Assembly: GCF_963921235.1 (NCBI RefSeq) | Contig: NC_086100.1 | Coordinates: 167,090,001-167,154,000 of the forward strand | Origin: Mobula hypostoma | Taxonomy: Eukaryota | Direction: 5' to 3' | Length of the DNA stretch: 64,000 bases | Shown: positions 1-64,000 of the stretch, one piece after another | How the letters are laid out: every line of letters starts with the position of its first letter | How positions within the stretch are numbered: the stretch's first letter is position 1 | Position numbers and translations under genes: made by a program | Notes under the pieces: model-generated | The model's database searches: none | Told to the model about the DNA's origin: nothing | Seen by the model: only the letters and a program-made list of their open reading frames with translations

Positions 1-479
1 CTAACATCCAAATAACTTAACATCATTAATAAGATGGAAAATAATGAAGAAAAAGCAGTTACTCAGGAACAACAGGTATGCAGCAGAATAAAGGGTACTG
101 GAGATAGGAGCACAAGAGGAAAGGGAGCAAAAATGAATGTTAACAAGAAAGTCCATTTTACGTTCAGAATTCCATTCTGGATTGTTTCTACAAAATCTAC
201 TGAAACAGTCAAAAGGTATGAAATATGGAACCAACTGGAATCTCCATGATGATACTGAGATGGGCACATCTAATAGTTACACCTTCAACAGCTAATGGTT
301 AACTTTCTTCTATGCATTTATAGGAATGCTTTAATTAAGACTTGCACTCTAAGTTACTGAACTCATGCAAGTTAGCCGCAAAGATCATCAAATAGTAAAA
401 CAACCCGTAGGACAGTTTTAAAGCAACAAAGTAGAGAAAATATGAAGAGATATCAACTCACAGTCACACTTAACACCTG

Positions 480-2053
480 TATTTTCTGAAATGCAATAAA
501 AACAAAAATCTGTGATATGTTAATTCACGTGAACCTTTACTTAACTGACAAAAGTACAAAGATAAGATTTTCAATAGTTTTACTGACCAACTTAATTGTA
601 TTTTGTAAATATACACAAATTTAGAATTTGATGGCTGCAACACACTTAACAAAAGTTGGGACAGAGTTAAAATAAGATTGAAAAGTGCACAGAATATTCA
701 AGTAACACCAGTTTGGAAGACTCCACATTAAGCAGGCTAATTGGAAGCAGGTGAGGTATCATGACTGGGTATAAAAGTAGCATCCATCAAAGGCTCAGTC
801 TTTGCAAGCAAGAATGGGTCGTGGCTCACCCCTTTGTGCCAAAATTCATGAGAATTGTTAGTTCAAAAGGAACATTTCTCAATGCAAGATTGCAGAGAAT
901 TTAGGTCTTTCAACATCTACAGTACATAATATTGTGAAAAGATTCAGAGAATTCAGAGACATCTCAGTGCGTAAAGGGCAAGGTCGGAAACCACTGTTGA
1001 ATGCGCGTGATCTTCGAGCCCTCAAGCGGCACTGCCTAAGAAACCGTCATGCTACTGTGACAACTATAGCCACCTGGGCTCGGGAGTACCTCGGAAAACC
1101 ATTGTCACTCAACACAGTCCGTCGCTGCATACAGAAATGTAACTTGAAACTGTATTACGCAAGGAGGAAGCCATACATCAACTCTATGCAGAAACGCCGG
1201 TCGCCATGAGTTCTCTGGGCCCGAGCTCATCTCAGATGGACCGAAAGACTGTGGAACCGTGTGCTGTGGTCAGATGAGTCCACATTTCAGCTAGTTTTCG
1301 GAAAAAACGGGCGTCGAGTTCTCTGTGCCAAAGATGAAAACGACCATCCAGATTGTTATCAGCGAAAGGAGCAAAAGCCAGCATCTGTGATGGCATGGGG
1401 TGCATCAGTGCCCACGGCATGGGTGAGTTGCATGTATGTGAAGGTACCATTGACTCTGAGGCGTATATTAGGATTTTAGAGACATATGTTGCCATCAAGG
1501 CGACGTTTCTTCCCGGGACATCCATGCTTATTTCAGCAGGACAATGCCAGACCACATTCTGCACGGGCTACAACAGCGTGGCTTTGTAGACACAGAGTGC
1601 GTGTGCTTGACTGGCCTGTTGCCAGTCCAGATCTATCTCCTATTGAAAATGTATGGCACATCATGAAGAGGAGAATCAGACAACAGAGACCACGGACTGT
1701 TGAGCAGCTGAAGTCTTATATCAAGCAAGAATGGACAAAATTTCCAATTGCATATCTACTACAATTAGTATCCTCAGTTCCAAAACGATTAAAAAGTGTT
1801 ATTAAAAGGAAAGATGATGTAACACAATGGTAAACATGCCTCTGTCCCAACTTTTGTTGAGTGTGTTGCAGCCATCAAATTCTAAATTTGTGTATGTTTA
1901 CAAAATACAATTAAGTTGGTCAGTAAAACTATTGAAAATCTTTTCTTTGTACTTTTGTCAGTTAAATAAAGGTTCACGTGAATTAACATATCACAGATTT
2001 TTGTTTTTATTGCATTTTGGAAAATATCCCAACTTTTCTGGAAACGGGGTTTG
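480..2053 (+). mobile_element. Tc1/mariner (DD34E) DNA transposon with long inverted repeats, frameshifted transposase
   Basis: Inverted repeats at 480-666 and 1840-2053. The right end is GGAAACGGGGTTTG followed by TA; the left copy lacks the outer ~30 bp. Transposase remnants run from ATG 814 to stop 1833 and include WSDES and FQQDNARPH-x-SPDLSPIENVW (34 residues between D and E). Confidence 0.93.
814..1833 (+). pseudogene. Tc1 transposase pseudogene (several frameshifts)
   Basis: ORF pieces 934-1209 (GRKP HTH region), 1261-1479 (WSDESTFQL), 1353-1589 and 1486-1833 (QQDNARPH, SPDLSPIENVW) lie in different frames. Confidence 0.9.
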
Positions 2054-2290
2054 TATATCCGTAATAGACTGCTACTTCCTTCATAGCAAGTTCTTAAATT
2101 CTGATAAAATGACCAGAAAAGATAAGAAATGGAATTTTTGGGAGAACAAATTATTTTATAATATAATAAAAAATTAATGCAAAAAATAACAGTTAAGGCC
2201 TATTTAATAAATCCAATCTGCTATTATTATCATCATTATGATAGTAACTTAGAAACAGATTTACAGATTAAGGAAAATTTATGCTTTTAC

Positions 2291-2325
2291 CTAGGCAACT
2301 GTTTGTAAAGGTATCTCTTCAAGTC
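2291..2325 (-). CDS. LAMTOR3: LAMTOR3 exon 3 (35 nt, DLKRYLYKQLP-S)
   Basis: ttttttacag|GACTTGAAGAGATACCTTTACAAACAGTTGCCTAG|gtaaaa. Confidence 0.92.
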
Positions 2326-4262
2326 CTGTAAAAAAGAAAACCACAATTATTTTGGTTTGTTTACAATACAAGTATACAGCAATTTTTCAAAATGAAACAA
2401 TAATTCAAGTTTAAATTTTAGAATGCTCAAGTGTTAGAAGAACCACCAAAGACCTTACTTCTTATATACAGTAAATGGTTAGCTTACAGTTAATTACCTG
2501 CAGTCACTATGCAAAACCAGTTTTTAAAACTTGCAATCACGACAGCATATTCTTTATGCATTAACATCAACAACCTAGAGCTTTAAGTTTAAAGGTATAG
2601 CTTGTATTTTAGAAAAATTAGTGGGGAGGGAAATGATGGATGAAATCTGTGATTCTGACCCGCTTCCTTGTAAGTAAAGGAGATTTTAAAAAACACTGCA
2701 TAACCATGTGAAACCTCTGCTATCTTTTGTTTGCGATTCAGTTGCTACCACTGTTTTGGCTAACAGCTGCATTCATTCTTCTCTCACTTTGCACATGTTG
2801 TCACACTGGAAGTGGTTTGATTTAGGAGGGAACTGACCCAGGAAGGGATTTGCACACAATTTTTAAAACTGGAGACATGGGGCTCAATGAACAGGTGAAC
2901 AAGGCTGAATAAACAGTGCAGAGGGGCAGGAACAGCAGAACTTTAGTTAACCTAATCTACCCACTCACGGGTGGAAGTGCATCTCCTGCTACACACCATG
3001 ATACAGAAGCCGTTTCTCAGCGTTCTCTGATTGTAAGACGTGATTTGCTAATTTCAATGGACCACATATTTGAAAGGCACCATAGTGCAGTTGTGGTTTT
3101 ATTACAGGTTTTACACCAGCAACTAAAAATGTTGTTTCATTCCCTTCACTGTGACGATTAGAAAGATAAGCATGAAAACTCCAAACAATAGCATATACAA
3201 AGGTATGACCACGCTAAGACCCACAGCTTGAGAAGGATGGAGTTAACTGGAACAAGCAAAGCATCAGGTCCAATCTACCCAATGTTTAACTGAATGAAAT
3301 TACGACTGATTGAAGAGGGAATGCAAAATAAGCAGAAAGAGAGCGAGAAGGAATAAATCAATAACTTTCAGGTATGGCACAAAACAATTAAATCTTATCC
3401 CAAAGGTATTTTGTTTACACACTGCATGCATCACCAAAGAAATTTAAAGTTAAGCCTAACAGTGAAACTAGCTATCATTATCATAAAATAAATCAATAAA
3501 ATTATTCAAATTCTGGATTTGAATAAGAAATTAAAACTGTATGCTTTGCAAATGTACTTCACAAATGTCACACAAAAATATATCAAATTCTGTCTACTTC
3601 TAACGGCTAAATAGATTACAGCGCTGGGAACGATAACTGCCCCCTTCCCTTCACAATTCCCCATTCACATTTCCCTCTCTCACCTCATCTCCTTACCTGC
3701 CCATCACCTCCCTCTGGTGTTCCTCCTCCTTCCCTTTGTCCTTCTGGCCTTCGGTCCTCTCCTATCAGATTCCCCTGTCTCCAGGCCCTTGTCTCTTTCA
3801 CCAATCAAATTCTCAGTTCTTTACTGCCCCTTTCCCAGTTGCACCTATCACGTACTACCTTGTATTTCTTCCCCCACCCCACCTTCTTACTCTGACTTCT
3901 CATCATTTTTCCTCCAGTCCTGATGAAGGGTCTCGGCCTGGAAAGTTGACTGTTTACTCTTTAACATAAATGCTGCCTAGCCTGCTAAATTCCTCTAGCA
4001 TTTTGTGTGTTGCTTGGATTTCTAGCAACTGCAAATTTTCTCGTTTGTGACAATGACTGTTTCGTTCAGGTTCCATATAAAAGTGCAGTAAATGTACATC
4101 AGAGAATAGGTGAAGTCTTTGTTTGCATGAAAGTGCTAAGTAAAAGCATTATTATATATAACCTATATTATATATAAAATATATTATCATACATTTTAAC
4201 TAACAATAAATTCAGGCAACTTTCTCTTAGCAATTTATTAAAATTTTACTTACATCTGCCAT
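2291..4262 (-). CDS. LAMTOR3: LAMTOR3 (MP1, Ragulator subunit), N-terminal coding exons; gene continues left of the window
   Basis: Exon 2 CDS 4262-4254 (ATG GCA GAT|gtaagt) joined to exon 3 2325-2291 gives MADDLKRYLYKQLP(S), matching the LAMTOR3 N-terminus MADDLKRFLYKKLPS. Splice sites are canonical and synteny with DNAJB14/H2AZ1 fits. Confidence 0.9.
3640..4050 (+). mobile_element. Older Penelope-like 3' fragment with degenerate hammerhead motif
   Basis: Pyrimidine-rich body, then AGTCCTGATGAAGGGTCTCGGCCTGGAAAGTTGACT (~3916-3951) and the shared tail ...tgtgtgttgcttggatttctagca. Confidence 0.7.
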
Positions 4263-4289
4263 CTTTTCTCACACAAAGTAAACTCAATT
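4254..4289 (-). CDS. LAMTOR3: LAMTOR3 exon 2 (5'UTR plus MAD; CDS 4262-4254)
   Basis: tttgtttcag|AATTGAG...GAAAAGATGGCAGAT|gtaagt. Confidence 0.85.
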
Positions 4290-4470
4290 CTGAAACAAAA
4301 AAGAGCATTTCCTATATTTCTTTCTTGCAATTACATAACCTATGTTCACTCATCAACTAATCAATAAGCACAGAAACAAAGAGTGCAAGAACTTAACTTC
4401 AAAGAAACAATATTCTGATGATGTGTTCAGCAATGAAAGCAAGTTTGAAAAAACAGAATAGTTTACTTGT

Positions 4471-4957
4471 AACACACATTAAAGTTGCTGGTGAATGCAG
4501 CAGGCCAGGCAGCATCTCTAAGAAGAGGTGCAGTCGACGTTTCAGGCCGAGACCCTTCATCAGGATTAACTGAAGGAAGAGTTAGTAAGAGATTTGAAAG
4601 TGGGAGGGGGAGGGGGAGATCCAAAATGATAGGAGAAGACAGAAGGGGGAGGGATGGAGCCAAGAGCTGGCCTGAAACGTCGCCTGTACCTCTTCCTACC
4701 AGCCCTTGGCTCCATCCCTCCCCCTCCTGTCTTCTCCTGTCATTTTGGATCTCCCCCTCCCCCTCCCACTTTCAAATTTCTCACTAACTCTTCCTTCAGT
4801 TAGTCCTGACAAACAACAGGAATTCGGGTCTCGGCCTGAAACGTCGACTGCACCTCTTCCTAGAGATGCTGCCTGGCCTGCTGCGTTCACCAGCAACTTT
4901 AATGTGTGTTGCCTGAATTTCCAGCATCTGCAGAATTCCTGTTGTTTGCGTTTTTAA
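4471..4957. mobile_element. Palindromic Penelope-like insertion A
   Basis: Inverted arms ~4471-4670 and ~4700-4950; near-perfect TSD AATAGTTT(T)ACTTGT at 4457-4470 and 4958-4972. Confidence 0.85.
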
Positions 4958-5715
4958 AATAGTTTTACTTGTGATTTGTTGCCTGTGCCTTGCAAACATC
5001 TCACTACACGATCACTTGTAGATGTGCTCCTTCAGTTCCAATTTCAGCCACCTTATTTCCCAAAGCCCTAGAAATTTTCCTGCCCTCCCAAACTTCTCCT
5101 TTTAGATGTTCTGAATAAATGCCTACTAGAAAAAAATACAGAAAGAGCCTAACCATCTTAGTGTCAAATTTTATTTGTTAACACCTTCTACAGAAGTGCC
5201 TTAAAATCATATTATAGGTGCTACGCAAGTGCAAGTTGCCATAGTATCACAAATGGGACATATATTTTCTTTCTTGTTCCTGCTATCTCCCATATTAGGG
5301 TGGTTTTATGCCAATGGCTAAAGTTTGCTGCAAAAGGTTCAGGATTATCCCATCTCAGTTCGCTTGTCCTCTCATTCATCTACCTTACTGAAGTGCTGGG
5401 ATAGGTTAATCCTAGCACAGCTTCTTTCAAATTTCTCCTGTGGTGAATCTGTGGAATCCATTGCCACTGATGGCTATGGAGGCCAAGTCATTGGGTATAT
5501 TTGAACTGGAGTTAGATACTGTAGGCTCTTGATTACTTAGGGTGTCAAAGGTTACAGGGAGAATGCAGGAAATTGGGGTTCAGAGGGATAGTCTTGATAG
5601 AATGGCAAAGGAGACTTGGTGAGCCAATTGGCCTAACTCTGATCCTGTCTTATGTGCACTACTGCTAATTTAAAAATAATGCACAAAATGTATTAATTGA
5701 AGACATTTGAGTATG

Positions 5716-5767
5716 GTGACACAGTGGCATAGTGGTTAGCACAGTGCAGCACCAGCAACCCAGGTTC
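5716..5767 (+). mobile_element. tRNA-derived SINE head interrupted by L1
   Basis: A-box-like TGGCATAGTGG, then CCAGGTTC immediately followed by the L1 tail; a possible continuation ATTCCT appears at ~9200. Confidence 0.45.
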
Positions 5768-8700
5768 TTTCTTTCTTTTCTTTTTAAATCTTTTTATTGA
5801 ATTAGTACACAAAGAGTAAAACATATAGCAACCAATACATTGTTAGGATATAAATATACAAGTAATATTAATACAAAAAAATGCAAACAACGTAAGTTAT
5901 AGAATAACAAGGTAATATAATTGTATACTAATTTTCCATACATACCAGTAGAACGAGAAAAAAAACCTACCGTGCAACTAACCTAACAAATCAAAGCAAT
6001 AGGCTAACTAGGTAAATAGTAGACGTGAACAAATTAAACAATCACGTCCTCAAACCCAACCTCCGCTAATAACAGATAAAATCCATGAAGGGAATGTATG
6101 TATGGTCAGAGAGAAAAAAAAGTTACATTAAATGAAAATATTGAATAAATGATCTCCAGGTCTGTTCAAATTTAACTGAAGTCTCATAAAGATTACTTCC
6201 GATTTTTTCCAAATTTAGACATAATATCGTTTGAGAGAACCAAAAAAACGTAGTTGGGGCATTAATCTCCTTCCAATGTTGTAGAATACATCTTTTCGCC
6301 ATTAAAGTAACATAGAAACACAGAAAATAGGTGCAGGAGTAGGCCATTCGGCCCTTTGAGCCTGCACCAGCATTCAGTATGATCATGGCTGATCATCCAA
6401 CTCAGAACCCCGCCCCAGCCTTCCCTCCATACCCCCTGATCCCTGTAGCCACAAGGGCCATATCTAACTCCCTCTTAAATATAGCCAATGAACTGGCCTC
6501 AACTGTTTCCTGTGGCAGAGAATTCCACAGATTCACCACTCTCCGTGTGAAGAAGTTTTTCCTAATCTCGGTCCTAAAAGGCTTCCCCTTTATCCTCGAA
6601 CTGTGACCCCTCATTCTGGACTTCCCCAACATCGGGAACAATCTTCCTGCATCTAGCCTGTCCAATCCCTTTAGGATTTTATACGTTTCAATAAAATCCC
6701 CCCTCAATCTTCTAAATTCCAACGAGTATAAGCCTAGTCGATCCAGTCTTTCATCATATGAAAGTCCTGCCATCCCAGGAATCAATCTGATGAACCTTCT
6801 TTGTACTCCCTCTATGGCAAGGATGTCTTTCCTCAGATTAGGGGACCAAAACTGCACACAATACTCCAGGTGTGGTCTCACCAAGGCCTTGTACAACTGA
6901 AGTAGTAACCTCCTTGCTCCTGTTCTCGAATCCTCTTGCTATAAATGCCAGCACACCATTCACTTTTTTCACCGCCTACAGTACCTGCATGCCCACTTTC
7001 AATGACTGGTGTATAATGACACCCAGTTCTCGTTGCACCTCCCCTTTTCCTAATCGGCCACCATTCAGATAATAATCTGTTTTCTTGTTTTTGCCACCAA
7101 AGTGGATAACCTCACATTTATCCACATTGCAATGCAATCATTCTACGCACTGAGGGGGGTAAATTACTAGAAGTTTTAGGTAATCCAAAAATAGCAGTAA
7201 TAGGATGGGGAGAAATATCACTATTCAAAACCTTTGAGATAATATTAAAAATGTCTTTCCAAAAAGTTTCCAGAGTAGGACAAGACCAAAACATGTGGGT
7301 CAAGGAAGCTATCTCCCCATGACATCTATCGCAAAGAGAGTTAATATGAGAATAAAAACGAGCTAATTTACCTTTAGACATGTGTGCTCTATGGACAACT
7401 TTAAATTGAATTAAGGAGTGTTTGGAACAGAAAGAGGAAGTATTAACAAGTTGTAAAATATAGGCCCAGTCCTCAGCTGGGATAGTAAGACCCAATTCCT
7501 TTTCCCAGTCAGTCCTAATCTTGTCGAATGCAGCTTCCCTAAATTTCATGATGGTATTATAAATAGTAGCCGTTACACCTTTCTGACAGGGGTTGAGGTT
7601 GATGATAGCATCTAAAATATTTGTAGGGGTTAATGCCGGAAAGGAAGAAAGTATGGTATTTAGGAAATTCCTAACTTGCAAATATCTAAAAAAAATGTGT
7701 TCTTGGTAAATTGTATTTGTTAGATAACTGTTCAAAAGATATAAGGGAGCCATCTGAAAATAAGTCCGAAAACCGTGATATACCGTTAGTCTTCCAAATT
7801 TGAAAGGCACGGTCCGTAGAGGAGGGGAGAAAAAATATATTGCCAATAATAGGAATCGCTAGCACGAATTGATTAAGATCGAAAAATTTTCGGAATTGAA
7901 ACCAGATACGTAAGGTATGTTTAACTATCGGGTTGCAAACCTGCTTATAGCGTTTCAAATCCGAAGGAAGAGAAGATCCTAATGTAGAGCCAAGTGCATA
8001 GCCTGGAACAGAATGTAATTCCAATATTACCCATTTAGGGATGGGTAGTGTATCTTGGTCAAGTAGCCAAAATTTCATGTGACGAATATTAATTGCCCAG
8101 TAATAAAATCTAAAGTTAGGTAATGCCAAGCCTCCATCTCTCTTAACTTTCTGTAGATGTATTCTACCCAACCTCGGGTTTTTATTTTGCCAAATAAATG
8201 AAGAGATTTCAGAGTCTACTTTATCAAAAAAGGATTTTGGAACAAAAATCGGTAATGCCAGAAATATATATAAAAATTCTGGCAGAATAAACATCTTAAC
8301 AGCATTAATACAACCAGTCAAAGTTAAATAAAGTGGAGACCATTTAAAGGAAAGTTGTGTAATATGGTCAATTAAGGGTAAGTAATTAGTCTTAAATAAA
8401 TCCTTATGTTTACAGGTAATCTTAATCCCAAGATATGAAAAATGATTATTAACCAATCTAAACAGCAGGTTCTGATATAAGGGAACTTGCTTATTAATAG
8501 GGAAAAGTTCACTCTTATTAAGATTTAATTTGTATCCTGAAAAAAGGCTAAATTTTGCTAATAAATCTAAAGCTGCTGGGATAGATTTTTGAGGATTAGA
8601 AATACATAAGATTAAGTCATCAGCATAAAGTGATACTTTATGAGACTTTAACACACGAGTTATACCAATAATGTGAGGAGATTCTCAAACAGCAATTGCA

Positions 8701-9195
8701 AGTGGTTCTAATGCTATATCAAATAATAAAGGGCTAAGAGGACACCCTTGTCTGGTACCTCGAAAAAGAGGGAAAAAAGGTGAGTTTTGAGTATTAGTAC
8801 GAACTGAGGCCATAGGAGAGTAGTATAACAATTTGATCCAGGATACAAATTTCCGGCTGAAGTTAAACATTTCAGGCACCTTAAATAAGTAGGGCCATTT
8901 GACCCTGTCAAAGGCTTTTTCAGCGTCTAGGGAAATGACGCATTCAGGATCGTTTTGTGATGGGGTATAGACAATATTTAAAAGTGTACGAATATTATAA
9001 AAAGAGTAATGATTCTTAATAAAACCCGTTTGGTCTTCTGAAATAATATAAGGAAGCGCTTTTTCTAGTCTATTTGCTAATAATTTAGAAAAACTCTTAG
9101 AGTCAACATTTAACAAGGATGTTGGTCTATAAGATGCGCATTGAGCGGGGTCTTTATCCTTCTTTAATATTAAAGAGATCAATGCTCTATAAAAG
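5768..9195 (-). mobile_element. 5'-truncated L1-clade LINE (ORF2 RT plus C-terminal CCHC), disrupted and interrupted by CR1
   Basis: ORFs 8685-9209 (YRPTSLLNVD, SLDAEKAFDRV, RGTRQGCPLSPLLF), 7686-8654 (LYADD) and 7118-7846 (CDRC...HMFWSC), with the C-terminus resuming at 6123-6309. AATAAA and a (GAAA)n-like tail lie at ~5768-5797. Confidence 0.9.
6310..7129 (-). mobile_element. Young CR1 LINE 3' fragment inserted in L1
   Basis: ORF 6402-6896 ([18 protein letters not shown]...) is nearly identical to the C-terminus of the 44360-46501 ORF; (TTCTATGT)-type tail at 6310-6328. Confidence 0.92.
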
Positions 9196-9446
9196 GACAT
9201 ATTCCTCACTGTATCACAATAAATAAATAAATACTAGGTAAGTGAGGAATTAAGTATCATTCCATACACTTAATATACTGCTACAAGTTACCAATTACGA
9301 CAATTAGTTACACTTATATAAAGGAATTAATATGGTAAACATCCCAAAGCACTCAAGAAGATTGTTAAAAATACTAACCAACAGTTGACACTGAAATAAT
9401 CTGACTTGTGTAAAGCCTGGTCAAGCGGTTAGGGTTTAAAGCAGAA

Positions 9447-10343
9447 TGCAAACACGAGGAATTCTGCCGATGCTGGAAATTCAAACAATACACATCAAAG
9501 TTGCTGGTGAATGCAGCAGGCCAGGCAGCATCTCTAGGAAGAGGTACAGTCAACGTTTCGGGCCGAGACCCTTCGACAGGACTAACTGAAGGAAGAGCTA
9601 GTAAGAGATTTGAAAGTGGGAGGGGGAGATCCAAAATGATAGAAGACAGGAGGGGTAGGGATGGATCCAAGAGCTGGACAGGTGATTGGCAAAAAGGATA
9701 TGAGAGGATCATGGGACAGGAGGCCCAGGGAGAAGGAAAAGGGGGAGGGGGAAAAAAACCCAGAGGATGGGCAAGGGGTATAGTCAGAGGGAGGAAAAGG
9801 AGAGAGAGAGAAAGAATGTGTGTATATAAATAAATAACGGATGGGGTACGGGGGGAGGTGGGGCATTAGCGGAAGTTAATGTTCATGCCATCAGGTTGGA
9901 GGCTACCCAGATGGAATATAAGGTGTTGTTCCTCCAACCTGAGTGTGGCTTCATCTTTACAGTAGAGGAGGCTGCGGACAGACATATCAGAATGGGAATG
10001 GGACGTGGAATTACATTCTTTCTCTCACTCTCCTTTTTCTCCCTCTGACTATACCCCTTGCCCATCCTCTGGGTTCCCCCTCCCCCTTTCCTTCTCCCTG
10101 GGCCCCATGTCCCATGATCCTCTCATATCCCTTTTGCCAATCAACTGTCCAGCTCTTGGCTCCATCCCACCCCCTCCTGTCTTCTCCTATCATTTTGGAT
10201 CTCCCCCTCCCCCTTTCAAATCTCTAGCTCTTCCTTCAGTTAGTCCTAACGAAGGGTCTCGGCCCGAAACGTCGACTGTACCTCTTCCTAGAGATGCTGC
10301 CTGGCCTGCTGCATTCACCAGGAGCAACTTTGATGTGTGTTGA
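9447..10343. mobile_element. Palindromic Penelope-like insertion B
   Basis: Inverted arms join near 10012; TSD TTTAAAGCAGAA at 9435-9446 and 10344-10355; the left arm includes the end of the GIY-YIG coding region. Confidence 0.88.
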
Positions 10344-11489
10344 TTTAAAGCAGAAGTTTGGTGTTGAAATTCCAGAAGCCCTTAGTTTCTACTATTTTTG
10401 CCTGCAACTAAAATCTGAAAGTGCAATAGGCCATAACTAAGAATGCATAAAGCTGAGAGACTGTAAGGCTGGGTAAGTGGCTTAAGTCAAGATAGGAGAA
10501 CCAAATTGGAGATCAAATATTTATACTGTACTGGGAATTTCAGGGAGAGGAAATGGGTGAGTAAGCACAGGATTAACACGTGAACAGGACTTATCAAAGT
10601 TAGGACATTTTAGATAAGCTCAGAAGCTGGGAAATGCATAGGAAAAGTCAAGTCCAGGAGGAAATTAACCCCTTGTAATAAATACTAAAAAACATAGCTA
10701 AACCAAAGTATTAATGAGGGTTTGGAATCACCAATCACAAAATCTACCAACATATTCACAAAATCAATTATATCAAAAATTTGCATTTACATAGCACATA
10801 CTTTAATATCAGAAAAATGTGTCGCGCAAGGACTAAAACCGAGTGATCAAATAGGTGGTCATCAGATAGGTTAATGGAAGAATTTCTGCAGCCCCGGATC
10901 CAAATTACGTGGGGGGGGGGGGTGAAAGGAAAGTTAGCTCCAAAATTCAAATTAACTACAAACTTTGTAATAGTGACCTTGACGAGGAGGGGATTGTCCG
11001 GCATGAAAGGGGGAGGTGGGAAGGAGTCGGCGTGGATAAGATGTACTGGGTGGTGTCCAGTGGGATGGATGGGAGAGGGGAAAACAGAAATGAGCGAAAA
11101 TTCTGGAGGGGAGGTATCCTGGGGAGTTGTCCCGGGCTGAGTTTTTGCAGGAGGGTGTACTGGAGAGTGCCACTCAGAGGATGTTTCATAGGGTGGGGAA
11201 GGGAGCCCCGAGGGAAGAGGTGGAGAGAAGGGCTCTAGGTCCCACGGAAGAGGGTGGGCGTAGAGTTGATGGTCGTGGTCCCGGACATTGGGGCCGGAGC
11301 TGAGCGGATGCTCATGTGACTCCAGTCAGCTGATCATCGCCTGGGGTTACTGGAACATTCCAGGGAGTAGCCGGTTGTCTTCCACACCCCCCCCCCCCCA
11401 GCTCACACTGGGATGAAACTTCAGGGACGGAAAGTTGTCCCTGGCTCCGGCCGCTCGGGCCGTCTATCCCAGTCGGCTCTCCCGGTTAC

Positions 11490-11560
11490 CTGAGAGAGAT
11501 CCAAACGCCCGGACTCCACCCACCGATCTCTCACAGCGGAAGTGCTCGCCCACCCGGCCT
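11490..11560 (-). other. LAMTOR3: LAMTOR3 non-coding exon 1 (5' boundary approximate)
   Basis: Lies in a CpG-rich island with donor CTCTCAG|gtaacc at 11490/11489, directly downstream of the promoter motifs. Confidence 0.7.
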
Positions 11561-11700
11561 GTTCCTGTTCTCGGCACAGCATTGGCCAGGGGTCACGTGA
11601 TAGAGCGCGGCAAAACAGGCGTTAGGCGGGGCTTACTCCCGTGTCACGTGACGATACAGGACGATCCCTTACATCACGTGACGGAGGGTGCCTTCTGATG
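11537..11700 (-). promoter_or_regulatory. LAMTOR3 CpG-island promoter with three CLEAR-type E-boxes, CCAAT, GC box and ETS site
   Basis: GTCACGTGAT 11592-11601, GTCACGTGAC 11643-11652, ATCACGTGAC 11673-11682, ATTGG 11581-11585, GGCGGGG ~11625, CGGAAGTG 11537-11544. Confidence 0.8.
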
Positions 11701-13459
11701 TCGGGCGGCAGAGTCTGCGCATTAGTGTCAGTATCTGGCTGTCGCTGCCAGCTATCTTAAGTGTTGTCCAGAATTGCAGACTATTCCCAAAAATTTGCAC
11801 ATTGCTGACAACAACTGGCCACTGATACCTGTGCTAGCAGGCAGCGCACATAGCTTCTGCCTCAGGTTGTTAGCAGTGAAGACTCGTCAAGTTTCCCATT
11901 TTCCTCCTCTTCAAATCTTACCCCTTTTATAAATAAAGCAGTCCTGATAAAGCGGGTTTAATCATCTGCATAGACACTGCCTGACCTGAATTCCCCCGGC
12001 AGTTTGTGTGTGTTGCTCCGGATTTGCTGCATCTCGTGTTTATCAAGTCCCCATCTCCACCTTTAACCTGTGGCACCAACATTTATCCTTAGATTGGGAC
12101 CGAAGCTGCTCACAAAACTTCGGTTCGCTGAGGGAGTCGGGGGGTGGTCACTTTAAAGCCTCGTTTATACTTCTGCGTCAACACGACGCCGTAACATACG
12201 CAAGTGGCTCTGTGCATCTGCAGCACGATATTTTGCTCTTGCAATGAAGATCGATGCACTACAGTATTTGGAGATCCCAGACTACAGATGCTGGAATTCG
12301 GAGCAACTAACAATATACTGGAGGAACTCAGTGGAAATTCCTTACCTCCCACAATGCCACTCAACCTTCGAGATCCTTCAAGAGAGCTTATTGTTCAACC
12401 TACCACCCTCTCCTTCACTGCCTGCTTCACCTGAACACTTGCTTTAAGTGACTGGATTTTAATGAAATCTGTCTCACGTATCTCCCCTTTTCCCCAGTGT
12501 ATCATAACCCCTGAATAATGATGTTGTTGGAACCAAAATTAGTGCCTGCCCGTTTAGAACAGAAGAGGATTTTTCCCCCTCCAGGGTCATCTGCCCCAGA
12601 GAACAGTGAGAAGTAATTTGATTTATTAGAGGTGGTGGAATCAAACACAATCACTACATCAAAGAGACATTTAGGCAGGCATTTGATTAACTAAAGCATG
12701 GGATATAGCTCTAATGCAGATAAACTGTTCAGCCTTTCCACCTACCACGTCTGTGCTGACCATAATGCCAAGTTTAACTGTATGTCCACATCTGTTTAAA
12801 TGTCTCTTAAGTAACACTATCATATTGCTTCCACCATCTCCCATGGCAGCACACCCCAGGTACCCATAACTGTAAAACGTGCCTCGTAAATCTTCTTCAA
12901 CTGTCTCCCTCTCATTGTAAACCTATACCCTCTACTATTTGTTATTTTCACCCTGGGAAATAAAAAGACTCTATATTCCTACCTAGGTGTTCCAGGCTTT
13001 ATGAACCTCTAACCTCTATCACGACAACCCTCAGCCTCCGATCCTCCAGAGAGAACAGTTCCAGGTTTGTCCAGCCTCTCATTATAGCTAATACTCTCCA
13101 ATCCGGGCAGTAGCTGTGACACTGGGTATAGCACTCTCGCTGAGTAACTTTGTGGGGTAGCAAGGATCTGGAGGGTGAAATGGCCTGTTTCTTGTGCTGC
13201 AGAGCTCCATGACCCAAAATGCAGAGGATCAATAGGCATTTCCACTAAAGGAGTCCAAAGATGGGGGGGGGGGGGAATGAGTAATGCTGAGGTCAAGAAT
13301 GGATTAGTCTTGATCTTGCTGAATGGCAAAGTTGACTAATTGGATTACTCCTAACGTTCTTCTAAGAATTTTGCAAGATCCAGGATAAATTGATTGTGTC
13401 ACCCTTCATCAAAACAAGCCCAGACTCAAAGCCATCCAGTTTACACACTTAAAATAACT

Positions 13460-13465
13460 TTTATT
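13460..13465 (-). terminator. Candidate distal poly(A) signal of DNAJB14 (proximal candidate at 15904-15909)
   Basis: AATAAA on the minus strand (TTTATT on plus) at the end of an AT-rich, UTR-like stretch. Confidence 0.35.
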
Positions 13466-15989
13466 TGATGCAGATTAAGAGAAAGGTACATTAAATATAT
13501 ATTACAATCAGCAATTCAAATGTGCAATTAGAATCTCAGCCGTTTCTACTAATTTCACTAACACAAGATGTGGGGCCTTTTTTGTTTAGAATTTTTAATG
13601 ATTAGGAATGATTCAGAATTGGTTAATACTTGGAAAGCGAGAAGAATAAGTGTCTGATTTTGAGTACAGTACAGCAAAGGTCAGTTCTTTAGCCCAAGTG
13701 TCTACGGAATCAGTTGGGTGAAGCAACTAATTGTAATATCTCCTTGGTAACAAGAGATTGCTGGATTATGGCACAACGTTCATAAACAAAAAGATGGAGG
13801 AACTCAACAGGTCATGCAGCAACTCAACAGAGATGAAAATCGATAACCAATGTTTCCGGTTTTGAAACATCAACCATCTAATTCCCTCCACAGATGTCAC
13901 CTGACTGAGTTTCTCCAGCTTTTTGTCTAAAGTCTCCACATTGTCCAATGATACAAATCCAAAACTTATTCTCCAAGGATACATTGGCCCTAAATAGATA
14001 ACAACAATGTCAAAGGACAAGTTGATGGCAAATGGAATAAGAACTTTTCCACTTTCACCGTTAAAACAGAAAACCAGATTTTCTTTCTTTTTTCTTTAAA
14101 CAGCAAAGCTGGGAGCTGAGAGTGTTCAGAGGGACCCAGACTCCCGATACATTAAAAACACCAGAGACTGCAACACTGGTATGTGGGGCAAAAAAAAACT
14201 GTTGGGAAGATCTCAGTGGGTCAGGCAGCATCTGTGGAATGATCAACATTTCCGGTCACGATCTTACATCAGGAAAATCAACATGCAGGGTAACAAGTAA
14301 TTTGGAAAGCAAATGGATGTTGGACTTCTATTGCAGGCGATTGGAAGAACAATAATAAAATATATATTACTATAATCACAGGTAAGACCACACCTGTAGT
14401 TACATGCGGCTGATCTTTTAACTGAGGAAGGGCCTATTTATGGGGAGTGTGATGAACGTTTAACAAACAGAAGCCTGAAATGGGGGGGGGGTCCCTATGT
14501 CATTACAGGAACAATTAACTAGAATGATTTCCCCATGCACCCACCCTCATGAGGAATGAATAGCAAGACTAAACCTACATTCCAAAGAGGCTGAAAGAAT
14601 GGGAGGTGATCTCACCAAACCAAAACGTTTATGGAAGAGGTCTTAAAATGCTCGAAGGCTTATTCTGGGCAGAAATGATCAAGAGAATGTCACAGCCTCC
14701 AAAGCTCAGCCACTTAGGCGCAAGGTGCGAAGGTATTCCTTCACTCAGATTAACGTCTTCAGGGCACCAAGGTTATCTCTGGCAAGTGTGTGCAAGTTGA
14801 GGTAGAAGATCAGGCACAGTCTCATTGAATAGTGAAGCAGACTTCACAGGCTGCTCCTTCTCCTCCTGTTCCCACTTATCACCAGCTTTGGGTACTTTCA
14901 TGGTCTGATAAAAGTACCCGCAAAGCCTTAGCTGTGCATGAAAAAGGTGTAAAATTTTACACATGATGACAGGCCATTGAAGTATTTGAGTTATGTTGAG
15001 ACTGGGAGTGCAGAGGAGAGATACATTTACCAGCTGCAAGTCAATCCATTAGAGGGGGCAGTCAGATTTTTCATTTCAGAAATCACGTCGTTCCCTCACC
15101 TTGCTCAATCTCCCGCACACACAACACAGTGCACAAATTCTAATTTGCACAGGGAGTTTCCTTCATGAATTTATATACATCTGTTATCTTTAGACACAGC
15201 TCAAAAGAAACAAAAGGCAGCTCTCAAGAATACATCACGACTGTACAATATTCACAAATCAAGAGGCTAATGTACTGTTATACATGCATCAGTGGACATT
15301 CTCAAGAACATCTACATAATCCTTAATATAAGGAGTATGTCATTATAATCACCTCATTGCTTACTGAAACTAGCAAGTGACAAAATTGGTCAATGAATTC
15401 ATCTCGTCAAAACAAATCTCCATGTCTCAAAAAGGGATTTATCTACAATTGCAGGACATTATAACCAAGGAATGCATTAAAATCCATCAAGAATGTACCA
15501 GAATTAGATTACTTTGTCAAGAGTCACTAAATATTTCAAAAGTACAAAATCTAAACCGAGAGTCAGGAAAGTCTTTTCAACTACACAAAGACAGTTATGG
15601 ATTGGGTTCATTAGCTCAGTTGGTATATGGGGTCCAACTTGTGTGAACTTCAACACAAGCACTCGGCTGAATTAAAAATGGAGACCCAATGCTCATAAAA
15701 CCCATGATATTAGCTGACATTAGTTCTATCGACTATAGTCATGTGCTTTTTTAAAAAGCTAATCTAGAATACACTGTATTGTATACAATAAAGTGAAGGG
15801 GGGGGTCACATGCACACACAGCCATCACAAATTGCTTTGGCTATAATCAGACACTCATGTAATCAGTCCAAAGGGCAGGGCTTTCAAGGTTACAAGACTT
15901 AGATTTATTCTTTTTAAAATAATGATAAATTGAAATGTCTCCCTGTACAATAAACATTTAAATTAAAAGGCAAGACCCTGTAGCCCAGC

Positions 15990-16114
15990 TCAGCCTCCTC
16001 GATACAAATCATTTAGTTTTGCTAGCTTCTCACAACTTTCCATCTTCATCAGCTCCGCTCTCTTTCGAAGGCGATCATCTCGGTACACCTTGGCCGCATA
16101 AAGATAGTCACTTC
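15990..16114 (-). CDS. DNAJB14: DNAJB14 exon 8 CDS (125 nt, includes stop)
   Basis: [40 protein letters not shown]; AAG acceptor; TGA at 15992-15990. Confidence 0.93.
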
Positions 16115-19100
16115 CTTTCACAGAAATAGCACAAAATTAGTACAAAGACCAGTAATGATAGATACTGAGAAAACTCTTCACCAGATGTTCATGATTAAGA
16201 GTAGAGTGATGTGGTGAAGAAATTTCTGGAGTCTGGATAACAGGGTATCGAACAGAGCAGGATGTTCAGCTCTTTTTCTACCTCTGCCTTATCCCAACCC
16301 TTTACCACAGCTTTCTAATTCCACACAGGAACATGTACATAATGCACTTTCAATAATGGACTCACTTTCAACATGACTCTACAACAGTATTATCTATTAT
16401 TAGCTTTTTTATATCTGCACAGTTTGTCTTCTATTGCACATTATTTCTTTGTCAGTAGTGTTTAATCAATTCTTTTGCATTTCGTGAATGCCCCCAAGAA
16501 ACTGATATGTGAGTGTGGGCACGTGGGCAAGTGGTTAAGGCATTGAACTAGCGACCTGAAGGTCGTGAGTTCGAGCCCCAGCCGAGGTAGCGTGTTGTGT
16601 CCTTGAGCAAGGCACTTAATCACACATTGCTCTGTGACGACACCGGTGCCAAGCTGTATGGGTCCTAATGCCCTTCCCTTGGACAACATTGGTGTCGCGA
16701 AGAGAGGAGACTTGCAGCATGGGCAACTGCTGGTCTTCCACACAACTTTGCCCAGGCCTGCGCCCTGGAGAGTGAAGACTTTCCAGGCGCAGATCCACGG
16801 TCTCACAAGACTAACGGATGCCTTTATATGGGAGTACTCAGCCAGCTGGTGGTGTAGTGGCATCCGCAGCAGACTGAGGGAAGTGGTCTCGAGTTCAAAT
16901 CTAGCCGGCTTCTTGCCCGTGCCGGTTTGAGTGTTGGGTAGCCACTCGGCCCCATTAAAAAAAACAAGCAAAAACGCTAATGAAGTGGCAAGGTTGCCAC
17001 TCAATTGTGTCACAGGGCGCGGAAAGGAACAAGCCATTATAATCATATCATTGCTTAAACCAACGAGGACAAGAAAAGATTACTGTAGTACCAAATCTCC
17101 ACATCTCAAAAAATGGATTTATCTATCCTTTCAGGACATTATGACCAAGGAATGCATTAACATCTATCTCGAGAACTCACTAGAATTAGATACTTTGTCA
17201 AGAGTCACTAAATGTTTCAAAAGTACAAAATCTAAACAGGATTAGTAAAGTCTCTTCAACCACACACAGGAAGTGCATTTTATCAATGTTCTAGATGCTG
17301 CATACACCTCTAGACTGTACCCAAAGGGACTTTACAGGGACAGCAGCCATGCTTCATTAGAACAATTCCTATGATGAAAAGTTGAGTGTAAATAGGATGT
17401 TCTGTGGAGCTTAGACTGACATGTGATCTCATTGACACATACCAGACTTTCATTTGTGGTTGGACAGCCTTGTATCAGGGACTGTGAAACAAGAGGAACT
17501 TAACCATTCATTCATGAAGTTGCCAATCTCTGATTTTCCCACTTCCAGATTCTTGACTATTAAAGGCAAAAGTGATCACTTGCCTCTGAGGGATGTACAG
17601 ACAGGTGCAGCTGGACTTGAAATGAGGATTGCCAAATTTACTATTTATATATTTATTTATTGAGATGCGGCATGGAATAGGCCCTTCAAGTTACACTGCC
17701 CAGCAATCCCCTGGATTTAATCTTGACCTAATCACAGGACAATTTAAAAATGTCCAATTAACTTACTGACTGGTATGTCTTTGGACTGTGGGAGGAAACT
17801 GGAGCACCCAGAGGAATCCTTTGGGGAGTATGTACAAACTCCTTACAGGCAGCGTCCGGAATTGAACCCGGGTTGCTGGTACTGTAAAGTGTTGTGCTAA
17901 CCACTATCTTAATGGCCAGTAGAGCACTGTGGTTCATTCCTGTTGCCATTAAAATCTTTCACTCTAACACACTACTAGATTTTCTTGAATAAATAACATT
18001 CATGTCAATCTAATCTTAATCCCATCCTTTTTCCATTTACTTTCCATTCACAGAATCAAGACAGATCAGCACAGGAGGTAATTCAGCCCATCAATCTATT
18101 CTGGCCAAGACTGACTATCCTGAGTCATCTCATTATTCAGATCTGTCTACTGTCCTATAGGCAGCTCTTTCTGCACTACCATTTAGGAGGATGGCGAGGG
18201 TTTCTGTCTCAACATCCTCTTTCAAGTAAGTTGCAGACGCTCCCACTACCACTTGCAGAGAAAGAAAAACTTTCCAACTTCCCCTTTACCTTAAACTGTC
18301 AAATATTCTATCCAAGTCTCAGTTTTACATATCTCTGTTAACTATACAGTTAGGACACAAGCCTTTCAGCAAGGACCCATTTACGTCAAACACCCAGTTG
18401 CACTGTAATCAGTTTACTCTCCCCAGAACCCCCCCTCCCCCAATCAACTCCCACTGCATGCTAAGGCTCATCCACACACAAAGACAGAAACAGGGATAGA
18501 GGGCTAGTGAGGGGCACGAGTGATCAGCTTGAATTTCCTGGGCATTAATATAATTGGATGACCTGTTCTGGGCCCAGCAGTCATAAGAAAAACTCACCAA
18601 TTTCTTTACGGGCACATCCCTCCCTACCATTGGTACTATCTAGGAGAGGTACTGCCTCAGGAAAGAAACATCCCAAGATCCCCACCATTCGGACATCCCA
18701 TCTTCTCACAGCTACTGTACCACCAAGCAGGAAGTATACAAGTCCAACGCCACCAGGTTCAAGAACAGCTATTCAGTTCTTAAATGAATCAGCAAAACCC
18801 TAATCACTAGAGTTCAGCACCGCTATGACGACTTTGCTTGAAAATGGACTTATTTGTTCCAATTGTGTCCTATCTTGTAGTAATTGTGGACAATTAATGT
18901 TTATGTTCTTCTGAATGCTTTGTACATGATGTTATGCTTTGTTCATGATGTGATTTGTGTGTGGTGCTGCTGCAAGTACATTTTCCATTTTCACTAAGCC
19001 CACAACTCAACTTTCTGTCCAGAAAATTTGCTGCTCTGGATCAAAGTACCAAGCTCCAAAAATTCCAAACAACCAGTTTCCCCCTATTCCTCACATCTTG

Positions 19101-22100
19101 TGTACGTTCCCAAATGCATCTTTTTATTGGAACTGACCAGATTCTGATTCAGACAAATCACTTGCCAATAAATCTTCACCAGTGTTTGAGGTCTCTGGGT
19201 TTAAACTCGATGGGAGTTCAGAAAGATATGATGGAGGAGCAGGAGAAGGGATCTCATTGAAACCTACTGGGTATAAATTGCCTCCGGATGTGGAGAGGAT
19301 GTTTCCGTTGGTAGCAGAGTCTGGGATCCAATGGCATAACCTCAGAATAAAAAGGACGTCCCTTTGGAATTGAGAAGATAAGGAATTGCTTCAGCCGGAG
19401 TAATGAATTTATTGCCATAGAGGGTGGTGGAGGCCGAGTTATTGGGTGTGCTTAAGCAAAGATTGATAGCTTCTTCATTGGTTAAGAAAAGAAAACAGGC
19501 ATGGTTCCTTGGCGGACAGATTTGATGGGCTGAATGGCCTAAATCTGCTCCTATATCTAATTGTTTTGTTCAAGTTGTTCCTGGAACCACAGCATTTACA
19601 GGGTCTCTGGTCACTGATACATTTTCACATTTTCCCCAGCAGGCTGAGGGTAAACCGATTTCTTCAGCCAAAATGTCATCCCCTGGGAATTCCTGCTTCA
19701 CCTCAGGGTGGCGATTCTCCTGTGGAAGAGTACATTAAATGACCCTACCCTGCTCATTCACAGGAGAACAGTGCCAAACAACAACCAGCTGAATGTCAGG
19801 TTGAAAGGAGGAGGAGAACTCATATCAATTCTGTCTAAATATGTGCTCCAAAGTGGAGGATGGTCACCCATTCCCCACCCCTTAGTTAGTCAACCAATCA
19901 ACATCAGTCTGCTAGGGTCCAGGTTGAATAAATGTAGTGAATCATCTTAAACCTTGCATTAAAATTGCCCCTGAAAAGGATTAAAGTTTCAGAAAGTCGA
20001 GTACAAGAAACTTACTCTCCTGCCGTTCCTTCCAGCAGTTATTTCGAAGGTTGGTTATATAATCTTCTTCAACACTTTTTTCCACTTTTTGTATCATCAC
20101 ACCTGTATATTCTTTTTCAAAGTCTTTGTTGACAAAATAAACTACTTTAAGGTTGCTGGTTTGCCTCTTGACAGTATGCCCCACAGCACTGCAAATGCAA
20201 AAGTTAGTCATTGAAACAAAAACTCAACTCATTTCTTCCAATCAATTAAATACAGGCTTATATTTATACAGCACCCAAAGCCATGGCAAGTTGATTTTAG
20301 TCTTATATAAAAAGGTATAGTCATCTTTTGGAGGGCAGAAGATCGGGAATGCTGATGACCTTCCGCGGAGTAGAAAGGACAGGTCGGATGATCTGCTCAC
20401 AGTCCAGAGCATGGATGTTATGGAAGCCATATCAACACAGGCCATCATTGATTATTTTAGATCTTGTCATTGCTCAACTGGTCTCCTACCATATTCAAAA
20501 TGTCAATCATGTTCCGACCAGAATTATTTAAGCAATGAGCAAAAAAACAAAACAATGAACAGAAATCTATTCCATGAATGTATACTTTAACCAAGCTACT
20601 CAGAAATTGGTGGCACCAATATAAATGCAACCACATTCTCTAGTGGGTTATTTTGCTTCCTTGTCGCATTGGTAGAGCAGCATTCACTATGGAAGATGCT
20701 CCAAATCAAAAATCTATAGTCCTTTAAAATAAATCTATTTGTAAGTCATTTCAACTACATTGTTGTTTTGAACACAGGGCTGTTTGTTCCCTTATGTCTT
20801 AAATGGACTGATGCTACAACTTATTGTTATAGCTCTATTTACACAAGTGATATAATTAATATAATTAGTTGTGCTTATCATCAGTTATGTATTCGGCTAA
20901 CATGCAAATGTGCCACACAAATGGAGTTTCACCCAAGCAAAACGAATTAGGAGAATATGAGGAAATCAGTAATACTTACGCTCGATAGTAGAGACTATAT
21001 GGTGGAGATGATACCATCAATTGGCTTAAAACAGACACCAAGATCAAGACAATTATAGGTAACAGCTGTAAAAACATCGAAAATCCTCCCTGTAAGTAAT
21101 AAGAATAAGGTAATTAATTTCCATAATTCAGCTCCAAGATAGATTTGGGAAAGTTCTCTCTCAAATGCTGAAACAACCCTTGATCAGATACTGAAGCACA
21201 TTACGGCAGAGACCACTTTCCCAGCTGAATCTCAGTTACTACTACCTGACCATCTTTCTTTAAAAGAACCCAGAGTATTTCATGGCAAAGAAATCAAGCC
21301 GCATGTAGATCAGATTGTTGTCGGATCAGTTCGGCTAACAGACAGGTGATGGGGGATTGCAGTATGGTGGAGTTAGGATCTGGCTATCACATATTCACCC
21401 CTATTTGTTGCTGGAAGGAAGGGCAAGCTGTCTACACAACTCACTTTATAAGATACTTCTCATGTTTGCAACACTGCTTTAAATATTAAGAGCTGGGAAA
21501 TTTACTGATAGATCCCAGTTAAGAAAAATGGGGAACCTCCATTTCAGTAGGGGAAAGCCCACAACTATTAAGTAAGAGAATTCAACTTGTTAGGGAAAGA
21601 AGTGGTTTTTAAACCAAAAGCAGCAACTGAAGCAGAATCCATAAACTAGTTGAGAACATGGGAAGAGAAGAAAAGCTGTCAACTGGATAAACTGGATAGC
21701 ACTGTTGCAAAAACTGTGGATGAAATGTTCAACTCATGATACTTCCCTTCTATTAAAAAAATGCTCTAGTGCTAGAAGGGCACTTGGCTGGCAATCGTGA
21801 GGAAAAAATTCTGTCAATAAAAGTTCACCACCCTCCCTTGCGTAGACTTGCTCCTTTCCCATGAACAGAAATCATAGCCTGTCCAGGAGCGCCTCATCAG
21901 TCCGACCGTGGGTGATCACCCAATTAGATTTAATAATTCTGACAGATAACAAACCATTTTGTACATGGAGTGTATCAAGATTAGGGACAATGGATTACAA
22001 ATTGAAATATCAACATAAAAAAGCTGGTGCTGTGTTCCTCCATATTTAGATACTAGGGTTTATTTGCTGTAATTATAGTTTAGTATTCTGTTACACCTTA

Positions 22101-25100
22101 AACAACATACTTTAATGTTTACATTCTGTTTTGCACAGCACGAATAGTTTATAGAAATTACAAATATCTTACCTATGCACCAACTCCCTCAGTGAAAACT
22201 CTAATGACACATTCTGGAGAAAGGGTGAACCATGGAGTCTGCCTGTGGAAGCTCTCGAAGTTGATGACTGAGCTAATCAGCTGGGCCATACATGTACATA
22301 CTTTAATAATAAATTTACTTTGAACTTCGATAATGATTGTGCAAGGAAGAGGCTCGGTGGGCTAACTTGGCAAATACATTATTCCAACACACTTGTATCA
22401 ATAAGTAGCATTGACACATTGATATGTAGATGTTACCCCAATATTTCCTGAATATACAAAGTTGGTCAGGAGGTACTTGACGGGGTGGCTATCTGGATAA
22501 TTTGAGATGTGGTATGCTCCTTCAGCTGGTTTCAGTGGGCTTCCATGTGCTCCAGATAAACCGCTTTTTTTTTGGGGGGGATGCCTGTTATCCATTTGGC
22601 TGGAGGTTCCCATCAGTCAGATGAAACATTACATTTTAAGGAACCTTTGAGAACATCGTTGAAGTGTTCCCAAGTAACCTCTTGCCATAACGGAGCTTAG
22701 AATAAAATTGCCTGTTCTGGGAATCTGGTGTTGGGTACTTGAGTAATGTGGCAAACTTGTTGGAGCTACTTAACTGCAGTTAGAACCTTGACACTGAGGA
22801 TAGATTCCTGACAGTCAGGGCATGAAGGGATACGGGGAGAAGGCAGGGGACTGGGGCTGACAGGAACATTGGATCAGCCATGATGAAATGGCCGAGCAGA
22901 CTCGATGGGCCAAATGGTCCTATATCCTATGGTCTTGTGGTCTTATACCCTCACATTTACCTGCTGTGGGGTCCTCAAGACTGTACTAATCACATGGAGC
23001 TACCTCGAGGTGCTGCTGCAGTGAATTTTAATGCCCCACCACCACCAGAAAGCTGCCACGGCCTCTACCATCTCCGGCAGGAACATCTTTCCCCACGATT
23101 TCTCAACGTCCCTGATTGATTTTCAGAGACAGAAAACATCCAAATGGGTTTTTTTAAAGTTCTGAAAGTTTACAAATGGTAAAAGTATAAAGATCTTCAC
23201 TGAGCCGCTCAAGGTCAGATCATCAGCAGTTAGGGTTTTAACGTGTGCCCTGGGAGCAGGGCAATTACGTACGTCTGCTCGCTCGTTGTCTCTATCAGCT
23301 CGGTGATACGATTGGTGCGTTGTAAACCTCGCTCTTCCATTGGAGTACGTCTGTGCACTACCTAAAATCGAGCAAACAATTAGACACTGCATATTTATCG
23401 CATTGACACCCTAGGACAGAGAGAGGTGGTCACTTTGCAAAGATAAAGAAAATGTAGTAGAAATGATCTAAGCCCATATAAAAAGCATCAAAACCGGAAT
23501 AAGAACGCCAGGAAAACAGTAGGCAACTGGAGCCTGCTCCACTATTCAATGTGATCATTTCTGATCTGCTCAAGGCCTCATCTGCTCTTCTGTGACAGCT
23601 CCCCAATCTATTAAATATTTACCTCCCTCCAATAACCCAATTTCCACAATCCTGAGGCGGAAAATTCCAGATTCCCCACTCTCTGAGATGAAATTTCTGC
23701 ACACCCCAGACCTAAATGATCGACCCCTCACTTTGAATGCATTTCACAAGTAGGAGAACCTAAAACATCTCGCATCTGGCCTACCAAAGCCTTGTATAAA
23801 AGAGAAAAACAATAACACAAGATCATTCCTACCAAATGCAGTAAGGATATACAACAGTTCATCTCTGTGTGACAGGAGAACACACGTCATAGTCTCTGTA
23901 TTATTATTTTGTACATTATTATTGCACATTGGTAAATTAATATTGTGTGTATTATTACTCTGTACTTCATTATTAGTTAAGTCTGCACACTACTAAACGT
24001 GTTTTTAAATGTTGCTGCTATAACATTACTTCGGATCAATAAAGTACTTATTATTACTATTATCAAGATCATTCCATATTCTTCCAAGCTCTAAAGAATG
24101 CAGACCCAGCTGCTTAGCCTCTCTTATCCCAGGAAGTCTCCTAGTTCACTTCTTTCAGACTGCCTCTTTTTCCTTAGTTAAGGTAACCTACATTGTCTGC
24201 AGTATTCGAAGTGTGGCCATAGATCTGCTTCAGTGGCAGGTGAATTGCAGAGGTCAAGGCCGGAGTTAATAGGTGCAATAATCAACCTCTTGAAGCACTG
24301 CATGAAGGAGGAAGGCGGAGCCATCAAGTAGGAGTCACCAAGGAACGTTACCTTGTTTTGCCTCAGGTACCAGAATGATAGTAGCCGTCGTAAAGCAGGT
24401 GCAAGCTTCAGACTGAAGCAGGGAGCGGTTAAAAATGTCTGTAAATACACCTGCCAGCTGGTCTGCGCAGCATCTAACACACAGCTAGGACACCACCTGG
24501 GGCCGATGCTTTCCGTGGGTTCACTCTCTGTAAGATTGATCTTACATCCGCATCGGTGACTGTGGATACAGATGCACCCGATGCTATTCCAATCTTCTTC
24601 TGCTCAAAGCGTGCACAGAATGCATTAAGCTCACTGGCTGGGGATAGGTTGTTGTTGGGGACGCAGCCGGACCGCACCTCCCTTCCATTTCTGACTGCTC
24701 ATGTGCTTGTCTGAATGGCTCTTCAAAGTTGTTGTTGTATCTACTTCCACCATCTTCCTTGACAGGTAGCTACCAACCACTGTAATAAAAACTGGCCTTG
24801 TAATTCTCCTCTAAACTCCCTCCCCCCTCACTTCAAACCTACGCACTCTGGAACTTCTGGGATAAAGAAACTGACTATCTAGCCTTATCTAAGACTCTCA
24901 GAAGCCTTTCTCTAAAACAAAAAGTTAGGATCTTAGCAATTGAAGACATACAGACCCTGCTCCAGCTGCCAATCAATGATGTACACCACACCAGCAAAGA
25001 ATGCCCCACCCCTAAGGGAACATATTTATTGAATATTGCACTCATGTCCCCTCTCAGAAACAAAATTCAGCAGTAAAGCGTTTACACTGAAATCACTTCA

Positions 25101-28100
25101 CAGAACATTGGATACTTGTCCTTTTAAGAAGACAAGACCAGCTTCATCCTTAACTTTGATCTGGCAGGAGGCCAACATTTTCTGTCCTTCTCCATTTGTC
25201 CTTGAACACAGCAGCTCATTATACAGAAGTACCACCAGGTTCAAGGACAGTTTCTACCTGTTATTGAACGGTCCTCACATACACTAAAAGATGAACCCTT
25301 GATCTCCCAACCTACCTTGCCAAGGCCCCTTGAACCCTGTCTATCTGCTCTGCACATGTATATCTAGCATTTTGTTTTATATTTACTACCTCAATGTACT
25401 TATGTACAGAATGATCTCTCTGGATGGCACACAACCAAAAGCCTTACACCGCATCTCAGTACATATGGCAATAATAATCCAATATAGATCTGTAGCGAGT
25501 TAACTCCATGATCCAGTTAGCTCTGGTATTACACTTAGATCCACGAGAATAATGGTGACAAATCCCATTAATAATGTAAAAAAACAGTATCCGAGATATG
25601 AAATGGGTTTAGAACACTAAGGATGCTTAGCAGATGCTGGATGTTCACAGCATTTTCTGATTTACACCAAGTCCCTTTCCCCACAGGCTTCAAATAAAGC
25701 AACTTAGATTTTTACAATAATAACCTTTTTAAATGCAGAATTAATTAATTGGCTGAATTTAAAAATTCACAGCTGTCACAGTGGGCTTAGTTCTGGAATA
25801 TTATCAGTCTACCACCACACCTCATGAATGTGTTTTTCTGTTAACACAGAGACAAGGTGATGCTTATGTAACTGAGGCCTTTGTCATCCACTGGCCTTTT
25901 GGATAACTTTGTTATCTGCCGTGGATCTGCAAATTTAAGGTTCACCTACAGCACACTTCAATGTTTTCCCCTGGGAGGCACCAAAACACTTGGATCACAG
26001 ACTTGTCCTAGCAAGCTCAGTAATCCAGAGCCCGGGTCCAGGGAGTGGAGATGTCGAGAGCTGTCAGAAGCAGGAACTTATATTGAACTCACTATATCCA
26101 TACACAGTTTATTTCCAGTGGCCTTGGTGCTTTGTACATATTGTTGTTATCAAAGGGATAACAGTTCTGTCCATGGGAATGATGACCTAGTGTCCCATCC
26201 ATATTGGGAGGAAGCTATTCTAACCAAATCTAAGGCAGCAGGCTTTTCACATGATCCCAACTCCTAATCAACTTCTAATGGGGACAGCACAGTAGCGTAG
26301 CGATTTGCATTACACTATTACAACGCCAGCAAGCCAGGTTCAATTCCAGCAGGTTTTCTCCAGGTCCTCCAGTTTCCTCCCACATTTCAAACTTACAGGT
26401 TAGTAATTTAATTGGTCACGTAGGTATAATTAGGTGATAGGGGTCATTGTGCCAGCTGTTACTGTGCTGCATCTCTAAATAAAATCAGAGTTGCCCAAGA
26501 ATTTCGATTAATATTCAAGACACCACTGAGGCCTCCATCAGCAGGCTTTGGGGTTGGGGCAATCGAGGCTAGGTTATAAAACCGGGGCCATTGCTGGCAA
26601 CACTTAAATCAGGTGGTGTCTACCCCATGTCAAACCCTGAAACAGGCAAATTCTTCCACATGGTTTTTATAGCCACCCCTCCGTGGACTCCGATCACACT
26701 TCCTGCTGCCTCAGGAAATCAGGCAACATAATCAAAGACCTCTCCCACCTTAGTCATTCTCTCTTTCCTTACCTCCTCCCAATCAGGCAGAAGATACAAA
26801 AGTTTGAGAACACACACCAGCAGGCTCAGGAACAGCTTCTATCTACACCTGAATGCATTTCTTGTACACAAAACATAATTCTTGATCTCTTGTTGTGATC
26901 CTTGCACTTTATTATCTGCCTTCAGTGCACTTTCTTCGTAGTTGTAAAACTATATTATGCAATCAGTTTTCCTTTTTACTACCTTGATGCACTTTGATCT
27001 GTGTGGATGGTATGTTCACTGTATCTCTGTACATCTGACAATGATAAGCCAATTATCACCTAGGACTCCACCTCACCTTCAATGACATCAGCTAAACCAG
27101 CATATTGATGCTACTTTTATCCGTAGATGCTGTCTGGCCTGGTGAGTTCCTCCAGCATTTTGTGTGTGTTGCTTGGATTTACAGCATCTGCAGATTTTCT
27201 CTTGTTTGTGATATCCAATGTATCTCCCACCTTCCCGAGAATGAAAGGTTTAGTTACATGAGGAGCTGTGGGCCTGTACTGGCTGGAGTTTAGAAGAATG
27301 AAGGAGGGATCTCAGTATAACTTATTGAATATTGAAAAGCCTAGATGGAGAGATGTGCAAAGGACGTTTCCTATAGTGGAGGAGCCTAAGACCAGAGGGC
27401 ATAGCCTCAGAATACAAGGATGTCTCTTTAGAACAGAGATGAGAAGAATTTCTTTACCCAGAGGGTGGTGAATCTGTGGAATTTATTGCCACAGGTGGCT
27501 GTGGAGGCCAAGTCATTGGGTACACTTAGAACAGAGATTACTAGGTTCTCAATTAGTAAGAGTATCAAAGGCTATGGGAAGGCCGGCAAGATAATTAAGT
27601 TGACAAGATAACTATTCAGCCACGATGGAACGGCAAAGGAGACTCAATGGGCCGAATGGCCTAATTCTGCTCTTTTATTTTGCTCTGGGTCCTGTTGCCC
27701 ATTCATCATCCTGTTTAAGTACAGCCTGCTGGACATTTATCAGAGTTCACATTCCACTGGAAATCTGGGGTGTCTTGGCAGATGGGGTGTAGCACCACTC
27801 CCTCCATATCCCCTACCATCGCCACTGGGTGCCCCAAAAGCAACGGGACTCCACATTCAGCACAAGGTGCAGCACTTCAAAGCAGTGGGTCACTCCCACC
27901 TTCTCAAGGGCAGTTAGCAATGGGAAATAAATGCTGAGTCCAGCAGGGACACCCAAAAACCACCTTTTGAATAGAAGAGCAACAGAAAAGGCACTGGAGA
28001 AACTCAATGGGTCAGGAAGCATAAATGGAGGAAAATGGACAGTGGACATTTTGAGTCAAGACCCTTAAATAAATTCTACAATATTCAGAAATCCAATGGG

Positions 28101-31100
28101 TATAAGGAAAAGTAAAGAACAAGAACTGTCTCTTTGGTCCACAGTACTGTGCCAAACCCATGACACCCAATCCCTTCAGCCTGCATGTGGTCCATATCCC
28201 TCCATTCTCCACACATCCATGTGCTTATCAAAGAGCCTATTAAACACCACTATTATATCTGTCTCCACCACCATCCCTGGCAACACATTCCAGGCACCAC
28301 TGCTCTCTGGGGATAAAAACCTGCCTCACATATTTCCTTTGAACTCTTCCCCCTCCCCCCCACCCCCCACCTCACCTGGGATACCTGCCTTCTAGTATTA
28401 GTTATTTCAACTCTGGGATAGAATTTGCTGGCTTTCTATCTACAACTCTCATAATTTCGTAAACTCTCAGCCTCCACCGCTCCTGAGAAAACAACCGTTT
28501 GTCCAACCTCTCCTTTAGAAGAGCCCCTCCCTTTTAGAAGGTTAATGCAAAGTTTGGGAAAACGAGCCATGGTGGAACATCGGCCACTCAATGGCAATGC
28601 GCACTTGTAACCTCTACGCATGAAAAGAGCAACATTGACATTTAAGAAATATTTTCAACAGTACCTGCAGGAAATCCTCCACCAAAGAACATGTTAAATA
28701 AATCTTCTGGAGTAATATCAGCTTCATAATTTCGATGAAATTCAAAGCCTCCATGCTGATAATTCCCAGGGGACTGGCCTTCACCATACTGATCATAATC
28801 CTTTCGTTTCACTGGGTTACTGAGCACAGCATAGGCATTTCCAATTGCTGCATAAAAAAAAAACATCGTGACATACAAAACTACCGATGATACTGTCTGG
28901 CTCCCCAACTGCATAAAGCTCCCACAGCACAATAGAGAGGGAGCTCATCCCAGCTCCCGCAGCCAATATTCAACCCTCAACTACTTAAAAATTATTGCTC
29001 ATTGTTACATGTGGGAGTTTACCATGCAATTATAACAATGACCACACTTCAGAAGGATGGATACAAGATTGGGTCAAAGAATGGGAATAAAAGACGACTT
29101 TCTGGATGGCTACCAGTGACTAGAGGTATTCCATAGGGCATCGGTGTTGGGTTGACTACTTTTCAAATTATATGTTACTGATCTGAATGATGGAAATGAT
29201 GGTTTTATCATCAGGTTTGTTGATGATACAAAGATAGGTGTTGAGGAAACTGAATTTTCTGATGGACTTGGACAGATTAGGAGAATAAGAAAAGTAATGA
29301 GAGATAGAATACTGTTTAGTGAAGTGTCTGGTCATGCACTTTGGTAGGAGGAATAAAGGCATAAACTATTTTCTAAAAGGGGAACAAATTCAGAGATTGG
29401 AGGTGCAAAGGGACTTGGGAGCCCTAGTGCAGGGTTCCTTGAAGGTTAACTTGTAGGTTGAGCCAGTAGTAAGGAAGGTTTCAAGATGACTAGAATGTAA
29501 AAGCAAGACACTGCATTACAAGGTGCTGGTCAGACCACATTTTGAGTAGTCTGAGCAGTTTTGGGCCCATATCCAATATTTTGACTAATATTCTGGTATT
29601 ATAGAGGGTCTAGAGGAGATTAGGAAGAATGATTCTGGAAATGAAAGGGTTAACTAATTAGGAGCTTTTGATCTCTCTGGGCCTATACTCACCAGAGTTT
29701 AGAAGAATGAGAAGGATTTCATTGAAACCTGCCAAATATTGAAAGGACTTGTTAGAGTGAAAGCAGAGAGATTGTTTCCAATAATGGGAGCATCTAGGAC
29801 CGGAGGGCACAGCCTCAGAATAGAAGGATATCCCTTTGGAACAGAAATGCCGAGGAATATCATTAGCTAGAGGGCAGTGAAACAGTGGAATTCATTGCCA
29901 TAGATGGCTGTGGAAGCCAAGACATTGGGCAGATTTAAAGTAGAGGTTTATAGGTTCTTGATTAGTAAGGGTTATGGGGAGAAGGCAGAAGAGTGGGGTT
30001 GAGTGGGAAACTAAATCAGCTATGATCGAATGGCGGAGCAGACTTGATGCACCAAATAGCCTAATTTTGCTCCTAAGGCCTTATTCAATAAGATCTATTA
30101 CCTCAGCACTGTGTTCCTCCACAAGCCTCCTGTCCTGAATTCCTAGTTTCTATCAACCTCCATATTCTCTGTGACTGACTAATCCCCCCATAGTCCTTTG
30201 GGGCAAATGTTCGCCACCCTGCGGGAAGGAATTTCTTCTCGTCACTTGGTGTCAGTAGCCATAAGGGGAAAAGCAAGGGTTTGGTTCAAGAACTTTGTAA
30301 AAGATGGGGCTGTGGGGAGTTATTGGCTCAAAAACTGTCCAGTGCAGGCTTGGGAAACAGTGCCTCATCTTCTCCCAGCACACTGCAGTTTTCTGGACTT
30401 GACACTAAATTCTACAACTTCAGGTTAAATTGATTTCTCGGTCTGCATCAGTTATTTGTGATATTGGGACAGTTTTTAAAAAAAACTCATAAGTAATACA
30501 GCATGGATACAGGCCTGTCAGTCCAACTTGTCTACACCCACTACGGTGTCCAGCTTCTCCTAGATTTATTTCCCCGGGACTGGAGGATGTGCCCAGCCAG
30601 TCACTTCCTCCAGCTCGGCAATTCTCAACTTCTACACTCCACTGTTCACAGTCTCACTCTCTAACTGCTCCCATTCTCTCACTGACTAGATCACTTTGTT
30701 TACAGATTATCCCCATGGTTACACTTTCACAGACATACTCCACTCCCACCCTCCCTACCCCTTTTAATTTCTCTCTCCTTCCCAGTTCTGAAGGGAACTC
30801 AGCCTGTAATACGCAATAGGAACAAACCTTTTGACCCACAGTTTCCGTGCCAACCACGATGTCAATTTAATCTAAACCCATATAGCTGCACAAGGTCTAT
30901 ATCCCTCTACTCCTTGTCTGTTCACATGTCTGCGAGAAGTCTCTTCCCATATATACAGACTGACCTGCTCAGTACTTCCTACATTTCATTTTTGATTTCC
31001 ATCACCTTCTGTGTTTTAATTTTGGGTTATTACAGAGTTACTGGATGTCCTCTGCACTGCAGGAAGAGGAAGCCATCGTGCACAGAGTGGAATACGTTTG

Positions 31101-34100
31101 CAAAGACACAGGGCAGAGATCACACCACAAGCAGAACGAAAAGAAAATCTCTAAGCTCACCTTTAAACGCCTCGGTCGCTCCAGGTGCATGGTTTTTATC
31201 AGGATGAAACTTCAGCGCCAGTTTCCTGTAAGCTTTCTTCAGATCCTCGTCAGGTGCATCCTTGCTGACCCCGAGGATTTCATAGTAATCTTTACATTTC
31301 TTTATCCTGGGTTGGAATAGTCAAATCACCATTACTAGCATGCTAATGCACAGAGGTGGAAGAGGTCAAGGCCTGGTGCCAGGCAAGTAACCTCTTCCGC
31401 AACGCCAACAAGACAAAGGGGATGGTTATCAACTTTAGGACAACTCACACCCCTCTTTACATTGGCGGCACAGCAGTGGAAACTGTGAGCAGTTTCAAAC
31501 TCCTTGGAGTGCATACCTCGCACAACCTCTCATGGCCCCAGAATACATCCTACACAACCAAGAAAACTCACCAAGGCCTCCGTTTGCTGAGGAGGCTGAA
31601 AGAGAGCTGGACTTATGCACATCTATACTTACAACCTTCTACAGATGCGCAGTAGAGAGCATCCAAACATGCGGTATCAATGCATGGTATAGAAACTGCA
31701 ATGCGGCAGACAGAAAGACTTGCAACAGGTAGTCCAGACTACCCAAAGCAACACTGGCAGCAGCCTACACACTGTCAAGGACATATATACAGAACGGTGC
31801 CAGAAAAATGCCAACGATATCATGAAGGATCCCACATGCACTGCTCATGGACTGTTTGCCCCGTTCCCATCAGGGAGGAGGCTGGTAGCATCCACTTCAA
31901 GCAACACGTATGTAAGTCCTGACGAAGGGTCTCGGCTCGAAACGTCGACAGTACCTCTTCCTAGAGATGCTGCCTGGCCTGCCGCGTTCACCAGCAACTT
32001 TTATGTGTGTTGCTTGAAATTCCAGCATCTGCAGATTTCCTCGTGTTAGCATCCACTTCAAGATCACTAGACTCAAAAAGAGTTACTTTCTCCCGTAGTA
32101 AGGCTAATCGATACTTCCACCCACTAACCCAACTCACAAAGCATCCTCCCCAATGCCACTTCTTTATCACTTCTTATCAGAATTAAGTACAGGCACACCT
32201 GCACCTAGCATCAATTTATGTACATACAATCAGTCTATATATATAATCTAGCTTACATAGAGATATTTATTGTGTTTTTTTTTATTATTCTGTTCTTTTT
32301 GTGCTACGTCAGATCCGGAGAAACAATTATTTTGTTCTCCTTTATACGTTCTCCGGAAATTACATGAACAATCTTGAAGTTAGCCTGTAGTATCCCAGAC
32401 CACGTAGCCAAAAATCAAAATCCCAACGGCAAAGTTCACCAAGTTGCAACATGGCTCACGCTGCAAAGGTCTCAACCTTTTCATTCTTCAGGAACCCTCA
32501 ACAAACCTCTACAGACCTCAGATTTCACCATTTAACAACTGACTGCATTTATATAGCACCTATAATGTGGCAAAACATCCCAAGAGGATTCACGGCAGGG
32601 GAGACGGCCTGACGTCATGTTACAGAGGGGTAAGTGATCAAAGGCAAATTCAAGGAACAAGGATTTCAAAAGCGTCTAAGGAAGTAGAAACAGAGTGTGG
32701 GAATTCCAGAGCTTGGGCTGTAGCCAACATCAGTAGACCTGCTTTAGCACCAACCCCCTGCGGGGCCCCTTCAAATCACTCAGCATCCCGATATGGAAAC
32801 ACAGAATGTATATCACCAGCCCATCATCCTCACTGGAACAGCACTGTGGAAAATCCTTCACAAGAATGGCTGCAGTGGTTGAGCGCACCACACACACCTC
32901 AGAGGGAAGGGCAATATTGCTGGCCTTGCCAACGATGCCCATATCCTGCAGATGACTAAATAAAAATGACAAAAGAGGCAGTGAACAACGGTGGAAAGAT
33001 GTTATTTTAAAAGCTTGAAACTGGAGGATCAGGTAGTGCTGAGGAAGCAGAGAGTCTGCAAAAGGATCTAGTCAAATTGGGAGAATGGTCAGAGCGGCAG
33101 ATGGAATACAATGTATGGTCACGTGCTTTGGTAGAAGGAAAAAAGGCACAGATTATTTTCTAAACATGGAGAAAATTTTTTTTAAATCTGAGGTGCAAAG
33201 GGACTCGGGAATCCTTGTGTAGGATTCCCTAAAGGTTAACTTGCAGGAGGAAGGCAAATGTAATGTTAACATTCATTTCTAGAGGACTAGAATATAAGAG
33301 CAAGGATGTAGTGCTGAGGCTTTATAAGGCCGTGGTCAGACTACACTTGAAGTATTGTGAACAGTCTTGCGCCCCTTATCTAAGACAAGATGTACTAGCG
33401 TTGGAGAGTGTCCAGAGGGAGATTCACAAGAATTATTCCGGGAATGAAAGAGTTAATATATGAGAAACATTTGATGACTCTGGGCCTGTACTTGCTGGAG
33501 CTTAGAAGAATTCGGGGGGGGGGCGGGGGGGAAGAGAAGAATCTCACTGAAACCCATTACATATTGAAAGGCCTAAATGGAGTGGATGTGGAGAGAATGT
33601 GGGTGAGACTAGATCTAGAACGCACAGCATCAAAATAGCAGAATATAGGGATGTCCATTTAGAACCGAGATGTGGAAGAATTTCTTTAGTCAGGGGGTGG
33701 TGAACCTGTGGAATTCATTGCCACATACGGCTGTGGAGGCCAAGTCATTGAATATATTTAAAGCGAAGGTTGATAGGTTCTTTATTACTCAGGGTGTCAA
33801 AGGTTAAGGGAAGAACGCAGTAGAATGGGGTTGAGAGGATTAATAAATCAGCCAATATTAGAATGGCTAAGTGACCTAAAATGACCTACACTTTTGGAGG
33901 CAGTAACAGGAGAAGAGAAGGATCGGAACAAAATTCAAGCAAACAGATATCCAACAGTCAATGGGAGAACAGTGAATGGTCATTCAAAACTGTAATCCAT
34001 TGGTCCAGAGCCACTGAATGGGATGAGATCAGAGCCAACGTTCATACAATTTGGAATGTGAAAATGAATTCTTCACATGTTTCTGCAACACCACATTTTG

Positions 34101-37100
34101 AGAGAGAAAAATATGTAGGTTTGTGTTCCATTTCAGGGTTCAGACAGAAAAACCAAGGCTGGAGATTTGGTGGAGTACTCCGCCACCATCTCCTGGTCAT
34201 GACAACACCGAAACCCCTCTGTTCTTCCAGTGGGGTCCCCAGAAGTCTGCAGAGTATAAAATCTAATGCTGACTGAGGAATTCAAGCCTAAGTGGATCAT
34301 ATCTTTCTTTAAAACTGTCATTACTAAAACACCTACCAATATCATCACCCATTGGCAGAAAGAGGGCTGCAGAGTGGAAATACAAGTAGACTAAACAGCA
34401 GAAGGCCACTTGGCTCCTGAAACCTTGCCCCAGCATTTAATGTGAACATGGCTGCTCTCCCCCAGGCCTCAAACTTGGTGCAATACCCCAGCTGTGGCCT
34501 CAGCACATCTATACAACTGAAACACTATTTCCTCATTTCTAAACTCCAATCCCCTATAACGGCCAAGGAACCATTTACCTTCCTAAGAACTCAATGCACC
34601 TGCCCGCTATCATTTGTGATTCACACACACAACACCGAGAGCCCTTCATACAGGGAACAGCAGAGGTCATTAGATCATCACTTTTTCCATTTAATTAGGA
34701 AGACAGGGCTTATGAGATTGCCTGGTTATCACTTTAACGAGCTGTATTCATTGGAGTTCAGGAGTATGAGGTGCAACCTTATTCAAATATACTAGATCCC
34801 AAAGGGGCCTGACAGGACAGAGTTGAAATGTCTATTTTCAGATACCATTCTAAAGGCACATGAATGTGCATGGAATGGAGCAATATGGATTGCTTGCAGG
34901 CAACAGATAATAAGCTTATTTCAACATCATCTTCGGTATAGACATCGTGGTTCAAAGGGCATGTTCCTATGCTATACTGTTCTCCATTCTCACGAGCGGT
35001 AGGGTCATGAACAAGGGGACATAATGACAAGGTAGGTAGCTGATCATTTAAAACGGAGGCATTTAGAAGTTTCTCCTCTTTGACGGTTTTGAAAATCTGG
35101 AATTTTCTGCCAAGTGCAGTGGAGGACAGGTTATTAGATATTTAAGGTGGAGACAGGCAAATTTGGAAGATCAAGGAATTGAGGACTGCAGGGAACTGGC
35201 ACAAACTGAGGCCAGTATAGATCAAGCAACATACATAAAAGTTGCTGGTGAACGCAGCAGGCCAGGCAGCATCTCTAGGAAGAGGTGCAGTTGACGTTTC
35301 AGGCCGAGACCCTTCGTCAGGACTCGAAGGGTCTCGGCCTGAAACGTCGACTGCAGCTCTTCCTAGAGATGCTGCCTGGCCTGCTGCGTTCACCAGCAAC
35401 TTTTATGTGTGTTGCTTGAATTTCCAGCATCTGCAGAATTCCTGTCGTTTGCCAGTATAGATCAGCCATGATTATATTGGGTGATGGGGCAGGCTTGAGT
35501 GGCCTACGCCTATTTTGTTGTGAGCTTTTCAATTAGTGGGTGTCAAACCAATCTCACTCCTTCTGTCCCACTCCTCTCCCCCAACCCACCTCCACCTCCA
35601 GCCTTCCCACCGGTCCTTCATTCCTGTAATAAGGTCGGAAGAAAGTCCAGCCTTGCACGGTTTCACTGACACACTCCTTTACCGCCAGCCATTCATACCT
35701 CTGAACTCCTTCCAATTGCTCACTCGTGTAGGCCTTTGCTGTCTCCATTTTCTCCTCCTTCTCTGGCATGGCCCCATTTTCAGCTGGGCCCGTAGACTTT
35801 GCCTGGTTAGGCTTGCCCGATTCAGGTCGCTGTCGCGGACCACCAGCAGCACTTCCATTCTTAGTGATAGCATCTATTAGTGCTAAAGGGAGCAAGAAGA
35901 TAAATAAAGGATATGGTTAGGGGAGAGGCAGGGCAGATCGATTCTGGGATAGTGAAAATTGAGAGATAAAGCAGCCTGGGTTTAAATCTGTGTGATCCTT
36001 TGACTCATGGTGTAATGATGACCTTTTAAACTACTCCAAGATCAACCTAATGCTTCCTTCCCACACAGTACTCCATTTTTCTTTCATCCAAGTCTGTAAA
36101 TTTCCCTAATGTATCTGCCTCTACCAGCAATCCCAGCAGTGTATTCTGGGCACTGACCACACTCAACGTAAAAAAAAAAACACACTACCTCTGACATCCC
36201 TTCCCTATACTTTCTTCCAATCACCTTAAAATTATGTTCATGCATAATAGCCATTTCCACCCTGGGAAAAACATAACCTTTCGAAGAATAAGCGATGATC
36301 TAACTGGTGTAGATCTTCATTACAGAACCTACGGGATAGACAGAGGGATACTGAGCACCCAGAGCTGGAGGTTACACTTCAGTACAGAGGCTCAACCATT
36401 CAGACTGAGATGAGGAGAAATTTCTTCATCCAGACAGAGAAGTGAACCTTTAGAATTTGCTACCACCTATCAAGGCTGCGGAGGCTCAAGTATTTTCAGA
36501 TCAGAGATCAATAGATTTTTTAGATAATAAGACAAACAATAGGGTTAGAGTGGAGGGAAAAGATTAACCGGTATCTCTTGGTAGCCAGCATTTTAATTCC
36601 ACTTCCCACTCCCATAATGACAAGTTGGTCCACGATATTCTACTGCCTCATACACTACCTTGGTAGTCTGCAAGCTGACAGCATGAATATTGATTTCTCT
36701 AACTTCTGCTAACCACTCTCCTCCCCCACTTTCACCCCAGCCCCCATCATCCCTTTCCACTGCTCTGCCCTCTCATTCTGCCTATCACTCACATATTTCT
36801 ACTAACAGTTCCCTCTCTCTTTATTCCATGGCTCACTGTCCTCTCCGATTAAATTCATCTTCTTCAGGTCAAGTCACTTCCACCTATCACCTCCCAGCTT
36901 TGTACACCACCCCCATTCTCTCCCTCCATCCCATCACCCCCATCACTTGGATTCATCAATCACCAGCCAGCTCTTGCTCCAACCTTGCTCTACCCCCACC
37001 CATTTTACACCCACTATCTCCCCTCTTTCTTCCTAGTCCAGATGAAGATTCACAACCTGAAGCGTTGACTGTCGACTTCCCTCCATAGATGCTGCCTGAC

Positions 37101-40100
37101 GTGCTGTCTTCCTCCAGTATTTCGTACCTTGCAAAAGATGGATTAGAGGAACAGGCACAAGTAGCCTAGCCTGATTCTGTTCTGTCGCATTCTGAAGCTG
37201 AAGAGAAACACTGCCAGAGGAACAGATGCCCCTCCAACCCCAGTGTGTAGCTGCAGCTTCCTGAATCCCCATGAGTTCCCACCACAACATCAGTGTCCTC
37301 AAAGACACAGCGGTGCTCAATCAGCAATGGCAAAGCTGCCAATTTACAGCACACCACCTTTCACTGTTCGGTCAGATGGCAATAGAATGGCTCTGAATTG
37401 TTTTAACGGAGCCTTACTCTCTCACTCCTTCAAGCCATCTCCAGGTTATTTCACGTTATTTGGTAGACACCATGCATCACCCCCAACAACCTTCTTTGTA
37501 ACTTACATCAAAGTTGCTGGTGAACGCAGCAGGCCAGGCAGCATCTGTAGGAAGAGGTGCAGTCGACGTTTCAGGCCGAGACCCTTCGTCAGGACTAACT
37601 GAAGGAAGAGTGAGTAAGGGATTTGAAAGTTGGAGGGGGAGGGGGAGATCCAAAATGATAGAAGACAGGAGGAGGAGGGATAGAGCCGAGAGCTGGACAG
37701 GTGATTGGCAAAAGGGGATACGAGAGGATCATGGGACAGGAGGTCCGGGAAGAAAGTCAAGGGGGGGGGGCCCCAGAGGATGGGCAAGAGGTATATTCAG
37801 AGGGACAGAGGGAGAAAAAGGAGAGTGAGAGAAAGAATGTGTGCATAAAAATGAGTAACAGATGGGGTACGAGGGGGAGGTGGGGCCTTAGCGGAAGTTA
37901 GAGAAGTCGATGTTCATGCCATCAGGTTGGAGGCTACCCAGACGGAATATAAGGTGTTGTTCCTCCAACCTGAGTGTGGCTTCATCTTTACAGTAGAGGA
38001 GGCCGTGGATGGACATGTCAGAATGGGAATGGGATGTGGAATTAAAATGTGTGGCCACTGGGAGATCCTGCTTTCTCTGGCGGACAGAGCGTAGATGTTC
38101 AGCAAAGAGGTCTCCCAGTCTGCGTCGGGTCTCGCCAATATATAAAAGGCCACATCGGGAGAACCAGACGCAGTATATCACCCCAGTCGACTCACAGGTG
38201 AAGTGTTGCCTCACCTGGAAGGACTGTTTGGGGCCCTGAATGGTGGTAAGGGAGGAAGTGTAAGGGCATGTGTAGCACTTGTTCCGCTTACACTGATAAG
38301 TGCCAGGTAGCCTCCAACCTGATGGCATGAACATTGACTTCTCTAACTTCCGCTAAGGCCCCACCTCCCCCTCGTACCCCATCTGTTACTCATTTTTATG
38401 CACACATTCTTTCTCTCACTCTCCTTTTTCTCCCTCTGTCCCTCTGAATATACCTCTTGCCCATCCTCTGGGTCCCCCCCCCCGCCGTCTTTCTTCCCGG
38501 ACCTCCTGTCCCATGATCCTCTCGTATTCCCTTTTGCCTATCACCTGTCCAGCTCTTGGCTCTATCCCTCCCCCTCCTGTCTTCTCCTATCATTTTCGAT
38601 CTCCCCCTCCCCCTCCAACTTTCAAATCCCTTACTCACTCTTCCTTCAGTTAGTCCTGACGAAGGGTCTCGGCCTGAAACGTCGACTGCACCTCTTCCTA
38701 CAGATGCTGCCTGGCCTGCTGCGTTCACCAGCAACTTTGATGTGTGTTGCTTGAATTTCCAGCATCTGCAGAATTCCTGTTGTTTTCTTTGTAACTTGTT
38801 TGTTTGGGCCACTGTATTATTTACTCAATCCTCCATTAGGAGCAACTTGGGCTTGTTTGGAGGGCAGCGTACTGGAGAGTGTGCGCATCATCAATGGCCA
38901 CTCTGAGAGCACAACAGTCATAATCCAACTGTCCAAAATGGGAGGTCTTCAAGTAGAAGCCACTAACACAGCCAAACACCTACTCTACCCACAAACTGAC
39001 TTCTCCCACAAAATCACAGCCAGTAACCCCTACTCTGTATCATTTGACCCTTACCTCACATCCCTGTCCCAAAGGATCAATTTTGTGAACAGTAAGATCC
39101 ACATGAAAGTGGATCTCATTACTGTAATACTATCTGCTGAAAAAGTACCCACTCCGAGGTATTGGGGAGAACTCTCTTGCTCTTCAAAATCACATGAAGG
39201 GATTTTTAACATTCTCCTATACAAGGACAGGCAATATATCAGCTTAACATCTTATCAAATTACAGAAGGAAAGGCAGAGGGATCGCTGACCGATAAACTT
39301 AGCTTCCAGATCATAAGCCAATACCAAGAATGAGTTAAGTTCTGATAGTAAGTTCCTCAGATTTTATCAGTGGAAAAACTTGGCTGGGGTCTGAGATCAG
39401 GTTGTCCAGAGAAAACAGCACCATTAAAGGTATCCTGACTGGTTACATCATGGTTTAATGCCGCAATTTAACGCGCAGGAACACAAGCGACAGAGAATCC
39501 TGGACTCGGCCCAACACATCCCTGCCCACCACTAGTAATACTAACAGGAGGCATGGCCTCAAGAAAAAAAATCATCCATCAAGGACCACCACTATCTAGT
39601 CTACGCCATCTTCTCACAGCTACCATTGGCTAGGAGGTAGAGAAGTTTGACGTCCCACACTGTTCGGTTCAAGAACAGCTAATTCCTTTCAACATTCAGT
39701 TCTTGAACCAAACGTCAAAAGTCTAAATCACTACAAATTAGCAATGCTATGACCACCTTGCACTAAAATGGACATTTTTGTTCTGTGTTCTTTCCTGTAA
39801 AAAATTTGATAATTTATGTTTTATGTATTTTTGAGCATATGATGCCATGTGCCTGTGATGCTGCCGTTAAGTGTGTTTACATTGCACCTGTGTGAAAAAA
39901 AAGATCAGCATAGAGTTCGAGCCTCCTGGTGTTCAGACCAACAGTAAAGAAACCTCGTCAAGACAGTGGGTACTCCCCATGTGAAAATTTTATGAAATTT
40001 GATAAATGATGGTTGCTGGCGATGGAAGAGATCTTCAAACTGGGGAGCATTACAGAGCCAATCAGCGAGGGTGTAAGATTCCATCACATCCAACAAGACT

Positions 40101-43100
40101 TACTGAGAGAGACTGTAAGATCTGGGAGATCCGTTAGCACATGGACAGGAGCTTCCCATCTCGGCACTGGCTGCACTCCAGAGGAGTAAATTAGTTTACC
40201 ACTGTCACACGTACCAAGGTACACTGAAAAACATTTGGACGCCATCCATACAGTACAAGGGAAAACCAACAACAGAATATTGTTAGTTACTGAGAAAGTG
40301 TAGTGCAGGCAGGCAATAAGGTGCATGGTAGATTGTGAGATCAAGGACCCATCTCATCGTACTAGAGGACTGTCTTATTTCAGGAGGATAAAATCTGTCC
40401 TTGAGCCTGGTGGTATGTGCTTTCAGGCTTTTGTATATTCTGCCCGATGAGCAAGGGGAGAAGAGAGAATGTCCAGGTTGGGTTAGGTCTTTGATTACGT
40501 TGGTTGCTTTCCATGATGTGCTACGTCCATAACCCTGCAGTTACAGGGTAAAGCCTGGGTGCCAAACCTCAGCATTAAGTGAGCGTCTCTCTCTTTCCAC
40601 CCTGCCGAACACCAGCCCTCACAGGCTGCCTCTGTGTTGAGACAAGGCACATGGTGGAGATGATTTTATGGCTGTGGTAACCCCAGCTGCGATCTGAGTC
40701 CATCAGTCAGGCTCATAATTCAACTGCAGGAGTGCAGAGGTTCACAGCACCGTCAGTAATGTACGCAGACATGTAACGATAAAATGAATCATTTCAGCAC
40801 CAGTTCCATTCTCAGTCTGGTTCCCCAGTGCTAAGCGAGACAGCGCTGTGGTACATAACGTTCTATGTTCATTATCACTCAGAAGCTGGTAATAACAAAC
40901 TGAAATTCATGGACTCATTCAAAGTTCAAACTACTGCATCAGGGAGGAGAGAACTTGCTCTTGACAGAGAGCACAATGACAGAGGCACACTGTAGCAAGG
41001 GGCGGTTGCTACACACCAGTTGCCACACAGCAAGTCCTGGTGCAGAGGCAAGGAGGTCCAAGATTATTGGAGACCAGACAATGTTGCACAGACTTAGCAA
41101 ACACACATGGACACAAAAACATTCAGACCCCATCCTACCACACCCCGATTTACAGCACAAGGGCTTTCAATTTCCTCATCCAATATCTGCAATGTGATAC
41201 TTTTCCAGAGAACAGCAATGACCGTGAACTCATAAGCAGCAGGGCATCTAGAGTCAGATTTATTCATCACATACTTTTCCAGAGAACAGCAATGACCGTG
41301 AACTCATAGGCAGCAGGGCATCAAGAGTCAGATTTATTCATCACATCTATATCGAAATATACAGTGAAATGTGTCATTTGCATTAACACCCAATACACCA
41401 AGCATGTGCTGATGCCACCTGGCCACAGAAGAGCAAAAATCCTCAAACAGGATCTCACTGGACTAGGTGGACCAAATGTCCTGCTTCTTTGCAGCATACC
41501 GACTATACAATATCAAAGCAACCCTTTGATAATCCAAACCACAAAGGAGCTGGAGGAACACCATTCCAGGCAGCATGTCAAGCAGAAGGGTCTCGAAATG
41601 TCAACCGTCCATTTTCCTCCATAGATGCTGACTGACCAGACAAGTTCCTCCAACTCCTTTGCGTGTTGATCTGCATTTCCAGAATCTGCAGTTTCTTAAT
41701 GTCACAGCTCTGTCACTCCCAATATATTACATTAATGGGACAAATAAGTCAGTGTTACTAGGTATGAAGTCTAGTGCAGCCTTACAAGAATTTCCATTCA
41801 GTCTCATTGGTCCATGTCACTGTTCAATCAAATTTGTATATTGCCTTATGATACAAGAGGCCATTAGTCCAACCAGATTGATGCTGTTCTCACAGTAACC
41901 TTACTGACCCACTTATTTAACAGCAACTTTTTCTTTCCCAGGTGCTCAGTTTCCACCCCTCCTACTAGGGGTAACATACAATGACTAATCAACCACCCCA
42001 TGTATCTTTGCCAGATGGGAGGAAACCAGAGGATCCAATCACACAAAGTTTGTGCAAACTCCACACAGGCAGTTTAGTTAATGTCCAACCATTTTTTGAG
42101 GGTTTCAGATCATCGTGCCTGCCTTTTCAGATTGTGGCAAAAGTTTTCAAAGATTTCAAAATTGTCTAACCAATACCTAATCAACCCCTTGCTGCTTAGT
42201 CATGGTAATGCACGATGAAAAAAAGCCTTCGGTCTAACTTGTCCATGATGACCATCAAGATAGTTACATTTGCCTGCATTTGACCCTTTCCCTTCTAAAT
42301 TCCTCTTATCTAAATGTCTTATTGTTCCAAGTCCTGTTTAAATTAAACTGCGTCAGGCACGCAAAACATCACTGGGCGATCAAGTTAATAAAGGCCATTG
42401 GACCCAAATGATCAAGTTCATGCCTCTACTCTAAAACTCCAGTCATAAATCCTTGGTACTTCTAGTTTAGAGCTTTTCTTTAAATTAAAAAAAATGTTTA
42501 AGCAATAAATCCAAATTAGGGTATTACTTCTAACCCTCAGCACCCTTGCATATTTATGCAGGAGCTTCCTTGTAAAACATTAAATTGTACTAACAGAGTC
42601 ACAGAACAATATAGCATAGTGTAGAATGCCCTCCTGCTTCAAATTATCCACCATTGTCCCTGTACCAAAAAAGACCAAGGTAACATGTCTGAACGACTGG
42701 TGTCCTGTCACACTCATCTCAATAACAAGCAAATGCTGATAGAGGCTGATAGAATTACATCTGCAGCTTGCTACTACCCACACTGGACCCCCTACAATTC
42801 ACCTACCGACACAACCGATCGACAGATGACGCAATAGCCACAGCTCTACGCACTGTCCTCACACATCTGGAAAAGACGGATGCTGATGTGAGAATGCTGT
42901 TCTTGGACTACAGTTCAGCATTCAACTTGATAATTCCATCCAGGCTCGACAAGAAGCTCAGAAACCTCTACCTTGACCCTGACTTGTGCAGCTGGATCCT
43001 GGACTTCCTGTCAGATCGCCTGCAGGTGGTAAGAGTTGGCTCCCTCACCTCTGCTCCTCTGACCCTCAACACAGGAGCCCCTCAGGACTGTGTCCTAAAT

Positions 43101-46100
43101 CCCCTCCTTTACTCCCTGTATATCCATGACTGTATCACCACCCACAGCACAAATCTGCTAATTAAATTTGCTGATGACACTACATTGGCCTAATCTCAAA
43201 CAATAACGAGGTGGCCCACAGGGAAGAAGTTATTTCTCTGACACAGTGGTGTCAAGAAAACAACCTCTCCCTCAATGTCAGAAAAACAAAAGAGCTGGTT
43301 GTGGATTACAGGAGGAATGGAGACCCCTACTGACATCAATGGATCTGGGGTTGAGAGGTAAACAGCTTTAAGTTCCTCCGCATGCACATCACCAAGGACC
43401 TCAAGTGGTCTGTACACACCAACTGGGTGGTGAAAAAGGCACAACAGTGCCTCGTTCACCTCAGACAATTGAGAAAGTTTGGTATGGGCGCCCAAATCCT
43501 AAGAACTTCCTACAGGGTCACAAATGAGAGTATCCTGACTGGCTTTATCATTGCCTGGTATGGGAACTGTACCTCCCTTAATCGCAGGATTCTGCAGAGA
43601 ATGGTGCGGACAGTCCAGCGTATCTGCAGTTGTGAACTTCCCATGATTCAGGACATTTACAAAGACAAGTGTGAGAAAAGGGCCCAAAGGATCATATAGT
43701 CATAGTCATAATCATACTTTATTGATCCCAGGGGAAATTGGTTTTTGTTACAGTTGCACCATAAATAATAAATGGTAATAGAACCATAAATAGTTAAATA
43801 TTAATATGTAAATTATGCCAGTAAATTATGAAATAAGTCCAGGACCAGCCTATTGGCTCAGGGTGTCTGACAACCAAGGGAAGAGTTGTAAAGTTTGATG
43901 GCCACAGGCAGGAATGACTTTCTATGATGCTCTAAGTCGCATCTCGGTGGAATGAGTCTCTGGCTGAATGTACTCCTGTGCCCACCCAGTACATTATGTA
44001 GTGGATGGGAGACATTGACCAAGATGGCATGCAACTTGGACAGCATCCTCTTTTCAGACACCACCGTCAGAGAGTCCAGTGCCATCCCCACAACATCACT
44101 GGCCTTACGAATGAGTTTGTTGATTCTGTTGGTGTCTGCTACCCTCAGCCTGCTGCCTCAGCACACAACAGCAAACATGATAGCACTGGCCACCACAGAC
44201 TCGTAGAACATCCTCAGCATCGTCCGGCAGATGTTAAAGGATCTCAGTCTCCTCAGGAAATAGAGACGGCTCTGACCCTTCTTGTAGACAGCCTCAGTGT
44301 TCTTTGACCAGTCCAGTTTATAGTCAATTCGTATCCCCAGGTATTTGTAATCCTCCACCATGTCAAAGGTTCTGAACTTAAAGAGGGGTAACTGTGAAGG
44401 TATGAGACATGAATTAGCTAAGATAGACTGGCAAATGACACTTCAAGGATTGACGGTGGATATGCAATGGCAGGCATTTAAAGGTTGCATGGATGAACTA
44501 CAACAATTGTTCATCCCAGTTTGGCAAAAGAATAAATCAAGGAAGGTAGTGCACCCGTGGCTGACAAGAGAAATTAGGGATAGTATCAATTCCAAAGAAG
44601 TAGCATACAAATTAGCCAGAGAAAGTGGCTCACCTGAGGACTGGGAGAAATTCAGAGTTCAGCAGAGGAGGACAAAGGGCTTAATTAGGAAGGGGAAAAA
44701 AGATTATGAGAGAAAACTGGCAGAGAACATAAAAACGGACTGTAAAAGCTTTTATAGATATGTAAAAAGGAAAAGACTGATAAAGACAAATGTAGGTCCC
44801 CTGCAAACAGAAACAGGTGAATTGATTATGGGGAGCAAGGACATGGCAGACCAATTGAATAATTACTTTGGTTCTGTCTTCACTAAGGAGGACATAAATA
44901 ATCTTCCAGAAATAGTAAGGGACAGAGGGTCCAGTGAGATGGAGGAACTGAGCGAAATACATGTTAGTAGGGAAGTGGTGTTAGGTAAATTGAAGGGATT
45001 GAAGGCAGATAAATCCCCAGGGCCAGATGGTCTGCATCCCAGAGTGCTTAAGGAAGTGGCCCAAGAAATAGTGGATGCATTAGTGATAATTTTTCAAAAC
45101 TCGTTAGATTCTGGACTAGTTCCTGAGGATTGGAGGGTGGCTAATGTAACCCCACTTTTTAAAAAAGGAGGGAGAGAGAAACCGGGGAATTATAGGCCGG
45201 TTAGCCTAACGTCGGTGGTGGGGAAACTGCTGGAGTCAGTTATCAAGGATGTGATAACAGCACATTTGGAAAGCGGTGAAATGATCGGACAAAGTCAGCA
45301 TGGATTTGTGAAAGGAAAATCATGTCTGACGAATCTCATAGAATTTTTTGAGGATGTAACTAGTAGAGTGGATAGGGGAGAACCAGTGGATGTGGTATAT
45401 TTGGATTTTCAAAAGGCTTTTGACAAGGTCCCACATAGGAGATTAGTGTGCAAACTTAAAGCACACGGTATTGGGGGTAAGGTATTGGTGTGGGTGGAGA
45501 ATTGGTTAGCAGACAGGAAGCAAAGAGTGGGAATAAACGGGACCTTTTCAGAATGGCAGGCGGTGACTAGTGGGGTACCGCAAGGCTCAGTGCTGGGACC
45601 CCAGTTGTTTACAATATATATTAATGACTTGGATGAGGGAATTAAATGCAGCATCTCCAAGTTTGCGGATGACACAAAGCTGGGTGGCAGTGTTAGCAGT
45701 GAGGAGGATGCTAAGAGGATGCAGGGTGACTTGGATAGGTTGGGTGAGTGGGCAAACTCATGGCAGATGCAATTTAATGTGGATAAATGTGAAGTTATCC
45801 ACTTTGGTGGCAAAAATAGGAAAACAGATTATTATCTGAATGGTGGCCGATTAGGAAAAGGGGAGGTGCAACGAGACCTGGGTGTCATTATACACCAGTC
45901 ATTGAAAGTGGGCATGCAGGTACAGCAGGCGGTGAAAAAGGCGAACGGTATGCTGGCATTTATAGCGAGAGGATTCGAGTACAGGAGCAGGGAGGTACTA
46001 CTGCAGTTGTACAAGGCCTTGGTGAGACCACACCTGGAGTATTGTGTGCAGTTTTGGTCCCCTAATCTGAGGAAAGACAACTTTGCCATAGAGGGAGTAC

Positions 46101-49100
46101 AAAGAAGGTTCACCAGATTGATTCCTGGGATGGCAGGTCTTTCATATGAAGAAAGACTGGATGAACTGGGCTTGTACTCGTTGGAATTTAGAAGATTGAG
46201 GGGGGATCTGATTGAAACGTATAAGATCCTAAAGGGATTGGACAGGCTAGATGCGGGAAGATTGTTCCCGATGTTGGGGAGGTCTAGAACGAGGGGTCAC
46301 AGTTTGAGGATAGAGGGGAAGCCTTTTAGGACCGAGGTTAGGAAAAACTTCTTCACACAGAGAGTGGTGAATCTGTGGAATTCTCTGCCACAGCAAACTG
46401 TTGAGGCCAGTTCATTAGCTATGTTTAAAAGGAAGTTAGATATGGCCCTTGTGGCTACAGGGGTCAGGGGGTATGGAGGGAAGGCTGGGGCGGGGTTCTG
46501 AGTTGGATGATCAGCCATGATCATAATAAATGGCGGTGCAGGCTCGAAGGGCCGAATGGCCTACTCCTGCACCTATTTTCTATGTTTCTATGTTTCTATG
46601 TCCACACTGACCCCCTGGATGGAAACAGGGATCACCAGTACCTTAGCTCTCCTCAGGTCTACCACCAGCTCCTTAGTCTTTTTCACAATAAGCTGCAGAT
46701 AATTCTGCTCACACTGGGGACCCGAGTCACCTCAATCATAATATATTGCAGCTGCTACCATCCAGGAAGCAGTACCGCAGCATAAAAGCCAGGACCAACA
46801 GGCTCCAGGACAGCTTTTTCCACCAGGCCATCAGACTGATTAACTCATGCTGATTTGAGTGCATTTCTATGTTACATCAACTGTTCTATTTATTATAAAT
46901 TACTATAATTGCACATTTAAACAGAGACGAAATGTAAAGAATTTTATTCCTCGTGTATATGAAGGATGTAAGAAATAAAGTCAATTAAATTCAATTCAAA
47001 CACAAGTCCAATGGCCCAACTGGTCCGTGTTGACTACAGTGTCTAAGCTATAGTCTCATTTGCCCTCATTTAGACCAAGTCCCTTTAAACCTTTCTATGC
47101 TTGTACTTGTCCAAAAGGTAATAATGATTAGTCTAATGCTTATATTGGAGCATTATCAAATAGAGCTTGACAGAGACTCAGTCAAGATACTAAGTCAAGT
47201 GACCAAAGGCTCAGTCAGTGCAGAAGGTCTCATGTTTACAAAAAAAAATTAAGGAGCAGCAAGAAACGTTTAAGGAGAAAACTACAGACCTTATACCCTT
47301 GAGGGTTGAAGGCAGGGATGGATTAAAGTCAAGGCCATCTTCTCTTAAAGCACAGGAAGAGGCCACTCAACCCAATGACTCTAAGTGGGTTTCCAAAACA
47401 AACACCTAATCCATTCCCCCATTTCCTCTTGTAACCTATTCTCCCCACGCTCCCATTAACTTCTCCCAGACTGGAATCATACAGCGCTTAACAAGCCCTT
47501 TGGCCAACTCATACATGCCAGTTCTACCACACATCTACACACTAGGGGCAATCCACAGCAAACTATGCATCACTGGGATGCAGGGGGAAACTCACGCAGT
47601 TACAGGGAGAACATGAAAACTCCACACAGACAGCACCACATGTCAGAGTCAAATTTGGGTCACTGGAACCATGAGGCAGCAGCTCTACCTGCTGGGCTGA
47701 CAATCTGCTACGTTTGGTACGTAGCAAGTTACCTAGGAGGCTACTGAGGCAAGATGTCAAAATCTTGGAGGCATTAGGAAAAGAGGCATGGCTGGCCAAA
47801 GTTCAAAGTAAAATTTATTATCAAAGTTCCTCCGTAATAGAATAACAACCATAACAGAATCAATGAAAGACTGCACCAACTTGGGCTTTGAAACCAGTGT
47901 GCAAAAGATAACAAACTCTACAAATACAAAAATAAAGAATTAATAGTAAAAAGTAAGTCAGCAATAAATATCAAGAACATGAGATGAAGAGTCCTTAAAA
48001 GTGAGTCCATAGGTGTGGGAACATTTCAATGACGGGACAAGTGAAGTTCAGTTAAGTTAACCCCTTTGATTCAAGAACTTGATGGCTGAGGGGTAATAAA
48101 AGTTCCTGAACCTGGTGGTGAGAGTCCTGAGGCTCCTGTACCTGAGAAGACAGCATGACCTGAGTGTTGGGTGACCCTAATGATGGATGCAGTTCCTTGC
48201 AACAATGCTCCATGTAGATGTACACAATGGTGGGGTGAGCTTTATCCATGATGGACTAGGCCGTATCCATTACTTTTTGTAGGATTTTCCACTCAAGGGC
48301 ATTGGAGTTTCCATACAAGGCTGTGTTGCAGCCAGTCAATGTACTCTCCATCACACATCTATAGAAGTTTGTCAAAGTTTTAGATGGCATGCTGAATCTT
48401 CACAAATTCCTATGGAAATAGAAGCAATGTTGTGCTATCTTTGTAATTATACTTAACGTGCTGGGCCCAGGACAGGGCCTCTGAAATGATAACACCAAGC
48501 AATTTAAAGTTGCTGACCCCCTCCACCCCTGATCCTACGATGAGAACTGGCTCATGAAATTCTGATTTCCTCCTCCTGAAGTCAATAATCAGCTCCTTGG
48601 TCTTGCTGACATTGAATAAGAGGTTATTGTTGTTATGGCACCACTCAGCCAGATTTTCAACCTTTCTCCTACAAGTGGATTTGTAACCACTTTTGATTCA
48701 GGAGTCAATGAAGTTTGGGCATGTACAAGGATAAGAGGTTATGGGTGAAAAGGATACTGTATGAAAGGATATGGCAGCAAAATTCTGGATGAGCTCAGTT
48801 ATGTGCAAGTAGAACCTGGGACCTATACACATGCACCAGAATACCAAATTCCAGAGAGGTAACAAAGGATCAAGCTAGTCAGTGGTGTAGTGGCATCAGC
48901 ACTGGACTTCAAGGCGGATGGTCCTGAGTTCGAATCCAGCCGGGTCCCAAACTGGTTACTTATGTAACTTGCCACGAAAACGTCAATAAAAAAGCCAAGA
49001 AACCAAGAAGGCAAGTACCAGAAGAACCAGTAACCCAAGCTGGGACCACAGAAAACAAGACCCAACTAGGCTCAAAAACATTCTACTCCTCAAATGGTCC

Positions 49101-51315
49101 AAATAAAACCAGATAAAGAAGTCCCAATTTCCTCAACCCTCGAATTTGCATGGCTTTCATTATCTCGGTCCGTAGGAATAAAACAACCCGGGCCTGATCA
49201 ATCCTGACTGGGTTGTCTAGGTGAGGGTGTCTAGTGATTAAATACATGAAACACTTGAAGACCCCAGGTTACATTAATGATGATGTGTCCCAGTGCACAC
49301 CCGGTTAATTAAGCCGTGTTGTTGGAGCAAGTTAATGAAAGGCATGGGCCAGATTAAAGTGGCTCCAAAACCCTAACCTTTACCTCCTGACCCTTCCCCC
49401 CGCCCCCCGGACCCACATAAACCCTAACCCTAACATCCAAGAGCCCACACATCCCAATTAACCCTAGCCAAACCCCCACAAATGAGCTGACACCATCAGG
49501 TCCCATCCTCCCACGTCTCTCCCCATGGGGAGGCCTGCATCTCCATCTCCTAACCCTACCCTAAACCCAACACCTACACCCCTCCTACAGACCCCCATAC
49601 ACACTAACCCACACCTCAGCACTCATTCCCTACAATCTAACATGATATCCACATCAATCGTAAGTAGTAATCCCATCACCTTAGCATATTCAAAACCATA
49701 AACCTTAACATTTGTGCCAGGAGGAAGATCACAATAAAGGCAAGTGTTGGACCTGGTTAATGAAAGTGTGGCCCAAAGCAAAGTGGCAGGGTTGTGTGAT
49801 ACTGAATCTCGAGTGACAAGATCAAGATGCACAAAAGGGATGATCTTCCCACTGCCTGCATAATCACAAAAACCCCAACTACATTTATCCATAGGGTTGC
49901 CCTGAGATGACAACGACTCAACGGCAACAAATGCCCAGAGTCTGCCAGTGCAAAACAAGAACAGGCCCTTCACCCAAATATGATGCCAAATTACTCTAAA
50001 TCTCTTCTGCCTATATATGACCGCTATCCCTCTATATTTGTGTCTACAATAGCCTCAAAACACCACTAATTTTAATTTTACATCCAGCCCAGCAGACCAT
50101 TTCAGGCATCCACCACTTTGTAACAAAAACCTGCCCCCCCCCTTAAATGCATGTCCACTAGTGTTGACATTTCTACTTTTTGAAAAAGGGCAGATAGTCA
50201 AAAATCAATCTATGCCTCGTAAACTTTGTCTTCAGTCTACAATTCCAGTTTGTCCAACTTCTCCTTATAACACACATTGATTAAAAGGTTCTATGTGGTA
50301 ATGATTCTTGCTGAACAGGACTGCGGGAGATTGGATCCAAAGATAAGATTGTTGCATTGCAAGTATCTCCTTTTCAACACTTCAAGTAATTTATTCATTT
50401 TCAGGAAGGCATTTTTTAAGCTTTTCCGAATGCCACGTACATTGTGACTTGCTGAACCATTTCAGGAAAAAAATAAGAAATCAATCACGCAGGCGGGACT
50501 GGAGTCAAAAATAGACCTGACCAGGTAAGGGACGGCCGTTTTCCTTCCCCGGATCGGATTGGTGAAGCAGAGGGTTTTTTAAATAACAATTTAATTGCTT
50601 GTTCGAAATTGTTTCTGATGTTAGTCTCTCAAAAAGAAACAAACGTTGAAGCAAAATTTAAACCTGTCTCTGGACGTCTATTGCACTCCTCTGGATTTCA
50701 CTGAGTATCTCCGATTTTCGAATCCGCATTTTATCGGGGTAAAAAACTTCCATTTGCTGTGATATCACGTGGATTCTTCTGACGAAATCCAGCCAGGGTT
50801 TTTTTTATCATCTAAACTACACTCAACCCGACCAGTTAATTTGCAACATACCGGTCGACAAGCCTGTTCTCAGTTGCTATCGTCGATGTCCTAATTATTC
50901 TTTCCCAAAAAAAACACAAAAATTCGGAAGAGATGACGGTGCACAATCCAGGATCCTGGGCTTGATTGACAGCCGTGCCGAACCCCGACACAAGGGACTG
51001 ACTGACTGACTGACTGACAGCTGTACCAAACCCGAAGGGCCAGCACTGATTTACAGCTCCGTTCGGCCCAGATCCGCAAAACTGGAACCGGGGCTTGCCG
51101 TGGGACTCCAACACGAAAGAGCCTCGGCCTCTTTCTTCGAAGTACAACCGCGTTTTATTTTTTGTAAATTCTGCAAACTCACCTTTTGCCTCGGCAGATG
51201 GGTATAGCTTCTCCGCCTTGTTTAGGAACTTCAGCGCTTTGACCTGGTCACCATCCTGCAGCGCTTTACGGGCTATCCTCAAGCATTTCTCCGCTTCGTC
51301 TCTGTTTCCTTCCAT
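15990..51315 (-). CDS. DNAJB14: DnaJ homolog subfamily B member 14 (ER membrane J-protein), 8 coding exons, 1143 nt / 380 aa
   Basis: Exons 51315-51183, 35882-35699, 31306-31161, 28847-28665, 23361-23273, 21089-20980, 20188-20016 and 16114-15990 are all GT-AG with consistent phases. The protein has the [11 protein letters not shown] start, an HPD J-domain, a G/F region, a TM helix and the C-terminus [12 protein letters not shown]...LYRGG, which indicate B14 rather than B12. Confidence 0.96.
16515..16825 (+). mobile_element. tRNA-derived SINE, apparently full length
   Basis: A box TGGGCAAGTGG and B box GAGTTCGAGCC; flanked by ATATG(T/G)GAGT at 16505-16514 and 16826-16835 (TSD-like). Confidence 0.75.
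16838..17040 (+). mobile_element. Second tRNA-derived SINE (related copy at ~48875-49020)
   Basis: TGGTGTAGTGG A box and GAGTTCAAATC B box; the same head occurs at 48880-48945. Confidence 0.65.
17650..17905 (-). mobile_element. Shark/ray-type tRNA SINE (related copies ~26281-26480 +, ~47530-47700 -, ~56678-56870 +)
   Basis: Minus strand reads GTGGTTAGCACAACACTTTACAG...CCCGGGTTCAATTCCG...GTTTCCTCCCACAGTCCAAAGAC. Confidence 0.6.
20016..20188 (-). CDS. DNAJB14: DNAJB14 exon 7 (173 nt, DUF1977 region)
   Basis: [26 protein letters not shown]...[19 protein letters not shown]; donor gtaagt. Confidence 0.95.
20980..21089 (-). CDS. DNAJB14: DNAJB14 exon 6 (110 nt, transmembrane helix)
   Basis: [36 protein letters not shown]; donor gtaagt. 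Confidence 0.95.
23273..23361 (-). CDS. DNAJB14: DNAJB14 exon 5 (89 nt)
   Basis: [30 protein letters not shown]; acceptor ttttag, donor gtacgt. Confidence 0.9.
27240..27670 (+). mobile_element. Old CR1 3' fragment
   Basis: Degenerate [11 protein letters not shown] / [10 protein letters not shown] / VVNLWN motifs. Confidence 0.7.
28665..28847 (-). CDS. DNAJB14: DNAJB14 exon 4 (183 nt)
   Basis: [21 protein letters not shown]...[20 protein letters not shown]. Confidence 0.95.
29060..30075 (+). mobile_element. Old CR1 LINE RT fragment
   Basis: Degenerate VTRGIP-G-VLG, FVDDTK, HFGRRN and LVRPHFE motifs colinear with the intact CR1 ORF. Confidence 0.75.
31161..31306 (-). CDS. DNAJB14: DNAJB14 exon 3 (146 nt, J-domain)
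   Basis: [48 protein letters not shown]; acceptor cag, donor gtgagc. Confidence 0.96.
31340..32110 (+). mobile_element. Rex1/Babar-like LINE fragment carrying Penelope insertion C
   Basis: ORFs 31356-31655 ([22 protein letters not shown]) and 31532-31732 ([10 protein letters not shown]). Confidence 0.7.
31902..32046 (+). mobile_element. Minimal Penelope-like insertion C (hammerhead plus tail, tiny inverted stub)
   Basis: 16-bp TSD TAGCATCCACTTCAAG at 31886-31901 and 32047-32062; CTGACGA...GAAACGTC core at ~31919-31946. Confidence 0.85.
33020..33870 (+). mobile_element. Old CR1 LINE 3' fragment
   Basis: ORFs 33263-33463 and 33408-33638 ([28 protein letters not shown]). Confidence 0.75.
35225..35450. 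mobile_element. Palindromic Penelope-like insertion D (hairpin centred in the hammerhead)
   Basis: Arms 35225-35324 and 35325-35450; 14-bp TSD GCCAGTATAGATCA at 35211-35224 and 35451-35464; inserted in an old CR1 tail. Confidence 0.9.
35699..35882 (-). CDS. DNAJB14: DNAJB14 exon 2 (184 nt)
   Basis: ctttag|CACTAATAGAT... [11 protein letters not shown]...[11 protein letters not shown]; donor AG|gtatga. Confidence 0.93.
36580..37130 (+). mobile_element. Old degenerate Penelope-like 3' fragment
   Basis: Similar to the GIY-YIG end (cattttaattccacttcccactcccat; ctgacagcatgaatattgatttctctaacttc) with a decayed hammerhead at ~37035-37070. Confidence 0.65.
37561..37596 (-). ncRNA. Minimal type-I hammerhead ribozyme motif (PLE type), intact core
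   Basis: AGTC-CTGACGA-AGGGTCTCGGCCT-GAAA-C-GTC-GACT: stem I AGUC/GACU, CUGANGA and GAAA boxes, GUC cleavage triplet, loopless helix III. Confidence 0.75.
38652..38687 (+). ncRNA. Minimal type-I hammerhead ribozyme motif (PLE type), intact core
   Basis: AGTC CTGACGA AGGGTCTCGGCCT GAAA C GTC GACT. Confidence 0.75.
41197..41344 (+). repeat. 74-bp tandem duplication (2 copies, 2 mismatches)
   Basis: ATACTTTTCCAGAGAACAGCAATGACC...GATTTATTCATCAC starts at both 41197 and 41271. Confidence 0.92.
43696..46712 (-). mobile_element. Second Rex1/Babar-like LINE (middle layer; 46712-46600 plus 44360-43696)
   Basis: IQGVSVD|[18 protein letters not shown]...[13 protein letters not shown] is continuous across the CR1; AATAAA and (TATGAC)n tail at 43696-43723. 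Confidence 0.85.
44360..46601 (+). mobile_element. Young 5'-truncated CR1 LINE with uninterrupted 713-codon ORF2 RT (inner layer)
   Basis: ORF 44360-46501 has [37 protein letters not shown] and KFADDTKL; (TTCTATGT)3 tail at 46578-46601; no endonuclease domain. Confidence 0.95.
48090..48700 (-). mobile_element. Old Rex1/Babar-like LINE fragment
   Basis: Minus strand resembles the same RT C-terminus ([33 protein letters not shown]). Confidence 0.65.
50996..51018 (+). repeat. (GACT)n microsatellite in DNAJB14 intron 1
   Basis: gactgactgactgactgactgac. Confidence 0.85.
51183..51315 (-). CDS. DNAJB14: DNAJB14 exon 1 (133 nt CDS)
   Basis: [44 protein letters not shown]; donor AAG|gtgagt. Confidence 0.95.
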
Positions 51316-51720
51316 CTTTTAAACCCCTGCGCCTCGCCCGGCGACTCAACCAGGAAATAAGCAGATTCCACACACGCACACAAGCCAGCAACGCACCATT
51401 AGATTGCAATCCGACTCAGCAGATCACCCCTGACAAAAGGCGTACCCGCTGCTGATATATACTTGCTTCTCTGCTTTATTGTAAAAACGTTTTAAAAGCA
51501 TTTGCTTTTGTTAGAGGCGAAATATAGGTTCCGAATCGTCGAGTAGTTGCCCTCTGGCCCGCAATCGCTGCACCAATGAGATCAAATTTACTAGTCCCCG
51601 CCTTATTAGTGTCTGGCTTGTGTGTTACTGATGTGAGCAAGATACTGTACTGTACTTTTCTCCTTGCCGGAACGACTGGCCCTGTTGCAATGGTGATTGG
51701 GAAATATTCCTTTCTCAAGC
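51316..51720 (-). promoter_or_regulatory. DNAJB14 5'UTR/promoter region (CpG-enriched)
   Basis: CpG enrichment over ~50480-51600; CCAAT at ~51573 and ATTGG at ~51696. Confidence 0.5.
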
Positions 51721-52946
51721 TCAATCGTGAAACAGCTTCTCTTGTACTCTAGCTGATAAAAATAACCATACAAAATGTTGTTAAAAACTCAACGGGTAAG
51801 GCAGCGTCGATGAAGTGGAGGTTAAAACGGTTCAAAACAGGTTTTAGATTGTAAGTGTTGATCCCCTTTCCCAGTTAGAATGGAGGGTCTTCAATCTGAT
51901 ACTGATTCTCTCTGCACATATGCTACTAACGAGCAGAGCGTTTCCAGCATTTTGTTTTTTCTTCATATTTCCAGAATCTACAATACTTATATTTTCACCT
52001 GAGGATGTCCAACATTATCCATTTCCACGCTCATATCCACAGCATGTATAACCTCCATGTTCGTATCGGCATAATCTCGACCCGTTAAATTCATCGTTAC
52101 TGTTCACCGAACTGCTGAGATTTACATTTGGAGACCAAAGCTCTTCCTTCATTGTGGATTATAGATGTTTTGGTGGTCCGCTGTGTTCCACCGAAGAGTG
52201 GAAAATAGCTATTCAGAATCACCATTCCAAGTTGTCTGGGTTAATAGAACTACAGTAGGTTACATCTCTGCTATTGATAGTTTTATATTGATAGTTTTAG
52301 ACAAGAAAATCAGTGGTGTTGAAGACAGTTGTTTAAGGACATAGTGGGATATAGATCAGATGGGAATAGAGCAGTACCAGGTGAAATTTAATCTATATAT
52401 GGGCTATTACGCTCTGAAAGTTCAAATGCTGATAGGACGTATATAATACATGGAATCGATCTCGGGAGCATTGATGTTCAAGGTTTTGGGATACTTTCTT
52501 AAAGTGATACAGGTGGATAGGGTAGTTAAGTCATATGGTATAATATGCTTGCTTTCATAGACGGAGAAATGAGCATGAAGTTGAGTCATCTTGTTGAGAA
52601 TGTAGAAAACTATAGCCACACCTTAAAATGCAGTAACAACCACGAGAGCATCACAGATTCACCAGTTTGGTGCCTGGAGAGCAGGGTAGTAATTCGAAGA
52701 AAGATTAGATTGATTTACATTGGAATGTATGAGACTGAACCATGACCTTTTACAGGTTTATAGAGGTCAGCACAACATAGAGGGCTGAAGGACCTGTACT
52801 GTACAGTAGTATTCTAGTGTATAGGTTTGTAAACTGAAGGACTTGTAAATGACACATAGATCATCAATAGTCTTTATCAAAAGTCCAGGGAGTTTAGTAC
52901 TAGAGGGAAGAGTTGATAAATTTAAAGAAAATTGAATGGAAAGGTA

Positions 52947-54829
52947 CAGTGGTGAACCCTGTAGAATTCTCTCTATTTCTGCATAAATATGACCTGAAAT
53001 GTGATCAAGTCTTCACACAAGACCTAGAACTAGAGAACCCACTTAAATAAACAGTTATTCATTTATTAAGAATAATGATCCAATATTACATGTATTTGTT
53101 GCAAGTATGTGACCCTCTGGGGTAATGCCTTCTACAAAACCCATTTGGAGTCAGATGTTCCAATAAATAAGATGGGACTGGAGGTGTGGGTTGTAGAGGT
53201 GCCCTGCCCTATTAAAAAAAATGCAGTCAGGTTACTGATAGAAACTACTCCGAGGAGGATCTGTTTATGCACATCATGCCTCAATCAAAACAACTTTCAG
53301 AGCATCTTAGAATTATAGAAATGCTTGAAGCTGGAGAAGGCTATAAAAACATTTCTAAAGTGTTCATCAGTTCACAGTAAGATAAATTGTCTACAAATAG
53401 AGGAAACTCAGTATGTTGCTACTGTCCCTAGGAGTGTGCATCCTGCAAAGATCACACCAAGAGCACAACAGGCAATGCTGAACTAAGTGACAGTGATAAC
53501 CAGCAAAAGACCTGCAGAAATCTTTCAAGTACCTAAAGTCTCTGCTCAGATGTTCACTATAAAAACACTGAACATGAATGTTTCATGGAGGGATACCATG
53601 GAGGAAACCATTGCCCTCCAAAAAAATAACACATTGGTGCTTGTCTCAAGTTCGCAGACCACCTGGATGCTCTACAATGCTTCTAGGACAACGTTATGTG
53701 GACAGATGAGACAAAAGTTGAACTTTTTGGCAGAAATGCATATTACTATGTTTGAAGGAAAAAAAGAACACCACACACCAACACCAAAGCCTCATCCCAA
53801 CTGTGAAGAATGTTGGAACAAGCATCATGGTTTGGGGGCACTTTGCTGCCTCAAGAGCTTACAATCATTGAGGGAACAATGAATTCAAAAATTGTATCAA
53901 GACATTTTATAGAATGTTAGGGTACCTCTGTCACCTTAAATTTAATACAAGTTAGATAATGCAACAAGACAACCATCCAAAAGACAAGTGAATCAACAAC
54001 AATGGTTTAAAAAGAAAATTCATGTTTTGGAATTCCTCTCCCAAGTTACAGAGAAAGGTTGAACAAGTTAGGTCTTTATTCTTTGGAGTGTAGAAGGTTG
54101 AGGGGAGACTTGATAGAGGCATTTAAAATTATGAGGGGGATCGGTAGAGTTGACATGGATAGGCTTTTTCCATTGAGAGTGGGGGAGATTCAAACAAGAG
54201 GATGAGTTGGCAAAAGTTTAGGGGCAACACGAGGGGGAACTTTACTCAGAGTGGTAGCTGTGTGGAACAAGCTTCCAGCAGAAGTGGTTGAGGCAGGTTC
54301 AATGTTGTCATTTAAAGTTAAATTGGGTAGATACACAGACAGGAAAGGAATGGAGGGTTATGGGCTGAGTGCAGGTTGCTGGGACTAGGTGAGAATAAGA
54401 GTTTGGCACAGACTACAAGGGCTGAGATAGGCTGTTTCTGTATTGTAATTATTATATGGTTATATGGAATGATTTTAGTCAAAATCCAGGCCTTAAATTT
54501 TATAGAAATGTTGTGGAAGAACCTGAAGCATGCAGTGCATGCAAGGAAGCCCACTAACATACGAGTTGAAGCAGTTCTGTAAGCAATGGCCTAAAATTCA
54601 TCCAAACCGATGTGCAGGCCTGACCAAGTTACCAGAAACACTTGGTTGAAGTATTGCTGTACAAGGGGGTCTCATCAGTTACTGAAAGCAAAGGTTCACA
54701 TACTTTTTCCAACAAATACATGTAATATTGGATCATTTTTCTCAATAATAAAGTATGAAGATCTGGTCAGAATTTAAGTCATATTTAAGCAGAGGAAATT
54801 CTACAGGGTTCACAAATTTTCTAGCACCA
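52947..54829 (+). mobile_element. Decayed Tc1 transposon interrupted by a CR1 fragment
   Basis: TA-CAGTGGTG left end; TIR match GTGAACCCTGTAGAATT / AATTCTACAGGGTTCAC; remnants WTDETKVELFG, QQDNHPK and IEMLWKNLKHAVHARKPTN. Confidence 0.82.
54040..54465 (+). mobile_element. CR1 3' fragment inside Tc1
   Basis: [21 protein letters not shown]; (TATATGGT)-like tail. Confidence 0.75.
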
Positions 54830-57800
54830 TTAAGTTTTTCATGCAGAGTGGCAGTTATCTGTAATGAGGTGGCAGAGAAGTTAGTGGAGGCAGATAGTTT
54901 TTTTTTAAATTTGAAAAGGACTTGGGCAGATAGCAATAGCAGGGAACTGCAGACCTAAGGTAGCTAAATAGGATAGGTAGTGTGGTCTTCATAGAGAATA
55001 ATATCAGACAACTACCTAGCATTTCCAAGTGTTATCTAAACCCAATCCACATTCCTTCTCATCTTCTGCAGTATCAATGTCCATGCCTTAGAAGTTATAA
55101 TGAACGAAAGTTCAACTGATTCCTGAGATAGCAGGACTTCCGTACAAGGTTAAGTTCACTAAGCTTGTATTTAGTCCTGGGAAGAAACTTATAAAACTCT
55201 TGATATGGAAGGACAAGCTGGTGATGCAGAAAATGTTAGGCTGGATGGGCAACAAGGAGTCCTTATCTCAAGATGCAGGGCAAGGTATTTAAGATTGGGA
55301 AGTTTAAGAGAATGTGAACTTGTGATATTTTCTAACCCAGAGACAGTAATGTCATCTCTGACTACATTTAAGGGGATTGACAGATATACAAATGAAATAC
55401 TATATTCTCACTGTCCATCCGTGTATGATCATGCCAGAAAACCACTTGGTTCCACACCAGTTCTTAGCAGATCAGTCAACTTTCCTATAATCCTGAAACT
55501 CTCTCACATATGCCTATCTATACTTGGTTTTTTGTTTGCTATTGATCTGAAGGGAAATCTATAGTGGCTAATTAATTGACTAGCACACTTTCAGAATGTG
55601 GTAAGAAATGTGGAGAATTGAGGAAACCCAAATGACTAGTGATAGCATGCAAAGTCCTATAATAATAATGAGACAGGATTGACTGATACAGCAGGCTTGA
55701 GGACAGAATCGTCTACTCACCCTTTCAAGCCTGATCCATTTAACAAAATTATATCTTATTTCAGCACTTACCATCTATTCCATAATTGATCACTTTGCAA
55801 ATGTACTCAGCTAGCCTTCCACAGACCACTTGGTTAGAAAAATTCCCCAAGACACTCTGCCCATTGAGAAAATTCTCTCATAGCTCTATCCTGAATGGAT
55901 GACTTCTGGGTCTATACAAACACTATCCCCACATTCATCCTTGAAAACCCTGTATGAATTTTGTACATTTCAGTGAGGTTACTTCTAACATGCCAAGTTT
56001 TTTGTGTTATACAAAAAGAACATCTCAGGAATCAACAAGAACCTTCATTGCACTCACTCTATTGCAAATTTATCTTTGCTACATAGACTATCCCATCATC
56101 AATAGTCTAATCAAGATTTTTTGAAATTTGGTCTCACCAGGGCCCCATCTAGCAATAAAAATCATGTATTATTTGCCTTACAAATGTTTCAATTCTGTCC
56201 TTCCAGGAACAACCTTTATTTTAAAACTTATAGATTTTGCACTTGTGTTATTTTATTAACCCCATTTCCCAAATTAACTAGTCATATTCAAACATACCTT
56301 AGAAGCATAGCAGCACATCCAAGGACTGCATTGATTGTTAATGCAAATGACACATTTTACTTTTGACGTACTTAAAGCTAATCATTTATCTACACACCAT
56401 AGAAACCACATGCTGGTTATATTGTAGACAAAGTACCAGCTAGTCAAAGCAATTCATGAAATAAGACCTCTACTCAGTAGATCTTAGTGAAGTTAAATTC
56501 TCACTACTAGCCATTAAAGAGGAAAATTGATATCTGTACTGAGCTCAATTATTGGAAATACAGGAAACACTTAATTCCTTGTAGTAGCCTCATGGCCAAT
56601 TTTTCAGTTCATTCTTCTCCACTTCCCCAGGACCCAAAATATTTGAGTTTGACTGAAACGTTAGTTCACCTTTTTGGATGGCATGGTAGCAGTGGTTTAG
56701 TTCCAGCAAACTGTGTTCAATTCTGACCACTACAGGCAAGAGATGGTGGTCTCCCATGACTGCATAGGTTTCCTCTGGGTACTCCAGTTTCCTCCCAGCC
56801 CAGACTAAACAGTTGGCAGGTTAACTAGTCATTATAAATTGTCTTGTGATTAGGCTAGAATCAAAGCAGGACTGGGCACAGCTCACTGTTTTCAATCATT
56901 GACAATCTGAAAGCAACATGCAATTTCTAGATTACAAAGTTCATTTTTGAAAGATGACCTTCACCAGTCCGAATACAATGTGATTCTATAAAATTCATTA
57001 AGTGTAGAAATATATTAGCAGATCCTTTTGGTGATGGTTTACACATACACACACAAACACCAGTTAAAGCTCACCCCTGGAGCATAGAATGCTGACAGGA
57101 AGTGAGTGTAAGAAATTCTTCATAAATGTACTGCATGAAATGGAGGAGACAGATCCTCATGACATTCAAGTATCTTACAAGTACTTGAATCACCAAAGCA
57201 CAAGGCTACAGGCCTAATAAAGGTGAACAGTTTAGATGGGGCAATGGTCAACTGCTTCTGCTGGTGACTGCAAACAAAATTAAGTTTCAAAAAAACAATA
57301 CTTCAACTCCATTCAGGCTCAATGTACATTAAGATGCAGCTATTTTAAACACTGAAGTTATACCCAAATGTCAGAAATTCAGATGTCATAGCTAGCATTG
57401 CTGTACCAGAACCAAAGAGCTTTCTACAAAAACCATCTGGTTGAGGAAAAGCAGATTCACTATGTCTCCACTCAGTGCTGCTGTAAAATTAAATGTTCAA
57501 GCCTAGGGTTCCTTAGCCTGAAAACACCAATGCAGGACAATTACACAGAACTAACCACATACCACAACCAATTTTTTGAACATCCCAATAACCCTTACTG
57601 CCAATTTAACCTTTTTTTGCTTTGATTATAAAAAAGGCCAGAACTCCCAAGTCACCATACTAGACCAAACACTGGCTTTAAAATGCAACTTAAATAGGTG
57701 AGTGATTAAACACTGGCACTAGAATTATCACTAGGTGCAGGAGCATCTTATTCAGATCTGTGGCAACCAATACAGACAAAGCCAAATCCCACCTTCAGGT

Positions 57801-58359
57801 CATTTTCTGAATGCATACATTAAAACGGCATCCCATCTAGGCACAAGTGCCAGTTTCCAATTACCATTTCCCTTTTCATACAAGGAATGTAACCCCAGCC
57901 TGTTTTTCCCTTGGCCAAATAATAGCTCAATCTGCAAGCCAGTGTTTGCAGTACCGAAGTGGAGAGAAGTGTCAGTTGTGGTCCAACTTCAAATTCAGAC
58001 AGCTTCTTGCTCTTGGATCCTTTAGCTACATTATTGACACTTACCTCCAGTCTCTTGATTGTCCTGTCAATTTAGGTTCCTTCATCTTGTGTAAAGGACA
58101 ACTCAATCATAATCTGTTAAGGTCAAGACCAACAGGTATTGCAGAATTTCATCATTAACCTGGAAACAGAATCCAAATCCTGCAACTGGAAGTGCTATTG
58201 ATAGTCCCTTCAGTACAGGCTGAAGTGCTTCTTGATGGCTCATTAACTGTAAAACTAGTTAGCTAATGGCACTCAATGTTGTCAATTACAGCAATAGTAC
58301 TATTCCTGCTCAAGGCAACTACTTCCAAACAGATTACAGACAGTTGTTTTTGAATGCAT

Positions 58360-58365
58360 TTTATT
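58360..58365 (-). terminator. H2AZ1 poly(A) signal candidate (second candidate at 58583-58588)
   Basis: AATAAA on the minus strand ~390 nt after the stop, followed by GT-rich sequence. Confidence 0.6.
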
Positions 58366-58752
58366 GAAAACTTCACCCAAAGGAGACAGTCAGACAACCC
58401 ATTCAGATTCCATTTCACTCCAAAAATAAAGTTATACAAGCAATAAGCTCTTCCTGCATTTAAAACATTGCATTAGGGCCTCATTAAAAAGGCAGGAGCC
58501 AGAGAACATCTCCAGCTCACTCAGTTCCACCAGTCAGACTTTGCTTCCCAATACCATTGCACAGGGAACTATTACTTTTAGCTTTATTTTAAAATGACCC
58601 CTCCCCCCATATATGGAGATAAAAAGATTTTTCTAATCACATTTCAGAAGTCCAGTGTCTGTTCAGCCAGATCCTCCAAAATTTCTACAGCTGATTAAAC
58701 AAAAATGGAGTCCTGAGATAATGAACTAAAAAATAAAAATGACATTTAATCC

Positions 58753-58814
58753 TCAAACAGTCTTCTGCTGTCCCTTCTTGCCAATTAGAGATTTGTGGAT
58801 GTGTGGAATGACAC
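58753..58814 (-). CDS. H2AZ1: H2AZ1 exon 5 CDS (62 nt)
   Basis: [20 protein letters not shown]. Confidence 0.96.
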
Positions 58815-60760
58815 CTAAAAAAAAAACAAAGTCATTAGGCACCAATGCCAAACCCACTGCATGAGTAGAACATGTAATCAGCAAGCAATTTGTTACATCC
58901 ACAACTCCTTCAAAACAGTATGTTTAGCCCCATTCCCAATTTCCCCAAAACCCCATAAATTTGGCCTCATTTACCTATCCCATTCACCCTTTGAAAGTCT
59001 GAGCTTCCACTATGCATACAGGAGCATGCAGATTAGTGTCCCCCCCCCCCAACACAAACATAGAATTGAGCTGTAGGTGCTGCTACAGAAGTCAACCTTG
59101 TACAACAAATCCACTTCTGCAATTTTGGCCATATGTAACTAATCACAGTGTACTTACCACCTCCTGCAATGGTGGCCTTGATTAAAGAATCCAACTCTTC
59201 ATCACCACGGATAGCAAGCTGCAAGTGACGAGGGGTAATACGCTTCACCTTTAAATCTTTGGACGCATTTCCTGCAAGCTCCAGCACCTGGGGGAATATA
59301 GGCAAATTAAACATGGGCAGATAATACAGCTCCACCTCCCACCCCTAAAGCCTAGCAAGTCATAACCAGGTATCATGAAGAGCCAGCACTGCAAATACAC
59401 AAGCTAATACAAGGATTGGGACATGAAACTTCAAAACACTGATTAGTCCACACTTTGTCAGGTGGAGGCAATTCACCAGGATGTTGCCTGGATTGAAGTT
59501 CTTTATTATGGGTAAAAACTGGGTTTGATATCCCTGGAGCGAAGGAAGTCCAGGGAAATAGAGAGAATAAAAGCACAAGCATAGATTAGAGCCTAGGCAT
59601 ATCAAAAACGGTATAGGATTAAAGTGACAGTAAGGGGAGAAGTTTTATTATAGACAGGCATTAATAAATGGAATGCACTGCCAGGTGGGGGAACCATATT
59701 CACTACATATTCAGCAACTTCCCTACATCAGATTTCTGAGTGCTTCATTTTATTATTTAATGTAATTCCTTTACCACAGAATTTTTTGTAATCAACTTAT
59801 TGCACTGTGCTACCACTGCAAAACAACAGTTTTCACATCACCCCACTCAGTGATGGCAGGCCGGATACAAACAAGGTATACAGTATATTCGACCCAATGC
59901 AGGCAAATACAAACCATGCTCTCAACCCAAAACATCTACCATACTTATACCTCCACAACCCGGAGCTCCTCTAGCATTAATTTACTAAAGCCTAGATCGC
60001 CATAAGGGTTAGGATAGAGCCGGGCTAGAAAACCATTCAGCTCCTCAAACTTGATCTGTCCCAGGCCTCAACTACTCCAATTGCTAAAACTACCCACCAA
60101 ATATCGACCTATCTCCCCACGGGCCGAGGATGTCTCCCCAATCCCGGAAGACTACAATCCTACTCATGGAGAAGCTCACACCGACCGAGTTCCCTCACAC
60201 CGGTCTGCGCCGGCTGCCTAATACCGCCCCCATCCCCCTCTTACCTCGGCGGTCAGGTACTCCAGAATAGCCGCGCTGTAAACGGCCGCCGTAGCGCCCA
60301 CTCGGCCGTGACTCGTCGTCCTCGACTTCAGATGCCGGTGGATGCGACCTACCGGAAACTGCCGTGGAAGGAGAAACAGCAGATTTACTCGCCCGTGCCG
60401 CGCACCCGCTCTCCCCTCCCCCACACGGCCGCCGTGTTTTTTTTCGGTTTAATTGTTTGGTGGGCGGTACCCGCCCGCGCGCCCGCCAGCAGCCCGCGGC
60501 TCGAGCCAAGATCACGGGGTCAGCGCGCAGCGCCCTGCACTGACCTGCAACCCGGCTCGCTGTGAGCGGGAAACCGCTTTGGTTTTCGCCTTGCCAGAGT
60601 CTTTACCCGCTTTTCCGCCAGCCTGCCAAGGAAGGAAAGAGAAAAAAAATGGTTATAAAGGTAGCTAATAGTAAACGTGAGGAAAGGAAAAATACGCGGA
60701 GGAATTTTCCTGCGGGAGCGGTTAATGCAGGTGGGCCTGCGGCCTTGTGGCGCTCACCAT
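58753..60760 (-). CDS. H2AZ1: Histone H2A.Z.1, 5 exons, 387 nt / 128 aa
   Basis: Exons 60760-60758 (ATG), 60622-60545, 60358-60245, 59287-59158 and 58814-58753 give [42 protein letters not shown]...[10 protein letters not shown]14/S38/V127 indicate Z.1 (H2AFZ), and the gene is adjacent to DNAJB14. Confidence 0.97.
59158..59287 (-). CDS. H2AZ1: H2AZ1 exon 4 (130 nt)
   Basis: [43 protein letters not shown]. Confidence 0.97.
60245..60358 (-). CDS. H2AZ1: H2AZ1 exon 3 (114 nt)
   Basis: [38 protein letters not shown]. Confidence 0.97.
60545..60622 (-). CDS. H2AZ1: H2AZ1 exon 2 (78 nt)
   Basis: [26 protein letters not shown]. Confidence 0.96.
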
Positions 60761-60833
60761 TGCCGCCGCGTGTCAACAGTACCCAGCCGTTTTTTTTAAA
60801 CGCTCTGCGCTCCCGCCTCTGCGTTGGCCGTCT

Positions 60834-61080
60834 TATTTATAGTCAGCTCGACTGACATCCGGGCTAGTGGAATCAGGACTAACAACCAATGAATGGCTGC
60901 GCAGTTTTCGGGGATGAGCCAATCGGAAGCGACGGAGCCAGCGGTTGGGGTGGGACAATGCGGCGTGCGCGGGACTGGAGCTGGGGGAGGGGGGAAGGGG
61001 GGAAGGAATGTGCGCGCGCGCGTTCGCGAGGTTGCATGGCGCGGCCCCGAAGAGTGCACGTGGCGATGCGCGCCAAACCT
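60834..61080 (-). promoter_or_regulatory. H2AZ1 promoter: TATA box, two CCAAT boxes, GC-rich tract, CACGTG E-box
   Basis: TATAAATA 60841-60834; CCAAT 60886-60890 and 60919-60923; CACGTG 61057-61062; CpG island ~60100-61100. Confidence 0.8.
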
Positions 61081-61414
61081 GCAAGTGAAAACTCTAAAAG
61101 GACACTCTGAATTTTAATACAATTGGGGCTGTACAGTATGCATGCAAGTACGTTCCTTCTCACATAGAAGTGCACGTCTTAATTGCAAAGAGTCAAATTA
61201 CGTGGGAATGGTGGGATAACTTGAGATGAAAAATTAAAATGTGAAGGAAAAGGGGGAAATAATTTACAAAATATAGCCTGCACTAAATATATAGAGAAGG
61301 ACAAGAACATAAAATACATTGCTAAAAATTTATGCGTTGAAAATATTGTGAGAAAGAGCATTCTCCGGGATCGGTGCAGGGAAGCAAACTGGGTTAAAGA
61401 TATAGAGAGAAAGA

Positions 61415-61710
61415 CTTGCATTTCTTTTGCATCCTTAACTATTTCAGTGTACAGCTGACGCGTGATTTACACAGTAGCCAGGTACTTTCTAGAGAGTAAT
61501 CGTGTTTATAATGAAGGGCATACGGCAGATTATGCATAACATGCTCCCAAAGTATCGGTGGGATAAAGACCCGATAATCTGCGTTTGTAGTGATACTAGT
61601 TGAGAGATAAGTATTGGCCAACCGAGTTCCAGAGTCAACTCTATTGCTACACTCCAAAATAATGCTAAAGGGCTTTTTACATTGTTTTGAAAGGTTTAAT
61701 GTCAAGAATG
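61415..61710 (-). mobile_element. Ancient Deu-domain SINE (SacSINE1/AmnSINE-like) remnant
   Basis: Recognised from memory by the ordered motifs GAGATAAGTATTGGCCA, AATAATGCTAAAGGGCTTTTTACA and GGTTTAATGTC; similar remnants at ~28935-29055 and ~39160-39260. Confidence 0.45.
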
Positions 61711-62399
61711 TTCTTCTGGAATAAATTTTATTTTACCTTCATAAAACAGTGAATGTCCATCAATTGGTAAATGTGTGATCATCTTATCCAGTGGCTCTAT
61801 AAATCTAAATGAATTTCAGTCGTCCAAAATTAATCATGTTTTGAAAATGAATAAGGATTTCATACCATATATACATAATTTATTATGTGTATGTTTCGTA
61901 TGTAACATTGTGCACACAACCTGACCGAATAAGATCTTTGAGTAAATGGTTTACACCTTGCTTTACCCCTTGTGTCTCAAGTGTGTTAAGTCTGTTCAGT
62001 AAAAGACTTCACTGGAGATTATGACTGATTTACATTGGAAACAAGACGGGATACACACAGTCACAATCATCAAAAGTGACAAAGCTTTCAAGGATGTTGA
62101 GTAACTTTGAGACTGTGTAGTGAGAGCAAGTTTAAGAAGCTCATGTTTAATCACAGCAAGTCTTAAATGAAGACTTGGGAAAGAAGAAAGATATTGGCCG
62201 CAAAAAATTGCAATATAGAAATGGACTCTAAAAATGGTTGCCACTAAACACAAGTATAAATGTTGTATATGGATCAACACCAGTAGTGATTATGGGAGCC
62301 TTGATTTTGAGTCAGGTGAGTTAAGTTGAGTGATGTTAAAAATGGAACTAATGGGAAGCAATTAACATTTAAATGGGAATCATTTAATGCAACATATTA

Positions 62400-62970
62400 C
62401 AGCACCATTCACCCCCTACCTTACCTCCATTCAGGGCCCCAAACAGTCCTTCCGGGTGAGGCAACATTTCACCTGCAAATCTATTGGGGTCATCTATTGT
62501 ATCCGGTGCTCCTGATGTGGCCTCCTCTGCAATGGTGAGAAACGATGTATATTGAGGGACTGCTTTCTTAAGCACCTCCGCTCCATCTGCCAAAAGCAAA
62601 ATTTTCCAGTGGCCAACCATTTTAATTCCTCACCCCATTCCCTTCTGACATGTCTGTCCATGGTCTCTTCTTTAGCCGTGATGAGGCCATTCTCAGGGTG
62701 GAGGAGCAACACCTCATATTCCATTTTAGTAGCCTCCAACCTGATGGCATTAATATCAATTTCTCCCTCTGTATTTTTCCCTCGCCCTTCCCTCTTCTTC
62801 TATTTCCCACTCTGGCCTTTTACTTCTTCTCCTCATTTGCCCATCACCTCCCCTCCTTCTTCCCTTTCTCCAACAGCAACTGTGTATTAATTTCCATAAA
62901 ACTGCCTGACCTGCTGAATTCCTCCAGCATCTTTTGTGTGTTACTCTGAATTTCCAGATATGCTGAATCT
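62400..62970 (+). mobile_element. Old Penelope-like GIY-YIG fragment
   Basis: Degenerate homolog of 37888-38334 (QGPKQSFRVRQHF, HLRSICQKQNFPVANHFN, EEQHLIFHFSSLQPDGIN). Confidence 0.8.
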
Positions 62971-63819
62971 ATTGTGTTTATAATTAGAGCATCATGATGA
63001 TTTAATTGTAGAAAATGAGGGAAATAGTCCATGTGCAGAGCTAAACAGGGCAAGGCAAAATAGTGGCAGTTTAACATTGTCCCAACAGAAAGAAAACAGT
63101 TCTAGCCGCAAATCACAGAAGAAAGGTTTAAATGAATTTGAAAAGGAAAATCTACATTAATCAAATAGCATAACACCATAAGCAGTGAAAGCTTGAAATA
63201 AACTAAATTATTGGAGCAGTCAATAAGGCTTTGATTTAATTGTTGATACAGCCACTGACTGTTTTGTCATGGAAAGAGATATGTATGACCACAAGTTTAG
63301 TAAAATACAATTAGCAAAAATCACTTTGAAGCTGAGAAGCATTATGTGGGTCCCGAAAACATTGAATCAATGAAATCTATGGTCCTCCATTATGGACGAA
63401 AGGGAAGCCTGCCAGTCTAGATAAAGAGTCTTGACTCAAAAATCAACTCTCCGTTTCTCTCCCCACATGCTGTTTGGCCCACTGATTTCTTCCAGCATCA
63501 TTGTTGTCACTACCAACTATACTGGTTGATTTTGCAAATAAATTAACTTTTCTTGGGAGTGACTAGCTGAAGGTGTTATGGACTGAAATAGCATATTTGC
63601 TGTGAATATATTATGGACATGTTTAAAAATACTTCTGGAATAATATGAATCTACATTCAAGGATTTTTATAGGGCATCATATGAATATCAAACAAAATGC
63701 CTAGCCAATCTATTATAAACCTAGGTATAATCTTTATGTACTGGAAACTTAGTAAGAAAAGCCAAGCTGAACAGGAGTGGCACAAGGCACTGGTGACTGC
63801 TCTTAGAAATTTGCAGATT

Positions 63820-64000
63820 CAACACGTAAATCTTTGACAAACCTCTATAGATGTACAGTGGACAATATCCTGATCAGTTGCATCATGGCCTAGTATGGAA
63901 TTACCAATGTCCAAGAATGGAAAAACCAACAAAAGGTGATGGATGCAACCCAGTCCATCACAGGTAAAGCCCTTCCCACCACTGAGTACATGGAGCGCTG
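63820..64000 (+). mobile_element. Rex1/Babar-like LINE fragment running off the window
   Basis: LTNLYRCTVDNILISCIMA..., similar to 31600-31800. Confidence 0.55.

What the first reader, a model, noticed from the sequence alone, without database searches (positions are those of the whole stretch)
4457..38797. Recurrent palindromic Penelope-like insertions with outward-facing 3' ends and 12-16 bp TSDs
Seen: five independent young insertions (4471-4957, 9447-10343, 31902-32046, 35225-35450, 37505-38784) share one architecture. Two inverted copies of the element 3' end point outward, one arm keeps the full tail (...CTGCAGAATTCCTGTTGTTT) and the other stops about 25-45 nt short, near TGTGTGTTGC. 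Each is flanked by a direct duplication (14/15, 12, 16, 14 and 13 bp). The inner junction varies, giving total lengths from ~145 bp to ~1.3 kb. Known: Penelope-like elements (GIY-YIG plus RT) can form inverted pLTR structures with a short tail extension. Inference: both target strands are primed at two preferred sites on the element RNA and the cDNAs are joined internally, giving a retro-derived, MITE-like foldback as the dominant product in this lineage.
Basis: partly seen in the sequence, partly recalled or inferred. Interest (0 to 1): 0.8.

Follow-up and report, generated by a model that had tools for sequence, protein, structure and literature searches.

The report
Penelope-like retrotransposon inverted-pair insertions
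The five hairpin-shaped repeats are real, but they are the usual footprint of a very abundant Penelope-like jumping gene in a devil-ray-type genome: two inverted, 5'-truncated copies of its 3' end inside one short target duplication, a shape and a mechanism that are already published.

Summary
Observation confirmed. All five insertions are head-to-head inverted pairs of one element's 3' end. One arm carries the full tail and the other ends about 36 nt short. Each pair sits inside a 12-16 bp target-site duplication (TSD).

The element is an endonuclease-bearing Penelope-like element (PLE). The long arm at 37505-38305 encodes the C-terminus of a GIY-YIG endonuclease. A longer copy has one RT + GIY-YIG ORF, 92-94% identical to Mobula hypostoma proteins.

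Genome-wide there are 27,586 exact 27-nt tails. Of the first 50 on contig 1:
- 32-34 have an adjacent inverted arm, and 16-18 are plain 5'-truncated copies with the same TSDs.
- The partner arm ends 26-45 nt short in 26 of 29 measured pairs.
- Median TSD is 14 bp.
- Both nick sites show the same T-rich motif.
- Inner junctions are unique or nearly so, so the pairs form at integration rather than spreading as units.

This matches the published PLE signature: an inverted 5'-truncated copy and a 30-40 bp tail at one end (Arkhipova 2013; Craig 2021). It also matches the in vitro result that both target strands are cut and extended from two internal RT start sites (Frangieh 2024).

The scan has noted the same architecture on other DNA of this genome. 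I class it as an ordinary new member of a known kind, of low interest.

The parts
4457..4470 (.). Upstream TSD copy of insertion 1 (AATAGTTTACTTGT)
   Evidence: the downstream copy has one extra T
4471..4670 (-). Insertion 1, inverted arm ending about 36 nt short of the full 3' end. It carries the motif with a canonical CUGAUGA core at 4536-4563.
4671..4698 (+). Insertion 1, 28-nt spacer between the arms. It is itself a fragment of the element (GGCCTGAAACGTCGCCTGTACCTCTTCCTA).
4699..4957 (+). Insertion 1, arm with the full tail (to 4947) plus the 10-nt extension GCGTTTTTAA
4958..4972 (.). Downstream TSD copy of insertion 1
9435..9446 (.). Upstream TSD of insertion 2 (TTTAAAGCAGAA)
9447..10012 (-). 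Insertion 2, longer inverted arm with the full tail facing left. It reaches into the end of the GIY-YIG coding region.
10013..10343 (+). Insertion 2, shorter arm ending at ...GATGTGTGTTGA (short end)
10344..10355 (.). Downstream TSD of insertion 2
31886..31901 (.). Upstream TSD of insertion 3 (16 bp)
31902..31919 (-). Insertion 3, inverted arm of about 18 nt starting at the short-end site
31920..32046 (+). Insertion 3, arm with the motif and a variant tail
32047..32062 (.). Downstream TSD of insertion 3
35211..35224 (.). Upstream TSD of insertion 4 (GCCAGTATAGATCA)
35225..35320 (-). Insertion 4, inverted arm with the short end
35321..35450 (+). Insertion 4, arm with the full tail. The same inner-junction 28-mer occurs 9 times in the genome.
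35451..35464 (.). Downstream TSD of insertion 4
37492..37504 (.). Upstream TSD of insertion 5 (TTCTTTGTAACTT)
37505..38305 (-). Insertion 5, 801-nt inverted arm with the short end. It contains the last 140 codons of the PLE ORF (GIY-YIG endonuclease, 37890-38310 minus strand) and about 390 nt after them.
38306..38784 (+). Insertion 5, 479-nt arm with the full tail. The inner junction is unique in the genome.
38785..38797 (.). Downstream TSD of insertion 5
38652..38687 (+). Minimal hammerhead-like motif (AGUC-CUGACGA-AGGGUCUCGGCCU-GAAAC-GUC|GACU). The predicted cut site is 102 nt from the full 3' end. Mirror copy at 37561-37596 (-).
   Evidence: Features compared with PMC4209133. Rfam finds nothing.

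Best explanation
These are integration products of a very abundant endonuclease-bearing Penelope-like retrotransposon of a Mobula-type ray.

Proposed mechanism:
1. The element's GIY-YIG endonuclease nicks both target strands about 14 bp apart, at similar T-rich motifs. This leaves two 3' overhangs.
2. Each 3'-OH primes reverse transcription at an internal site near the 3' end of element RNA. One starts at the main site (...TTGTTT, sometimes 3-10 nt further). The other usually starts 26-45 nt upstream.
3. Both cDNAs stop early, most often 96-161 nt in, at or just upstream of the hammerhead-like motif.
4. The two cDNAs are joined head-to-head with 0-4 nt of microhomology or a few filler bases. 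Gap repair then duplicates the roughly 14 bp between the nicks.
5. When the second 3'-OH instead copies the first cDNA, an ordinary 5'-truncated single copy results. That happens in about one third of cases.

Shown here: the architecture, end-point clusters, TSDs, nick motif, shared haplotype of the arms, and uniqueness of junctions.

Inferred: the order of events, and the use of RNA rather than cDNA as template for the second arm.
For: - Identity: GIY-YIG C-terminus. A 679-aa ORF with RVT_1 + GIY-YIG in L033. Relatives of 800-900 aa with the same two domains; closest are Mobula hypostoma 92-94% and Hypanus sabinus about 80%.
- Abundance: 27,586 exact 27-mer tails, reversed-pattern control 0.
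- Architecture in 50 sampled tails: BLAST shows an adjacent inverted arm in 32. Two more have 10-20 nt mini-arms. The rest are singles.
- Partner outer ends lie at d=26-45 in 26 of 29 pairs, median 37.
- TSDs were found in 39 of 47 insertions, median 14 bp.
- Both nick contexts share T at +3: 24/39 and 25/39, pooled p=7e-10.
- Inner-junction k-mers occur 1, 2 and 9 times genome-wide.
- Arms of one insertion are 98.0% alike against 95.8% between insertions, 0 of 5000 resamplings.
- Two pairs (L043, L019) differ at several subfamily-diagnostic sites, as expected if two template molecules can be used.
- Published: both strands cleaved and extended, two adjacent internal RT start sites, tail = the sequence between them (PMC11167929). 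Inverted copy + one-sided tail + TSD is typical of PLEs (PMC3846280, PMC8557442).
Against: - No direct evidence here that the second arm is copied from RNA rather than from the first cDNA.
- Several pairs are exactly symmetric: (633,633), (159,159), (134,134), (135,135). That would also fit self-priming.
- In vitro, no difference in start site between top and bottom strand was reported. Here about 90% of pairs are one-full / one-short, and simple independent priming does not explain this asymmetry.
- Genome-wide, an internal 20-mer is 2.48 times as frequent as a tail 20-mer. The sampled architecture predicts about 1.6, so tail-less copies or older subfamilies exist that the tail-anchored sample could not see.
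- The hammerhead-like motif is not recognised by Rfam. In most copies it has U instead of C at position 11.1.
Confidence: 0.85

Rival explanations
1. Self-priming (snap-back). A single cDNA folds back on a local palindrome and copies itself, giving the second arm. The one-sided tail would come from later trimming or resolution. This is the interpretation favoured in Arkhipova et al. 2013.
For: - Exactly or nearly symmetric pairs: (633,633), (1186,1170), (159,159), (134,134), (135,135), (141,142).
- Many inner junctions fall in the local hairpin CCTTCAG..CTGACGAAGG at d about 120-142.
- Arms share haplotype.
- PMC3846280 discusses self-priming from palindromes at inverted junctions.
Against: - Most long pairs are strongly asymmetric: 2760/927, 259/1210, 169/861, 44/904.
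- Outer ends differ systematically (full versus 26-45 nt short). A self-copy would reproduce the same end.
- L019, although symmetric, and L043 carry different diagnostic variants on the two arms.
- Near-symmetry of short pairs is also expected if both cDNAs simply stop at the same hot spot. 42 of 75 arms end at d=96-161.
Confidence: 0.1
2. The foldbacks are non-autonomous hairpin elements that are transcribed and retrotransposed as whole units, like a retro-MITE family with a few masters.
For: - L031 and L033 at different loci share the same 2760/927 junction at 97% identity.
- The 35225 junction 28-mer occurs 9 times.
- An earlier scan note (s1-141886) read one 242-bp foldback as re-copied.
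Against: - Junction 28-mers occur 1, 2 and 9 times against 27,586 tails.
- Nearly every sampled pair has its own pair of inner end points.
- My rough estimate is that, with tens of thousands of pairs whose junctions fall in a roughly 50-nt hot spot, a handful of identical junctions is expected from independent events.
Confidence: 0.04
3. DNA-transposon MITEs, two successive nested insertions, or an assembly artefact.
For: Terminal inverted repeats plus a TSD look superficially like a MITE. PLE endonuclease is reported to cut its own sequence (PMC11167929).
Against: - TSD length varies from 11 to 24 bp and the inner part is variable, unlike a cut-and-paste family.
- Singles share the same 3' end and TSDs.
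- One TSD encloses the whole pair, with no internal TSD.
- Arms share haplotype.
- Contigs from independent runs and from a sister species end at the same element boundaries.
- Thousands of loci show the same pattern in a chromosome-scale assembly.
Confidence: 0.01

Closest known systems
Canonical EN+ Penelope-like elements (Penelope/Poseidon/Neptune type). Insertion structure as described by Evgen'ev & Arkhipova 2005, Arkhipova 2006, Arkhipova et al. 2013 (PMC3846280) and Craig et al. 2021 (PMC8557442).
   Same: [quoted passage not shown]
- Heavy 5' truncation.
- An inverted 5'-truncated copy placed head-to-head.
- A 30-40 bp tail at only one end.
- A short TSD of variable length.
- A minimal hammerhead-like motif near the 3' end.
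   Different: - TSDs are longer here (median 14 bp, against 8-10 bp in the Adineta vaga examples).
- No direct pseudo-LTR tandem was seen in the copies sampled.
- Most copies are tiny (100-250 bp) pairs or singles that hold little more than the motif and the tail.
Poseidon of Anolis carolinensis (PAc) in vitro system, Frangieh et al. 2024 (PMC11167929)
   Same: - Both target strands are cut and extended.
- RT starts at two adjacent internal RNA sites, and the tail is the sequence between them.
- T/AT-rich nick motif (5'-ATT-3' in vitro; N-N-T with a T-rich 3' side here).
- The hammerhead lies roughly 65-100 nt upstream of the start sites.
   Different: - In vitro, no strand difference in start site was reported. 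Here about 90% of genomic pairs combine one full and one short end.
- Joining of the two cDNAs has not been reconstituted in vitro.
Minimal PLE hammerheads (Cervera & de la Pena 2014, PMC4209133) and animal non-LTR retrozymes (PMC7229834; bioRxiv 10.64898/2026.07.22.740005)
   Same: - CUGANGA core, GAAA, and a palindromic C15.2/G16.2 with no loop 3.
- A 4-5 bp helix I.
- Massive dispersal as short PLE-derived fragments.
   Different: - Copies here are inverted pairs or singles, not tandem arrays.
- Position 11.1 is U in most copies.
- Self-cleavage is untested, and Rfam models do not score the motif.

Membership tests
Penelope-like elements (EN+) | One ORF with a reverse transcriptase followed by a C-terminal GIY-YIG endonuclease | tested here: met
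   L033:1718-3754 gives a 679-aa ORF with RVT_1 (E 2.5e-5) and GIY-YIG (E 6e-4). Both hits are below Pfam's curated cut-offs. Relatives of 806-889 aa show the same order. The window arm 37890-38310(-) is the GIY-YIG end of the ORF.
Penelope-like elements (EN+) | RT belongs to the PLE/telomerase-related clade | not tested
   No phylogeny with named PLE and TERT references was built. There are 1,456 homologues at E<=1e-10, including 800-950 aa RT + GIY-YIG proteins from fishes and invertebrates.
Penelope-like elements (EN+) | Complex insertions: an inverted 5'-truncated copy and/or pseudo-LTR, with a 30-40 bp tail at one end only | tested here: met
   5 of 5 window insertions and 32-34 of 50 sampled tails are inverted pairs. 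The partner arm ends 26-45 nt short in 26 of 29. Direct pseudo-LTR tandems were not seen in the sample.
Penelope-like elements (EN+) | Short target-site duplication of variable length | tested here: met
   39 of 47 insertions have a TSD of 11-24 bp, median 14. Window TSDs are 12-16 bp.
Penelope-like elements (EN+) | Hammerhead ribozyme motif in the repeat or 3' region | tested here: inconclusive
   Manual match to the min-HHR features of PMC4209133 at 38652-38687 and in other arms. No Rfam hit at gathering or at E<=10. No cleavage data.
MITE / cut-and-paste DNA transposon | Fixed-length TSD, uniform internal sequence, symmetric termini | tested here: not met
   TSD is 11-24 bp, inner junctions differ in nearly every copy, and one terminus is about 36 nt shorter.

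The most novel reading that the evidence does not exclude
The near-obligate pairing of one full and one short 3' end within a single insertion (about 90% of pairs), together with the shared 5' stop zone at the hammerhead-like motif, may record a fixed asymmetry of a dimeric PLE ribonucleoprotein in vivo. In that reading the two subunits start at different registers on their RNAs, which in vitro work has not yet seen. This genome, with tens of thousands of young pairs, would then be a natural data set for working out the second half of PLE integration.
Probability: 0.2. Interest if true: 0.5.

Novelty: new member of a known kind. Interest (0 to 1): 0.25.

Why it matters
It matters mainly for annotation. 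These pairs have inverted ends and a TSD, so automatic pipelines can mistake them for MITEs or hairpin RNA genes. There are tens of thousands of them in this 3.5-Gb genome.

As biology it confirms, in a ray, the published PLE integration signature. It also adds some numbers:
- about two thirds of tail-bearing copies are inverted pairs;
- the stagger between nicks is about 14 bp;
- the same T-rich nick motif is used on both strands;
- 5' ends pile up at the hammerhead-like motif.

These numbers could guide mechanistic work on the still unresolved joining step.

Tried and rejected
- Rfam (gathering threshold on the whole window, E<=10 on 37400-38900) found no hammerhead. The weak hits (PrrB/RsmZ, MIR8757, MAT2A_A) are noise.
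- A DNA search of the own genome with the 145-nt tail returned nothing, because very common words are skipped. Exact pattern counts were used instead.
The sample therefore stayed at 50 tails, all from the first 3.8 Mb of contig 1 and all anchored on an exact full tail. That anchor cannot see short/short pairs or short-ended singles.
- L034/L023 looked like a near full-length copy, but the upstream ORFs are a LINE (Exo_endo_phos + RVT_1). The PLE part there is only about 1.09 kb.
- Laying short-read contigs of four runs gave no empty site. Contigs break at the repeat, the 37505 site in the sister species is undecided, and the listed joints are cross-mapping between copies.
- The listing of the internal 20-mer appears to lack minus-strand hits after about 2.2 Mb, so only the first 2.2 Mb was cross-tabulated by hand.
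Natural copies served as references.
- No paper on PLEs in Mobula or other rays was found in the library.
Full report
**1. Observation**

Each insertion has two arms that are reverse complements of each other, 82-99% complementary.

The arms meet head-to-head, with the 5'-truncated ends inside and the 3' ends facing outward. Each insertion is enclosed by a direct duplication:
- 4457-4470 / 4958-4972: 14 vs 15 nt, one indel.
- 9435-9446 / 10344-10355: 12 bp.
- 31886-31901 / 32047-32062: 16 bp.
- 35211-35224 / 35451-35464: 14 bp.
- 37492-37504 / 38785-38797: 13 bp.

One arm carries the tail ...CCAGCATCTGCAGAATTCCTGTTGTTT or a close variant. The other arm stops near TGTGTGTTGC, about 36 nt earlier. 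A 16-mer of the element occurs 10 times in the window against 0.01 expected by chance.

In 31902-32046 the short arm is only about 18 nt. In 4471-4957 a 28-nt element fragment sits between two equal arms, and the tail runs 10 nt further (GCGTTTTTAA). BLAST also finds older, single fragments of related copies at 3916-4037, 27125-27206, 36589-37106 and 62415-62765.

**2. What the element is**

The minus strand of 37890-38310 translates without stops into 140 residues that end the ORF. They contain a cysteine-rich stretch, then [25 protein letters not shown].... Pfam GIY-YIG matches this weakly (E 0.087).

A longer genomic copy, L033:1718-3754, is a 679-aa ORF with RVT_1 (E 2.5e-5) followed by GIY-YIG (E 6e-4). 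Both hits are below Pfam's curated cut-offs. Its relatives number 1,456 at E<=1e-10. The closest named ones are:
- Mobula hypostoma, 92-94% identity.
- Hypanus sabinus, about 80%.
- Chiloscyllium punctatum, 70%.

More distant relatives are 800-950 aa RT + GIY-YIG proteins of fishes and invertebrates. The 679-aa ORF therefore lacks roughly 120-200 N-terminal residues. RT followed by a C-terminal GIY-YIG endonuclease in one ORF is the architecture of canonical EN+ Penelope-like elements. The host is a myliobatiform ray close to Mobula.

About 102 nt from the full 3' end lies AGUC-CUGA(C/U)GA-AGGGUCUCGGCCU-GAAAC-GUC|GACU. It has several features of the minimal hammerheads of PLEs described by Cervera & de la Pena (PMC4209133):
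- a CUGANGA core;
- GAAA;
- C15.2/G16.2 directly adjacent and palindromic, with no loop 3;
- a 4-5 bp helix I.

Rfam does not score it. Position 11.1 is U in nearly all copies. I treat it as a motif-level match only.

**3. Genome-wide check**

The window lies on contig 9 of a 3.48-Gb, 200-contig assembly. The exact 27-nt tail occurs 13,901 + 13,685 times, and the reversed-pattern control gives 0. I took the first 50 occurrences on contig 1 with their flanks.

I compared them with a natural 2,761-nt arm, the reverse complement of L031:1077-3837. Positions below are given as d, the distance from the full 3' end.

Results:
- Architecture: 32 tails have an inverted arm abutting the 5' junction. 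Two more (L054, L026) have 20- and 10-nt mini-arms. The remaining 16 are plain 5'-truncated copies, many with clean TSDs (for example L003, L004, L011, L024). Inverted pairs are therefore the majority (64-68%, 95% CI about 49-80%) but not the only product.
- Outer ends: the partner arm ends at d=26-45 in 26 of 29 measured pairs (median 37). Outliers are at 54, 77 and 80. A few insertions have full tails on both sides: L007/L008 is one 3.68-kb insertion, and L036/L037 is another, more complex case.
- Extended tails: the full end itself sometimes runs on by GCG, GCGT or GCGTTTTTAA. Loose-end consensus in reads shows the same continuation. The template RNA evidently continues past this point, so initiation is internal.
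- Inner ends: 42 of 75 arms, pairs and singles alike, end at d=96-161. That is within or just upstream of the hammerhead-like motif.
- Arm lengths: long pairs are mostly asymmetric (2760/927, 259/1210, 1072/1553, 169/861, 44/904). A minority are exactly symmetric (633/633, 1186/1170).
- Junctions: BLAST overlaps at junctions are usually 0-4 nt, and some junctions have small fillers instead.

**4. Target site**

TSDs were found in 39 of 47 insertions. Lengths run from 11 to 24 bp, mostly 13-15, with a median of 14.

With 3' ends facing outward, the geometry requires the top-strand nick at the right edge of the duplicated segment and the bottom-strand nick at its left edge. That gives two 3' overhangs.

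Read 5'->3' on the nicked strand, both contexts show the same bias:
- T at the third base beyond the nick: 24/39 and 25/39, pooled 49/78 against 29% background, p=7e-10.
- T-rich at +7 and +8.
- A depleted.

The same motif on both strands fits one endonuclease cutting twice. It also resembles the 5'-ATT-3' preference reported for the Anolis element.

**5. Are the pairs made at integration or copied as units?**

Junction-spanning 28-29-mers occur once (window 38305/38306), twice (L031/L033) and nine times (window 35316-35325, in the hot-spot zone). By my rough estimate, given tens of thousands of pairs, a handful of identical junctions in a roughly 50-nt hot spot is expected from independent events. 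Pairs therefore arise de novo. Copying of units is at most a minor route.

The two arms of one insertion share subfamily-diagnostic variants: 98.0% identity within insertions against 95.8% between, with 0 of 5000 resamplings reaching the within value. This argues against two unrelated nested insertions. L043 and L019 differ at several diagnostic sites between arms, as expected if two template molecules can be used.

**6. Counts that do not fully fit**

A CpG-free internal 20-mer (d=83-64) occurs 128,249 times. A tail 20-mer (d=26-7) occurs 51,761 times. The ratio is 2.48, whereas the sampled architecture predicts about 1.6.

Among 12 minus/plus internal-hit pairs in the first 2.2 Mb of contig 1, six have exactly one exact tail, none has two, and six have none. 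This fits one full tail per pair once mutational loss of exact words is allowed for.

The excess therefore probably comes from older subfamilies with different tails or from short-ended singles. The tail-anchored sample cannot see either. This remains open.

**7. Age and independent data**

Short-read contigs of four runs were laid on 32901-38900. Contigs of a sister species (organism B) have 2.3% flank divergence. They run 24 nt and 22 nt into the two ends of the 35225-35450 insertion, exactly as the source species' own contigs do. That insertion therefore predates the split.

The 37505 site could not be decided, and no empty site was recovered. The family is present at very high depth in three species.

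**8. Comparison with what is known**

- Arkhipova et al. 2013 (PMC3846280) describe the typical Penelope structure as an ORF with pseudo-LTRs plus an adjacent inverted pLTR. A 31-bp tail is optionally present at the end of one inverted pLTR, the whole is flanked by a TSD, and head-to-head is the most frequent arrangement.
- Craig et al. [quoted passage not shown]
- Frangieh et al. 2024 (PMC11167929) show in vitro that the Anolis PLE protein cleaves and extends both strands. Reverse transcription starts at two adjacent internal RNA sites, and the genomic tail is the sequence between them.

What is particular here is quantitative:
- the very large copy number;
- the predominance of tiny copies consisting of the motif and tail;
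- a roughly 14-bp stagger between nicks;
- a strong one-full / one-short rule within pairs, which the in vitro work did not see as a strand difference.

**9. Earlier scan notes**

The scan has noted the same architecture elsewhere in this genome. One follow-up (s1-141886) also concluded that the hairpin shape is the usual by-product of PLE integration.

**10. Verdict**

It is a new family member of a known kind, formed by a known route. Confidence that these are canonical PLE integration products is about 0.85-0.9. Confidence in the specific double target-primed route, as against self-priming for the second arm, is about 0.6. Interest 0.25.

Noticed in passing
L031:1077-4761 and L033:510-4131 (contig 1 at 0.397 Mb and 1.824 Mb): Two 3.6-kb inverted pairs at different loci share the same inner junction (arms 2760/927) at 97% identity. 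That junction 28-mer occurs only twice in the genome. One copy has full tails on both sides, and the other has one end 54 nt short. This may be a rare case of a pair being re-copied as a unit.
   Followed up: partly
L037 (contig 1: 2454582-2459082), 416 to 39 nt before the tail end: An arm ends at the usual short site (d=35). About 377 bp that do not match the PLE reference follow, and then an exact 39-40 nt tail. This could be a nested insertion exactly at the short-end site, or captured filler.
   Followed up: no
L009 (contig 1: 519927-522953): A copy in which element positions d=2745-1237 are joined directly to the last 28 nt of the tail. This is an internal-deletion or template-jump derivative.
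   Followed up: no
L033:4826-5892: A tandem array with a period of roughly 75 bp (units 86-92% alike) lies about 700 bp beyond a PLE pair.
   Followed up: no
L034:3761-6724: A LINE with Exo_endo_phos and RVT_1 domains and two frameshifts abuts a 1.09-kb PLE fragment. It first looked like a full-length PLE.
   Followed up: yes
window 33100-33900, 36100-36300, 36900-37300: Other very high-copy repeats, judged by contig depth in all four runs. These are different elements or old PLE relatives and were not identified.
   Followed up: no
homologues P0007, P0031: RefSeq models of Hypanus sabinus and Mobula hypostoma are named as isoforms of host genes (divergent protein kinase domain 1C; chitinase domain-containing protein 1). 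They match the PLE ORF at 78-87%, so they probably include PLE fragments in the gene predictions.
   Followed up: no
whole genome: The internal PLE 20-mer is 2.48 times as frequent as the tail 20-mer. That is more than the sampled architecture predicts, so there is an unseen class of tail-less copies or older subfamilies.
   Followed up: partly
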